A stretch of 64,000 bases of DNA from Reclinomonas americana ATCC 50394 (Eukaryota). This document shows, piece after piece, positions 1 to 64,000 of the stretch; position 1 is the stretch's first letter; each line of letters opens with the position of its first letter. Location: assembly GCA_048213135.1 (NCBI GenBank), contig PS015054.1:133812-197811 (forward strand). Reading direction: 5' to 3'. The notes beneath the pieces are model-generated. The model saw only the letters and a list, made by a program, of their open reading frames with translations. It was not told the DNA's origin and did no database searches. Position numbers and translations under genes: made by a program.

Positions 1-5
1 CGGCC

Positions 6-83
6 GCGACGACGCGTTCGTCGCTAGTCGACTAGTGGTCGGCGGACGACGACGACGACGACGACGACTAGTCGACTAGTCGT
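6..83. repeat. Palindrome/hairpin cluster with a (GAC)n tract
   Basis: Inverted repeat GCGACGA..TCGTCGC at 6-24, perfect palindrome CTAGTCGACTAG at 24-35, (GAC)n at about 46-68, and perfect 20-bp palindrome ACGACTAGTCGACTAGTCGT at 64-83. Confidence 0.8.
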
Positions 84-109
84 ACTGTCGTCTCGTTGGT
101 TGGTTGGTC

Positions 110-110
<1 letters not shown>

Positions 111-152
<42 letters not shown>
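111..152. repeat. (TC)n microsatellite
   Basis: Uninterrupted TC dinucleotide run. Similar (TC)n, (TG)n and (CAA)n tracts occur in many introns and UTRs of the window. Confidence 0.95.
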
Positions 153-154
<2 letters not shown>

Positions 155-234
155 CTCTCGCTTTCCCTCCCTCTCTTTCTCTGTCTCTTTTCTTCTGTGT
201 TTCGCGTGTGCTGAGAAGCCGTGTGTGCACACAG

Positions 235-2779
235 TGACGACGATGACGAGGCTGGCTTGTCGACATTTGGTGAGAAGACCGTGGAGATCAACAAGTTTCG
301 CGCGCGCATTCTTGTTGGCCTCGTTGTTGTTTTCCGGTGATTGACTCTGCGCAGGCGTCTGAGTCGACTCTACAAGACACTGGCTGTGCCGGGGTTCCTG
401 AACCCACCGGCGTCATCCAGGTGCATTTTGTTGCAGTCGCATGCAGAGGCGCTCCGTGGGGCGTGACCTCACCCTCCGTTCATTGTGCAGAAAGCGCGTC
501 CCGCCGCCGAAGCTCGACAATGACGACGAGGCATCGTCGTCGCCACCGCGCAAACGTGCGGCGCGGCGTGCTAACAGTGGCGGCGCGGAAGGGTTGGCGA
601 ATGGCGACAGTGGTGACGCAGTGACACACATGGACGAGGATGGACCCAAGCAGCGTGCACGAAGGCGGCACTCGACCACTATATCCTACAAGGAGGAGAG
701 TGAGGAGGAGGAGGAGGAAATGATGGAGGACAGCAGTGAGGAGGAGGAGGAGGAAGAGGTGGAAGAAGACGAGGATGGGGACGAGGAGGAGGAAGAGGAA
801 GATGAGGAGGAGGAAGACGATGCCACCGCCACCACCACCACCACAACTGCGACAACGACCACTACCACAGCGGATGCGCCGGCGGCGGCAGCAGCCGATG
901 GAGCCACTCCCAATTGTCACACGCCGGCAAATGGACAGCCTGTGAATGCGGCGAAGAGGAGGAGGCGCAGGAAGCCAAAGACGTTGCGCTGATTGATGTC
1001 ACTCTCACCCGCCGCCGCCTACGTTTTTGGCTTACCTTTTGTGTGCGCAGCGCGGCGGTGGTGGTGTGCACGAAACAGTACGAGATCGAGGGCATCTACG
1101 CGCCTCGCCCCGGCACCGTCCGTCGTGGTCGACCGCTGGTTGTCACAGCTGCTGAATTGGTGGCGAGTGGCGAAGGCCTGCCGACGCCCATCCATCTCGG
1201 CGCCAAGTTGTTGGAGACCACCGTGGATTTCCGCTTGCCTTTCGACTACTGGGCCGAGTTGTGCAACGATTTGAGTGAGGAGGCGGTGCGCAAGAGCCGG
1301 AAGAGTGATGTGGGCCCGTCGCCGTACCAGAAGGTCAGCATCAACGACTACACTTCACGACCGAAGCGCAAGATGGCTGTTGAGGATTGGCCAGTGTGCG
1401 ACTGCGAACCGAGCAGCGGATGCGACGAGGACTGCATCAATCGACGTCTGTGTGTCGAGTGCCACCCCAAGACGTGTCCGTGTGGCGACAAGTGCACCAA
1501 TTCGCACTTCCGCAAGCGCGATTGGGCCAAGCTGGCCATTTGCAAGGTGCTGTGCAATTCTGCCCTCCGCTTCCCATGTTTTGCACTCACACGTCGACGC
1601 AGACGGAACACAAGGGCTGGGGTCTGTTTGCCAAGCAGGACATTCCGGCCGGCCAGTTCATCATCGAATACACGGGCGAAGTGATCTCGATGGACGAGTG
1701 GAAGGATCGCCTGCAAAAGTACCAGAACGAGCGCCACTGCTACTTCCTCAACATCAACAACAGCGAGGTCATTGACGCATCGCGCAAGGGCAATCTCGGC
1801 CGCTTCCTCAATCACTCGTGCGACCCCAATGCCGAGACCCAGAAGTGGGAGCTCGGTGCGGAGAGTCACATTGGCGTGTTTGCTCTCAGCGACATCAAGA
1901 GTGGCGACGAAATCTGCATCGACTACAACTTTGATCGAGTGGGCGAGAAGAAGCAGCAGTGCTTCTGCGGAACAGCCAAGTGTCGCAAGTTCATTGGACC
2001 GAGAGACGAGGCCGCACCGTTGCGTCTCTCCCCCACCTGCAGATGTGACGTGTGTTGTAGCCGAAAAAAACTGCTGGTGTGCACAGTGGCAAGGCAGGAA
2101 CAACCAAGAAAGTGCAGCGACGACGAAGTGCCGACGGCGAGGGTGCAACAGCGGCTGCATACGCGCAAGTGAGGCAGAAGCGCGCCTTGGCGAATCAAAT
2201 CAGTCAGGAGACGGAGCAGCGAGTGGCGGTGTGTGCGACCCAGCCGGCTGACTTGATGCCATGAGCAAACAACTGAATTTTTTTCTCGTCTCTTGCTTGC
2301 AGTACGCCTTGTCGACGAATGTCAAGGCTGCGGCTCTGCGGCAAAAGTACCCGGCACAGCCTGTGGAGGAGCGCCCGCCAGCGGCACCGGCGGCGCCTGC
2401 GGCAGTTGTGAGCTTCGGCAAGAAGCTGGTGCAGGAGATGACCCAATTGGGAATCAACCAGCGTGTGAAGTCCAAGTTGCAGGTGGCGCCGTCACCTGCT
2501 GGCGGCCGTGCTGCTGCTCGCGTTCGACCACGAGCTCCGTTTTTGGTGCGCAATCTGGCGAGCGTGGCAAGCAGTCGACAGCGCGTCATTGGAGAGGTGT
2601 TGGAGAGGAAGCGACAAGAAGAGGAGGATCGGCGCCTTCGTGCCGAATTCGATCCCGAGCTCATGGATCCACTGCTGCGCAAGCAGCTGGAGCGGCTGGA
2701 GCGCCAATGGACTGCCGCCGCCGCCACCGGCAAGAATGGTGGCAGTGGTAGCAGGGGCAGGTGGCGCGGTGGAAACTGA
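235..2779 (+). CDS. ASH1L: ASH1L-like histone H3K36 methyltransferase (AWS-SET-postSET), about 7 exons; true start uncertain and possibly upstream of the window
   Basis: The spliced frame contains the pre-AWS segment PIHLGAKLLETTVDFRLPFDYW, the AWS domain CDEDCINRRLCVECHPKTCPCGDKCTN, the SET motifs KGWGLFA, IDASRKGNLGRFLNHSCDPN and EICIDYNF, and post-SET CFCGTAKCRKFIG. GT-AG introns keep the frame. TGA at 2777-2779. Confidence 0.85.
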
Positions 2780-2863
2780 CGGCTGCACGCCTCGCCGTGC
2801 ATCAATCCAATCAACAACAACAACAACAATACAACCTACACACACAATTACACCCTGTATTTT

Positions 2864-4938
2864 TTACTCGAACAGTCCCTCCTCTGCGTCGCCATCTGCA
2901 GCTTCTCCTTCTGCCGCGGCCTCTTGTGGCTCCTCCTGAGCTTGGTGATCACCCTCAACATCCGCATCACCGCCCGTCGGTGCCTCTGCCGGTGCCTCAG
3001 CCGCAGCCGCACCCTCACCCTCCGCTTCTGCTTCTGCCTCGGGTTCGTGTTCGGGAATCGTCTGGTCGAGAGCTGCATGCCGATCGCGCAGTGAGAAGTG
3101 TGAAGTAACGGTGACAACACGCCTCATTTCGCAACTGTGTTCCATGCTGTCTTCCACTATCGTGTGCTGGCCTGATGCTTCGCCACCGCCATCCGCCGCT
3201 GCAATCTCCTCCTCCTCCTCTCCCTCGTGTGTTCCAGCGACGGTGGTGGCAGCCAACTCCTCTCCATCGCCCTCGTCCTCTCGTGCAGATGCCAGCTGTG
3301 CCTCTTGATGTTGCTGCTGCTCGTGCTGTGGCGGCGATGGTGGTGCTGGCGCCTCATGCTCACTGGCGTGCGACTCGTGACGTTGCTCCGAGTGCTGCTG
3401 GTGAGAGTGGCCACCATGATGAGGATGATGATGATGATCACCAACAACCGCCGCTGCCGTCTGGTGGGAAGACGATCCGCGGCCATCATCGTCCACAGTG
3501 TCGAGTGGCTCGGCCTCGAAATCGTCCGGTAGCGCCTCCAGCAGGCCGCCCTGATCGTGTCGTCGCGACTCGTCGGCCACGATCGCCGATTCGAGTCGGT
3601 AATCGTCGCCCATCAACTCCCGAATGGAGGCCGCCACCTGCTTCGTGGTCTCGTCCATGGCCCCGTACGAGGTCACGTACACATCGTAGGCGCGTTGCAA
3701 AAAGTGCACGGCATTGTTTGTGTCATTGATGAAAGCGTACATGAGCCCTGGATGATGATGTGAGTATGAGGAATGACTGTGTGGACAGGCACGCATACAC
3801 ACGTACACGCACCAAGAATGCGGTACACCTTGACGGTGCGCAGATCGTGATCACCAAATTCGTCCTCACGCGCATGGCACACACCATGCAACAAGTCAAT
3901 GCAGAAGGCCGGCTCCTGCCCCTGGAACATTTCCACTGCGCATCATCATCGTACGCGTCAGCCACTGGCCTGGAACGCACAATACAACAACAACAACGGC
4001 GTTCCCTCTCGAGCTCACCCTTGTCCTCCAGCTGACCACCGACGAGCACAGACAAGTAAATGTCGAGTACGCGCTCAAACAGTGCGTGTGCCTCCGACAT
4101 GCGCTGCGCGTGCACAAACGCCTGCCCCAAGTGATAATACTGCACGGCAGTCGACGAGTCCAGCGGTCCCTTCAGCAACGACTGGTAGTAAATGGCTTGC
4201 GACAGCTCATAAAACGCCTTCTCCAGTCGATTCAGTTGCACAAAGAGGAGACCGTAGCCCGTGTGCAGCTCCACACGAATGTGCTCCAGCTTCCCTCCGA
4301 GTTTCAACAGACCCCAGTTGGCCAGCGAGAAGAACTCTTCGGCTTTCTGCAGGCGACCCAGGTCTGCGAAAACGCGTGTGAGATTGCGCGCATGTCCGCA
4401 CAAGAGAGAGTGAGAGACGCACGATAAAAGCAGCGTGCCAGCAGCATCTGCGATCGGATCAGCTCCTCACAGTTGGATGTGAAGAGCTTTTGCGTGAACT
4501 GCAACGTGCGTGTCGCTCCATCCAACGCCACATCGAACTCGCCCACCGTCAGCAGTCGACTGACTTCGGCCTGCGGAGGAAGAACGCAGTAAGAGAGATG
4601 CACGGGCAGAGAAGAGAGACACAAAAGTGATCGCACCTGTGACAACTCAATGATCGCATGCAACCCAAGCTCCGCATTACGCCGCACTCGTCCACGCTCA
4701 ACATCGCTGATGATCTCCGCCAGCGGCGCTGACAGTGTCGCATGCAGCTCATCAAACTTGGCCGCAAGCACGTTCCAATCCACAGACTGTGCGTGTGTCA
4801 CAAAGAGAATGAGAGACTGTGCCCTCTTTTCCGCGCTTGCTCGCTCACTCGCTCGCATGCGCCGAGTCTCACCTGAATGGGCGCATACCCCGAGGAGTCG
4901 TCCAGAGTGCCACTGCGATTGTCGAGCGTCGTCGTCAT
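2864..4938 (-). CDS. ZMYND12: ZMYND12-like TPR-fold ciliary protein with an acidic tail; no MYND finger visible; 6 exons
   Basis: LGRLQKAEEFFSLANWGLLK...LHTGYGLLFVQLNRLEKAFYELSQAIYYQS...YYHLGQAF matches the helical region of ZMYND12 from recall. Five GT-AG introns keep the frame. Confidence 0.7.
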
Positions 4939-5049
4939 TTCGCGATATGAAACAACGGCAGTGGACAGTGCAATGCGAGACAGTCCACTCGCGCGCCATT
5001 GACTGTCCACACCCTACGAAGTCAAGCAGAGGTGCTTACACTGCGGCAC

Positions 5050-8000
5050 ATGGCTCAGAGGTGCGCTCCTCTCTCTCCCTCTCTCCCTCTCTCCCTCTCT
5101 CCCTCTCTCCATCATACACTCACTCTTTGCAATTTGTGCACTCAGTGGCCTGTCATCGCTGCGGCTGCTGCAAAGTGCGCTCTTTGTGTGCGTGACAGCG
5201 GGATGGCCACTGCTGCTGGACGTGGGCGACATTGAGAATTTGGAGACGGAGGATGCCGATGTGGAGAATTTGGTGTACGAGGTGCATTCATACACCCTCT
5301 CTGCTCTCTTCTTTCCTTCTCTCATTCTCACACTCTTTCTGCTTCCTGGCAGGCTGTGCGACAGTTCAGTGGCTCGCTGTGCCACCTGGCATGCCTCGAT
5401 GGTGACATGTCGGTGGAGGACGTGTATCAGTTTGTCTCCGAGGCCATTTCGAAGAAACGCAAACCGCACTTCCTGTCGTCGTACACGCGTGCGAGTGGCA
5501 CTCCTCGCCCAGGTCTGTGTGTGTCTCACGCGTACCGTGTGCTTGTGTCTCTCATATTCGCCAGCAGCCAGTGCCACGGCAACAAGCGCGACAACGACGA
5601 CGACATTGCCTGCGCCGCCGTCCAATCCGCTGCCGGTGACACCGCCACCGCCACCGACGCCACCAGTTCCGCCAGGTGGCATGAATGAGCAGCGGGCTCG
5701 GTCTGCGGCTGTGGCCGCGGCAGCAGCGGCGTCGTTGTCACCCAGACGGCGCGGCAGTGTCACCGTGACCATGTCACCACCGGTGTCGGCGCGACAGCGA
5801 TCTGCACCGGCGCCTCCATTGCCTCTGCCCGAGTCGCCGGCAGCCACCGGAGCTCCCAACTTTCCGCGCTCGCCGTCGCAGGAGCTGGCACTGACCTCTC
5901 GCTTGTTGCAGTTGCACAGTTGCGTGGGTCGACTCTGTGGTCTATCACGGCTGAGTTGCTGACAGTCTGTGCAGACGAAGGCCTTCTTGATTCACCATTG
6001 GCGACGCGGCATGTCTCGTCAGGGGAGTTTGGAGGCGGCGGTGGAGGCGAGGCCAGCGAGCGGCGCAGTGGACGCGTGTCGTTTGCGCACGGTGCGGCCT
6101 CGACTGGTGTTGCCAGCAGCCGCATGCTGCAGAGCGTGGCAACGCCGGTGCCTGTTGTCATCAGTCAGCCGTTTGTGGAGCGACCGATGCGCGCACTGCT
6201 TGCCACGCAGCCGGCCGGTCGGCAGCCAAGTGTGGTAGTTACATTTGATAATGATGATAAGTGTGTGTGCATCATCGACACTCACTTACTCTCCTTCTTG
6301 ACAGCATGGAGCGACGGGAACTGGTTCGCAACGCAGTGCATCCGGGCGCTCCAGTCGTGTGGATTCACCTCGTGGTTAGTCTACAGCAGCTGCTACGCAT
6401 TTCTTTTCTGTCCTGCTCACTCTCTACTCTTCGCTCCTTCGCAGTCGCTGTGCACGGTCGCGTGTGGTCGCGCGATCCACCACGCATCGCCGGCGCCCGA
6501 CGGGATTCTTCAGTAACTGCGGCAGCGCCAGCAGCAGCAGGAGGAGCAGTGGACGTGGAGAGTCTGTTGGTGTGTACGCGATGGTTGTGTGCTGTCCACC
6601 AACAAGCGGCGGATGTGCTCATGGCAGTGCTGTTGTTGTTCTTTATGCAGAGGATCGGACCATCGCGAACCGTGCGTCACTCGGTGCTCCCTCCCTCATC
6701 GACTTCACACTTGATTCTCACAACTACGTGCACACAGACCGTCTCCATCCCGTTCGTGGGACAGCCAACGGTCGGCGGTGCGGCATCGCGCGGACAGCAG
6801 TATTCGCTGCCGGACGACTGGGCCGATGTGCGCTCCGCTGTGCATGAAAGCCGTCGTGTCGTGGATGCCGAGAATGCTTCCTCTGTGGAATCTGGTTCGC
6901 GTTTCCTTCCTTCCTTCCTGTACTCTCGTGATCGCCATCGTTGCTATTGCTCACTGCTGACATTGATGCAGTGCAAAGCGCCGAAGACCGCGATGCCATG
7001 TGCGGTGGCATGTTCAACCATGGTGTGCTACGTGGTGCCAGTGCCGATACGCGCTCGTCGCGTACTGTACAGACATCAGCTGCCGCGGGCTCCGCTTCCA
7101 TTCGCCAGTCGATTCGACAGGGACCCGTGCCGAATCGGCACCTGATGGATCCGGTGGAGCAGGTCAGCATCCGCATGCCGTCGGAGAGCCATCGTTGCGT
7201 GCCACACAATGTCATGGGCTTGAAATGACAGCACACCTCTCAATTTTTCTCCTCTTCTACGCAACAGGGAGCCAGTACTACCGAGGCATGAGTGCAGCAG
7301 CTGCTAGTGTGCTCCACGAGGAGAATGTCGAGCCGGGTCCGGGCGACTGGCAGATTGTTGTCATTGTGCTGGCCAACATTGATCGAGCTAATCTGCGCAC
7401 ACAAGATGGGCTGCTGGAGGTGGGGATGTGCATTCGTCGTCCTCCACTCTTGTTGATGCTGTTCGTGATGCCGACTCTTCCATGCGTGGCAGATGTTGGA
7501 GACTCGCCGAATCGTGTTGCCGGGTGGTCGATTGGTGGAGATTCCGCGCTACGTTGCTTTCGTGGCCACTGCGGGCGCCCAGGCATCGACATGTGTGGAC
7601 ATTAATTTGGTGCGCTTGTTGTGCTTGCCTGCGTTTGCTGCTGCTCGTCGTGTCTGACGCTGCTGCTGCTGCGCGCAGATGGCGCGCTTCACTATGAGTG
7701 TGCCGGTGTCGGATGACCTGTTGCACTTGCCGTCGATTCAGGGTTTCAGTATCGAGGTTACGTTGGGTCGCGTCTTTTCCATGTTGGGGTTTCTCTCTGT
7801 GCTCAGTTGTGGAGTGTGCAGGAATTCGAGGAGCTGCGACAACGCGCCCGCTACGTCGACGTGACACTCGACACGAGCCAGTACATGCGCGATGTGATTT
7901 CGGCCGTACGAAGCGACTTTCGCATCGTGCGTTCGTTCTCGCCGGGTACCTTGCGCCACCTGGAACGCGTAGCACGGTTCGTGCATGATCGGGTTGCTGT

Positions 8001-8383
8001 CTCATTTCATTCGTGTGGTCCTCACAACCGGAAACAACACAGGTACTTGGCAGCCATCGAGTACAGCCCACGGCAGCAGACAGCCAAGATGGTCATCAGC
8101 TTGACGCCGAACCACATCCGACTCGCCGCGCCGTTGGTACTCGCCCACCGCATTCGCCTGGAAGACCGCCGAGCTGCCGGCACTGGTCGTGCACGCGGCA
8201 GCAGTGCGTTTGGAACGCAGACCAAGTTTTCGCGTGGCAACACCACCTCATACGCCAGGTATGTTGTGACACCCGCATACGTGTGTTCCCGCCTGTGCCA
8301 TCTCACGCCATGCGGTCTGCAGTCTGCGCGAGAACCGCTGGCTGGTGGCGAAGCATGTGATGGGCATCCCGCCGCCCATCTGA
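5050..8383 (+). CDS. Degenerate MoxR/ChlI-type AAA+ protein with a C-terminal AAA lid (fungal Mtc2-like) and a long low-complexity insert; about 16 exons
   Basis: VIVLANIDRANLRTQDGLLEMLETRRIV...VAFVAT resembles the MoxR pattern LLADEINRA.PKTQSALLEAMEE...F.VLAT. The lid segment YMRDVISAVRSD...FSPGTL...LTPNHIRLAAPLVLAHRIRL is present. Middle exons are uncertain. Confidence 0.6.
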
Positions 8384-8392
8384 GGAGGAGAC

Positions 8393-9954
8393 TCACGCAG
8401 GGTGGCGGAACTCTGTCCACAGTTCCCACAACTCGAGTTCCGGAACGCGGTCGTAGTGGAACATGACGGGCACAGTGCGGAATACTGGGACCCGTCGCCC
8501 CAGCAGCACGATTCGTGTGTGCGGTGGCACCACTGCGTCGTCCATGACCGCATCATCGTCCTCCTGTACGACTGGAGCTGGCGATTCGCCGTCGTCGTAC
8601 TCATCCAGTTGCACAAAGTGTGACTGTGGTGACCGACACGAAGTGAGAAACAATCATTGCAATGAAAACGTGGTATCTCACCAGAAAGTGGGAGTGCGAG
8701 CGACTGGTGGCCGCACAGTCGAGCAGCGTGAAATTAACGCGTTTCTCCAGCGACACGAAGAGCACGCGAGATGGTCGCTCCCACAGCATGCGTCGCACGG
8801 CATCGAAGAATTGGTTGGTGAGGACGTCCTCGTACACCACTGTTGATGGGCGGAAGGAGTCAGCTCTGCAACAGAGGATTCTCATTGCAGCACATACCGT
8901 CGGCCGCAAACAGTACGTCCACTTGCTGCCACTCCTCCACATCGCTCTCTGTCCATCCGTACGGGCCGACTTGCTCTGCGAGAGCAACACCGACTGGTGA
9001 GGTGAAATGAATGCGTGATTGTGAGAAACAGAAGCAGCGACAACCAACCTGGGGTGGGAAAACTGTCGTGCGACCAGTCGAGGAGTCGCGGAAGCAAGCA
9101 GCGCTTCACGGAACCGTCTCCAGCGGCCGCATCGTTGAGCTCAATGTTCAACGCCGCCACATGCATGATGTTCTCGGTGTAGTCTGCACTCCCCGCATGG
9201 TTCAGCCACGCCACACAGAGGACAGAAGCAGTGGAGACACACACCAGTGACAAACACGCGGCTGGCGCCACTGTGCGCCAGTGCCACCGAAACCATGCCT
9301 GTTCCGGCACCAAGCTCACAGCAGCGTGCTCCACTGAATCGTTTGGCATTATACAGCACAAACGACGACAACAGCAGCGCGCCGCGCCACACCTGCAAGC
9401 CGACATTGTCGAGCGTGGTCAACATCGAGTGCGCCACAGTGATGACACCTGGGGGGTGTCAGAGACCGACCGACAAGTGGTGAGCAGAGGCAGCAGAGCA
9501 GCGACGAAACCTCGCGTGGTCAGGCCATCGTCGCGCGGAATCACCAGATCACCATCGTCGTCGACCTCTGCACAAACACACACACATGCACATGAGGTGC
9601 GGGGATGAGCAAAGCATACACAAACACGCTCACCAGCAGCAGACAAGTCCGCCAACGCGACTCTGCCTGGCTGCGTCTCATCGACGAACGCGTACTCGAA
9701 GCGAGACACATGCAGCTCATCGCCATCAAGCGTCCCTGAGAGAGAGACACACGCACACGAACACACAGAAACGCAGAGTGTAAGGCACTGCAAGAAGGAA
9801 CACACGCACACATTATACCTTGCATCCACCGCGTGCCCTCTGCCTCGTCGGCATACTCATTCAGCGTGGGTGGAGGGCGACTGCTGATGTGCACCTCCGA
9901 AAGAAAGCGATCCGCAGTGGACAACGACGATGACGACGACGCAGAAGAGGCCAT
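8393..9954 (-). CDS. METTL22: METTL22-like protein-lysine methyltransferase (Methyltransf_16), 8 exons
   Basis: Motifs FLSEVH, DDDGDL, HSMLTTLDNVGLQVWRGALLL, ELGAGTG, LFAADVVY and VSLEKRVNFTL. Confidence 0.85.
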
Positions 9955-10000
9955 GTGAGATGAGTTGTCCTCATCGTCCTCCGACCACCTTTGTTCAAAG

Positions 10001-11430
10001 ATGGCTGGGCGACGAGGACGCGACGACCCTCTCTCCTCATCAACAACCACGGGCGCGTACTCTGCGCACCTCTCTGATCACATTCGCGATGCGTACCGCG
10101 AACGCCCAGCTGCGCGCGCGCCACCTCCTCCTCCACCCGTGGACAAGCAAGCCAAGTAGTTGCGCGCGACTCACACACACTCCCTCCCTCTCTGTGAGGC
10201 CATGAAGTGGTGTTGACTTGTGCACAGTTACGATGGTCCCGTGCACATGAATGCGTGGCAGCGACATCAGCAGATGATGAGTGATTACATGACTTACTAT
10301 GGAGGAGCGCGGCATGCGGCGGCACTGGCGTTGCGGGCGCCTCCGGTGGCCCCGAGCAAGACAGACGCCGATGTGCTGCGTGCAGAGTACAGATTCATCC
10401 GGACCGAGGCCGACAATGATGATGCGCGCTGGGAGAAGCGACTGGCCAAAAAGTACTACGATCGCCTCTTCAAGGAGTACTGCATCGCCGATCTGTCACG
10501 CTACAAGGAGGGGAAAGTGCGTGTGTGTTTGTGCGCACATGCAGCAAGCGAGTGAGTCTCTCGCTCTCAGTCTGACTCTCTCTGAGCATGCACTCGCAGA
10601 TCGGTCTCCGGTGGCGCACCGAAGAAGAGGTGGTCGCCGGCATCGGGCAGTTCTCGTGTGCCAACAAAAAGTGTCATGCGCGCGACGACTTGCACACTTT
10701 CGAGGTCCCATTCGCGTACCAGGAGGCGGGCGAACGCAAGTCGGCGCTGGTCAAGTGTCGTCTGTGCCCCGAGTGCAGCTTCAAGCTCAACTACCAGTCG
10801 CTGCGGCGAAAGAGGCGCGAGGCCAAGCAGCTGCGCCGGAAGACGCGAAAAGAGCGCCGGCGGAGACGACGACGGGGCGAGGAGGAAGTGCCCGACAAGA
10901 AGGAGGAAGAGGAGGAGGAGGAGGAGGTGACGCTGAGAAAGCGCAGGAAATTGGCTTCGGGTGAGAGTGCCAAGGGCGAGGAGGAGGCCGACGCGGCAGC
11001 AGCAGCCGAAGTGGAGGAGCAATCGGAGAAGAGAACCCGTCGCGCTCGCAGCGTGGACAGCAGCAGTAGCAGCGCCAGCAGTGGCGACGAGGACGAGGAT
11101 GAGGACGCTGGGCGGGGTAGGGATGCGGAGGAGCCGAGTCTGAAGAAGGAGTGGAAGAAGCAGTTGGACGAGGTGCGACGCAAGGAGGAGGTTGTGCGAC
11201 GGCAGAAAGGTTTGATGGTGTTGCGCTGCAGCTGCTGCTGTCTCTCGCTCTCCACTTCTCACCTCGCACGTCGACAGAGGAGGCCAGCGAAAAATGGAGT
11301 CGACCACCCGATATCGAGAAGGCCAAGGAGGAAGAGTGGGAGGCAAGTTTGTTTGTTTGTTTTCGCGTGGCCTTATCATCACCTCACATGGTCTCTGTCG
11401 CAGGATTACTTCTCGAGCATGTTTCCATGA
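10001..11430 (+). CDS. FRA10AC1: FRA10AC1 spliceosomal protein, 5 exons
   Basis: KTDADVLRAEYRFIR...WEKRLAKKYYDRLFKEYCIADLSRYKEGKIGLRWRTEEEVVAGIGQFSCANKKC...ALVKCRLCPECSFKLNY, with C-terminal EEEWEDYFSSMFP. Confidence 0.92.
11343..11403 (+). other. GC-AG intron (last intron of FRA10AC1)
   Basis: GAG|GCAAGT...TCGCAG|GAT. Of the donors checked, only this one gives the family-like C-terminus EEEWE-DYFSSMFP*. Confidence 0.7.
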
Positions 11431-11463
11431 ACAAAACAAGTGCATTATCATTTTCTCAATTCA

Positions 11464-14400
11464 TCACTCGGCTGGCGCACGAGGTATTTCGGCAAGGTGG
11501 CCACTCAGATCACTGCGAGGCGAGTGAGCGACACTGACGTGGTGGTGGCGTGTGGAGTGTGTCCAGCTACATACAGTACTTACCACTCCTCAAATACGGC
11601 ACCCATTTCGTGCATAATGTGCCAGTACTGCGGCGGGAGCAGCCGAATGTCGCGCATTTGCGTTCCGCGGCATTGGAACTGTGCACATGCCAAAATCGCA
11701 CTCAGATCACCAGAAAGAAACACAAAGAGAGCAGAGTTGTTTTCCCTCACATTGAGGCGCGTGGATGATGTCGCATCCGAGTCGTCTTCTCGGCGGTAGC
11801 GCGAGTCGCAGAGACGGCCGTCCTGCAAGCGGAAGATGCAAACACGGTGGTGCCAGCCACTGACCGCCAAGTGCATGCCGTCGGGTGCGAACTGGACGCA
11901 TTCGATGCCACCGGGAGGCCCGGTGAATGAATCGACCAGTGACGTGTCTGCCAGGCGAATCACGTGCATCTCGGACTGGTCGCTGGTGGTCACCACGTAG
12001 TCCGAGAATGGTGATATCGACACACTGCGCAGCGGGGAGGTAACAAACTATCAGTCGCCAGTGGCGTCGTTGCGACGAGCGCCCACGAACGTACCCCGAC
12101 ACGGCACCCAAGTGCCTCTCCAGCGAGCGCGTCCACTGCACGTACTCGTCGCTGGCCGACCACTGCAGCAGGTGCACCGAACCATTCGACATACCCGCCA
12201 CAATATATTTACCGTTGGTCGTCAGCGCCATGTCCGTGAGCTGGTTACCAGTGCCTTTCACATCCAAATCGAAGCGCAGCTGTCCCGACGGCAACGCAAA
12301 CACTCGAATCACGCCATCGAGGCCACCCGTGATGACATGCTGCGAGCCCGGCGGGCACCGAGCCACCGTGACTGTGTGCAACAAAACGACTCGATCAGAA
12401 ATCTCCACCACACACGCGCAAGACAATTCCTCATCAACATGCACACCTGGTGCAGGATGCGACATGCGGCACACCTACGCAGCAACGAAAGAAAGCAAGG
12501 CACTGCGTGAACAATCGAACTTGCGCTCTCCATCAGAAGCGGGCAGTCAATACTCACCGTGCCACCGTCGGCAGCCTTGTACGCCACAGCGAGGCAGTCG
12601 GTGCCACCCGAAATCAGGTACGTGGAGTCGGCCGAGAAGCACATGGTCGACACGATGGCCTCGTGGGCCAAGATGCGCGCCAGTGGCTCCAGCTGTACAA
12701 TGACCGAGTCGCGTGCATCCGAGTCCCGGTTGGCCACTGACGACCGGCGGCCGCCACTGCCAGACGGCGCTGAGCCGACGCTGGAACTCGCCCCGACCGC
12801 CCCGTCGCCCAGCCGGTACTCGAATGACGGTGCCGGCTCCCGCACCACCGAGTACAACAGCACGAGGCGCATGCTGGTGCAGCACGCCGCATACCGCCCG
12901 TCAGGTGACAGAGTGCAACCGTGAAAGGCGTCGTTTTCGTCGATGCGCTGAAGCAGGCGACCATCAGACGCCGAGAACAGTCGCAGACTCTTGTCGGCCG
13001 ACGAGGTCATGATAAAGTGACCGGCTGGGTCCTGTGCAACTCCACTCACGTACGCCGAGTGGCCAATGAGCTCCGGCAGCAAGCCGAGGTCGACCGCGCG
13101 CAAGCACGCTCCCTGCAAGTCAGCTCCCGTGATATCGGCACCTCGCATCACGCAGAAACTCAAGTCGGCACCGATCAGCTTGGTGTCGCGCAACATGGCG
13201 CCGGAGAGGTCGGCTCGAGGGACCTGAATCCCCGACAGATCCAAGCGCGAAAAGTCAAAGCCAGAGTAATTCAGCAGCGTGATCAGGTTGGACCCAAGCG
13301 TGCCCGACGGAACATCCTGCAAGGTGCGTGTGAGTGAGGAGGAAACGTACAAACGCGAGGGTAGAGAATGCGCGCATACACATACACATACCCCACGCTC
13401 GGCACCCACTCGCAGCAGTCGAATCACAAATGTTCTCCAGTCGGTACCGAACGGCACAGTGCGGCTCTTCGACGCCGAGTGCATGTCGATTCGTGACAGC
13501 AACTCGGAAGCCAACCGCAGCACCGGAGGCGACACTTGAGTCAGGCAACGCACACCAATCGAACTGCGTACGGCAAACTGCAAGAATGGGTCGCCGCCGG
13601 AGCCACGCGGGACCTCGAGCACGGATTCAGTCAGCTCCGAGTTGGTCGAACTGGGCGAGCGCGCAGGACCGCCGCCGAGTGCATCGGCAAGCTCCAGCAA
13701 GTGGTGCACGACGGCGCGAGCAGCGAAGAATTCTTGATAGGTGCGGTGGGCGAAACGAATCTGATTGCCCTCCAGCACCATCAGTGGTCGTCGTCCGTGC
13801 AGCAGGCGCACCGACAGCAAGTCGGCGTCCGGAACCTGCATTGCCCCCCGCTGAATTAGCCTCCGCGTATGTGAGAGACATGCGCGCACGCACACACGGA
13901 ACGCACCCGCTGTGAACCACCGTCGGAGACAGTCGCGGTTGCCGAGGCCGAGTACGTGGAACGCTGCAGACTGGCACCGAAAGACGCCTCCGAATCCATG
14001 CCAATCTTGTTCTTCACAAAGTACTCTTGCCACACGTTCCACCGGTCGGGATCCTCAATCGGCGACAATCGGTTCTCGTGACGAATGGTCATCTCAAACG
14101 CCAGCGATTCCTGGCCAAGCAACGGGTGAACATGCATCAGCATGGAAACGGCAGGTGGCCATGCACACATACCGTAAACTGTTCGAGCTCGCTTGGTGGG
14201 TCGGTCATGGAGCGCGCCGGCAACGTCAGCGTACTGCGTCGGAGCTTGGCGTTGAGCGATCGCGGCAACGACGCATACTCGGACTGGGCCCGACACACAA
14301 CGCTGCGGTGAGCAACCACAACCACAGGGCACGAGATCTCATGCGTCGCGCAAGTACCTCAAACCACGAGAGAGTCCAGGCAGACAGCAGATCGCTGGTG

Positions 14401-17400
14401 ACTGCAGCCTGGCCATCCAATTCGACGTGCAACCGGATGATCTTGTCTCGACACTGCGTGGCAAGATCCAACACAAACGGCGTGCGGATGAGGTCCATCA
14501 ACCCCGGAACGCTGGCCGCCTGTGCACACGCGCGCGTATCCATCATCTGTGAGATACGAAGAGAAAGAGAGCTGCACAGCACTGCAATGACCGCAACTGC
14601 TTCCAACAAGCCATTGTCAGGGAACTGCGACAGGTAGCGATGCACTTGTTCGTCGGTGAATGGTGATATCTGATAGCGGAACACCACAGACGGAAGGCCC
14701 AAGCGCAGCAAGTCGCTCGTGTTGGTGCGCTCCCACTGTCGATACGTCGACGTGCGCAGCAACAGGAACGCACACGCATGCGGGACGGTGGCCAGCAGTT
14801 CGGCCAAGCTCGTGCACTCACCCATCTATCAATTATTAAGCAGCAGCGGGTGGAAGCCACGCTCCAACAGCAACACACAAACCTCATCAATGCCGTCGAG
14901 GATGAGGGCGATGCGCGTGTGCCGCGTAAACTCGGCAGGATCCGCAATGCCAGCGTGGTCGAGAATCTCCTCCACGACGCCACTAAAGGTGCCGTCGGCG
15001 CGCCGATACTTTGGCAGATCAATGTACACCGGCAGCATGTGCAGCTGGCCATAGTCGCGCCACAGACGCCGCTCCAACACGTGTCCAAAGAGGGTCTTTC
15101 CGCAACCGGCCTCGCCGAGCACCATGACCAAATTGCCCTTTTTCAGTGGCTCGGTAGAGTACTGATCGTGTTGAATGCCAAAGTGCCACATGACGAAATT
15201 GATGCAGCAGCGCATGAGGTCCTGCGGGAAGCGCTGCGTCGGCGGTGTGTCCATCTCCGTCATCACGAGTGGCACGTATCGTGCAAGTGCATACGACAGC
15301 GTCGACCACCGGCTGACACACTCCTCCCACATGATCTCCAAGTCCACGTCGTCGGGACAAGAGCGCAGCACTGCCGCCGCCAGTAATCTCTCCTCCTGCG
15401 CACAGGAGTGTGTGGTGTGGTGAGATCACCTGCTGCGAGGTGGGTGGGCGACGGCACAAAGATCACACCTCTTCTGCCAGCACGTCGGCTGGCACATCGC
15501 CTCGTACGTCCTCGGCCGGATCCAGTGCGGAGACAACAAACCCAGGAGCGTAGGCGTCGTCACCGAGCTGGTGATTCATGGCCGTGCGAAACAGTTCGCC
15601 ACCCTTCGACCGCGACTTGGAGCCGTACTGACGACGCAGCTTTTCGACGGCCTCCTTCGCTCCATGCGAACACACGGCATCGTGGTGCGACAGCACTTGC
15701 AGACCGCCAATGACCTGCGCGATCAGTCAGTTCCGCGCGGTGCTTTCTGCATCCAACTCAACAAGTCATACCTTGACGCGCGCCGGTCGCTCTCGTCCGA
15801 ATTCCTTGCTGTCCGCAAAGATCTGCACGCACAGCTCGAACAGCGGGTGGTGCACGTATGGGTCGTCAATGTTGGCCACCACATTCAGCATGCCATCGAC
15901 GGCACACGCCAAGAAAAACGGAGTGTTGATGCCACTCCGTGTTTGCTGTGCGTGATACTCGCGAACCAAACCGGCCAGTTCCAGGGCCGACTGGCGAGTC
16001 GAATGATCGTCGCCAAGCATGTGCAAGCCACGAACGAGCTCGCATTGCAGGTAGACTCGTCGCGTGTCCACGTACCAGCGCGACAGCGGCAAGTTGATGT
16101 CGACAGCGGCAGGCTCACCGGTAAACGTAAGATCACGACTCTGCGGCACGCCCATCGTGTTGCCTTCGGCCCGCAAAAAGGCCGTCAACAGCGCCCTCGA
16201 GCGACCAACGGATCGGCGAAGAGCCGATACCGACTGCTGGCTGGAGAGAATGCTCTGTGCAGCGTAGGCGGCCAGCGAACGCACATGCACCGACATGTGC
16301 TTGGCGTCGTCGCGCAGATCGACGAGCAGTCGGTACAATCGATGTGAACGCCACGCTTGCAGCTGCGCCGTGGTGGCTGCCTGCGGACTGCTGCTGCCGC
16401 CGGCATTGGAGGTTGGCATCACTCGCGGACTCGACGAGGGACTCGACGAACTGCCACTGGTGGCTGCGGCGATCGACGACGGCGGTGCATCGAGCAGACC
16501 AGCCGGAATGCCAGTGTCGACCACCACGTCGGCCAAGCGCGCAAGTGCATGCAGCAATGGCATTACTTGCGCACTGTTGCTACGAGCCTCCAGCAACTTG
16601 GTGGTGAGCTGCAACAACAACAACAATAACGCACGTGAGAGGACAACTCACACACGACAGCATGCATGAGCCACCGCACCTGGCGAACGGTTTCGCACAC
16701 CACCTGCGCCAGCTCTTGTGCCAGCTCCTGGTCAATCACGTCGCGCACCATAAAGATCTCCCACGCAGTGACCGCCACGGCCTCGGCCAGTACCACCCTG
16801 TGCCAACGAGTGAGACACACGTGTCACTGACACTGCCATACAGCTCTACGTGAACAAGCGTACCAGCTATTGGCATTGTCGGCCATCCAGCCGCCCTGCA
16901 GGCGCACCAGCACGCGGTCGGAGATCGACGAAGACGGAAGTGCCAGCAGACCCACCGACGGATGCCGGTGACCACTGATGGTGCCGTAGCCGTCTTGTCG
17001 CTGACCACCACCACCAAGGCACGTGGCGATGGCCACCAACAGTGAGGAGAAGACGTGCGTCCGCACCACGGGACATGCGGCCGCCAGCTCCGGCAACTCG
17101 TACAGGAACGCCTTCAGTGGCATGCGAGCCAACAGAGGCGCCACACCGTCGCGAATCAAGTTCACGGCCAGATTGCGCAGCTTCTCCAAGTGCGCCTGAT
17201 CGCACATAAACGTGCCAGACGGCGACTGCTCCTCCACACTCTTCAGACCGGCACTGTAGAGCACATTGGCGCCTCCGTCCAGCATGAACAGCTGCGTGTT
17301 GCGACGCTGGGGAGTCACCGGATCACCGCCACCCGACGACGCAGTGGTTCCACCCGGTGTCGCTGCTGCCGCGGCCGCTGCTGCCGCAACTGCGGCCGCC

Positions 17401-18077
17401 ATGGCAGAGCCGTTGCTCCCGCCAATGGTGCCCACGTCGGCCATGAGAGTTCCACGCCGCCGCCGTGCAGACTCACTGGTGCGTCGCTCACTGATGGTTC
17501 CCGTCGGTGTCATCTGCCCGCTCATGCCCATCGACGACAGCGACGTGGGTGCGGCAGACGTGCTTCGCTTGCGTGGACTCGGCGGACGCATTGGCAACGC
17601 ATGCTGCCGCTCCGCCTCGCGACACTGCACCGTCAACTCGTGCACACGGCGGAATCGCACGCCCACCGGGCACACCGGGTCCGGATCTCCATTCAGCGTC
17701 ACTCCAAACGTCGAGTACGAGACAGGTGGTGGCGACACGGACGACGCCGTGACCGCCACCGCCGCACCGACTGCTGCAGCGCGCGCCGATGCACCCACTG
17801 GTTTCCGAACACTGCCAAAGCCCAGTGCCGGGCGCTGGGATGACGTGCGGTGGCGCCGTCGGCGAGACGACGACGATGCCGACGACGGGGTGCCTGCCAT
17901 CAACCCGCCCGTGTTGGACGACGACGGCGTCTCCACCCCGCCCATCATCATGGCGCCATACGATGCCGAGCTGCTAGTGTCGTCGAAAGATGCATTGCGC
18001 ACAAGCCCGCCACCGCGTCCACCATCGTCGCCCTCACCTCCGCCCAGAGACCGACTGGAGGAGGTGTCGGAGGCCAT
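11464..18077 (-). CDS. NLR-like STAND NTPase: helical N-terminus, NACHT, pentapeptide repeats, WD40; about 16 exons
   Basis: Walker A VLGEAGCGKT, Walker B IALILDGIDE, LIRTPFVL, winged-helix RFAHRTYQEFFAA, GSNLITLL followed by pentapeptides (ADLSG/ADLSF/ADITG/ADLQG), several GH..WD-type repeats, and a C-terminal tail ending HEMGAV. Confidence 0.85.
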
Positions 18078-18299
18078 GCGAGCGGGGACGGAAGGCTGCG
18101 GCGAGACAAGAGCACGAGGGAGAGAGCGTGGACATGTCGACGTGAGGCAAACACACATACACAATGCACGCGCGCGCATTCATGTAAACAGTGGACGTCA
18201 AGCACGCACCTCTTGAGACAATGACGGAGTTGCACGGCGCAAACACGGCACCACAAAGAGACAACAAAGATGCCGCGAGCGCTGCATCTGTCACTTCCG

Positions 18300-19369
18300 A
18301 TGTCTTTCGATCCGCCACTCTCTCTCGGTGGCCTGTACCCGTCGTCCTCCGACGATGAGCGCGAGGAGGGAGGTAGTCATGAGGAGGACGAGCACAACGA
18401 GGCCGCGCAGGGCTACGAAGAGCGTGAACACACACTGGCCGGTCACGTTGCGTGCATCCTGGAGGGAGTCGTGCTCGTAGCAACAGCTCATCGTGTCGCA
18501 GGTGGTGCACATTCGCGAGTTTGCCTGTTGCGTATCGTCGTCGTCATCATCGTCTCTGTGAGTCGTGCATGCGCTCAAGGAATGCACACAGTTCACTCGC
18601 ACAATGCCAACTTTGTGTGGCCGGGCTCGGCACTGCTGGGCGACTTTATCGGTGCCCATCGTGACGATGTGTTTGTGGATGGTGCTCGAGTGCTGGAGCT
18701 CGGTTGCGGCACCGGAATCCTCAGTGTGCTCATGAGAGTTGTGTGACCACGCTCGTGTGTGTCTCTGTGATGCATGTGCGTCTTACACGGAAGGGCGGGT
18801 GTGTGCGCGTAGAAACTCGGTCTGTCGACTGTGGTCTCCAGTGACTTCAACGATGGCGACGAGAGCACGCCGGGATCGATTGCCAGCAACGTGTTGCACA
18901 ATTGCGAGCGCAATGCAGTCGCGCATTGCCACGTGCCTTGTTGCGTGCGATGGTGCGATGCTGGCGCCTGCGGTTCTCCGTTATCATGAGCTCGGTGCAG
19001 ATACGTGGGGCGACGAGCTGCCGGCGGCGCTCTCCGAGCCGTTCGATGTGATTGTGGCCAGCGACATTCTCCTGTGTGCGTCGGCCTCTCTTGCCTCTCC
19101 CACTGCTTCCTTGCTCAAAGCTTCTCTCATCCTCTTGGTATTCTCCAGATGTGAAGTCGTACCCGGCGCTGGCGTGGACCCTGGAGCGTCTGATGCCGGC
19201 ATCGCGGCCGGACATGCGCTTCTTCATGGCCTGGAAGCGGCGTCTGAAGCTGGACAAGGACGAGCGGCCGTTTCTGCAGGTGCTCACCGAGGATCACAGT
19301 TTCGAGTACGAGACGCTGAGCAGTGGACTGTTTGTGATTCGACGGCCGCCGCAAGACGGTGAATCATGA
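18300..19369 (+). CDS. Methyltransf_16-family (EFM7/METTL21-like) protein methyltransferase, 6 exons
   Basis: Motifs IREFAFHSHNANFVWPG, VLELGCGTG, TWGD, FDVIVASDILLYVKSYPAL and FFMAWKRR after splicing. Confidence 0.85.
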
Positions 19370-19422
19370 ACTGTTTTTTTGCGCTTGAATTACACTGGTG
19401 TTCTTCCATTAGCCCCCTTCGC

Positions 19423-22338
19423 CTATAATTGAGGGCTGTTCGGTTCGGAGGCCGTCAGCGTCGTCGTGGGGGTTGCGGTGGGTGGCCACACGGGGACTCT
19501 TTGTCTGCAGGCATGGCACATGCACGCGGTCAGCTCTGTGCGAGAGAGGAAGGCGGCGACGAAGGGAAGACGCACTTGGTCACCGGCGGCAAGTCTGGCA
19601 GGCTGACGTCCGACATGGCGCCCCGATATTCGCTGCCTGGCGAATTGGCGGCGGCTAGCAGCTGGTCCTCCCATCGCTGCACCATGGACCAGTTGGACTC
19701 GAATGAGGCACGACCGGTCGGCAACGTGTTGCGCGACAGAGACGCCTGGAATGCTCGCCGGTCTTCGACGAATTGTCGGAAGGGCACCAGTTGGGCCGGA
19801 GTCGGCGCACCAGTCGGTGTGTTGCTTGTCGCCGATGAAGGTGCCGATGTCGACGTGGGCGTGGCGGCGGACACGCCGAGTTGTAATGGCACTGCAGGTT
19901 GCGCTGCTGCTGCTGCTGCTGCTGCTGGTGGACTGGCCACAGCAGGCGCCGCACCAGCGGATGCAGTGACAGCAGCGGCTGCAGCAGCCGCGGCAGCGAA
20001 CAGTTGATTGACCTGCTTTTGTTGTGCGTCCCTGCTCTCCGCCACTGGTTGCGACTAGTACGCGCACGTGTGAGCGCAGGGTCACACACGACAGGATCGA
20101 TTGCAACGCAGACTGACCTCGGCGGCCGCGTTGGAGGAACCGACGGGAGCAAGATGGCGCCGAGACCGCGCCGTCTCGCGATGCCGAGCAAGTGGTGGCG
20201 GCGCCGATGAGGCCTTGTCGAATGTCGCCGGTAGTGACAGCTTGCGAGTTCTGGATGCTGCGCGGTCGGGCAGGCCGTCCATATTGATAGGATTGGCTGC
20301 TGCTGCTGCGTGCGTAGCCGGGGAGGAGGCGACATTCGGGCGAGGTTTTGGCCTGCGGCCCCTGGCATCCGACGGCAGCGGGAGACTCGTGCGCCAACCG
20401 GGCATAGACAGGGGAGCAGAAGCTGGAGGGGGAGCCCAGGCGATGTTCTCCGTCGCCGAGCCGCCACCAGCACCTTGGCCGGATCTGTCGTCTGGTGCCG
20501 TGTATGCGAGCGACGGTTGGGACGACCGCTGAACACTGTTACGTGAACTGATGGTTGTGCCGTTGCCGGAGGCCACGTGCAACTGCACGTCGAGCGACGG
20601 CGGCTGAGGCACAGGCGCAATCCAGAAACCGTCGTGGGGCATCTCTGCCGAGGCCAGACCAAACGCTGCAACTCGGGAGATTTAGTGCTCCCGTTTGTGT
20701 GTCGACCACGGACGTGCATGCACACACTGTGGAGACGCAACTCTTGATCAGCTTGCGCAGCTTGGTGTTGGTGCTGAGCACGGTGCGGTTGGACTCCTTC
20801 AGCGACTCGATCTTGCTGTACAGCATGCGCACGTGTTCCTCCAGCACTTCGTTTTTCGCCTCCACCGCGTTCTTCTCCACCTGTGACGCGTGCAGTCAGT
20901 CGGGCGCATCCGACTCTGTGCACGTGAAGGCAGTGGAACGCAACAACGACATTGTTGAACGCCTCCTCCGATGTTCGCCAGCAATGTTGATACCGGTGGA
21001 GATCCTCGGCCAGCGAGGCCACCACCTTTTGCTGCTCAACTTTCTCCGTGCGCAGCTCAATCAGCTCCAAGCGCGTCTGTTCCAGTTTCCGACGCAGCTC
21101 CTTGATTTCACGCCAGCGCTCGTCCGGTTCTCGGTGCCGACTCGACACTGGTCGCTGCTGCTGTGACGCAGACGATGGTGGCCGTTGTCGTTCTTCGCCG
21201 TTCTCGCTGCTGTCCACTGAGCGACTAATGTCGCGAATTCGCGACGGTGAGCGACGCAGGAGCAGATCACGCGGGCTCAGTGCACTGCTTTCGGCCGCCG
21301 ACGCCGATGGATCCACCGCCACTGCTGTTCCTTGCTTGTCTTCCGTAGCCGTTGACTGCTGCGACTTGCGGCGCCCGGCCAAGACCCGCTGACTGACGCT
21401 GTTAGGGTCGGGCTTCTCCAGTGGATTGGGGTCCATGGGTGATGGTTTTTCGCCTCGAAACTCTGAGCACCAGTGCTCGTAAGACCACAGCGTTGTGCGT
21501 TGGAGAGTGTTGGGAACCAACCTTGCGGACTGAGTACGGAGTCTCTGCGAGCGATGCTGCGGACTACGGCCAGCACCTGTTGGTCGGCATCGGCGTCTGG
21601 CGAAGAGTCTTGCACCTCAGCGTCCTGCTCTCTGGTTGCCGCCAGTTTGGCATTGTCGAGAACGTGAGAGAAACAGTCCTCCTGCGCGGCGGTAGAGCGT
21701 CAGTCTTCGTAACGCTGACCGAATGAAAGCACGCAACAAAATCCATGCCCTCCACCGGCGACGAAATGAGCTTCCGTTGATGGATGAGCTGCGTGTGGCG
21801 ATAGGCGTGTCAGTTGGCGCTCACCAAAAGGGCAGCGGGGAGGCGTAACACAAACCCGTCGATGGGCGACAATTTCGGAGAGAAACTGGGAAGTTGCACG
21901 CATGGCGTACAGTTCTCCACTCGGTGCATTCCACTCCTCCACAATGGCCGCCTGCAACGCAAGCAGGTAGAGGCAAGCACGTGAGTGTCTCACAGTGGTG
22001 AAACACTTGTTTCGCGCACGCAGCGTACTGTACCTCCAGTTCTGCCAGCAGACGGCGCACGGTGACCAGCTTTCCGTCGACACCATCGTCGCGCGCTGTT
22101 GAGTTCCGCCGAGCGAGTGGACTGTGTATCTCGCCCCCACTGCTCGCTAGTTTCTGGGCCAGCGTACTTCCCCGTCGGTGCGAATCTGCAGACGGTGACA
22201 GAGGATCGCCACCTCCGCCCTGCTCATGACACGAAGAAGCGCGTGAGTTGTGGCACCACACACACACACACGGAGGTCCTGGCAACACTCAACTCGGCCC
22301 CCACCGGCACCAATGGTGCCTGTCGGCGACAGCATCAT
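19423..22338 (-). CDS. Hypothetical coiled-coil protein, about 9 exons
   Basis: GT-AG introns join an open frame with heptad-rich segments (EIKELRRKLEQTRLELIEL...LEEHVRMLYSKIESLKESN) and low-complexity tails. No family recognised; first exon uncertain. Confidence 0.6.
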
Positions 22339-22611
22339 AAATACGGATTGACGGGGACGGACTGATTTTCACAACTGACTCATTCGGCGGGACGGCAACT
22401 GACACACGAGCGAGAAATTTTGGGTTTGCAAAGGGTCGCACGATTTACTTTTCACCGACAACCACAACACCGACACCATACACAGCAGAGGAAAGCACCA
22501 ATCATCCCCACACGATGCACCGCGCAGGTCAAACGGCGGAACGAGAAGTAACAAACATGTGATGCAAGAGAAGCGGCTGGAGGCGGGGGCGGTCTACGAC
22601 CGAAAGCCGCT

Positions 22612-23986
22612 CTAAGCACGCACACGCCAGACGCGGATGATTCCGTCTGTGTAGCCCGCGAACAAGGTCTCGCCATCCTCATCACCCCAGGCCAGCGAAG
22701 TGCACTGAGGCTTGGTGGCTCTCTTGCCCTCGTACTTGCCATCAAAGTCAGCCTGCAGGCGCTCGACGACGTTCTTGCTCTCGAGGTCCTGCACACACAC
22801 ACACAGAAAAAAAGTGAGAACCGAAACGCAGAGAGACGTATGATTATTATCATCAAAACACGTACCCAGATGACCACAGAGTCGGGGGTGGCGGCGCACA
22901 GCCAGTAGCGGTTCGGGGAGAAGCACATCGAGTTGATGGGGCTGCCAGCCTCCAGCGAGTACAGGTGCTTGCCCTCCTTGAGGTCCCACAGCATGGCAGT
23001 GCCGTCCTTGCCGCCAGACGCGCACAGCGACGAGTCGGGAGACACAGTCACAGTGGACACGAAACCGGTGTGGCCAATCAGGTTGCACATGAGCTTGCAG
23101 TTGTTCAGGCTCCACACCTTGACGCGCTTGTCCCAGCCGCCCGACACGAACACGGGGATGTCGACGTTGGGGGAGAAGCGGACGCAGGAGACCCAGTCCT
23201 TGTGGCCATCGTCCTTGGAGCCCTCACCGCCAATGACGTACTTGCACTGGCCGCGAGTGTTCCACAGGCGGATCGAGTGGTCGCGAGAGCCCGAGATGAT
23301 CTGGCGGTTGTCGGCCGAGAAGGCAACCGACAGCACGTCCTTCTTGTGGCCGTCAAAGTGCTTCTTCTTGAAGTAGGTGGTCGCGCACTCGCCGTTCGAC
23401 AGGTCCCACAGGCGCACAGTCGAATCCCACGAGCCCGACAGCACAAAGGCGCCGTCGAACGACACAGCCACGTCCTCGACGTAGTGGCCGTGGCTGCATA
23501 CACAAACACAACGGGGTGTCAGGGACGACGCCAGCACGTGCATGGAGGACTCGAATTGTGTCGCTTGGCTCACCCGGTGAGGCTCTTCTGCGCCAGGCCG
23601 AACTGGCGGTCCTTGGCCTCAGCGTCCTCCTGGTTGCGTCGGTGCACGCTGTCAATGTCCCACACAATCATGCTGCGGTCTGCACCCCCTTTTTCAGCAA
23701 CCAGGCGGGAGGAGGGGAAGTGAGTAGGGGGAGGAGGGACAAACCGCGCGACGACGACACGAGCATGCCGCCAGCCGACGAGGTGGTGGCCAGGCTGGTC
23801 ACACCAGCGGTGTGGCCCTTGAGGATACCCTCGAACTCCATGCTGCAGAGGAGGGAGGAAGGGAGGGAGGAGAGAGTCTGTCAGCAGGGCTGCCGACGAT
23901 GCACATGTCCACCACGCAGACCCTCTCTCTCTGTCTCCCGCTCTCTCTCACAGACACACGCACTCTCTGGTGCCTTCTTGTGACAT
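22612..23986 (-). CDS. RACK1: RACK1 (ribosomal WD40 protein, G-beta-like), 5 exons
   Basis: Motifs [65 protein letters not shown] and [14 protein letters not shown]. Strong codon bias. Confidence 0.97.
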
Positions 23987-24573
23987 CAGTGACACCGAGA
24001 GGGGAAAGAGGGCAAAGAGTGCAGAAACAGAAAGGGCGCGAGCGCGGCCATGGCACGACAGCAGCAACGCACACCAATCAGCACATCATGACACGCGCGC
24101 ACACAAGACGACAGAAGTACGTGCAGCCAGGTGAGGTCGCCGCACGTGCAAGTCACAGAGAAACGAGTGCGAATGTGAGTGGAAGGGCATACGAGCGGCA
24201 TGGTCGGTCACTATAACCCTCTCTCGTCCATGTGCGAGACACAAGCTGTCATCTTCTCATGCCGCGTCTCTCATCCCGCGTGACTGCATGGTGCGTGACG
24301 CCGAGCAAAAGGAAGGGACGGGGCAGAGCGCAGTGCGACATGCACATGGAGCACATGCGTCTCTCTGTCTCTCGGGGGGAAACTCGTTCCGCAACTGTTC
24401 AAAGTCCATGTTTGGTGCCGGGTTAATGCAGCTGCAAACGCACACACACGAATGAGCATCACGGTGACACGGGAAAAGAGGGCGGCAGCGAGCTCACCGT
24501 GCGAGTCTGCTTGGATGAGTGAGAAGGATGGATTGCCGACCGACGGAACGCGCACGCATATTTTCTCCTTGCA

Positions 24574-25110
24574 ATGGTGCGTATTGATCGGCGTGCCTGT
24601 CCCGCTTTCTCTCTCGCTATGCGTGTGTTTCTCTGTGGGCGCACACGCCCGTGCATTTGTGTGTGTGTGTGGGGGACGTGCAACATGGCGCGTGTCATTT
24701 CGCCGTCGTCTTGTCTCACTGTGTGCTTGCGCGTGCGTCTATGTGCAGGCGGATTCACGCAGCCCTTCCCCTCGCCGCGACGGCGCGCCCAGGTGAACTA
24801 CCAGTCAGCACGAGCGTCTTCTTTCCCTCCACCCTCCCCTCCCCCCGTGTCTGTCGACTCCCCCACGCACGTCCCCGCCTCCACACTTCGTGTTTCCCCC
24901 CACTCCCGGGTGCGGCATAACAAGCTTGCCACGGCACGCTCACCACCACTCTCGTCTGTGTGTCGGCCCGTTCGGAACATGGCGCCATTTCGACCTGGAC
25001 ACTCTCTTCTTTCTTTCTTTCGTTCCCCCTCGCCTCTCTCGCTCTGCAACTCGAGTGTCGCCAGTGTCCGCCCCACCACCACCACCACCTCCTCTCTGCT
25101 CTTTCTTTCA

Positions 25111-25143
<33 letters not shown>

Positions 25144-26972
25144 TGGGCGACTTCCACTGGCAACTTGCCCCACACCCTTTGCATCATCGTCGTCGTCGTC
25201 GTCGTCGTTCAAGTTGTCGACCTCCCCCCGCACTCCCGACACCCCTCCTCCCCTTCCACCTCTCCACGCGCATCACCATTGTGCATGGGTGAGGCGACAT
25301 ACATACACACAGACCACAAGAGAGAGAGAGATGCGACGGAGAAAGAAGAGCAGAGAGGCGTGCATCGTTGGAACTCATTGTTGTCGCACAGCCCGCGTCG
25401 CTCGCGGTCGCCACCACCGCGCCACCGCTCGCGCTCCCCCGGATCACCTCCTCGCCGTCGTGACTACTCGCCCCCTCGCCGCGACTATGGCGGCAGCAGC
25501 GGCGGCGGCGGCGGACGTGCTTCACCGCCACGGTTCGTTATTTTTTGACTCATGCATGTTGCACCGCCCCTTCTTTCTCTCGCTCCCTCTGCATAACCCG
25601 GAAACGACACACGTGTCTGTCCATGTGCTTCTTCTTCTTCTTCTTCTTCTCAATTGTGTGGCTTGCCATTCCCCTCTATTTGTGTTGTTGTTGTTTGTGT
25701 GTACGACCTGCAACAACCTGGTCGACGCCCATCACGTCGACGATCTGGATATGTGTGTTTGTTTAGTAGCACACCTGCATTTACACACGCATGCATGTTG
25801 TCGCCGCTGGCTCGTCTGTCGCGCGTTTGTGTCATGATGCACCTCGTTGCTGACGTGTGTGATTCGGTGTGCAGTGATCCGGCTGTAAACAGAGGCAACA
25901 ACCTCTACGTCAGCGGTGTGTCGACTCGCACCTCGGACGACGACCTGCGCCGCAAGTTTGAGCGCTTTGGCCCCGTTGCGTTTCCATTTCCCCCCGCCCC
26001 TTGTGGTGACCGCAACTCACCTTTCATCTCCGCACGCAGGTCAAGGAGTGCCGTCTGGTGTACGACCCGCGCACTCGCGAGCACCGCGGGTTCGGCTTCG
26101 TGACCATGGAGGTGGTCGAGGATGCCGAGGCGGCCATCAAGAGCCTGCACAACCAGGACCTCGACGGACGCGTCATCTCTGTGGAGAAGGCCAAGCGCAA
26201 CCGCCCGCGCACGCCGACCCCGGGTAACTATCTCGGCCGCGCTCGCGATCGTGAGGGCTACGGTGGTGGCGGCGGTGGCCGCTACTCGCCGTACCGTGGT
26301 GGTCGCGACGACCGCCGCGGCGGTGGCTGTTGCGTCTCATTTGCAGAAGCTCTCTTATGTTTGTTCGATATTGCTCACCACGCGCAATGTGCATTTTGTG
26401 ATGCAACAGACGACGACTACCGTGGCGGTGGCCGTGACCGCGATCGCGATCGAGGAGGGTGCGTTGTGTGGAGTGCTTTCATATCATCTTTAATCCTTGC
26501 ACGTTTTCCTCATGCGCGCTTGCTGCAGTTACGACGACTACCGCGGTGGTGGTGACCGTGGTGGTGGTGGTGGCGGCGGCTACTCGGGTTCGGGCTCGCG
26601 CGACTACGACTATCGGTAAGCCACAAGCCTGTCTCATGCGAATCGACTTCGAATTCCTGTTTCCCCCGCTCTTCAAGTCTGCTGCTGCTGCTACCTTCAA
26701 GTGGCTGGGCAACACGACAGTCGTCGCTTTTCCTGTATCGTCTCCTCCCCATCCCCCCTCTTCTCTTTTTCCATTCTCCCTTTCTCGGCCATGCTGTTTT
26801 GTTGCGCAGTTGACCTCCGATGCGGAGTCTGGATTGTTGTTCCTTTTGTCGTCTATGCTTTCAGTACTGTCTTCGCGTTAGCTTGCCAGTGACGACTAGT
26901 ACGCGCTCTGACGTTGCTCCTTGCAGGTACCGCTCGCGCAGCCGCTCACCCTACGACTCGCGTCGCTACTAA
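24574..26972 (+). CDS. TRA2/SR45a-like SR splicing factor (RS-RRM-RS/RGG), 8 exons, first coding exon is ATG only
   Basis: RRM GNNLYVSGVS...VYDPRTREHRGFGFVTM...GRVISVEKAKRNRPRTPTPGNYLG carries the TRA2/SR45a signature. RS/SP-rich flanks. TAA at 26970-26972. Confidence 0.9.
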
Positions 26973-27157
26973 GCAGCGCCGGCCCGCTAAAAAAGGCAGC
27001 TGCACCGCCTTTTGGTGGTTGTGTTTTTTTCGCCCCCTTCGTGCACGGCATCCACAATGAAGCAACATTCAAAACCGGGACTCGTGTAAGGGGCGTGCGG
27101 GAGAGGGCTGTGTGTGTGTGTGTAAACGCCAGCGCGATAAGAGTCATGAATCGTTGT

Positions 27158-30100
27158 TTACGAAGGGATGTCGTTGCGCAGTTTTAGGCGATGTAGCATC
27201 TCGCGAACTTGTTCTCTCTGTAAAAAAGAGGCGAGGGATGAGCTGGAAACGAAAAAAAGACGGTGACGTTGCAAGGTATGTACACGTACCCTCTCATCCG
27301 TGACCGGTGCCGGCTGAGAAAAGCACTCCACAAATGAGACAATAGGTACAGCAGCAGCAGCAGCAGGAGGGAGCGGCAGAAACATACGCACCTCGCCGCC
27401 GTGTACCAACCACGCCGGTAATACCGAGACGCGACCGGCCACCAGCAGTGCCTTGCTGGCGACGCACTGATGGAAACGCCAGTTGGTGGCCTGCCCGTCG
27501 AAGCGCCGAAGGAGCTGCCGGACGACCTCCCAGCCACTTTGCACGGCGCCGTCAAAGCGCACAGTGTGCTCCGGTGACTTCTCGTCCACCACAGCGCACT
27601 CGGCGACCAGCGACTCGAACACTGCGGCGAGATCCAGGTGGCAAGTGACGCACACATCAATTGCGTCCTCGTACAGTCCTTGCGACAGGAGCAGTCGCAA
27701 GGTGGCGTCGGCGTCCAGAGCACCAATATTAGTCTCCGTCGTTCCTCCCGTCAGCAGCGAGTAGTGCATGAGGGCGAGGCGCGCCGTGGCCAACGCAAAG
27801 AGTCCACGCGCGTCACTCAACGTCACCAGCATCTGCTGTCCCGGTCCCCGGTCACGCAGCGCGTCACTGCTGGCGTCGACAGCGCTGCTTTGTTGATCGT
27901 CGTCCTCCCCGTCGTCGGCCTCCACCGAGCGCCGCCTGCGCTTCCGACTCGGCTGCGCGGAGACACGCGCGGTGGCGTGAGTTTGTCACGTAGCACGGAA
28001 AACACATTAAATAACAGGAACGCAACTGTCTTGACTCCCGAGAGCAGAGCCGGTGGCTGAATGTTTTCCACCACAATGAACTGTCGACCGTCGGGCAGCA
28101 GACCGAGGCAGTTGAGTGCGACACTGTAACCGAAATGCTGCTGCTGGTACAGCTCAATCAGGTCCGGCGCCGACATGGCCTCCTTCCGCCGGCGCTCGGC
28201 GTACTCGAACATGGCCGTGGCTGCACTGCTGTGGTCGTTGCGGGCAACGGCGAACGAGTGCCACACAAAGTAGTAGTTGGTACTGCCGGCGGCGTCCGAC
28301 AGACGCAAGTCGAGACCGCGCGCCTTCTCGCGCAGAATGTCCTCGATCTCGCCAACAATGCCGTGCGCCGGGAAACTGGCCAGACGCGCCGCCAGGCCAC
28401 TCTCCACCAACTCGCTCACAAACAGGCGCAAGCAGTTGCGACGTGTATCGGCATGCCGGTTGCTCACAATGGCCGCATACGCATCCTCGTAGCGTCCGAG
28501 TCGGAGGGAGAGCGAAAAGACGCGCGCCAACAGACCGCCCTGTCACCCAAGTTGAGGAGGAGGAGGAGGAGGAGGCAAACGGAAACGAGAATGCAGAACG
28601 CACCAACTTCTCCAACAGCACATCGTGGGTGGAGGCCAGTGTCGTCAAGAATGCCGCAGCTCTTCGCGCCACATCGCACACAATGTCCGACTGTTGCTTG
28701 CCCTCAAACAGCGACATCACGAACTGACAGTAGAGAACACGGAGGCGGGCGGCGGCGGCCAGCGTCCGATCATCGCCAATCTCTGCAATCTCTTGCTTCA
28801 CCGCGGGATTGTCGACCTCGCCGAGCAAGGAGAGCAGGCGGTCCCAGTCACTCAGCACATCGGCCTCTGCCGCTGCCAACGAACTGCCTCCGTCAACCTG
28901 ATCGTCGCTCACCGGCAAGTCTGCAGCACAGTGTGACCACAACAGCCATGCAGCGATCTGCCGTTTCCAGGGGGGAAAAAACGCAACACCACATGGACGC
29001 GGCCTCCAAGAATGCATCACGGCCTCGCAGAAGCTGCAAGCGTGACACGTAGCACAGGCCGAGGGAGTGCAGAAGCGGTGCGGAGCGTGGGGTTTGCAGG
29101 GAGCAAAACTCAAAGAGCAGATCGAATGCTTGATTCCGCGCCAAGACCTGCATCATGTGCCACGACGTGGAGACGGCCATGTGTGGAGCCGCCGTGTAGC
29201 TGCCACAGGTGCTAGAAAGAAAGAGAGGAGTCAAGGATACACAACAACACGCACTGCGCAGTGACGACATCAAGGCGCGGGAATGCTGGCAAAGGAAAAA
29301 AAAGGATATAACTTGGCAAACAGCTGGCCCAACACGCCCGACAGCGAACCGCGCATATCAGAAACAAAGTTGTCTCCGAGGAAGACGAGCGGGAAATCGG
29401 GGTGGGACGTGATGGCCGGCATGCCGTGGCGAACCAGGGAATCGAGAAGCTTGTGGTCGGTGGCTGGCAGACACACAGATTCGTATGAGCAGGGGAAAAC
29501 ACATACAAGCACACGAGATATCGACAATGGCGACGCAACAGCGTGCGCCGGCAACGTCGACCATGGACCAGTCGGACCCGACTCTGTTGTAGCATCGTCA
29601 GCAACGACGTCAACACACGAACCCTACTTTTTGCTCCCGTCGCACCTGCTGCCACTGGAGTCTGGCTGCATTGCAAGCCAGCGGAACAAGAGAGCCTTGC
29701 GCAGGCCGGACGACAGTTGTGGGTACACTGTGGAGCGGAAGCCGCTGTTGGCCGACTGTCGTCGGAGATTCTGCGTGCCCACGAGTGAGATGATCTGACC
29801 ACGTTAAACGAATGGTGTGTGTCGGCTCACCGGCTGCGGCTGCACTCGCTGCAGCACAAAAACCACAGTGACTGCGATGCGCAGGAGAAGCATGCACCGC
29901 GCGGCGAGCATCGCCGACACGGACGATCGCACAAAGTGCAGCAGTGTGTTGCTGGTATCCATCGGGCCGGCATTCAAGTTGATCTCTGCAAACACATCGC
30001 CCCCCAAAAACACACTAAGCGGAGGGTCATGACGAGCACCACCACAGTGGCAACAACGCACCGGGAAGCTTGCCCCACACTCGATTGATGAGTTGGTTGA

Positions 30101-32957
30101 CGGCGGAGCGCGGTGCGACTACCGTATTGAATATCTCTGTCACCTCGGCCGCCAGCTGCTCCGTTGCTTGCGCGCTACCGACATCCTTTGCGCTGTAGTC
30201 GTCATGTGATATCAGGCGACATGCAGCTGCGGGCACACGGGTGTGCAGAATACACAGAAAAACAGACCTCTCCTCCAAGAGCCCAGGCAGCACCTCTTCT
30301 AGAATTCCACACGGATCGTCAGCCTCTCGACACAAGCCGTCGAGCAAGACCAGGGAGAGAGGACCCAGCTGTCGGAGGCATGTACGATTGTGAGTTGTGT
30401 CGTCCTCACGTGACGACAAGAGAAAAAGCAACTCACAAAATCGGCCACCAGCTGCGTGCAGTGCAGGAAGCGACGCTCGTCGTCCGACAGCACCATGTGC
30501 TTGAACCCATCTGCACACGGGAGTGTCAGCCACCACGTCCGAGAACCAGAAGAACCATCAACAGCACAAAACCTGCATCCTCATCGTGGTCTCCCACGTG
30601 CGACATGAACAGCAGCGACTCGGCGATTTCCGCATCGCGAACAAATCCCACGCCATCCTGTACGTGCCACATGTTGAGTGTCACCGCGCGCTACACTGGC
30701 AGGCACGGAGGCAACGACAGTAACCAACCTCCTTCACCGCACCAACCACCGACACCACAGAACTGCGTGGCACGCGAGCCAGCAAGAGAGCACGCGGAGC
30801 ACTCGCCACGTCGCGCCGTTCCACCATTTGGTTGTAGAACTCCAAAAGCGCCTCGCCCACATCTTGTCCGTGTGCATGGACATCGTGCAGGAGCATCGCC
30901 CGCAGAGACTCCTCAGTCTCCACGTCCAGCGATCCCACCGCCAGTCCATGCGTCTCTTCCATGCATCGCCGCAGCACCGGCAACGACATGTCCTCCGACT
31001 CAAAGATACGCGACATGAAAAACAACTCCGAGAACTGAATCCGTTCCAGTGCATGCGCATCCAGCTGCATCGATCCGTCCACGAATTCGTGCTCTCGCAG
31101 CACTGCATTCCAGCCGAGCTCCCCACACTCAGCCCTGCCGGACGAAAGGGTGAGCACGAAAAAGAGAGCAGTGATGGATTCGCACATGACGCAACGAATC
31201 GGGTGCATAGAAAACAACTGTCGGCATGGCCTGCGTTCCGCTCACACCGAGCACGTACAGGGCGCGGTTCGAGTTGACGTGCCAGTCGAACACAACATCG
31301 TGAGGACTGTACACGAGGTCGGTCGCAAGAAGTTCGTAGCTGCGACCCGACACGGCATTCAGCTGCGCCCACACGAATGCACACTCGGCGCGTTTCTGTC
31401 GCCACCACGTCGGTGAGACGGAGCGCGAGAGAGGCGAGTAGAGAGGACAGCACAAACCATGCTGCTCACAAACGGAATGTGGAAGAGAATTGCGCTGCCG
31501 AGCACGGTCATGAGCCGTGTGGCGCCACCAGTGGCCGACACTGCGCAGAACACACGCAAGTCAGCACTGGGACAAAAAAACCCGCAAGAGTTCGAGACAC
31601 ACGAAACAGTTGGTAATGCTTTCGGCGCCACTGGTAAAGTGGGCCATGAGATCGACCAGTCGGGCCTTGGAGGCCACCGAGCGACCAGCCAGGTGCCACG
31701 TGGTCAGACCGCCCTCCACGTCCAACGCCACAGCCACCGTTTCCCGGTCCACGTGCACAACAACCAGGTCCACCAGCGACGCCGCTCGAGTGGGTCTAAT
31801 GCGATGCGATGAGAAAATGAATAGAGGAGAGTAACGGGAAGGAGAGACACGAGACAACTCAACTTGGAGAGGATACTGCTGAAGAACTTGGTGACACTGA
31901 ACTTCTCCGACAACAAAAAGTTGCGTGATGCTGCACACACGCACACGCAGATAATAATGGTGAGCGAAGCGATTGTGCAAGGAGTGGTGGCGTGGACAAA
32001 AGGGGAGCACATGCCCACCATTCTCCAGATCGACATACTGAATGGACCCATCAGAGTAGCCAATCAGCATGTTATGAGCCGCCCACAAATGCAAGCACGT
32101 GACGCTGGCCGCCTTGACCGTGACATCGAGCACCGTCAACCGATCGTCCGAGTACGATTGCAGATACGACGACGACTGCACGTGGTGGCGCGCAACTGTT
32201 AGCTCGCTACACAAAAGAGAGAACGATGACCAAAAAAATGCACGCAACATGCGCCGACGGCAGCGGCAACGACACAATGTACAGAAACGCCGACTGCGGA
32301 CAGCACAGCACAATGCGCAGGCGCGCCTGTCGTGAAGGTCGCCGCCGCCGACGGAAGCGCTCCTCGTCGTCCTCATCGTCATCATCCTCCTCATCATCAT
32401 CCTCCACCTGCTCGTCCTCCTCATCACCCACACGCCCATCATCATCGCCAATCACCATCGCCTGTCGTGCACGCCTCGCTGCCGCCACCTCCACCTCATC
32501 CTCTTCCTCCTCGACACACACGCGAGGAAGCAGTGGAAAGGGGAACTGCAGAGTGCGCGAGTGCCTGACACTGCCCAGATCCTCAGCCTTGCGTGCTGCA
32601 AACGCGCTCTTGTTCGTCACCATCGTCGGCACCTCGAACAGATCCAAGTGCGTGCCACGCACACACCTGCATGCCAAAGAGTCCAAGGGCAAAGAGAGAC
32701 AACATGAGCGGCCATGACCACTTGCACACACACACTCTCTCTTGCATGCACGACGACAACAACAACACTACACGTACTCACCACACGAGTGACACCCCGC
32801 GCAACGCACGCAATGCATACGAGCCGTACACAGGAAGTGCAGGTGACAATGAGGCACTGCCTGCAGCGGCCACGTCTTCATCGCTGTGATGCGGCACGCG
32901 CACCAGCGGCCGCTGCGTGAGTGGCGGGAAGGCCACACCGTCTGACACGCGGTACAT
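27158..32957 (-). CDS. NUP160: Nucleoporin NUP160/Nup120, about 21 exons
   Basis: RVFSLSLRLGRYEDAYAAI...RRNCLRLFVSELVE...EIEDILREKAR...NYYFVWHSF...AATAMFEYA...ALNCLGLL and C-terminal LPAWLV match NUP160. The N-terminal region is beta-rich. Confidence 0.85.
29209..29309 (-). other. U12-type (minor spliceosome) intron in NUP160, AT-AC (or AT-AG ending at 29212)
   Basis: 5' end ATATCCTTT at 29309-29301, branch TCCTTGAC at 29237-29230, 3' end ...TTCTAGCAC. Removal keeps the frame (FAKF-CGSY). Confidence 0.8.
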
Positions 32958-33044
32958 GCGCGCTGCCTGCTGTGCGTGTCGAGCTTGCTGTGGACAGAGA
33001 GCGTGCTCGCCAGTGGATTTCGCGCGCTTTCACTCACCGCGATC

Positions 33045-36000
33045 ATGTCGCGCATGCAGCTGGTCGCCGCCGGTGCGTCCTTCCTTCCCCTTACCAGCAC
33101 CACTGTACCTTCCGTGCTGGTTACCTTCGCCGTCTCCTCACACTCTATTTGTGTGTGTGTGTATTGTCGTGTGTCAACCGCTTTCACAGATGATGTCGAC
33201 GACGGTGGCTCGTCGTCGTCGTCTGTGTCGGCGGTGCAGACATTAGCACTTGTACAGAGCGACTCGCCACCGCGCACGTGTCCGTACTTGTTCCAACAGG
33301 CGCTGGCCACGGCCACAGTGACACTGGTGGCCGATGGGTGAGCAAACACAATCCTCTCCTCCGATGAAAGTGCTCCGCAGTCACTCACCTTCTCTCCTAC
33401 ACACACACACACACAGTGTCCCTGGAGCGGGCGAGCCGGTGCAGTTTGGCGACTTGTGTAGCTATCGATTGGCGCGATCGGACGACTCACAGTCACCGTG
33501 GGAGGCCGTGGATCGAACAGGCCGGCTGCAGGATGCGGCAGCGCACTGGGTCGACGGCTCCAATGTGGCCTTCTTGCTGGTCGGCGGTGTTGCGTCGCTG
33601 GCGACTCGCAACCAGCTGCTGTATGGTGATCGGTCGGCGGAGCAGCAGCAGTCGGGATCACAGTCGCGAGCGTCAGTTGCTGGTGCGTGCGTGTGTTTGT
33701 TGTGAGGAGGACGACTGGTGTGTGTACTGAACGAGGCGATAGGATTGGTGGCCATGCTGACGAGACACGCATTGGAGGAACTGCGGTCGAGATATCAGAC
33801 GTCGCCATCGTCGCGTGGCAAGCCGCCGTTCCGAGTGACGATTGAGAGCTTTGCAGTGCGCGATGAGACTGTGGTGGACTTGTTGGACGAAGGTCTACTC
33901 TTTGTGTGTGACTTCGTGGCGTGAGCATACGTTTCGTTGACTTTATTCGCCCCCCACAGCGACCTCGGTTGGTTTGGAGGTGGTGGATTTCGATCTGGAG
34001 GCTGGCGACAGCATCGTCAAGGGCTTGCGCCGGCATCCCGTCACCTCCGCCGATGCTGTGTCCATACTGCTCGATGATGTTGCGTGACTCGGCGAAGCGT
34101 GAATGAGTGGGTGGCGTCGGCTGAATTTCATGTGTGCAGCATCAGTCGCTGCGGAATCCGGCTCGTCTGCAGACCAATCCGCCTCCATTGGAGGCGCAGC
34201 GATCTCATTCATGCGTACGCCTCCAACTCGTGCAGCACCGACAAGATGTGGATGGGCAGCCGCAGACGGTGAGCACCCGGTATCACTCGATGAGCGTTTT
34301 GGAGATAGAGGGAGAGGGAGAGTATTCTGTGCTTACTAGCAGCTCGCAGCTCCTGTCGACGTGCACTCTGGTGGACATTGCCTCGCTGGATCCGCTAACC
34401 GAGCGTGCTGAGGCAGTGAATGAACGCGAAGGTGAGCAGGCGGGTCCGGGTGCGAGCGCAGAGTGATGCGCGTGCTGACCGTTTTTCCGGGAAGGTGTCA
34501 GCATGAACCGCAGTCTGTTTGCCGTTGCGAACGCATTCCAGATGCTGAGCAAGCCTGCGGTGTGTCGTGGCCCCTGTAGTGTTCGTGCTGCAGTCCTCTG
34601 ACGCTCTCTGCTGCTGTAGGAACGCGATTTTGTCATGTACTCGGGCAGTGTGATGACTCGCCTGTTGTGGAATGTGCTGGGCGGCAACTGCCTCACCACC
34701 GTCGTCGGCGTGCTGGCCTACGGATCGCCGCGTGATGTTGGTGCCTGCACTCATGTCCTACGCATGTGCAAGCAAGCGCGCGCCATCATCAACTCGCCGC
34801 TCATCACGTGCGACAGGGTCAGCGGTCTCGTACGCAAGTACCATGTGAGTACGCGTGGGATTGCGCAGATCGCTTACTCTATTCGCCATTGTCATTGCTT
34901 ACGAAAAGTCCATGCGCACAGATTGAGCTCCACCGGCTCATGGACCAAGTGAGGGATCTCAAACAGGCCGAGGCCAGACTGCGACAGCAGCTGAAGGATA
35001 TCGAGTTGCGGGCGATTCGCGTGTTGTTTGTCTGCGCTGTGCACAGCGCTGACATATTATGGTTGTGTGCTTCGGGGGGGTTCAGTCCTCGAGCGGCGGC
35101 GGCCATGTCCGCCACCGACGCCGGCGTCCGCGGTTCGACCGACCACGCATCGTCGTCGCATGCCATTCTCAAGCTGCACGGTAAGCACGCGCATTGTGCA
35201 AGCCTGATTACTATTCACCGCGCCTCACCGTGATCGCTGAAGAAATGGAGAGCCACAACATCAAGCAGCATTTGGAGAAGATGAAGGTCGAGGAGGAGCG
35301 TGATCGGATGCGTGACAAGCTTCTCGAGCTCAAGGACAGGCAAGTGCATGAGCGTGAAGACAACTGCGTTTGTGTCCGCCAGTGTGTCACTCACAGAGTC
35401 ATCGTTTCGCAGATATTATGAGTTGATGCAGACGAAGAATGACATGGAAGCGAAGCTGCTGCAGTCGGAGGAGTCGAAACTACGCATCTCTCGAGCGCAC
35501 ATTGACTCGCAGATCCGCATTGCTGAACTGGAGGTTTGCATGCACGCCACCTTTGTTTTCTCGACCGAGGCACTCAACCACACTTGGCCGTATGCGCGCA
35601 TCAGGAGAGACTCGAGGGACTGACATTTGACGACGAGACGCGCATGCTGGCCACCGAGTCGGCCACCGCTGAGCTGGAATCCAAGTACATGGCGCAATCG
35701 GAGCAGCTGGAGCGCACACGAGCGGAGCTGGAGAAGATCCGCAGTTGCGTCAGGGAGACTCGGATGCACACACTGGTGAGGGACGGTGTTGGATGCATTG
35801 GAGCTGAATGTCGTGCATTTAGGTGAGCGTGTCGATCTGGCTGCCGAGTTTGTTGCCTTGCGACAGAATTACACGCAGCGCACGTCGGAACTGAGCGTCG
35901 AGCAGGCGCGTGTGGAAGAGTTGCAGTTGGAGGTGGTCAACTTGCTGAACAAGGTCCAAGTGCTGGAAAAGGTGCGTGCGCGCGCGTGTGTGTGTGTGTG

Positions 36001-38202
36001 TGTCGCACCAGTGTACCCAATCAAGGTGCTCATTCTCGAATGCAGGGTTCCAAGCCGATGACTCCACCGGCACAACGACGCCTCCCACCTGTAGATCCCT
36101 CCGCCCGGCCGCGCTCGCGTGAGCTCTCGCCACGAGGCTCGACTCTCCCGTCCATTGGGTTGCGTTGTCGCAGTCGTGTCACTCCCCCTCCCCCCTTCTT
36201 TTTCCTAGCACATTTGTTCATTTGCGATGACAGTACACGTGTCTCTGGCGCTGCACTGGAGGTCCGTACACACGTCGTGCAGCGTTTTACGACAGAGCAC
36301 CATCTGATTTGATGATGCACAGGGTGGACAGGAACGCAAGCTGCTCGACAATCGCCTCTCGCAACTGCAACAGTACGTCGCAGACTTGGAGGGTCAGATT
36401 CAGTTGCTTAGCTACCAGAACAACCTGCTCTCCGACGACCTGACGAACAAGGATACGACCTACATTGAGAAGACGCAAGAGAGTTGCGTGCCGACACCTC
36501 GCCGTGAGAATCTCTGTTGCTGTATTGATCTGTGAGCTCTCTGTGCAGTGATCGACACGATGACCCAGTTGCAGACACAGGCGCGACGCACCGGTGTTGA
36601 TGATGCAAACACGCAGACGAGCATCGAGCAGTTCGTCTCCAAGTCGTACGCCGCAGTCATCAGGGCGTTGCAGAACGCACATCGCGCAACAATCCACGAC
36701 CGGGATCGGTGCGCACTCGTGAGCATGCATATCAGTCAGTGTGTGCACTCTCACCGATGCCGTGCTGTTCGTGCAGACTTCGCAACACGTGCAACGTACT
36801 GCGCGGTCACAATTCGGCGATTATTAGGTTTGCCATTTCTGACGCCCCAGATCGTGCGCCCATGAACTCTTTTTTCTCAAAACGCAATCTGCAGGGCCTA
36901 CGAGGAGCTGACGGCGCACTTGTCACGCTGCCACGAACTGATACGGGAATATGTCGGTGCTGGCCGCCTGGAGGAACTGCGGCCGCCTCGCATGCTCACT
37001 CTTGCACAACTAAAGGTCGCGCCGTTCACCGCCATTTCCTTTTTTGGCTACTCCGTACATTCACTTATTTTTATGGGCTCTGTCTTGCAGGAGCTCAAGG
37101 ACGCCAACGACACGCCGCACGCACTCATGGAGGACTTGAAACGCATGGAGGGAGCGCTTGCACAGGCACGCGATCAGTACGTGTCGGCCGAGCAAGCGCA
37201 TGGTCTCTACAAGGAGCACGTTGACCGCATGCTCGCCGCCGGTGGCGGTGGTGGTGGTGGCGCGGCAGGGTGTGTGTGTGTGTGTGCGCGCATGCGTGTG
37301 TCGATGTGTCGTCAACGCCTCTTGCCTGCATCACCAATCATCCTGTTTGTGCTGGCGTTCCGTATCTTTATAGTGGCGACCAAGTTCGGAGGCAGCTTGA
37401 AGACAGCAATCGGCGACTGCTCGAGGATGTTTCTGTTGCGCACTCACACACTTTTTTTGTATTCGGGTGCTTCGCCTGTGTTAACACGCCTGGTGAGCAG
37501 CGCCTGCAACGAGAGAATCAAGAGCTCCGCAGCAACAGAGCGCCACCGCCCCATCCAGGAGCAGCCCCGGCGCGCGCATCAAGTGCCGATGCATCTCGCT
37601 TGCGCGACCGCGTGCACCAGGTTTTGTGTGCGTGTGATATTCTTGCGGGCTGGAATCTCACTGTCGTCCTGGCAGCTGGAGGTTGAAAACGCCGAGCTCC
37701 GGAAGGAAGTGGAGTTTGGCAAGCAGCGTTCCACGAGAATGCCACATTTGGAGGAACGGTTTGTGTGCGGCAGCTGCATGGCGACGAATCTTCCATGTTT
37801 GTTCACCACCCCCGCGCTGATCTGCCTTTTCTGTACGCGCAGCGTGGAGGCGCTGATGTATGAGAAGGAGGTGCTGCAGAACCAGGTTACTGATCTACAG
37901 CTGAAGGTGTCGAAGCGAACCGCGGGTACGCCGACGGGAGACGCCGATCAATACATGCAACAGATCCGGGAGTTTGCGGCACGGGAGCAGCAAGAGCTGG
38001 AGAAGAAAGTGTACGAGTACCAGACACGAGCAACCATGGCAGAGGAACAACTCGAAGAACTCAACACGTACATTGCCGACACGATTGCACAGTTTCGTCG
38101 TCGTCATTGTCTCTGCGTGTGGTGCATCGCGTGTGCTCACCCAGTTGCGTTAGGTACGAGGCCGAGATTCAGAGACTGCAGGCTGCATTAGCTGCTCGCT
38201 GA
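33045..38202 (+). CDS. CCDC78: CCDC78-like protein with an N-terminal degenerate kinesin motor domain, about 24 exons
   Basis: Kinesin-like blocks DGSNVAFLLVG, FRVTIESFAVRDETVVDLL, QRSH, LVDIASLD, MNRSL and YSGSVMTRLLWNVLGGNCLT. CCDC78-like motifs SEESKLRISRAHIDSQI and QIREFA...QQELEK...RATMAEEQLEELNTYI...YEAEIQRL. Confidence 0.7.
35340..35412 (+). other. GC-AG intron in the CCDC78-like gene
   Basis: AG|GCAAGT...TCGCAG|A. The nearby GT donors checked give the wrong phase; this donor yields ELKDRYYELMQTK. Confidence 0.65.
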
Positions 38203-38475
38203 TGAAAAGGCATATTCTTGTTTCTGTATTCGTGGTGTCGCTGTTTCTTTCAACACGTCGCGGACACTCGTTCGACATGAGTTCGTGTGTTCGCAACGCG
38301 TGCCAGGATCCACTGTCGAGCACTTTGGGAGGAGAGCTGCGACCTCGGAGCAGAGAGTGGCGGGGGCCTGGTTAACCGCTGTTGCCCTCCCACGCAGTTT
38401 CAGACGACGGGGCAAGTGCGGTCGGCAGGATATTCTGGAATTCCGGCCGGCAACGACTGTTGCCCGAATCAACTC

Positions 38476-38485
38476 ATATATATTT
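38476..38485 (+). promoter_or_regulatory. Possible TATA box upstream of the zinc-finger gene
   Basis: CATATATATT about 85 nt upstream of ATG 38566 in an otherwise GC-rich context. Confidence 0.35.
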
Positions 38486-38565
38486 CTTGCACTCCTTGGA
38501 GCGCCAACACCACCTGCTCTCTGCCCTCTGCCCTCTGCCCTCTGCTTCCTCTGCTGCTCCTAATC

Positions 38566-40240
38566 ATGCAAGACCTGCACTTGCACCGCCCTCTTCCGCG
38601 CATCATCGACATGATTGGCGACACGGACGGGTCGATGAGTTTTTCCGCCGCCGGCCACTTTCATCACCGTCACCTGCCGCACGAGCACGCCAACCGCTCT
38701 GCCCTGCCACCCATGCCCCCACGCCAGCACTTCCTGCCCATGCAACCGCAGCGGCTGCTCCACCCCGGTCTCCACTACGCCACCTCTTCCTCGACTAACG
38801 ACATGGACTTTTATGGTGATGTACCGGCGCCGGCTGTGCTGCCACACGGCGTCGATGGCGCTGCGCGGTACGCGTTGCCGACCTCCACCGCGTCGCACTT
38901 CGCCCCAGCTTCGTCCACGGCAACTCTACTTGCCACTGCGGCGGCTGCCGAACGCAGACGTGTGCGAACTGCGAACACAATGGATCCCAACGCCGACTTC
39001 CTCAACTCGAGGTATTTCCTTTTCTAGTGATGTGTTCCGATATTCCGAAACTTTATTAAGCGAGTTGTGCAACAGGGGAGACGGCGACGACAGCAGCCGC
39101 GATCATGCGCGGCAGCCACTGCACAAACGACGGCGAGTGGATCCGGCGGCGGCTGGCGAGCTGTCGTCGTCGGCATCGCTGGTGTTGTCGCTCTTGGCCC
39201 GCGGCCGACGACATGCGCACGGCAGCGACCTGCACGTGGAAGAATATCAGGCTCGCGATGTAGCGGATATCGACGACGACGATGGTGATGATGATGACGA
39301 CGGCGACGACGACGACGAAGACGAGGACACCATCAACTATCCAGTCGCTCACGCCAAGGCCGCAGCCACCGGGTGCAGAGCAGACGGGCACCACCATCGC
39401 GGTGGTGTCCGTGGTCACGGCCAGCTGCAGCGCCACCAGCACCTCATGGCCGAGTTGTCCGACCAGGAGAACTCTGGTGTGCATCGCCGTGGGCCGTACC
39501 AACTGACCGGCGGGAATCCAATCGCCGACAGGAGCACGATGGATTTCGCCACCGACTCCGACTCCGCGTGCCCTCACGGCTTGCTGGCCACCGATGACGG
39601 TTGCTGGCGCCACTACTACGTGCCCGGCCAGAAGCCCGCAGTGCGCACACGCTCGCTGCCAGCGCCGACACCGCTGTCACCGCTCAGTGCCTCCATGGCC
39701 GCGATGCCGGCCAATTCCGACCCACTGACGCAGCTTGCGTACCTCAGCACGCAGCTGGAGAGCAGTCTGCAAGCCGCTGCGAGTGCACGAGACAACAGCA
39801 AGACGCTGGCGCGAAGCGAGGCGACGTGGAGCAAGGACGAGTGCCGATCGCCACACGATTGTGACGGCGGCTCCGGACCCGGTTACACACTGTGCACGCT
39901 GACCTCGTCCACCAGCAGTGGTCAGGGTGCTCGGCGAGTGACGGCACCCGACGAAAGCACAGGCGTGGTATGTTGCAGCAACGGGATGTGAGATGAAGAG
40001 AGTGTGTGTATCGCTGACAACTGCGCATGCCGCACACACAGTTCTGCCACTTTGTGCTGGAGGGCGAGATCTCCAAGAAGACCTTCCAGTGCCGCCTACC
40101 CGGCTGCGGCAAGCGCTACACAACGCCCTCTAACCTCAAGCGTCACCTGAAGGTACTTGCTCTTGCCGCACGTTTCGCGCAGCACGATATCTGATCACAC
40201 ATGATACATACAGCTCAAGCACAACATTGTCGACTTGTAG
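38566..40240 (+). CDS. Protein with a single C-terminal C2H2/BED-like zinc finger, 4 exons
   Basis: Spliced C-terminus STGVFCHFVLEGEISKKTFQCRLPGCGKRYTTPSNLKRHLKLKHNIVDL*. The N-terminus is low-complexity with an NLS-like HKRRRV. Confidence 0.75.
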
Positions 40241-40412
40241 ATTGTTTCCATCACCAACCGCACTCGAGTAGTCTTGTTGTTTTGCTGGGCGTGTATCCTT
40301 TTATCACTACCTTTGTTGTACCTTGCTTTTAATTCATCTGTCTTCGCCGCACCGCTGCCGAATGAAAATGATATTGCCTTTTATATATTTCCGAGTGTGT
40401 GCTTGCGCGTGG

Positions 40413-42111
40413 ATGCACCGTGTCGAAGCTCAACTGCAGGCACAGTGCTCCTGTGCTCGGCAGTTTGCACGGCAAGCTCGACACGACGAGGAGCGGCGAA
40501 AAGAGATTGCCGAGCGGCAGCGACACGAGGTTTGAGTGTGTGTGTGAGAGGAGACAAGTGACGCGTTGTGTTGACTGCGTGTGGTGGTGCCACACAGGCT
40601 GAAGCACAGCGCCGCCATCTCGACACGGCCCTCACTGCGCAGCGTGCGTTGGAGAAGGCGCGACGTGTGCGTGAGGCTGTCAGCAAGGTCCGACATTGTG
40701 TGTGTGTGAGGGAGACACAAAGAGATTGATGGATTGATCGGGCATGTCACAGGTGAGGCAGGAGCGTGGCAGCGAGGTGGAGCTCAACGAGGTGGTCGCC
40801 AGTGCGGCTGCTTCCAGTGCGGTGGGCACCACGGGCACCGCAGCGGCACCGCTGGATGATGAGTCACTGGTGGAGCGTGATGCGCAGGCTGATTTGCTGT
40901 TGCGCTCGTTGTCGTCAGTCGCCTGCTCTGTTGTCGTGCTGCTCCGCTGAGTCTTGCCTCTGAGCGCAGAGTGACGATGCGCTTGCGCAAGATCCGCCAG
41001 CTGCAACATCACTTGGCGCAGGCCACGACGGCTGTCGAGGAAATAATACGTCGACACAACGAGCGCGACCGAGCCACACCCGTGGATCTGGCTCTGCTGC
41101 AACGCATGCAACAGATATGTTCTTCTTCTTCTTCTTCTTCTTCTTTCCCAGTCAAGGTGCTCACTGGTGAACTATCTCTGTGTACGTGGACGGCTGGTTG
41201 GAGGATCCGTGGTTGTGGTACGAGGAGATCGAGTGTGAACGTGTGGAGCAGTGTGTGGGAGTAGCTGAGGCGTGGATTCGACGGGTGTTGGACGATGGTC
41301 GAGCGCTGCAGCTGGGTGATTCACAGCAGCAGACGGCGGCGGGAGCGGAGCGCGAGTTTGACTTGTGGTGCCGATTGGATGCGGCGTATCGCGAGGTCGA
41401 TCTGATAAAGACTCGCATGCAGTGGTGCATCGATCCGGAGGGCTGCGCCGACGACTACATGAGTGAGTACGCGGCGTTGGCTGGCATTGAGGTGCCGCTG
41501 TCCTCGGCCGATGGGTTTCCTCGTCACTTGCCGGGCGACGATGAAGCGGAGCGCGATCGGCAGCACGTGGGCAGCGTGCTTCCGCTGTTCGAGATGCCCG
41601 ACGACATTCCGATTATGTCGGCGTCGTTCCTCTCGTCGTTCTTTGGTCTCGCGGATGAAGTGCGTCGTGTGTGTATGCGCTGGTTGTGATCTGTGCACTG
41701 TGCTCACTCGCTCCGCCTTTCGTGCAGGATCAACTGACCTTGCTGCGCATGTTGTGCGATCTGCAGACGGCCATTCGACTCGATCACGCCGACAGACAGC
41801 TGTTTGCTGCCATGCTGCCGACACTGCTCGAGGACGCCGAACAGGGCGGCCATCGTTCTCTGTGCGTGCGACGACTTTCCAGTCGTTTCTCTCCCTGTTC
41901 CCCTGCACTCACCTGGACGGCGCGCAGATCGCGCGGCACCATAGTGGAGACGTTTCAGTTGCTGCAGTCGGTCGTTGTGTCGGAGGGGCGGCGAATCGTG
42001 TCCTTTGTCCGCAACGACGTGTGGGAGGCATCGGTGAAAGCTGTGGCGACGGCGTTCCGCTCCTCCATGCGCTCACGTGGTCCGCGGAGGCGGCAACGGC
42101 CCGACAGATAA
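40413..42111 (+). CDS. Hypothetical protein, possibly TEDC2 (tubulin epsilon/delta complex 2)-like, about 7 exons
   Basis: N-terminal QRALEKARRVREAVSK and C-terminal FQLLQSVVVSEGRRIVSFVRND resemble my recollection of TEDC2 motifs. Not verified by alignment. Confidence 0.5.
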
Positions 42112-42214
42112 AACGACGAGCATGTACACAGTGGACAACATTTTGGTTCTTTCGTTAATTTCTTGTTGCACTCTCCATCCTCCTCCTCCACCATTCCCGA
42201 TCCACCACACCACC

Positions 42215-43610
42215 TCACGTGTGTCGATCGTGTGGTAACGTGACAACCACAGACGTGCCACGACCTATCCACACGTACTGCACAATCGAGGTGAAGCAGC
42301 TGTGGCGATGGGTGGGTGAGTACGTGGTCGCAAGAGGGGGAGCACGAGCACGTGACGCAACAAGACGGCGATTAGCAGCTGACCGTGTAGCACACTGCGC
42401 TCGTTGCTACCGCACGAGATCCAGGCGGCCGCCGCAGCAGCCAGAGTCAACAGGAAGATGGAGACGGGGAATGCAGGCACCGCCCACTCAAACTCCTTCA
42501 CACTGCCCCACATCGACAACAGGCCGATCAGGAGTGTGGTCTTGGAGATGGTACCGCCGACCAGATTGCTCAGCGCAATGTTGATCGACTGTGTCTTGCC
42601 CTTGCGCGAGAGTGACACTGATTCGAGAATCTCCGGAGCCTCCGACGCCACTGGTGCCAAGAAGAAGGCCAAGGCGCCCGGATTCAGCTCTGGTGGTGGC
42701 GACGAGCGATCAGAATGCGGGTGAATGACAAAGAGTCATCAGCGGAGGCAGGGTCGCTCACCGGCAATCTCGCCGAGCTCCACGACGGCGAGAATAAACG
42801 GCTCGGAGAACGTGTAGATGAGAATGCCGCCGACAGCCAGGTACGCAAAACCCTTCCACATTGGCTGCGGCTCGTCCTCCTCGTCGTGACCAATCTCTGC
42901 ACAGCTCCGTTTTATGCACCAGCTCACACATGCGTGCATGTCTGTCAGACCAACGACGCACCTTCATCAAACGCCTTTACATCGTCAATGTGCGGCGTCT
43001 CGGCCGAGTCGCGTGTCAGCATGGTGTAAATCACGAATCCGGCGTACTCCAACACGCACAGCACGCCCAGCATGTAGTGGAAGCCAACAAAGAGGAACAC
43101 CACCACCAGCGGCAGAGTGGCGGCCAGCACGTAGGCTTGTCGTCGCACGCTGTTCAAAATGTGGATCTTGAGGTTGCGCCGCGACAGCGACCCTAGCCAC
43201 ACACACAAGCCGAATGCAATCGTGCACACGACTGCGCGAGGCAGCGCGTGTCAGCAGGAGGTGAAGAGAGAGCGAGACTTCGCAAGAGACAGTCGCCTAC
43301 CAATGACACTGCCGGATACCGCACCCACGGCTACGGCCGTGTGGCCCTCGGAGAGAGCCGTCACGAAGAAGATGGTCTCCGGTGCCGTGTTCAACCAGGC
43401 AATCAGGAAACCACCTGAGCATAAGCGCGGGTGAGTTGACGAGGAGAATACCACCATGCGGAAGCAAGCCTCACCAATGAGCGATGCATCAAAGTGATCG
43501 CCGAGGATATCGCCACCTTCACCCACACAGTATGCGCCACCGCAGAGAGCCACGAGGGCGCCGAGAGCGCGAATGCCTGCCACAACATGCATGTTATTCA
43601 ACTGCTGCAT
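42215..43610 (-). CDS. Na+/Ca2+ exchanger-like (CaCA superfamily, NCL/EFCAX-type) transporter with a short central loop, about 6 coding exons; start approximate
   Basis: Two alpha-repeats, IGGFLIAWLNTAPETIF...AVGAVSGS and AFFLAPVASEAPEILES...INIALSNLVGG, and about 10 hydrophobic segments. Confidence 0.8.
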
Positions 43611-44264
43611 GCGACCAAGAGAGAGAGAGAGAGAGCCGACTGACCAGCCCACAACATGCTGCGAGAGGCGGGAGCGCCGTGTCGCGACGGAGGACCGTAC
43701 AAGACCGAGTACAAGAGTCGACGCGGACCGAGAAAGTAGATGGCCAGTGCCGGAGCAAGGAGTTCCGCAGCCACTACAAGAACACACGAGATCGCTCCGC
43801 GGCGCAGACGGACACGTGAGTTGCCTGTGGCGAAGAGAGAGAGAGGGAGAGTGAGTTGGACACGCGGCACATGTCACGCGCGCACGAACACACAAGCACA
43901 CAGAGTGCAGTTCTTGTTGTGCAGGCGTGGGGGGAGAAAGAGGAAGTGGGAGAGAGAGAGAGAGCTCACCAGCGCCTGACGAGTCAGAGAGCGGGGCCCG
44001 CGTTGTTGAGAGTTTAAAGAGACAGTTGTGCAATTTCGTTTCGTTGCATGAATGCAAACAAGTTCATTACAAGTGCAAGGTAAACAAAAAAGAACGGCGA
44101 AACAAGGAGACAGGAGGGGCATCAAGGAGAGAGAAGTGCAAAACAATGTTGGCGACGAGCCGGGTGCCGGAGGGGCTGACAAAACAGTGGGGGAGGCAAA
44201 AACAGCCTTTTTCCGACACTCGGTTTTTCTCTAAGACGTCGGCCAACGTGGTAACTAGAGCTCG

Positions 44265-45929
44265 TCAACGACGGCGGCGGTGGTTGTGGTGGTGGCGACC
44301 CTCCAGAGGGTGACCGCTCAGCACCTCCCACACCTCCTTCTCGGCGAGGTACTTTTGCCAGGTGCCGTTGACCTGGCGGAACATGGGCATCTGCTCACGT
44401 CCGACGCAGCGGAGCTCCTTGATCACTTGCAGGATGCCGCCCACACGACGGGTGGTCTCGACCTCCTCCAGAGCGAAGCAGTCAAAGAGGTTCTTGCGGT
44501 AGTTCTGGCTGGCGTTGGCCAGGAACACCTTGGCGGCCTGCTTGACCGGGCAGTCGGGCAGCGCATCGTACAAGTGCACCGGGTTGATCGGCGCAATGGC
44601 CGGTCGGCGGCGGTGCATCGAGTACGGCGGCAGGGCCTTGCCGAAACGGATGCCACGGTGTCCATGGCTGCGGCTGTGGTGGCTGATGCGACGCTGCAGC
44701 TGGTGGCTGCGGCTGTGGCGACGCTCGTGGCTGTGGCTGTGACTCTTGCTGTCGCCATGGCTGTGGCTGTGGCTGCGACGACGCTTGTCGCCGTGGCTCT
44801 GACGGCGGTGACGGCCGAGGACGCGATAACCGATCGCATCATCGTCATCGTCGCTGTCGTCGTCGTCGTGCTCGTGCTCGCCGTGGCGGCGGCTGCCCCA
44901 GCGGAAGACGCGGTTGCCGAGGCGATCCTCGTCCCAGCGGAAGTCGACGCCGTGCTCCTCGTCGTCGCCGTCACGATCGCCATGACCGTGCGACGAACGG
45001 AGGTTGTGGTGCTGCGGCAGCGCACGGCCGAACCTGTCGCTGCCGTGCGATGACGAGTGGCCGTGCGAGTGCGAGTGCGAGTGGCGCAGACGGCGGACGA
45101 CCGGCAGCTCAACGCCGGCCACCAGGTGCGAGGGGCGACCGCATGCGCACACCTCCTCGTCGCAGCGAGCGCCAGTCAGTGTGGCCGGGCACGGATCAAA
45201 GCCCAGGGCGCCGCCAGCAGGAGCCTGCAGCGCAGTTGCCTGCACCATGTCACAAGAATGAGTATCATCCATGATCGGATGAGCGGAGAGGGAGAGGAAG
45301 AGGGGGCCTCACCTTGAAGCCCGTCGTGTAGAGGGTGTGATCACCGCCAGCGTACTGCGCGTGGCCGTGGCCGTGCGCGTGGTGGAAGCCACGACCGTGG
45401 TGAGCAGCCGAGTACTCGGGCAACCACGGCAACGCGTGATGCGTGGCCGAGAAGGCGCGCTTCACTTGGCGCTCGCGCAAGTCGACGAGGTAGTTCTGAC
45501 CCTGCACGCACGCACACACAATCACCAGTGAGCGACAAGAGCCGACAACAACAACAGCAACAGAAAACGTCCCGAGCGCAACATTAGTCTTCTTCAGACG
45601 ATTGTGCAGACCGAGGTTGGTGAACTGGCGGGTCTTGTGCACCTTGGCGCACGGGCACGACGCGTGGGCAAACTGGTCGGCGAGTTGCGCGGCTGCGAGA
45701 GAGAGAACAAAAGACGATGAAAACGACAACCGAGATATTTGGGACGGGGGCGGAATCTCGCACCTTGCTTGCCGGGCAAGCCCACCTCCTTCTCGGCCAC
45801 CCACTTCAGATAGACGCTGCTGCGGAGACCGCAGGAGCAGGGCGGATCAGCATCCGCAGCCGCTGCGCACACTGCTGCTACGCCGAGCAGCAGGGCCAGC
45901 GACAGCAAAAAACGTGCGGTTTTTTGCAT
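44265..45929 (-). CDS. Orphan secreted His/Arg/Asp-rich protein, 4 exons
   Basis: Signal peptide MQKTARFLLSLALLLGVAAVCAAAA, Cys-containing N- and C-terminal parts, and central HS/HG repeats with a poly-D tract. Three GT-AG introns keep the frame. Strong C/G-ending codon bias. Confidence 0.8.
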
Positions 45930-46135
45930 GTCGGACAACGCAAGCGCGAGAGACGCGAAGAGAGAACAGACAGAGAGACACTACAGCAGGCGTGTGTGCG
46001 TGTATGAGTGTGTGAATGTGAATCGTGTGTGTGTCCCAAACTCCCTACTCTCTCCCACCAACAACAAAAACACTGAAAGAGATGAGCCAAAAACCGATTG
46101 TTTGTCCGAATCGGGGGTGTACAATTCTCTTAGAA

Positions 46136-47413
46136 TTATGTCAGCAGCGGGCTAAAGTCGTCCACCATGGTGTAGAACTCATCGATGGCGCCTGTGGGCA
46201 ATGGTGGATTGCCGTCGCGCACACTGAGACAGGCTTGCATGCCGGCGGCGCGTGCGGCGCGCGCCTCTTCCACAATATCGGTGACAAAGACCACATTCCG
46301 TGGCGATTCCTCGAGCTGCAGCGCGCGCAGGATGGTGTGGTAGGAGGCAGCCTCGCGTTTCGAACCGGACGTGGTGTCAAAGTGACCGCGCAGCAGTGGA
46401 AGCAACTGCGTGGCGATGGTAAGAGCACAGAAGGCAAAGGAGGGAGGGACGGAGACAACTCACGTCGCCAAAGACGCTGTGGCGAAAGAGAAGCTTCTGG
46501 GCCTGGCAAACGCACACACAGACGGTGGGTGAGCAAAGGAAAGTGATGCGTGTGGGGGCGTACGAGTGCCCACCTGCACGGAGCCGGATGAGTAAATGTA
46601 GACGGGAATGTCGTGCTCCGCACACGCCTGGAGGAGCCGGTGCACGTCGTCGTAGACCTCGCCTGCGGCAAAGCACCCAGCCGTTGGTACGTGCAAGTAT
46701 GTGTGTGCGTGTGTGTTCTTCAGAGAAGGCACAAACCCTTCAGCTCGCCGTCGGCGTACCCGCGCTCCCACACAAAGCCCTGCAGCTGCTTGAGCGGCGT
46801 CACCTTGCGATCGGCATCCATGAGCTTCTCCACGAAGCGCATCACCGCCAGCACCGCCTTGCTCGCGTCGTGCCGATCGGCAGCAGGCAGCGCTTCCTCG
46901 CCGTCTTGCCTGCCAACGCGGGGGGTGAGCTCGCGGAATCATGCCAGATGTGCCCGTTTCGCGCAACTCTGCCAGGCTGCACAGTGCATCGATCGCAGCC
47001 TGCGTGCGCTCCTCTCCCCACGTGTCACGCAGAAAGGCCTCAGTCGCCCGCCGAGCGTACGGGAACAGCACGTTGGCCACGAAGCTAATCGGTGTCGTCG
47101 TGCCCTCAATGTCCAGCAGCAGCACTGCCCGATGCAAGTGAGCAGCACACGAGCATATGCATGCATCGCGAGGCACACACGCACCGCTCACACCCGGCTG
47201 CAGTCGCACAGGTGACGCATCATCTGCTGCAGCACTCGTCGACTCGATGCGCGCGCGCTTCAGTGGTGGTGGTGCATCGCCTGTGCACGCAGTCAGCGAC
47301 CGAGGGAGTGAGGGAGAGAGAGCAAAGCAACAGTGGCGACCTCCGTTGTGCTGCGGTTGCGCGTCGTCCACATCGGCCTCGGGAAGACTGGGTCCGCGTT
47401 TGGCGCCACTCAT
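46136..47413 (-). CDS. ENOPH1: Enolase-phosphatase E1 (methionine salvage, HAD family)
   Basis: Motifs VLLLDIEGTTTPISFVANVLFPYA, DRKVTPLKQLQG, VYIYSSGSVQAQKLLF, HFDT..GSKRE and VFVTD. Confidence 0.95.
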
Positions 47414-47479
47414 TTGTGTGTTGTTGTCGGATCAACGAAAAGAGAACCCTTACCTGCTTCAGTCGCTTCCACGCGGAGA

Positions 47480-48021
47480 ATGAGTGGTGTGTGTGTATGT
47501 GTGCCCATGTGTCGCTGCTGTCCGCCACTCACTGACGGCCACTCACTGTGAGCCATTCAGAAGAGGGAGGATCATCGTCATCCGCGTCATTAGGCTCGGC
47601 ATCATCCATCTCCGCCTCCGCTGCCTCCGCTGCTGCTGTTCCGGGCGAGCCAGTGGTGACACTGGTCTCCTCGGACGGGCACGAGTTTGTCATCTCGCGC
47701 CGCGCCGCACAGTGCTCCAATCTGATCAAGGAGATGTTGCAGACGGGTGGTGCGCTCTGTCTCCCTCTCCCACACACTGTATGTCACCGCTCAGCTCAGC
47801 TCTCACTGCGCACAGGCGACACGGGCCAGTCGATGAGCGTGCTGCGATTCGACGACATCTCCAGTCGCGTAATGGAGATGCTGTGTCAGTTCTTCTACGA
47901 GAAGCTCAACGGGAGAGCCTTTGTCGACTTTGCACCGCTCAAGGCCTGCAACCCGGCGAGCCGCGCCGACCGCGACCTTGTCGTCGACCTGCTGCTGGCC
48001 GCCAACTACCTCGACTGCTGA
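47480..48021 (+). CDS. ELOC: Elongin C (Skp1/BTB fold), 3 exons
   Basis: VTLVSSDGHEFVISRRAA...SNLIKEML...FDDISSRVMEMLCQFFY...LLLAANYLDC*. Confidence 0.9.
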
Positions 48022-48050
48022 GCAGGAAGAAATGTACAAACAGCGTGTTT

Positions 48051-48782
48051 TCATGAGGAGGGCGAGCGATTCTGCTCTCCATCTGCTGCTTCTCTCCTCT
48101 TCACCTCGTCCTCCAGCCGTCTCCGGTACTCCTCGTCGGTGAGGGGACGCACAGGCAACCAGCTAAAGAAGCGACTCATGATTGTCGGCGTCGCTGGTGC
48201 ATCGGGCGGAGCAGTGCGGGAGGAGCCGTCGTCTCTGTACCACCGCACCAGCGACACGCGCGCCTTGTCGCCATACTCGAGTGCATAGTGCGCCGCCACC
48301 GACAGGCCCACAAACGTCAGACTGAGTCGCACGGCCAGTGGATGCCCACCTGCGCATTCACTCGCATTCACACCACCGCGGCTGTGCGAAGGAGCAAGCG
48401 ACTGTGCGTACCATACAGCGCGCCTGTCAGGTAGCCCAGCACACCACCGACCAGTGCATTGTGCGCCAACGCCGGCGGCCTCATCTCGGCCTCGAGTGGC
48501 GAAGGCAGCAGATTGCGACGCCAGCGCTCATCCAGTGCCGCTCGCATGCCCACAAAGGCCGCGCTCAACACCGCACCGTTCAGCGACAGTGTGGCGATCC
48601 AGGTGCCGGAGCGCCCGCGCAATGCACCGTAACACGAGCCCACTGCTGCTCCCGCCAATGCTGCATTTGATGATGATGGTGTGCGTGAGTGTGTGAGCGT
48701 GTGAGTTGGGAGAAACGGCAATGGGGAAACACAGACCTCCATAAGCCACAGTGTGCCAGAGAGGGGTTGGCGGAGGCGACAT
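48051..48782 (-). CDS. Tim17/22/23-superfamily-like small membrane protein, 3 exons
   Basis: Gly-rich transmembrane segments (GAAVGSCYGALRG; LVGGVLGYLTGALYGG) and C-terminal WLPVRPLTDEEY. Confidence 0.55.
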
Positions 48783-48920
48783 TGGTGGGAGCGTCGGGTG
48801 TCCGGACTTCAGATTTCGACGCATTGTGTGAGAGAGAGTGGAGGGAAACACGCGTCGCCGTAAGTTGGCGGGTGACGCGTGTCTATTGCTTTTGTTTGTG
48901 TGTTTGGCGTGCGTGAGTAG

Positions 48921-51896
48921 ATGCGACTGTCGTTGGATGATGTTGTGCCGGGTGCATCGCGGTGCGTGTGTGTGCTGGAGAGTGTGTGTGTGTGTGCCGA
49001 AGGGAGCTGATCTTCCGCGTGTGTCAGAACGATTGCCGATCAGGTGTTCACGTGCCCCGTGTGCCTCGACCTCGTGCAGGAGCCGTTTGTGTTGTGCCCG
49101 ACGCAGGTGAGGGCGGCAGTTTGTCGGTTTGTGTGCGTGGCGCTGCTCTCATGATGAATGATCTTTTTTTCACAGCAACATGTGATTTGCCGAGGTTTGC
49201 TCCGCGCCTCTCTCTCTTTCTCGCACGCTCGCTCCGTTGTAGTGCTGACACTGCCCTTGTAGATCACGTGCTGCACAGCGATGAGCAAGCGTGGGACGTG
49301 CGTGATCAGCACTCGCAGCGTCGCAACTGGTGCGGATGCGGCGTCGGTCAGGTGTCGCTGGAGGAGTCGGCTGTGCCGCCACTCATCGCCCGACAGTATG
49401 CCAACTTGCTGGTGAGGTGCCCGCGGCGCAACGAGCCGGAAGCCGGCAGTGGATGTACATTTGAGGGACCACTGCGCGAGTTTTGGAACAGTCATCGGCG
49501 ACTCGAGGATCACGATGATGGTGAGTGCTCGAGGTGGTGGTGGTGGGACTGGCGGCTCTGCTTTGGAGGGATGTGCCTGTGTTCAATCTACCACCTCTCT
49601 CTCTACGTGTGCAGTGGAGTTTGAGTGCCCGGTCTGTCAGTTGTCGTGCCCGGTGTCGCCGACGTATTGCACGTGGAGTGTGCGCGTGAATCGGGGCGCC
49701 GAGCGCGAAGAAGCACTGTCGACGCACGCGGCCTCGTGCCCGTTCCGCCAGGTGGAAGTCGATCTGCAGCAACTGCGCAGCGAGGTGCGGTGATCCTCGC
49801 TCCTGTCTCCTGCTGCTGCCTGTCTCTCTTCCTCAAAACACGATGGGTGCAGATGCACGATTTGCAAGTGCAATGGAGCGCCGCCGAGAAGGGTCACCAA
49901 GCGCGACTGACGCTGATTGAGCGGCAGCAGGCACAGCTGGCAATGATGTACGCACAACTCGATCGTGAGCAAGGCATGCGACTGTCGCTTCAACGCGAAC
50001 TGGGAGCTCTCCATCACCATCACCACCTCCACCAGCAACACCAGCAACACCAGCAGCACCAGCAACACCAGGAACAGCAACATCTGTTGCAGCAGCAGCG
50101 CGACTATCGCGGAATGGCGTATGCTCACGACGACGGCAGTGATCTGGAAGAGTGCATTGTGTGGCATCAGCACCGAGTGACAGGTGAGGAATGGAGAAGG
50201 AGAAGTCGAGAGATGAGGGAGAATTGTTTATCGAATACTTGCTGCAGCTCCACGCGGCTCCGCCATTGTGTTTGTCGCTCCAGCCACTCCGCCGCCAGCA
50301 GTTTCCGCAGCAGCAGCAGCTGCGGCGGCGGCTGCAGCAGCGGCGGCTGTTACTGCCTCGTCTCGACCATCGCCCAGGGAACGAGGGCAGTCGGCGGCGG
50401 CGGCGGCCACGGTTACCGCGGCCCTCGACACGGATCTGGAGCTGGGCATTGCTCGCAACTGGTCGCAAACACTTGCAGGCCCAAGTCGCCAGTCGCTGCG
50501 TTTCGCCCGCACCTCTGGTGCACTTATTGCTCCGCTGTTGCCGGCCGAGTGGACAGCGCTGCTCGAATCGTTGTGTTTTTTCTCGGACTGCGCCGCAGTT
50601 CACTGCTGTTGCTCACTCTGCCCCCTCATCCACGTCCACATAGTCTTCACATGCGGTCGCCATCCTCTTCCTCTTCTCCCTCGTCGTCATCAGCCTTGTC
50701 GTCGTCGTCGTCATCGTCGTCGTCGAGTTCTTCCGAAAACACCGCCCTCCGGGCCTTGCAACGGTGGTTCATTCCGGCGTCTGTTTCTGTGCGCGTGGTG
50801 GACGCACGCACTGATTTGTTTGACGGCGCACCACCGTCGACCATCGACGACATGTTTGGTCTGAAGGGAAGCGCGGAGATCTTTGAGAGTTGCGCACTTG
50901 CAGCAGCCTCGCTCGCCATATCCCCTCTGTGCTCACATTCGAGTGCAGGTCGCGGTGGACGCAGTGTGCTCGTTCCTCGCGATGCTGTTGACCTCGGGTG
51001 GGCGTTTGGCTGTCGGGCCACCGATCGCTTCTCTGTGGTGCGTCTCGTGGCACGTTGCATGCAGCATTCTGAGGAAGGGGGAGACACTCACGACATATAT
51101 TGCAGGTGGACTCGGGCGACGGATCGCTGCTGTCATCAGTGGTCCACATGCTGCTGCGCGGCGTGCACCAGCGCGCTGTAGACGACGGCGACGAGAGTGG
51201 GAGCGATCGGCAAGACGAGTGCGTTGTCGCTCTCCCACACGGCATCAATGCATTCGATCCGATGACGTGCTCTCGTGAGTACGCTCCCTCCATGCGCTCA
51301 CCCATCACCTCCGCGTGGACGCTCGTGTTTGGCGACTCCGTGCGCTCACTTCGACGCTTCGGCGAGGAGCAGTACGCCCAAGTCAGGGTTCGCAGTCACC
51401 ACCATAAGTGTCATCGACGATGACATGCTGACGCGTGCACACACACACAGAGTCTACCGCCACTGGCGCGCGAGAGTCACATGCGCCACTACTTCACCAA
51501 GCACTACTTCCAGCGTCGTGCCAGGTGCGTCAGCAGCTGCTGTCACTGAATCAATCGCTACGCACTCATCTCTCCGTCGACAGTCATCATCGTCGCGTCT
51601 TCATCGCCCTCGGCAGCGCCGCGATCCACGCCATCTTCCATCGCCTTCTCGACAGCAACCACGACAACAGCAACGATGGCGACGACGGCGACGACGATGC
51701 GGACGATCGGCGTGACATGGACACGGACGATGAGCGATCGACTTGTTCGTTGCATGGAACGGTCGTCGTGTGCGCTCCTTTCGATACGGCCGACTTTTTC
51801 CGGCAAAGCCGTGGCGCGTTGTCGCCGTCGGCAGAGCAGCTCGTCGACGCCTATCGCTTCTTTGCGCGACTTTTGTTGCCAGTGATTGAAAAATGA
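48921..51896 (+). CDS. RING plus TRAF-type zinc fingers, coiled coil, and an unassigned C-terminal domain; about 11 exons
   Basis: FTCPVCLDLVQEPFVLCPTQQHVICRDH...WCGC (RING-like), LLVRCP...GCTFEG and THAASCPF (TRAF/Sina-type fingers), followed by a Q/H-rich coiled coil. Confidence 0.7.
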
Positions 51897-52437
51897 AATT
51901 TTGTGAATCGTTCCCTCAATTTGGTTGGGGTTATCCTTGCGCGTGCTCTGCGTCGGTGTCTTTCTGGTGAGTGCGTACGGCCTAGCGTACGCCTACATAC
52001 ACACGCATACGTTCACAGAGAGTTGCATGCACGTTTGTCATGTTCGCGAGTGTGTGTGAATCAGAGTAGTGGCGCGTGCGTGCGTGTGCTTTCGCCACAT
52101 GCAACTCGTGTGTGTACGAACATGTGTGTGTATGTCTGTATGCGCGTGTGTGCGGGCGAGTGCAGGAGTGGGCGTTGTTGTTGTGTGCGTGCGTGTTGGT
52201 GTGTAACGAATCTGCGCGCCATCAGCCATCACTTCTTCGTTTTCTTTTTTGCACGTTGTCCACGCGTTGTCGCGTGTTGCACGGTTGTCTTCTGTGTCTG
52301 TGTGTGCATGTACGCACGCACATTGAGAGAGAAAGAGAGAAGTGTGTGCAGTTGTTTTTTGGTTGACGTGTGAATCGCAAGACCGAATCGTCGCTGATTG
52401 CATTCAACACAGAGAAAAAAGTAACGACAACAGCAGC

Positions 52438-55400
52438 ATGTCGGCGGTGGGACGCTCGCGAGGTGCGTCATGCGTCTCACTCGTCGCTCATGCACACTTT
52501 GCCTCAAAAATTTGTGTGTGTGTGTTGTCGTGCAGTTGCCAGTGGCACCACAAGCAAGCGTGCCGCACGAAAGTTGCGCCATGCACGCTCTCTCTCCACG
52601 CACGCGCACACGCACGTGTCTTGCCATTGTTGCTGACGCCCTCTCCCCCCTCCTCTCTCTCCTCTGTGACACAGTGGCGAGGCAGCACAGCAAGCCGCGC
52701 GACCGAGCCGTAACGGCGCGGCGGCGGCTGCAGCTGCCAATACGTATGAGGACGACGAGGGATTGAGTGACGAGGATGAGGGTTCACCGCAACGCAGCCC
52801 GCCACAACACGCCGTGCGGCGGCCGGGCAGCGCCACACGCCAGAACGTGGGCTCGTCGGGTGTGGGCAGCGGGTGCGTGACATGTCTCTCTCCCTGCGCG
52901 TGTGTGTGTTTCCCGCCCTCTCATTCTCGTAATTCGCAGACGCAAAGGTGCTGCTTCGGCGGCGGCGGCGTCGGCACAACGACCCGAGTCTGCATCGTCG
53001 GAGTCGCGCACACCGCGTCTGTACCGTGTGCACACGCCGGTGGCGTTCTCGGAGGAGAGCTTTGCCGACGACTTTTCGTACATCACCAGCGGCGCGGCTC
53101 ACCGACCGTCGAAGCTCGACTTTGAGACCATCAAGCCTGTCGATGGACGTGTCACGTTGAACGGCAGGAGGTGTGTGACTGTTGTCGTGTGTGCTTGTCG
53201 GGAGAGAGTGTGCTGATTTTTTGTGGACGACGTACAGCATCAAGCAGTTTGGCGAAGTCGTGCAGCTGAAGCGCGTGCTCTACCTGTACCTGCGCGACAA
53301 CCTCATCAACTCGTTCTTCGACATTGTGCTGTACCCGAAGCTCAAGATCTTGGATCTGTCGGGCAACCACATCGAGTCGTTCGACTCGTTCCCGTCGCTG
53401 CCGAATCTGCGCCAGCTGTACATGGACAGCAACTGCCTGGAGAACCTCAATGGCCTGCCGCCGCTGCGCCGCCTCGAGGTGCTCTCGCTGTCGCACAACT
53501 TTTTGCAGGACTTTGAGGTTGGTCGCTCGCCACCGGCCCCTCCCCGTCTCCTCCCACGCTAATCGACAAAAATAACAGGGCTTCCCCGACCTGCCGTCGC
53601 TGTCGGTCATCGCCTTTGGTCACAACCGCATCAAGTCGCTGCGCGGATTCCCGTTGTCGCGCAACCTGACCACGGCATTTGTTGCCGGCAACCCGATCTG
53701 CGAGCAGATGAAGCACTGGCGCATTGCGTTGATGATTGCCGCCGGCCCGTCTCTGAAGCGCATCGACGACACCGATGTCAGCGAAGAGGAGCTCGCCACC
53801 TTCCAGCAGGTTGGTCTCTCTCTCTCTCTCTCTCTCTTTCACGTCTATTTGGTCATACTCACGATGTCTGCTCCACTCGCGCAGTTGGGTGCCAAGGCAC
53901 AGTACTGCATCCGCGAGGGCATGGCACTGCCGGACGAGTTCGGCAATGAGCTGGAGGAGCAGATGACGGAGTACTTGGAGCAGGTGCAGCGTGAGCGCAC
54001 CGAGCACCGCTCGGTGTACGTCACCACGTCCCGCTTCTTGCACGATCCGCGCCCGTTCCCGCTGCCGCACAATGAGAACTTGCACCGCGAGGGCGACGAC
54101 ATTGTGTTCAACCTGGCCATGGTGCACAACAACTTGGAGGAGCGCGAGTTCTACTCGTCGCATGTGCAGAGCATCTCCATCACGTACGCCGGACAGGCGA
54201 CCAGCGTGGCGGTGTTTGGCACCTTCAACCAGTTTAGCGAGGGTCTTCCGCTCATCCGCACCGGCGACGACACCTGGGCTGCTGTGCTGTACCTGACGCC
54301 TGGCACCTACTACTACTACTTTATGGTCGACGAGGATCAGCGCACGCTGGACTACGGCCGTGAGTCGATGCGCCTGCCGGAGGAGCTGGCCGTCAATGGT
54401 GACCGCCCCGCGTGCCACAAGATCGACGTCGAGTTCATTGCGGAGACCATGCAAGGTACGCCATTTTTTCTCTTTTGTTTGCATACACACAGCCAGGGCC
54501 TTCTCCTCATCGACGTATGACAGGCGACCAATCGTTTGGTGCTGAGCGCGGTCTCGGCTACTTTGCCTTTGAGTGGTACCGCTCGGACGACGAGCTGCAG
54601 TTTGTGCGCATTGCCGACTGCGAGAGCTCGCCGGTGTACACGTTCCGCCACGAGGACATTGGTCGCTGGATCATGGGCAAGTGCGTTCCGTTTGATGTGG
54701 AAGGCCGCCCACACAATGCGGCGATTGCCATTTCGCGTCGTGTGGACCCAGGTCAGTCTCACAGTGCCGGCGGCATGTATGTATGTTGCATGATTGCTAA
54801 CAGCACCCTTTCCCCCTCTTTGTGTGTGTAGGTCTCCCCGAGTGCATCTCGGTGCGCGTGGACAACCTGTCGGTCGTTGACCCGGCCACTGGCTTCTCGT
54901 ACAACAAGCGCCGCACGGCGTCTGACGAGCCGCGCGAGGGTGACACTGTTGGTGTCTTCTCCGAGTACTTTGGTGGCCTGGAGGGCGACTCGCTGATCCG
55001 CTGGTACCGCATGGAGCACGACGGCTCGGTGAGGCTTTGTGTGTGGAATATAGCTCTTTCTTGTTTGTCGACGTCGCCACTCACACTTGCGCAGGAGACA
55101 CTGGTGTCGGAGGAGAGTGACCACGTGCTGATGTTTGACGACGTGGGCCACCGCTACCGCGTCGAGTTCATCCCCGTGCGCGACGACGGCACCCACGGAG
55201 CACCGCGCGACACGTCGTTCTTTGTTGGCCCGGCTGCACCGCGCATCCAGAACCTCCAGCTTGTCGGCGACTTGGTCGAGAACTCGGAGATTGCGCTGCA
55301 GTACGACTACTTTGGCGGTGTGGAGGGCGAGAGTCTGTTCTGGTGGTACCGCCAGAAGCAGATTAATGCCGGCGACACCAATGGTGGATACGAGTGCCGC

Positions 55401-58400
55401 GCCTTTGGCCGCTCGGCTCGCTACGCTCTCACTGTCGACGATGTGGGCTGCCGCATCATGGCTGTCTGCAAGCCGCAGAACAGTGAAGGTTTGCTTCGTG
55501 TTTGTGGATATATATATATGTTGCGTGGTGGATTCCTTGTTCCTCACGCCCTCATTTTTTGCTTTTTCACAGGCATGTACGGTCCGATTTGCATGTGCGT
55601 GAGCGAGGTGCCGGTGGCACCCGACATGCCGGTGCTGCAAGACCTGCAGATGCTCGGCGAGTGCATGGAGGGCCGCTCTCTCTGGATGGAGTACGTCTAC
55701 AAGGGTGGTCGCGAGGGCAACACTCGCTTCCAGTGGTGCCACGTGGAGAATGGCGGTGCCGACTGGGTGCCGATTGAGGGTGCCACCGATCGGGTGCGTC
55801 TCCGTCAGTCTCTTCCTTCCCCTGTCCGCTGCGTCTGCTCATGCTCTCTTTCTTCCTTTCCTCCGCCGCCCGCCAGACGTACACACCGACCGCGAGCGAC
55901 GTCAACAAGGTGATGGGTGTGCGTGTGGTCGCCGTCCGTGACGACGGTGCGCAGGGCGACGCCATGTACGGCGTCTCGTCGGAGATCCCGGTGTCGGGTG
56001 GTGTGCCGGAGGTGGTCTCGATGAACGTCGAGGGCGAGTGGGTGGAGGGCGCCACTGTGCGCATCTTGCACACGTACCGCGGCGGCAACGAGGGCAACTC
56101 GATGTACCGCTGGGGACGCATGGTTCGTCGCCGTCATATGAGTGTGAGCGCACAGCGATGGACTGGCGCCTCATTCTCTCTTGTCTTCGCAGCGCTTGGT
56201 GCCGGGTGCGCAGGAGGTGGTCGACCCGATTCCGAGTGTCGGCGACTTCTCACCCGACAACTACTTGTACCGCCTCACACTCGAGGATGTCGGCAAGTCG
56301 ATCACTGTCGAGTGCAAGCCGGTGCGCGAGGATGGTGCCACGGGCACCATCATGGCCGTGGAGAGCCCAGTGCCAGTGCAGCCGGGCGAGCCGTCCATCC
56401 GCAACTTGGCTATCTCTGGCGAGTTGAAGGAGGGCAGCGAGCTGTCGTGCTCCTACAACTACTGGGGCGGCTACGAGGGCAACTCCAAGTTCCAGTGGAA
56501 GAGAGTTGAGTGCTCTCTCTCTTTGTGGTGTGCATGCTTCTTTGTGGTCAGTTGCTGACGACTCTTGCGCGTCACACACACAGATCAGGGGCGGCCGTGA
56601 GCAGAGCATTGGCGGTGCCACTCGTCGCAAGTACAAGATCACCTCGGAGGATGCCGACGCCATTCTGGCCGTGTCTGTGTGCCCAGTGCGCTCTGACGGC
56701 CGTGAGGGCGAGTGGGCGACTGCACAGCTTGACGCCAGCGTGAAGATCGAGGCGGCACCACCATCGGGCTCCATTGTGTACCTGAACGACGCCGCTCGCG
56801 AGGGTGACATGCTGCAGCCGGAGACCGATTACGAGGGCGGTGCGGAGGGTCGCCACATTTTCCAGTGGTTCCGTCGCACCGGTGCTGGCGGCAACCCCGT
56901 GCGTGTGGCCGACACCAAGGACTACCGTGTCACCACTGACGACGTTGGCGCCGACCTCATCTTCCAGTACACCCCAGTGCGCAGCGACGGTCGTCGCGGC
57001 CAGATGGTGTCGGAGACCATTCGCAACATTGAGCCTTGTTGCGTCTTGTCGCGGAATGGGATTGTTTCTGTGTTTAGCAAGGAGGACGCTGAACTCTGTC
57101 TTGTTTGCACACAGCACACCCGGTTATCCACGACCTGCGCGTGGTGGGCGACACATCAGAAGGCGGTATTCTCCGCGCCCAAGCCTCATATCATGGTGGT
57201 GAGTCGCAGCTCCACATTTCCGCCGTTGTCTTTTTATCAATTGTTCACTCTTGTGCTGCTGCTACAGGCGTGGAGAAGAACTCGACAATCAGGTGGTTCC
57301 GCGTCGAGGGCTCTCGACGGACGTTGGTCGGCGAAGGCCGGTGAGTTGATGTGCAGTGACCACACTCTATTTTTCCGTCAATGACTGTCGTTCTCACTGA
57401 ACCACACAGCGAGTACCATGTGGTACTGGACGATTTGGGCACCACCATCGAGTGCGAGTACACTCCGCGGAGAAGCGACGGCAAGACTGGCGAGCCCAAG
57501 GTTTGCGAGTGTGTGTGTGACTTGGGCGGCGTGTTTTGTCCACAGCACTCACGATGCCTGCCACGCAGCGCACCTCCATTGGTCCGATTGCTGCGCCGCA
57601 GCCTGTTGCCTCTCAGGTGCGCCTCGCCGGCCAAGCGGCCGAGGATGGTGTGCTGAATGGCTCAGCGGTGTATTCGGGTGGTGAGTACGTGGGTGTCTGC
57701 GGTTCGTGTTCATGTGTGATGCTGACTAACGCTATTTATGCGGAACGAACGACAGGTCGCGAGGGACGCAGCCTGCACAAGTGGTACCGTGTGGGTCGCA
57801 ACAATGCACGTACCGAGGTGCAGGGCAACGGCAACTCGTACGCCATTCAGTTGCAAGACATTGGCAACCGCATGATGTACGAGTTCACTCCGGTGAGGAG
57901 CGATGGCGTGGCTGGCGAGCCTGTTGCGGTGCTGTCCGACGTGATTCGCGCTGGACCACCGCGGATTCAGAATGTGCGCCTGACCACGGCTGGTGGCGCT
58001 GCATCGTCGAGTGAGGTACGTTTTTGAGGAACTCTATACGTATGTGCGCTTGCGTGTGTGTGCTAAACAAAACATGCTGTGTTTATCAGTTGATTGTCGG
58101 CGCTGTCGGTCGTGCGTTGACTGTGGTCGGCGACTTTGTCGGTGGCGCACCGGGTCAGCACCAGTACACATGGAAGCGCTCGGTCGATGGCCGGCGGTTT
58201 GATGCGATTCGCGGTGCGACAGCCAACACGTACACACCGACTGCCGATGACGTCAACTGCCTCATCTCGGCCACGATTGTGCCGCGCAACTCGGAGAATG
58301 TGTCTGGCGAGGCCGTCTCCAGCAACGCTGTGTACATCAACATTGATGCCCGCACTCGCGATGCGATTCGCACTGCCATTGTTGAGGGCACCACGATGCT

Positions 58401-59045
58401 GTACGTGTCGGATGCCGGTGCCGAGCGCAAGGTGAGGCTGGCTGGTGGAGAGTGACTTTTTTGTATGATTGTGCGCAATGCTAAACATCCTTCTGCAGAT
58501 TCTGTTGGCTCGCAAGAACATCAAGCTGAAGGAGGGTGGCAGCGGCCGTCGCACGGAGACCAAGGACGTGTGGGGCGAGGCCACTGTGGAGGTGTTGGTG
58601 GATCCGGCGGATGAGAGAACATTTACGCTGCGTCTTCCGGCCCAAAAGGACTCGGGCATTCACCGCATGCAGGCTCGCGATCGCGCCCAGCGTGATTTGG
58701 TGGTGCTCACTGTCCGTGCCTTCTTGGGCTTTGGCTCGGTGAGTGAGAGGTGGAAACAAGCAGAAGAAAAAAGACAAGTGCCCCCTGGCTCACATTTGCG
58801 TGCATTTTTTGTTTTTTGCGTAGGATGCGTTGGACACGGTGCTGAACCGACTCGATGCCGGCAAGACCTGGTCGAATGCAAGGTCGGCCAACGTGGCGCA
58901 GGCTCTGACGGCCGAGATTTTCCCCGATGCCCGCGGTGCGTCTGCCAAGGTCACCACCACCCCGCTGACTTTTGCTGGCAAGTCCGAGAGCTGGATTCTC
59001 GCCGTCAAGCTTCTCAAGAACCTGCAGGACACAGTGCCTGTTTAA
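52438..59045 (+). CDS. AIR9: AIR9-like microtubule-associated protein: basic/Ser-rich N-terminus, LRRs, CBM48-like module, about 10 A9 Ig-like repeats, C-terminal domain; about 22 exons
   Basis: LRRs (LYLRDNLI, LDLSGNHI, LSLSHNFL) and an LRR cap, repeated A9 motifs Y.GG.EG.S...W.R...Y..T.DDVG......PVR.DG..G, and C-terminal AQRDLVVLTVRAF. Confidence 0.85.
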
Positions 59046-59357
59046 ACAGAGGCGCAGACCATGTCTGCTGCTTGGCACGTGCTGTGTGTCTGGAATGGTG
59101 CTTTGGTCTGTGTGTGTGTGTGCGTGCTCTTTGTCGCCATGTTTTGTTTTCTGAGGGGCCGTCGCCTGCGACAACCTCTCTTCTCTCTCCCTCTTTTGCA
59201 AGAAAATTTGAGCGGGTATCTCAGTCGCTCGTCTCCCTTTTGTCTCTTTTTTCCTGGCGATGTCAGTACAGAATCGTGCGTTTTATCACCACTGCTCTCT
59301 CTACTTGCACGACTGCACTTCATTGTCGCCATTTTGCGCGCGCACGCGAGTGTCGAA

Positions 59358-59404
59358 TCAAAACACAGGTCGGCCACCACTTGCCCCTCCTCCGGCGTAG
59401 TATC

Positions 59405-59438
<34 letters not shown>

Positions 59439-62400
59439 TTGTTGCGCAACTGTCATCGAAGAGGATGCGGGGCGGTGATGTTGCTGAAAGTATTGCGGTG
59501 GCGGATCTTGAGGCGGTGCTGCAGCGTAGTATTGTGAAGCAGCCACATCCGCTGTGGACCACTGTGGCTGTTGCTGGACGTACTGATACTGTGGCGGTGG
59601 TGGATGGTGCTGGTGCTGGTGGTGCTGTTGTTGCTGGTGATGATGGTGCAGTTGTTGCTGCTGCTGCTGCTGTTGTTGTTGCTGCTGTTGTTGCTGTTGA
59701 TCGGCAGCTGCCAAGAGGCCAACCAGATGCTTAATGGCCGCCACACAATCAGTGTGCGCCGCTGTCTGCGTCGGATCCGAGGGCGCGGGCACCGTGCACA
59801 ACGTGTGCAACATGCGCAGCACTCGCTCCGGGCTACCCAACAGAGATAACATGCACACTCAGTAGCTGGTGGGCAGAGCGACATGTGGCATGCGACGAGT
59901 CACGCACCGCAGGTCGTGCAGCAGCGCGGCGTAAACAGTCGGCGGAGTGACGGCACACAGCAGCGACATGGTCAGCAGGGCCGACGAGCATGTTTTCCAG
60001 TCGAATTCGGGCGACATGGTGAGGAGCGAGTGGAAGGCCTCGATTAGAGTGCCGAGGTGGCCAGTGAGAATGCTGATGAGGATGCACGACGAGCTGTACC
60101 ATTCGTGCATCCGCGGTGGGTCGATCTGCGTCAGTCGGAGCTGCTCGTCGTAGCCACGGCGAACCAGAGCGTGCATAACGGCGGCTCCAAACTGTCGACA
60201 AGAGTCAGAAGAAGAGCGCGGGGGGTGGCGACACGACGCGCGGGCACTCAACTCGTCGCTGCAAGACGTAGTTGACGGTGTCTGCATTGGCCCAGGACAG
60301 CACCCGCTGCATAACCAGCACCACTGGTTCCATCTCCAGTTGACCGATGCGCATCACAATGGTCGAGGCCAGTTCGTCGACTGCACTCGCGGCCGTCTGT
60401 TGCAACTGTGGGAGAAGAAGGAGGTGTATGAGATGATGTTGCACAGCCCTCTTTTGCAAAAAGGACGCAACGGAAGCCGAGTAGGCCACAGTCGGCAGCA
60501 TGGAGAAGATACTCTCCACCACGTACATGGACGACGTGGTAACCTGCGCACTGACGGGTGGTGATCCCGCGGGAACCATGACAGGTAGGCCAGAGACGAG
60601 AGACTTGAGCAGCCGGGCACCCTTGGGGATGGTCAACAGTCCACAAAACACGCCCGGTTTGCTTCATGCACACACAACACGTGAGCAGCCGCGACACTGC
60701 GATGCTTGCCACGGACAACGTACTGACCGGCAAATGTCAGCGAGGCACTCTTGCATGAGATGGCCACGGTCCTCCAGCATGGCATCGCTGGCTCACCGCG
60801 CATGAGATCGACACGACGACATACCACGTCAACACAGCGCAGCAGCTCACCGCATTGCAGGGACGACATGGGTGATGGCCGTGTCGATCAAGTGCACATC
60901 GATGAGGCGACTCATGCACTCCTCAATCACCGCCAGCAGTGCCATTCGCGACACTTCCGGACCTTCCTCCTCCGCTGCATCGTCGCGCAGTGGTGAGTAT
61001 TTTTAGGGAAAAGGGGAAGAAGCGAGACAATGCACAGGGAGCGCAACGCTTCACGGCATAGGTCGGGTGAGGAATGTCAATGACCATGCGCGGTGCCTTG
61101 GCCGTCTGCGCCGACACGCGACCGAACATACGCATGCCTGCGACACTGCAAGGTCGGCGACAAGAATACATATCCTGCTGCATTGAATGCACACGTACCG
61201 ACTTCCTTGTCGGATGATTGCGATCCAGAACCGCCAATCGAAGCCGGCGACTCCATGAACAGGCGCGCACACGCAGTCGGTGGAAACACACGCATGTTGC
61301 GTGGATCTGCGACGACCTCTAACTATTGAGTGCACGCCACAGTGGGAAACGGGGCAGGTGAAGACACGAGAGAGACCTCTCCGTGCTGTGACCTCAATGT
61401 CGTAGAACTGATCGAGGTACAGGTCGCGACCAGGCGCGGGATGCGACTGTGAGATGATGGAATCGATCTCCTCCAGTGTCATGAGCGACGGAAGTCCGCC
61501 AAGTCGCCGCACAGCATTCTGTGTCTCCTCGCTGATGGACTTTTCCGGCTGCAGTCGACACAACACACAAGTGAGCGAGTATGCACAAGGTGGCACCCGG
61601 AGGGGAAGCAACAGGTGGCAGACCATGAACTGCTTGGTGCCTTTCTTTTCTGGCGCCGGACCCCTGCCTCCGCTGCCTTGCTGTTGTTGCTGTGGTTGCT
61701 GCTGCTGCTGTGGTGGCTGTGGTGGTTGTGGTGGTGGAATGGGTTGAGGTGGTTGTTGCTGTTGTTGTTGTTGTTGTTGTGTTGGCTGTGGGTGTTGTTG
61801 TGGGGGCTGATGTGGTTGCACGTGTCCGTGCTGCTGGGGGGTGCCTGCGCCAGGAATGGCGATGCCTGTTGTTGCTGATGTGTGTGCCTGAGGGAAGAAG
61901 CGCGCCGACTGCTGCTGGTGCTGCTGAGATTGTTGTTGTGCTTGCTGCTGCTGCTGCAGCGAACCGCTGCGTTGCGGGCGCGGAGACACCTTCTGCATTC
62001 GCGGTCAGCGAAAGTGCACAGAGAAAAACACACCAACAGCGCGTGTACCATTTCGCGCTGCATACGGATCAGTTCAGCGTGGCTGATACGCGCCTCCGGC
62101 TGCAGGGGCGAGTGATTGTGTACACTCTGCGTGCCGCTGCCTGGCGGCGGCAGCGTAACCAGCGGCTGGCCGAGGAACTGTGGGCGGCGTCATGTGAGCA
62201 GCAAGCAAATGCACTCCCAGACATGCACGTGGTTCTCACCTGCGGGCTCTGCATCGCCATCGGCGCGACCATGACGGGCACCGGGGACGGTGGACTACGT
62301 GATGGCACGCCCATGAGCGGCAACGGAGGACCCTGCGCCTGCGACTGTGCGCCCCGCGCAATCGACGACTCCAGGTCGGCGGCCGACACCATCATGGTCG

Positions 62401-62974
62401 GTGGCGGCAAACCCTGTCCGTGTGACGACGACGACGACGACACGTGAGCACCATACGGTGGTGGTGGCGACTCTTGCTGTGGGTGCTGGCGGTGATGCTG
62501 CTGCTGTTGTTGTTGCTGCTGCAAGAAGGGATCGCCCAGTGCACTGCCCCACAATGGTTGTGCAGACTGCCCAAACCCGTGGCCCCACACAGAGGACGAC
62601 GATCCCGATGCCTGACTACCACCACCACCACCGGAGAGCTGTGCACGTGTGTGTGTGTCGCACACAAAACAGTGTGAGAGACAAGAGCGAGTGCATGATC
62701 ACATTGTTGCACTCACATGCAGCTGTCCGAGCTCCGACACAATGTCGCCCTTGTCGAACTGGTTCATGCTCCAGTCAAAGTCCTTGCCTGCGTCACGTGT
62801 GTGCGTGTGAGAGAGAGAGACACACACAGAGAGCAAAAGATGCGTGACACGTGTGTGTGGCGCGAAACGAATGCTGGTCACATCGGTGTCAAAGGTTGCC
62901 GCATTGGCCTCGTCGTCCTCATCGTCGTCGGCGTTCACAGCCCACTCGGGAACCTCCAAGTCCTCAGGTTCCAT
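59358..62974 (-). CDS. PAT1: PAT1/PATL1 mRNA decapping activator, about 12 exons
   Basis: N-terminal DDEANAATFD...KDFDW, a P/Q-rich middle, LMTLEEIDSII...DLYLDQFY, FGRVSAQTAKAPRMVIDI and FCGLLTIPKGARLL. Confidence 0.8.
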
Positions 62975-63329
62975 CTCTGCTGCGTGGCACCGTGTGATTT
63001 GAGAGGAATTTTAAGTGTGTCCCGCAGTTGTCCACATCGGATAAACAACAAGGAACGAAGGAGGGTAGCAGGCGTGGCGATGATGCAGCGGCCTTGAGAG
63101 AAAGAGAGAGGAAGAGGCAAAGTTGTTCCTTTCAAAAAAACATCATAAATTCATTCACCGAACGCCATGGCCTTCGTCGCTGTCGGCAGCAAGCAGCGCA
63201 CTGTCGCCACCACCGTCACCATCAACACCAACACCACCGCCACCGTCTTGCGACACGAAGGAGAGAGAGAGAGGGAGGGAGGGAGAAAGAGAAACATGAA
63301 CGATTGGCATCGAAAAGAGTCACGCTTGT

Positions 63330-64000
63330 TCACGAGCTCTTCTTGCCTGCTGCTCCGCTGCTCTTGCTGCCGCCACTCTGCAGCTGCTCCACATCGGTGC
63401 TCACAATCTCCTGGCTCGACAGGAACAACTGCATCACGTTGAGGACCTGCACATGCACGGAATGGGTGTGAACAGAAACACAACAAACGACTGCCTCACG
63501 CGTGCGAGGTGCGAACCTGCTTGAGGGCCCACACGGGTGCACAGAGCACGGCGCACAAGAGCCACGCACTCATCGACGATCCCACCATAGCAAACGTCGG
63601 CTGGAAGGCGTGCAAGTAGAGGAACCAGTAAAAGAGCTCGTTGAAGAGGCACACGGAGGTGAGCACGGGGCGCTTGGTGTAGTACATGCGCAGCAGCCAT
63701 GGCGTGTTGCTAGCGCACTCCTTGTGCGATCCCTTGCCGGCGGTCAGCGACGAGTACATGCGCACCCAGTGGCTCATCAAGTCGAGCGCATTCAGCGAGA
63801 TAAACGCAAACGCCCATGGACGGTACAGCAGCGCCAGCACCACCAGCAGACCCGCAGTGCCCGCGCGGTCTGTCATCATGTCAAGCACAGCGCCAAAGTT
63901 GGAGCCTGCAAAGAGAGAGATGAGTGCAGTGTGCAAGCGAGTGTGTGTGACTGTGTGGTGGACGGAACATTGGTTGAGGAGGCGAGCGAGGAAGCCATCG
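63330..64000 (-). CDS. CDIPT: CDP-diacylglycerol--inositol 3-phosphatidyltransferase (PI synthase), 5' end outside the window
   Basis: CDP-alcohol motif DGFLARLLNQ-CSNFGAVLDMMTDR, plus LDLMSHW, SHK, LLRMYY, CLFNELF and KQVLNVMQL. Confidence 0.95.

Follow-up and report, generated by a model that had tools for sequence, protein, structure and literature searches.

Does Reclinomonas americana ATCC 50394 use a second, shifted class of 5' splice site alongside its ordinary one? A first-pass annotation of the 64,000-nucleotide stretch analysed here (contig PS015054.1, positions 133,812 to 197,811; hereafter the window) had proposed that about 30 of roughly 190 introns begin GTTGCG. This is the normal consensus with one T added, so that the conserved G lies at +6, and the exon usually ends in a base other than G. 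All 31 of the sites listed in its favour begin GTTGCG on the strand given, and only the one at 36159 is preceded by G. The window is intron-dense and about 60% GC, with about 9 introns per gene of about 70 nt each.

Introns were modelled with a self-trained gene finder. Its first version required nothing of a donor except GT (the GT-only model); it placed 173 introns in the window and independently recovered 19 of the 31 claimed sites. A dependency-aware donor model (the refined model) placed 190 introns, 30 of them with GTTGCG, namely 28 claimed sites plus 40899 (+) and 60471 (-). Note that the refinement step is self-reinforcing, so its agreement with the first-pass count (30/190) is concordance only. 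The catalogue is known to contain mistakes: some genes were merged, the terminal exon of RACK1 was missed and a 39-nt exon stayed hidden. In addition, 19 of the 190 refined "introns" exceed 130 nt. The best relative of this RACK1 in the protein database is 89% identical.

Our results revealed a marked preference for GTTGCG at the modelled junctions. In the GT-only model it was the commonest donor hexamer (21/173 introns), and 21 of its 87 copies were used as donors compared with a base rate of about 2% (173/8763 GT sites; p 3.5e-17), that is, 12 times above the base rate. The comparison set beforehand as the refuting test, against a position-independent donor model, gave 19 GTTGCG donors among 131 short introns where 1.19 were expected. 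Sister hexamers rarely serve as donors (GTTGCA 2/65, GTTGCC 1/59, GTTGCT 4/71). Moreover, within predicted gene spans the sense strand carries 25 copies of GTTGCGT and the antisense strand 4. Bulk enrichment of the hexamer was absent from the window, both strands of which together hold 87 copies vs 74-79 expected under Markov models. GTTGCG opens 12-16% of all introns in the models, and the broader shifted type, GTTNNGY, opens 21-25% of the short ones; the other shifted forms that had been put forward, GTTGAGT, GTTTCG and GTTACG, were likewise found in the window.

Table 1. GTTGCG introns and claimed donors in the window. Both, GT-only and refined models; FN, frame-necessary (length indivisible by 3, or read-through runs into a stop); IFS, in-frame and stop-free, less secure.
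Position	Strand	Length (nt)	Donor	Base before	Context	Model	Remarks
983..1050	+	68	GTTGCGC	C		Both	FN
2019..2086	+	68	GTTGCGT	C	directly 3' of SET/post-SET region	Both	FN; no in-phase alternative GT
5919..5974	+	56	GTTGCGT	A		Both	FN
7194..7267	+	74	GTTGCGT	C		Both	FN
10159..10227	+	69	GTTGCGC	A	Fra10Ac1 gene	Both	in-frame length, read-through meets stop
18447..18501	+	55	GTTGCGT	C	Methyltransf_16-like gene	Refined only	FN
18527..18591	+	65	GTTGCGT	T	Methyltransf_16-like gene	Refined only	FN
18940..19000	+	61	GTTGCGT	T	Methyltransf_16-like gene	Refined only	FN
25975..26039	+	65	GTTGCGT	C	RRM of TRA2-like gene	Both	FN
26329..26409	+	81	GTTGCGT	T	Gly/Arg-rich tail	Both	IFS
34079..34139	+	61	GTTGCGT	T	degenerate kinesin-like gene	Neither	probable intron
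35744..35822	+	79	GTTGCGT	A	coiled-coil gene	Both	FN; TTAG acceptor
36159..36233	+	75	GTTGCGT	G		Refined only	IFS; sole one after G
36483..36548	+	66	GTTGCGT	A		Both	read-through meets stop
40899..40969	+	71	GTTGCGC	T		Refined only	beyond first-pass list
50889..50948	+	60	GTTGCGC	A		Both	IFS
52573..52674	+	102	GTTGCGC	A		Refined only	read-through meets stop
57038..57114	+	77	GTTGCGT	T	between A9 repeats, AIR9-like gene	Both	FN
20583..20741	-	159	GTTGCGT	A		Both	IFS; as modelled, unusually long
20881..20944	-	64	GTTGCGT	T		Refined	FN; GT-only model preferred GT 3 nt upstream
21682..21737	-	56	GTTGCGT	T		Refined only	FN
27953..28026	-	74	GTTGCGT	A	Nup160-like gene	Both	FN; join leaves no gross gap vs distant Nup160 relatives
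28921..28987	-	67	GTTGCGT	T	Nup160-like gene	Both	FN; no in-phase alternative
29464..29539	-	76	GTTGCGT	T		Refined only	FN
31135..31195	-	61	GTTGCGT	C	Nup160-like gene	Both	FN; compatible with relative P0128
32176..32248	-	73	GTTGCGT	T		Refined	FN; GT-only model preferred GT 5 nt downstream, different acceptor
42278..42361	-	84	GTTGCGT	T	Na/Ca-exchanger-like gene, close to C-terminus	Both	IFS
45502..45582	-	81	GTTGCGC	T		Both	IFS
46910..46967	-	58	GTTGCGC	A	enolase-phosphatase E1 gene	Both	FN
60406..60471	-	66	GTTGCGT	C		Both	beyond first-pass list
60975..61047	-	73	GTTGCGC	C		Both	FN
14591..14597	-		GTTGCGG			Neither	doubtful donor; in-phase GT 15 nt downstream chosen
35005..35011	+		GTTGCGG			Neither	doubtful donor; in-phase GTs 18-21 nt downstream chosen

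The refined model kept 28 of the 31 claimed sites (Table 1), and 22 of these are frame-necessary. None of the 28 has an alternative GT..AG pair that yields the same mRNA; an in-phase GT lies within 24 nt at 14 of them and is absent from that distance at the other 14. The remaining six (26329, 36159, 50889, 20741, 42361 and 45582) are less secure because their introns are in-frame and stop-free. The site at 34079 is plausible, since translation through it would end after two codons and removal of a 61-nt intron ending at 34139 preserves the frame; its flanking exons had no Pfam support. The claimed donors at 14597 and 35005 read GTTGCGG, with G at +7 where each of the 30 adopted donors carries a pyrimidine (T or C), and for this reason they are probably not donors.

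Homology backs five of the junctions (25975, 18447, 18527, 18940 and 57038). The intron at 25975, claimed to be fixed by protein conservation, is supported in this way: the RRM_1 profile match ends at position 24 upstream and resumes at position 25 downstream, and the mRNA can be obtained from these GT..AG boundaries only. The joins at 18447 and 18527, the latter preceded by an exon of 25 nt, give ungapped alignments to the homologue P0121, and both flanks of 18940 match the same protein (HVP/YTWGDELP vs HFPYTWGNELP, the slash marking the junction). The join at 57038 restores the inter-repeat A9 linker motif at the correct spacing. In the enolase-phosphatase gene the exons flanking 46967 match TIGR01691 positions 4-50 and 58-97 and give a cap region of normal length compared with its relatives, which is consistent with the junction without pinning the exact boundary.

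The two donor classes differ by a one-base shift. Relative to normal donors, the conserved G moves from +5 to +6, the pyrimidine from +6 to +7, and the exon-final G is lost. In the GT-only set G precedes none of 19 GTTGCG donors vs 69 of 112 others (p 1e-7), in line with what the first-pass annotation had noted, so that neither refuting comparison went against the class. The rule generalises to G/GTNNGY vs H/GTTNNGY: 44 of 57 GTNNGY donors follow G, compared with 2 of 27 of the GTTNNGY type. Within the window, G stands before 1/30 GTTGCG donors vs 11/57 non-donor copies (p 0.013), so that avoidance beyond background is modest. Where the exon ends in a base other than G, shifted donors outnumber canonical ones by 25 to 13 (GT-only) or 37 to 11 (refined). 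The +7 base mirrors +6 of normal donors, being T or C in 20/21 GT-only and 30/30 refined GTTGCG donors vs 37/66 and 27/57 non-donor copies, respectively. The extra base is always T, since GTAGCG (0/18), GTCGCG (0/85) and GTGGCG (1/146) are practically unused. A GC core is found in 19/27 shifted vs 12/57 normal donors. Otherwise the introns resemble each other: median length is 68 nt (shifted) vs 68.5 nt (normal), a branch box is present in 17/29 vs 44/60, the branch A lies 21 vs 20 nt from the 3' splice site, and both classes use GCAG/ACAG acceptors. Taken at the level of the genomic sequence, these analyses show a GTTGCG donor class that is real, abundant and rule-bound. All the sequence tests run agree with the proposal of a mainstream class made of the normal consensus plus one T, with the conserved G at +6 and a non-G exon end; the first-pass interpretation as a whole is partly supported.

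How might such donors be recognised? The explanation we favour, at a probability of roughly 60%, is that a single word is read in two registers, with U1 reading GTTGCG in a +1-shifted register. The introns would be ordinary short U2-type GT-AG introns sharing one recognition word, G-K-U-N-N-G-Y, mostly GKUGCGY. With G as K, the intron would begin at the second base of the word, giving an exon-final G and then GUNNGY; with U as K, it would begin at the first base, giving a non-G exon end and then GUUNNGY. In the shifted register the intron +1G would occupy the usual place of the exon -1G, opposite C9 of U1, and +2U would face C8 unpaired. The +3U, +4, +5, +6G and +7Y would then pair as +2 to +6 normally do, and cleavage would still fall directly before GU.

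The first-pass annotation had further suggested that a variant U1/U6 snRNA, or altered recognition at the level of U1C, LUC7 or Prp8, may underlie the class. No snRNA gene was found within the 64-kb window, and we infer the shifted reading by U1 from the donors. With the textbook U1 5' end, GTTGCG donors give almost no duplex (mean -0.7 kcal/mol) and no consistent register. With a 5' end compensated for +4C (ACGUAC), +1G is paired with C9 in the best duplex of 14/29 GTTGCG sites. The position facing U1 nucleotide 5 is C in 25/27 shifted donors, and the U1 of this organism probably pairs with C there. Note that pairing strength by itself fails to account for the preference for GTTGCG where the exon ends in a base other than G: the duplexes of non-G/GTGCG vs non-G/GTTGCG reach -2.3 vs -0.7 kcal/mol with the standard U1 end and -7.7 vs -5.0 kcal/mol with the ACGUAC variant. 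One further observation counts against the shift. In that register the -1 base would face U10, so A would be expected there; A is the minority (7/19 GT-only, 8/29 refined GTTGCG donors).

GTTGCG could instead be canonical for a dedicated or co-evolved U1, or for a second U1 paralogue, with a 5' end fully complementary to GUUGCGU; its position 8 would pair with U and its position 5 with C, and two donor classes would mean two snRNAs or one tolerant position. That GTTGCG is the commonest single donor hexamer, that textbook U1 hardly pairs with it and that C so regularly faces U1 nucleotide 5 all speak for this. Co-evolved U1 5' ends are known, according to the accessible part of a preprint (bioRxiv 10.1101/2022.06.08.495308), in Entamoeba (AACAAAC) and Mastigamoeba (ACGUAC), and standard plus modified variants are attributed there to Physarum. 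However, the same text gives Thecamonas and Mamiellales as having GUGCG-type donors yet a standard U1, and a full match alone would leave the avoidance of -1G by GTTGCG donors unexplained; we consider this possible but unlikely. We give slightly less credence to a bulged register, in which +1G would pair with C8 and +2U with A7, one U of +2/+3 would be bulged and the remainder would pair normally. It makes as many pairs with GUUGCGU as the shift does, U6 would presumably need to fit the extra base anyway, +1G being fixed at the active site, and experiments have established the bulge +2/+3 and +3 registers in humans (68 and 51 predicted among 201,541 sites, in the portion of PMC4856993 at hand). 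Nevertheless, a bulge leaves C9 able to pair with the exon -1G, so a strong -1G preference should persist, and -1G drops from 44/57 to 2/27 between the classes; nor are bases other than T used at +3. Taken together, the two-register rule, the restriction of the added base to T and the intron length, branch box and acceptor common to both classes fit the +1 shift better than the bulge.

That the class is an annotation artefact, a common hexamer of 60% GC DNA with another GT as the true donor, seems very improbable. The lack of a bulk excess (87 copies vs about 75 expected) would suit it, as would the in-phase alternatives at half of the kept sites, the 6/28 in-frame, stop-free introns and the two claimed sites that look wrong. 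Against it, a donor-agnostic model picks GTTGCG and not its sisters, GTTGCGT is biased 25 to 4 towards the sense strand, the +7 pyrimidine parts donors from non-donors, five junctions have homology support, and at none of the 28 sites would another GT..AG pair produce an identical mRNA. That these introns all open with one invariant word of 6-7 nt could also recall an introner family, copies of one mobile insert carrying its own donor. This reading is contradicted within the window and is scarcely credible: once the 30 introns were trimmed of donor and acceptor, their best pairwise match was an 11-nt chance match (bit score 22), the other 142 short introns matched better among themselves (up to 38), and base conservation ends at +7.

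The favoured +1-shifted register has a counterpart in human introns (Roca and Krainer 2009, as cited in PMC4856993 and PMC9311317, in the parts of these available). As occurs in the human sites, all 5' splice site/U1 pairs would be displaced by one here, with cleavage at GU, G at +6, U at +3 and no reliance on exon -1G. The core is AAG in humans and GCG here, and the register rests on suppressor U1 experiments there and on sequence here. Human shifted sites are rare, the validated non-canonical registers together making up about 1.5% of some 200,000 sites (PMC4856993, same portion), whereas here the shifted type forms 21-25% of short introns. Human sites read in the bulge +2/+3 or +3 register (Roca et al. 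2012, as cited in PMC4856993) also carry one extra nucleotide between GU and the downstream consensus, but they keep the canonical -1G and +1G pairs; here -1G is lost and U is the sole extra base.

GUGCG-type (+4C) donors are described in the accessible part of bioRxiv 10.1101/2022.06.08.495308 for Mastigamoeba balamuthi (U1 ACGUAC), Thecamonas trahens and Mamiellales. The normal class here, G/GUGCGY in GC-rich DNA, likewise has C at +4; that part of the preprint makes no mention of a second, shifted class such as ours in those lineages. Mastigamoeba has 3.4 introns per gene of 137 bp on average (PMC8136499, available part), vs about 9 of about 70 nt here. In Entamoeba the donors are GUUUGU and U1 has co-evolved with them (AACAAAC; same part of the preprint): U at +3 is the rule, as in our shifted class, and the snRNA is altered accordingly, but the Entamoeba donors keep G at +5 in the normal register while the shifted class has G at +6. 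GUUUGU-type donors in the window stand behind an exon-final G and count as normal donors. A literature search found no paper on this GTTGCG shifted donor class. A register that is rare in humans looks routine in this organism, where about one intron in six begins GTTGCG.

All 31 coordinates listed as shifted donors in the first-pass annotation begin with GTTGCG on the strand given, and G precedes only the one at 36159. In bulk the hexamer is not enriched: 87 copies are present on both strands of the window, whereas Markov models (orders 1, 3 and 4) predict 74-79. The proposal that these sites form a +1-shifted class of 5' splice sites, with the conserved G at +6 and not at +5, therefore hinges on the copies being true intron starts. 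Introns were catalogued with a gene finder combining a three-periodic Markov coding model, seeded with Pfam-positive open frames and then self-trained, with an intron composition model, an acceptor weight matrix and strict frame bookkeeping. In one run GT was the sole requirement at the donor, which keeps the result free of donor-motif bias; this run (the GT-only set) settled at 173 introns in 22 gene models. In a refined run, for which the donor model was first-order (neighbour-dependent), 190 introns were predicted in 21 gene models. Short introns are those of 40-130 nt (131 in the GT-only set and 169 in the refined set), and 19 of the 190 refined introns exceed 130 nt. Note that the catalogue is a model and not an annotation, with neighbouring genes merged, and that all percentages taken from it are approximate. 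A search for RNA sequencing runs matching positions 25500-35499 listed none. Relatives of the enolase-phosphatase E1 carry the segment encoded by an exon hidden in one modelled intron, and so very short exons exist and are easily overlooked.

The GT-only model, which was uninformed of the list, recovered 19 of the 31 claimed sites. In this set GTTGCG was the commonest donor hexamer (21 donors among 173 introns, compared to 14 for GTGCGT), and the enrichment of donors over background was evident: 21 of 87 GTTGCG copies were used, against 173 of 8763 GT sites (binomial p 3.5e-17). Variants in the last base were seldom donors (GTTGCA 2/65, GTTGCC 1/59, GTTGCT 4/71), and within the predicted gene spans GTTGCGT was found 25 times in sense and 4 times in antisense orientation. 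The refined model contains 30 GTTGCG donors among its 190 introns, in line with the earlier estimate of about 30 in roughly 190; since this model is self-reinforcing, the agreement counts as concordance alone. Among these 30 donors are all but three of the 31 claimed sites; the other two are additional. The GTTGCG share of all introns is approximately 12% (21/173) to 16% (30/190), and that of the wider shifted type, GTTNNGY, is approximately 21% (27/131) to 25% (42/169) of the short introns. The class is perhaps slightly larger than this count, since two further GTTGCGC copies lying just inside modelled introns may be true donors.

Next, we asked the 131 short introns of the GT-only set how often GTTGCG should occur under a position-independent donor model: 1.19 cases were expected and 19 were seen (p 2e-17), and in the refined set 1.41 were expected and 29 seen. 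The proposed association with the last exon base was also borne out, with G preceding 0 of 19 GTTGCG donors and 69 of 112 others (Fisher p 1.2e-7, GT-only), and 1 of 29 and 110 of 140, respectively, in the refined set. Both tests were able to refute the class, and both leave it standing. The conserved sequence extends one base past the hexamer: +7 is T or C in 30 of 30 refined donors compared to 27 of 57 non-donor GTTGCG copies (Fisher p 1.2e-7), and in 20 of 21 GT-only donors compared to 37 of 66 non-donor copies (p 0.0006).

The GT-only set reveals the rule that separates both classes. Normal donors (GTNNGY) number 57, of which 44 follow G; GTTNNGY donors number 27, of which 2 follow G, and reach 42 in the refined short introns. 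The displacement is exactly one base, with G at +6 and Y at +7 where normal donors have them at +5 and +6, and the extra base is always T: 21 of 87 GTTGCG copies are donors, in comparison with 0 of 18 GTAGCG, 0 of 85 GTCGCG and 1 of 146 GTGGCG. When the third base is A, C or G, the corresponding pattern yields just 1, 2 and 3 cases, respectively. As had been noted from the sequence, other shifted forms are present, and GTTGAGT, GTTTCGY and GTTACGT are the partners of G/GTGAGT, G/GTTCGY and G/GTACGT, respectively. Donors with T at +3 and G at +5 (GTTTGT, GTTGGT, GTTCGT, GTTTGC) mostly follow G and act as normal-register sites, and thus T at +3 is by itself no marker of the shifted class.

We then audited the individual sites. 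In 22 of the 28 claimed sites kept by the refined model, the frame depends on splicing: either the intron length is not divisible by three or read-through meets a stop. None of the 28 has an alternative GT..AG pair that yields an identical mRNA, and 14 have no in-phase GT inside 24 nt. Junctions were also compared with homologues exon by exon, with ordinary junctions as controls (see the table). For the Nup160-like gene, an exhaustive representative search produced relatives 26-41% identical, whose alignments are too loose to fix junctions, and for the AIR9-like exon no relative was found in metagenome contigs among 258 pattern matches. Judged by these alignments, five GTTGCG junctions are supported by homology and three more are compatible with it. 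The join in the RRM, which had been put forward as fixed by conserved protein sequence, is among the supported ones. Taken together, the sequence evidence confirms the observation except for two doubtful examples, both GTTGCGG: the G at +7 is unlike the base in 30 of 30 adopted donors, and in-phase alternative donors lie nearby. Of the remaining 29 sites, 28 were adopted and one is plausible.

Splice sites, exons and genes of the window with individual coordinates
Position	Strand	Feature	Observation
10517		Ordinary donor, control	Divides the Fra10Ac1 profile between positions 53 and 54
11220	+	GTTGCGC copy	10 nt inside a modelled intron
14597	-	Claimed GTTGCG donor	Doubtful
18447, 18527	+	Claimed GTTGCG donors, Methyltransf_16-like gene	Joins gapless against P0121, a transcript-derived homologue (48% identity to the query exon)
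18940	+	Claimed GTTGCG donor, same gene	Both flanks matched by P0121
20741, 42361, 45582	-	Claimed GTTGCG donors	Introns in frame and stop-free; evidence from motif and coding score only
22865, 23573, 23744		RACK1 junctions, control	Gapless against transcript-like relatives, 80-89% identity
25975	+	Claimed GTTGCG donor, TRA2-like RRM	RRM_1 profile positions 1-24 matched by the upstream exon and 25-69 by the downstream exon; by inspection, join obtainable solely from the GT..AG boundaries
26329, 36159, 50889	+	Claimed GTTGCG donors	Introns in frame and stop-free; evidence from motif and coding score only
28026, 31195	-	Claimed GTTGCG donors, Nup160-like gene	Joins without gross gaps against distant Nup160 relatives
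32805	-	GTTGCGC copy	15 nt inside a modelled intron, in phase with the modelled donor; may be a true donor
34079	+	Claimed GTTGCG donor	Plausible; read-through meets a stop after two codons, 61-nt intron to 34139 keeps the frame; no Pfam match for adjoining kinesin exons at E up to 5
35005	+	Claimed GTTGCG donor	Doubtful
37435	+	GTTGCGC copy	6 nt inside a modelled intron, in phase with the modelled donor; may be a true donor
40899	+	Additional GTTGCG donor	Refined set
46967	-	Claimed GTTGCG donor, enolase-phosphatase E1	Within a variable insertion; exon order, frame and overall length fit TIGR01691 and relatives, join unpinned
57038	+	Claimed GTTGCG donor, AIR9-like gene	Join recreates the linker motif of other A9 repeat boundaries, with equal spacing
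60471	-	Additional GTTGCG donor	Refined set
11580-18183	-	Gene model, 1856 aa	Weak NACHT-like NTPase match, pentapeptide repeats, WD40 repeats
22220-22632	-	RACK1	Ends ...GIIR; short last exon (VW...) missed, model continues into the next gene
33045-38202	+	Kinesin-like gene, then long coiled coil	Only the last 53 positions of the Pfam Kinesin profile match (E 0.0025); P-loop region unrecognisable
43800-45240	-	Exon, 323 aa	His/Ser/Arg/Asp runs, HSHSHSHG-type repeats
46464-46502	-	Exon, 39 nt, enolase-phosphatase E1	Encodes AQKLLFRHSVFGD; within a modelled 168-nt intron; CCAG acceptor and GTGAGT donor; matching segment in relatives
52400-59850	+	Long gene	Leucine-rich repeats, AMPK-type carbohydrate-binding module, at least 8 AIR9 A9 repeats
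57166-57267	+	Exon of this gene (approximate)	Probably mis-modelled

Several of the genes carrying these introns are of interest in their own right. The AIR9 family is known mainly from plants and trypanosomatids; in the window's member the seventh A9 repeat is short by approximately 12 residues, and so one exon is probably mis-modelled. The 1856-aa model has a STAND-type architecture, which is unusual for a eukaryote. The motor region of the kinesin-like gene looks degenerate. The His-rich 323-aa exon sits between the enolase-phosphatase and Na/Ca-exchanger-like membrane parts of one gene model, and the joining of these two parts is probably a modelling error.

In most respects the introns behind the shifted donors resemble the others. 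Median lengths are 68 nt (shifted) and 68.5 nt (canonical). A branch box CT[CGA]A[CT] is present in 17 of 29 GTTGCG introns compared to 44 of 60 canonical ones, with the branch A at a median of 21 and 20 nt, respectively, from the 3' splice site. The acceptors of the 30 GTTGCG introns all end in AG (17 GCAG, 11 ACAG, 1 CCAG and 1 TTAG). They thus have the features of U2-type GT-AG introns: the GT and AG ends, the distance of the branch box, and a frame or conserved protein restored on removal. U12-type introns carry an extended donor motif of the RTATCCTT type, and this possibility was ruled out, because the donors are GTTGCGY with nothing conserved past +7. An introner or mobile-element family was also ruled out, since no two of the 30 introns share a match better than 11 nt and nothing common extends past +7.

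How could these donors be recognised? GGUGCGU and GUUGCGU differ in the second base alone, so the simplest account is that both are one recognition word, with cleavage occurring before whichever GU the word holds. Seen from U1, the shifted donors would pair in a +1-shifted register, in which the +1G would occupy the place facing C9, so that an exonic -1G would not be needed, and the U at +3 would pair with A7 of U1. Another possibility is that the register is conserved and that a base at +2/+3 bulges out of the U1 duplex, which would also accommodate one additional nucleotide. A bulge, however, leaves C9 free to pair with -1G, yet -1G is present in just 2 of 27 shifted donors compared to 44 of 57 normal ones. 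Moreover, a bulge should tolerate other bases, and here a U is required at +3. Because -1G is lost, U is needed at +3, and G and Y have moved to +6 and +7, we favour the shift over the bulge, and the shifted register is the best-supported explanation that the sequence offers.

No Rfam match to an RNA gene was found in the window, and pairing was calculated with two U1 5' ends, counting pseudouridine as uridine. With the textbook end, GTTGCG donors form hardly any duplex: their mean energy was -0.7 kcal/mol (n=29), and that of G/GTGCG was -6.4 kcal/mol (n=24). With an ACGUAC end of the Mastigamoeba type, in which a G faces the C and which may not be that of this organism, GTTGCG donors reached a mean of -5.0 kcal/mol; the best duplex was in the shifted register in 14 of 29 sites, and 12 of 29 showed core-only pairing. 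A GC core is present in 19 of 27 shifted donors compared to 12 of 57 canonical ones (p 2e-5), and a C faces U1 nucleotide 5 in 25 of the 27, which hints that the U1 of this organism pairs with a C at this place. With either U1 end, GTGCG after a non-G base is predicted to bind better than GTTGCG after a non-G base. After non-G exon ends, the ratio of shifted to canonical donors is 25:13 in the GT-only set and 37:11 in the refined set. It seems, then, that the G opposite C9 is valued by something beyond nearest-neighbour pairing. The candidates would be a protein such as U1C or LUC7, a second U1, or a U1 that carries a variant base at position 8.

On this sequence evidence we propose, with a probability of about 0.45, that the lineage has adopted the shifted register as a second, regular donor code: a single word bound by U1, GKUNNGY, would be cut at either of two positions according to the place of its GU, with the last base of the exon deciding the form. 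This would probably involve a re-tuned U1 5' end, with a G facing the C at +4/+5 and a position 8 that is perhaps tolerant or variant, or else a protein of the U1C/LUC7 type that ranks pairing at C9 higher than pairing at C8.

According to parts of the published work on human splice sites, +1-shifted sites are rare (PMC4856993; PMC9311317), and among 201,541 sites approximately 1.5% use any of the validated non-canonical U1 registers, with 68 sites predicted for the +2/+3 bulge and 51 for the +3 bulge (PMC4856993). Sections of a preprint (bioRxiv 10.1101/2022.06.08.495308) describe donors of the GUGCG type, with C at +4, in Mastigamoeba with a compensating U1 (ACGUAC) and in Thecamonas and Mamiellales with a standard U1, as well as GUUUGU donors with a matching U1 in Entamoeba; these sections make no mention of a second, shifted donor class. 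Mastigamoeba is similar to the window in G+C content (60.7% and 59.6%, respectively), but has 3.4 introns per gene with a mean of 137 bp (PMC8136499), compared to about 9 per gene model with a median of 70 nt in the refined catalogue of the window; Mastigamoeba as the source was not supported, given these differences in intron density and size. For the RACK1 of the window the protein database contained no identical sequence: the two closest relatives were 89% and 80% identical, and the closest with a species name was that of Balamuthia, at 69%. Full-text literature searches covering the hexamer as well as shifted and other non-canonical registers in protists found no account of a shifted donor class in common use.

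U1 pairing is locked to the position of cleavage in the organisms that have been studied well; exceptions, in the form of shifted or bulged registers, hamper splice-site predictors and the interpretation of variants. Gene finders with position-independent donor models will mis-annotate genomes of this kind, because such a model foresaw 1.2 of these donors where 19 to 30 exist. If the proposed second donor code is real, a free-living eukaryote would have loosened the coupling of U1 register and cleavage site throughout its genome. A genome with between a fifth and a quarter of its introns shifted, by a rule read from the last base of the exon, would be a natural system in which to study what determines the cleavage site once U1 has departed, how U6 handles the extra base, and how snRNAs and splice signals co-evolve.
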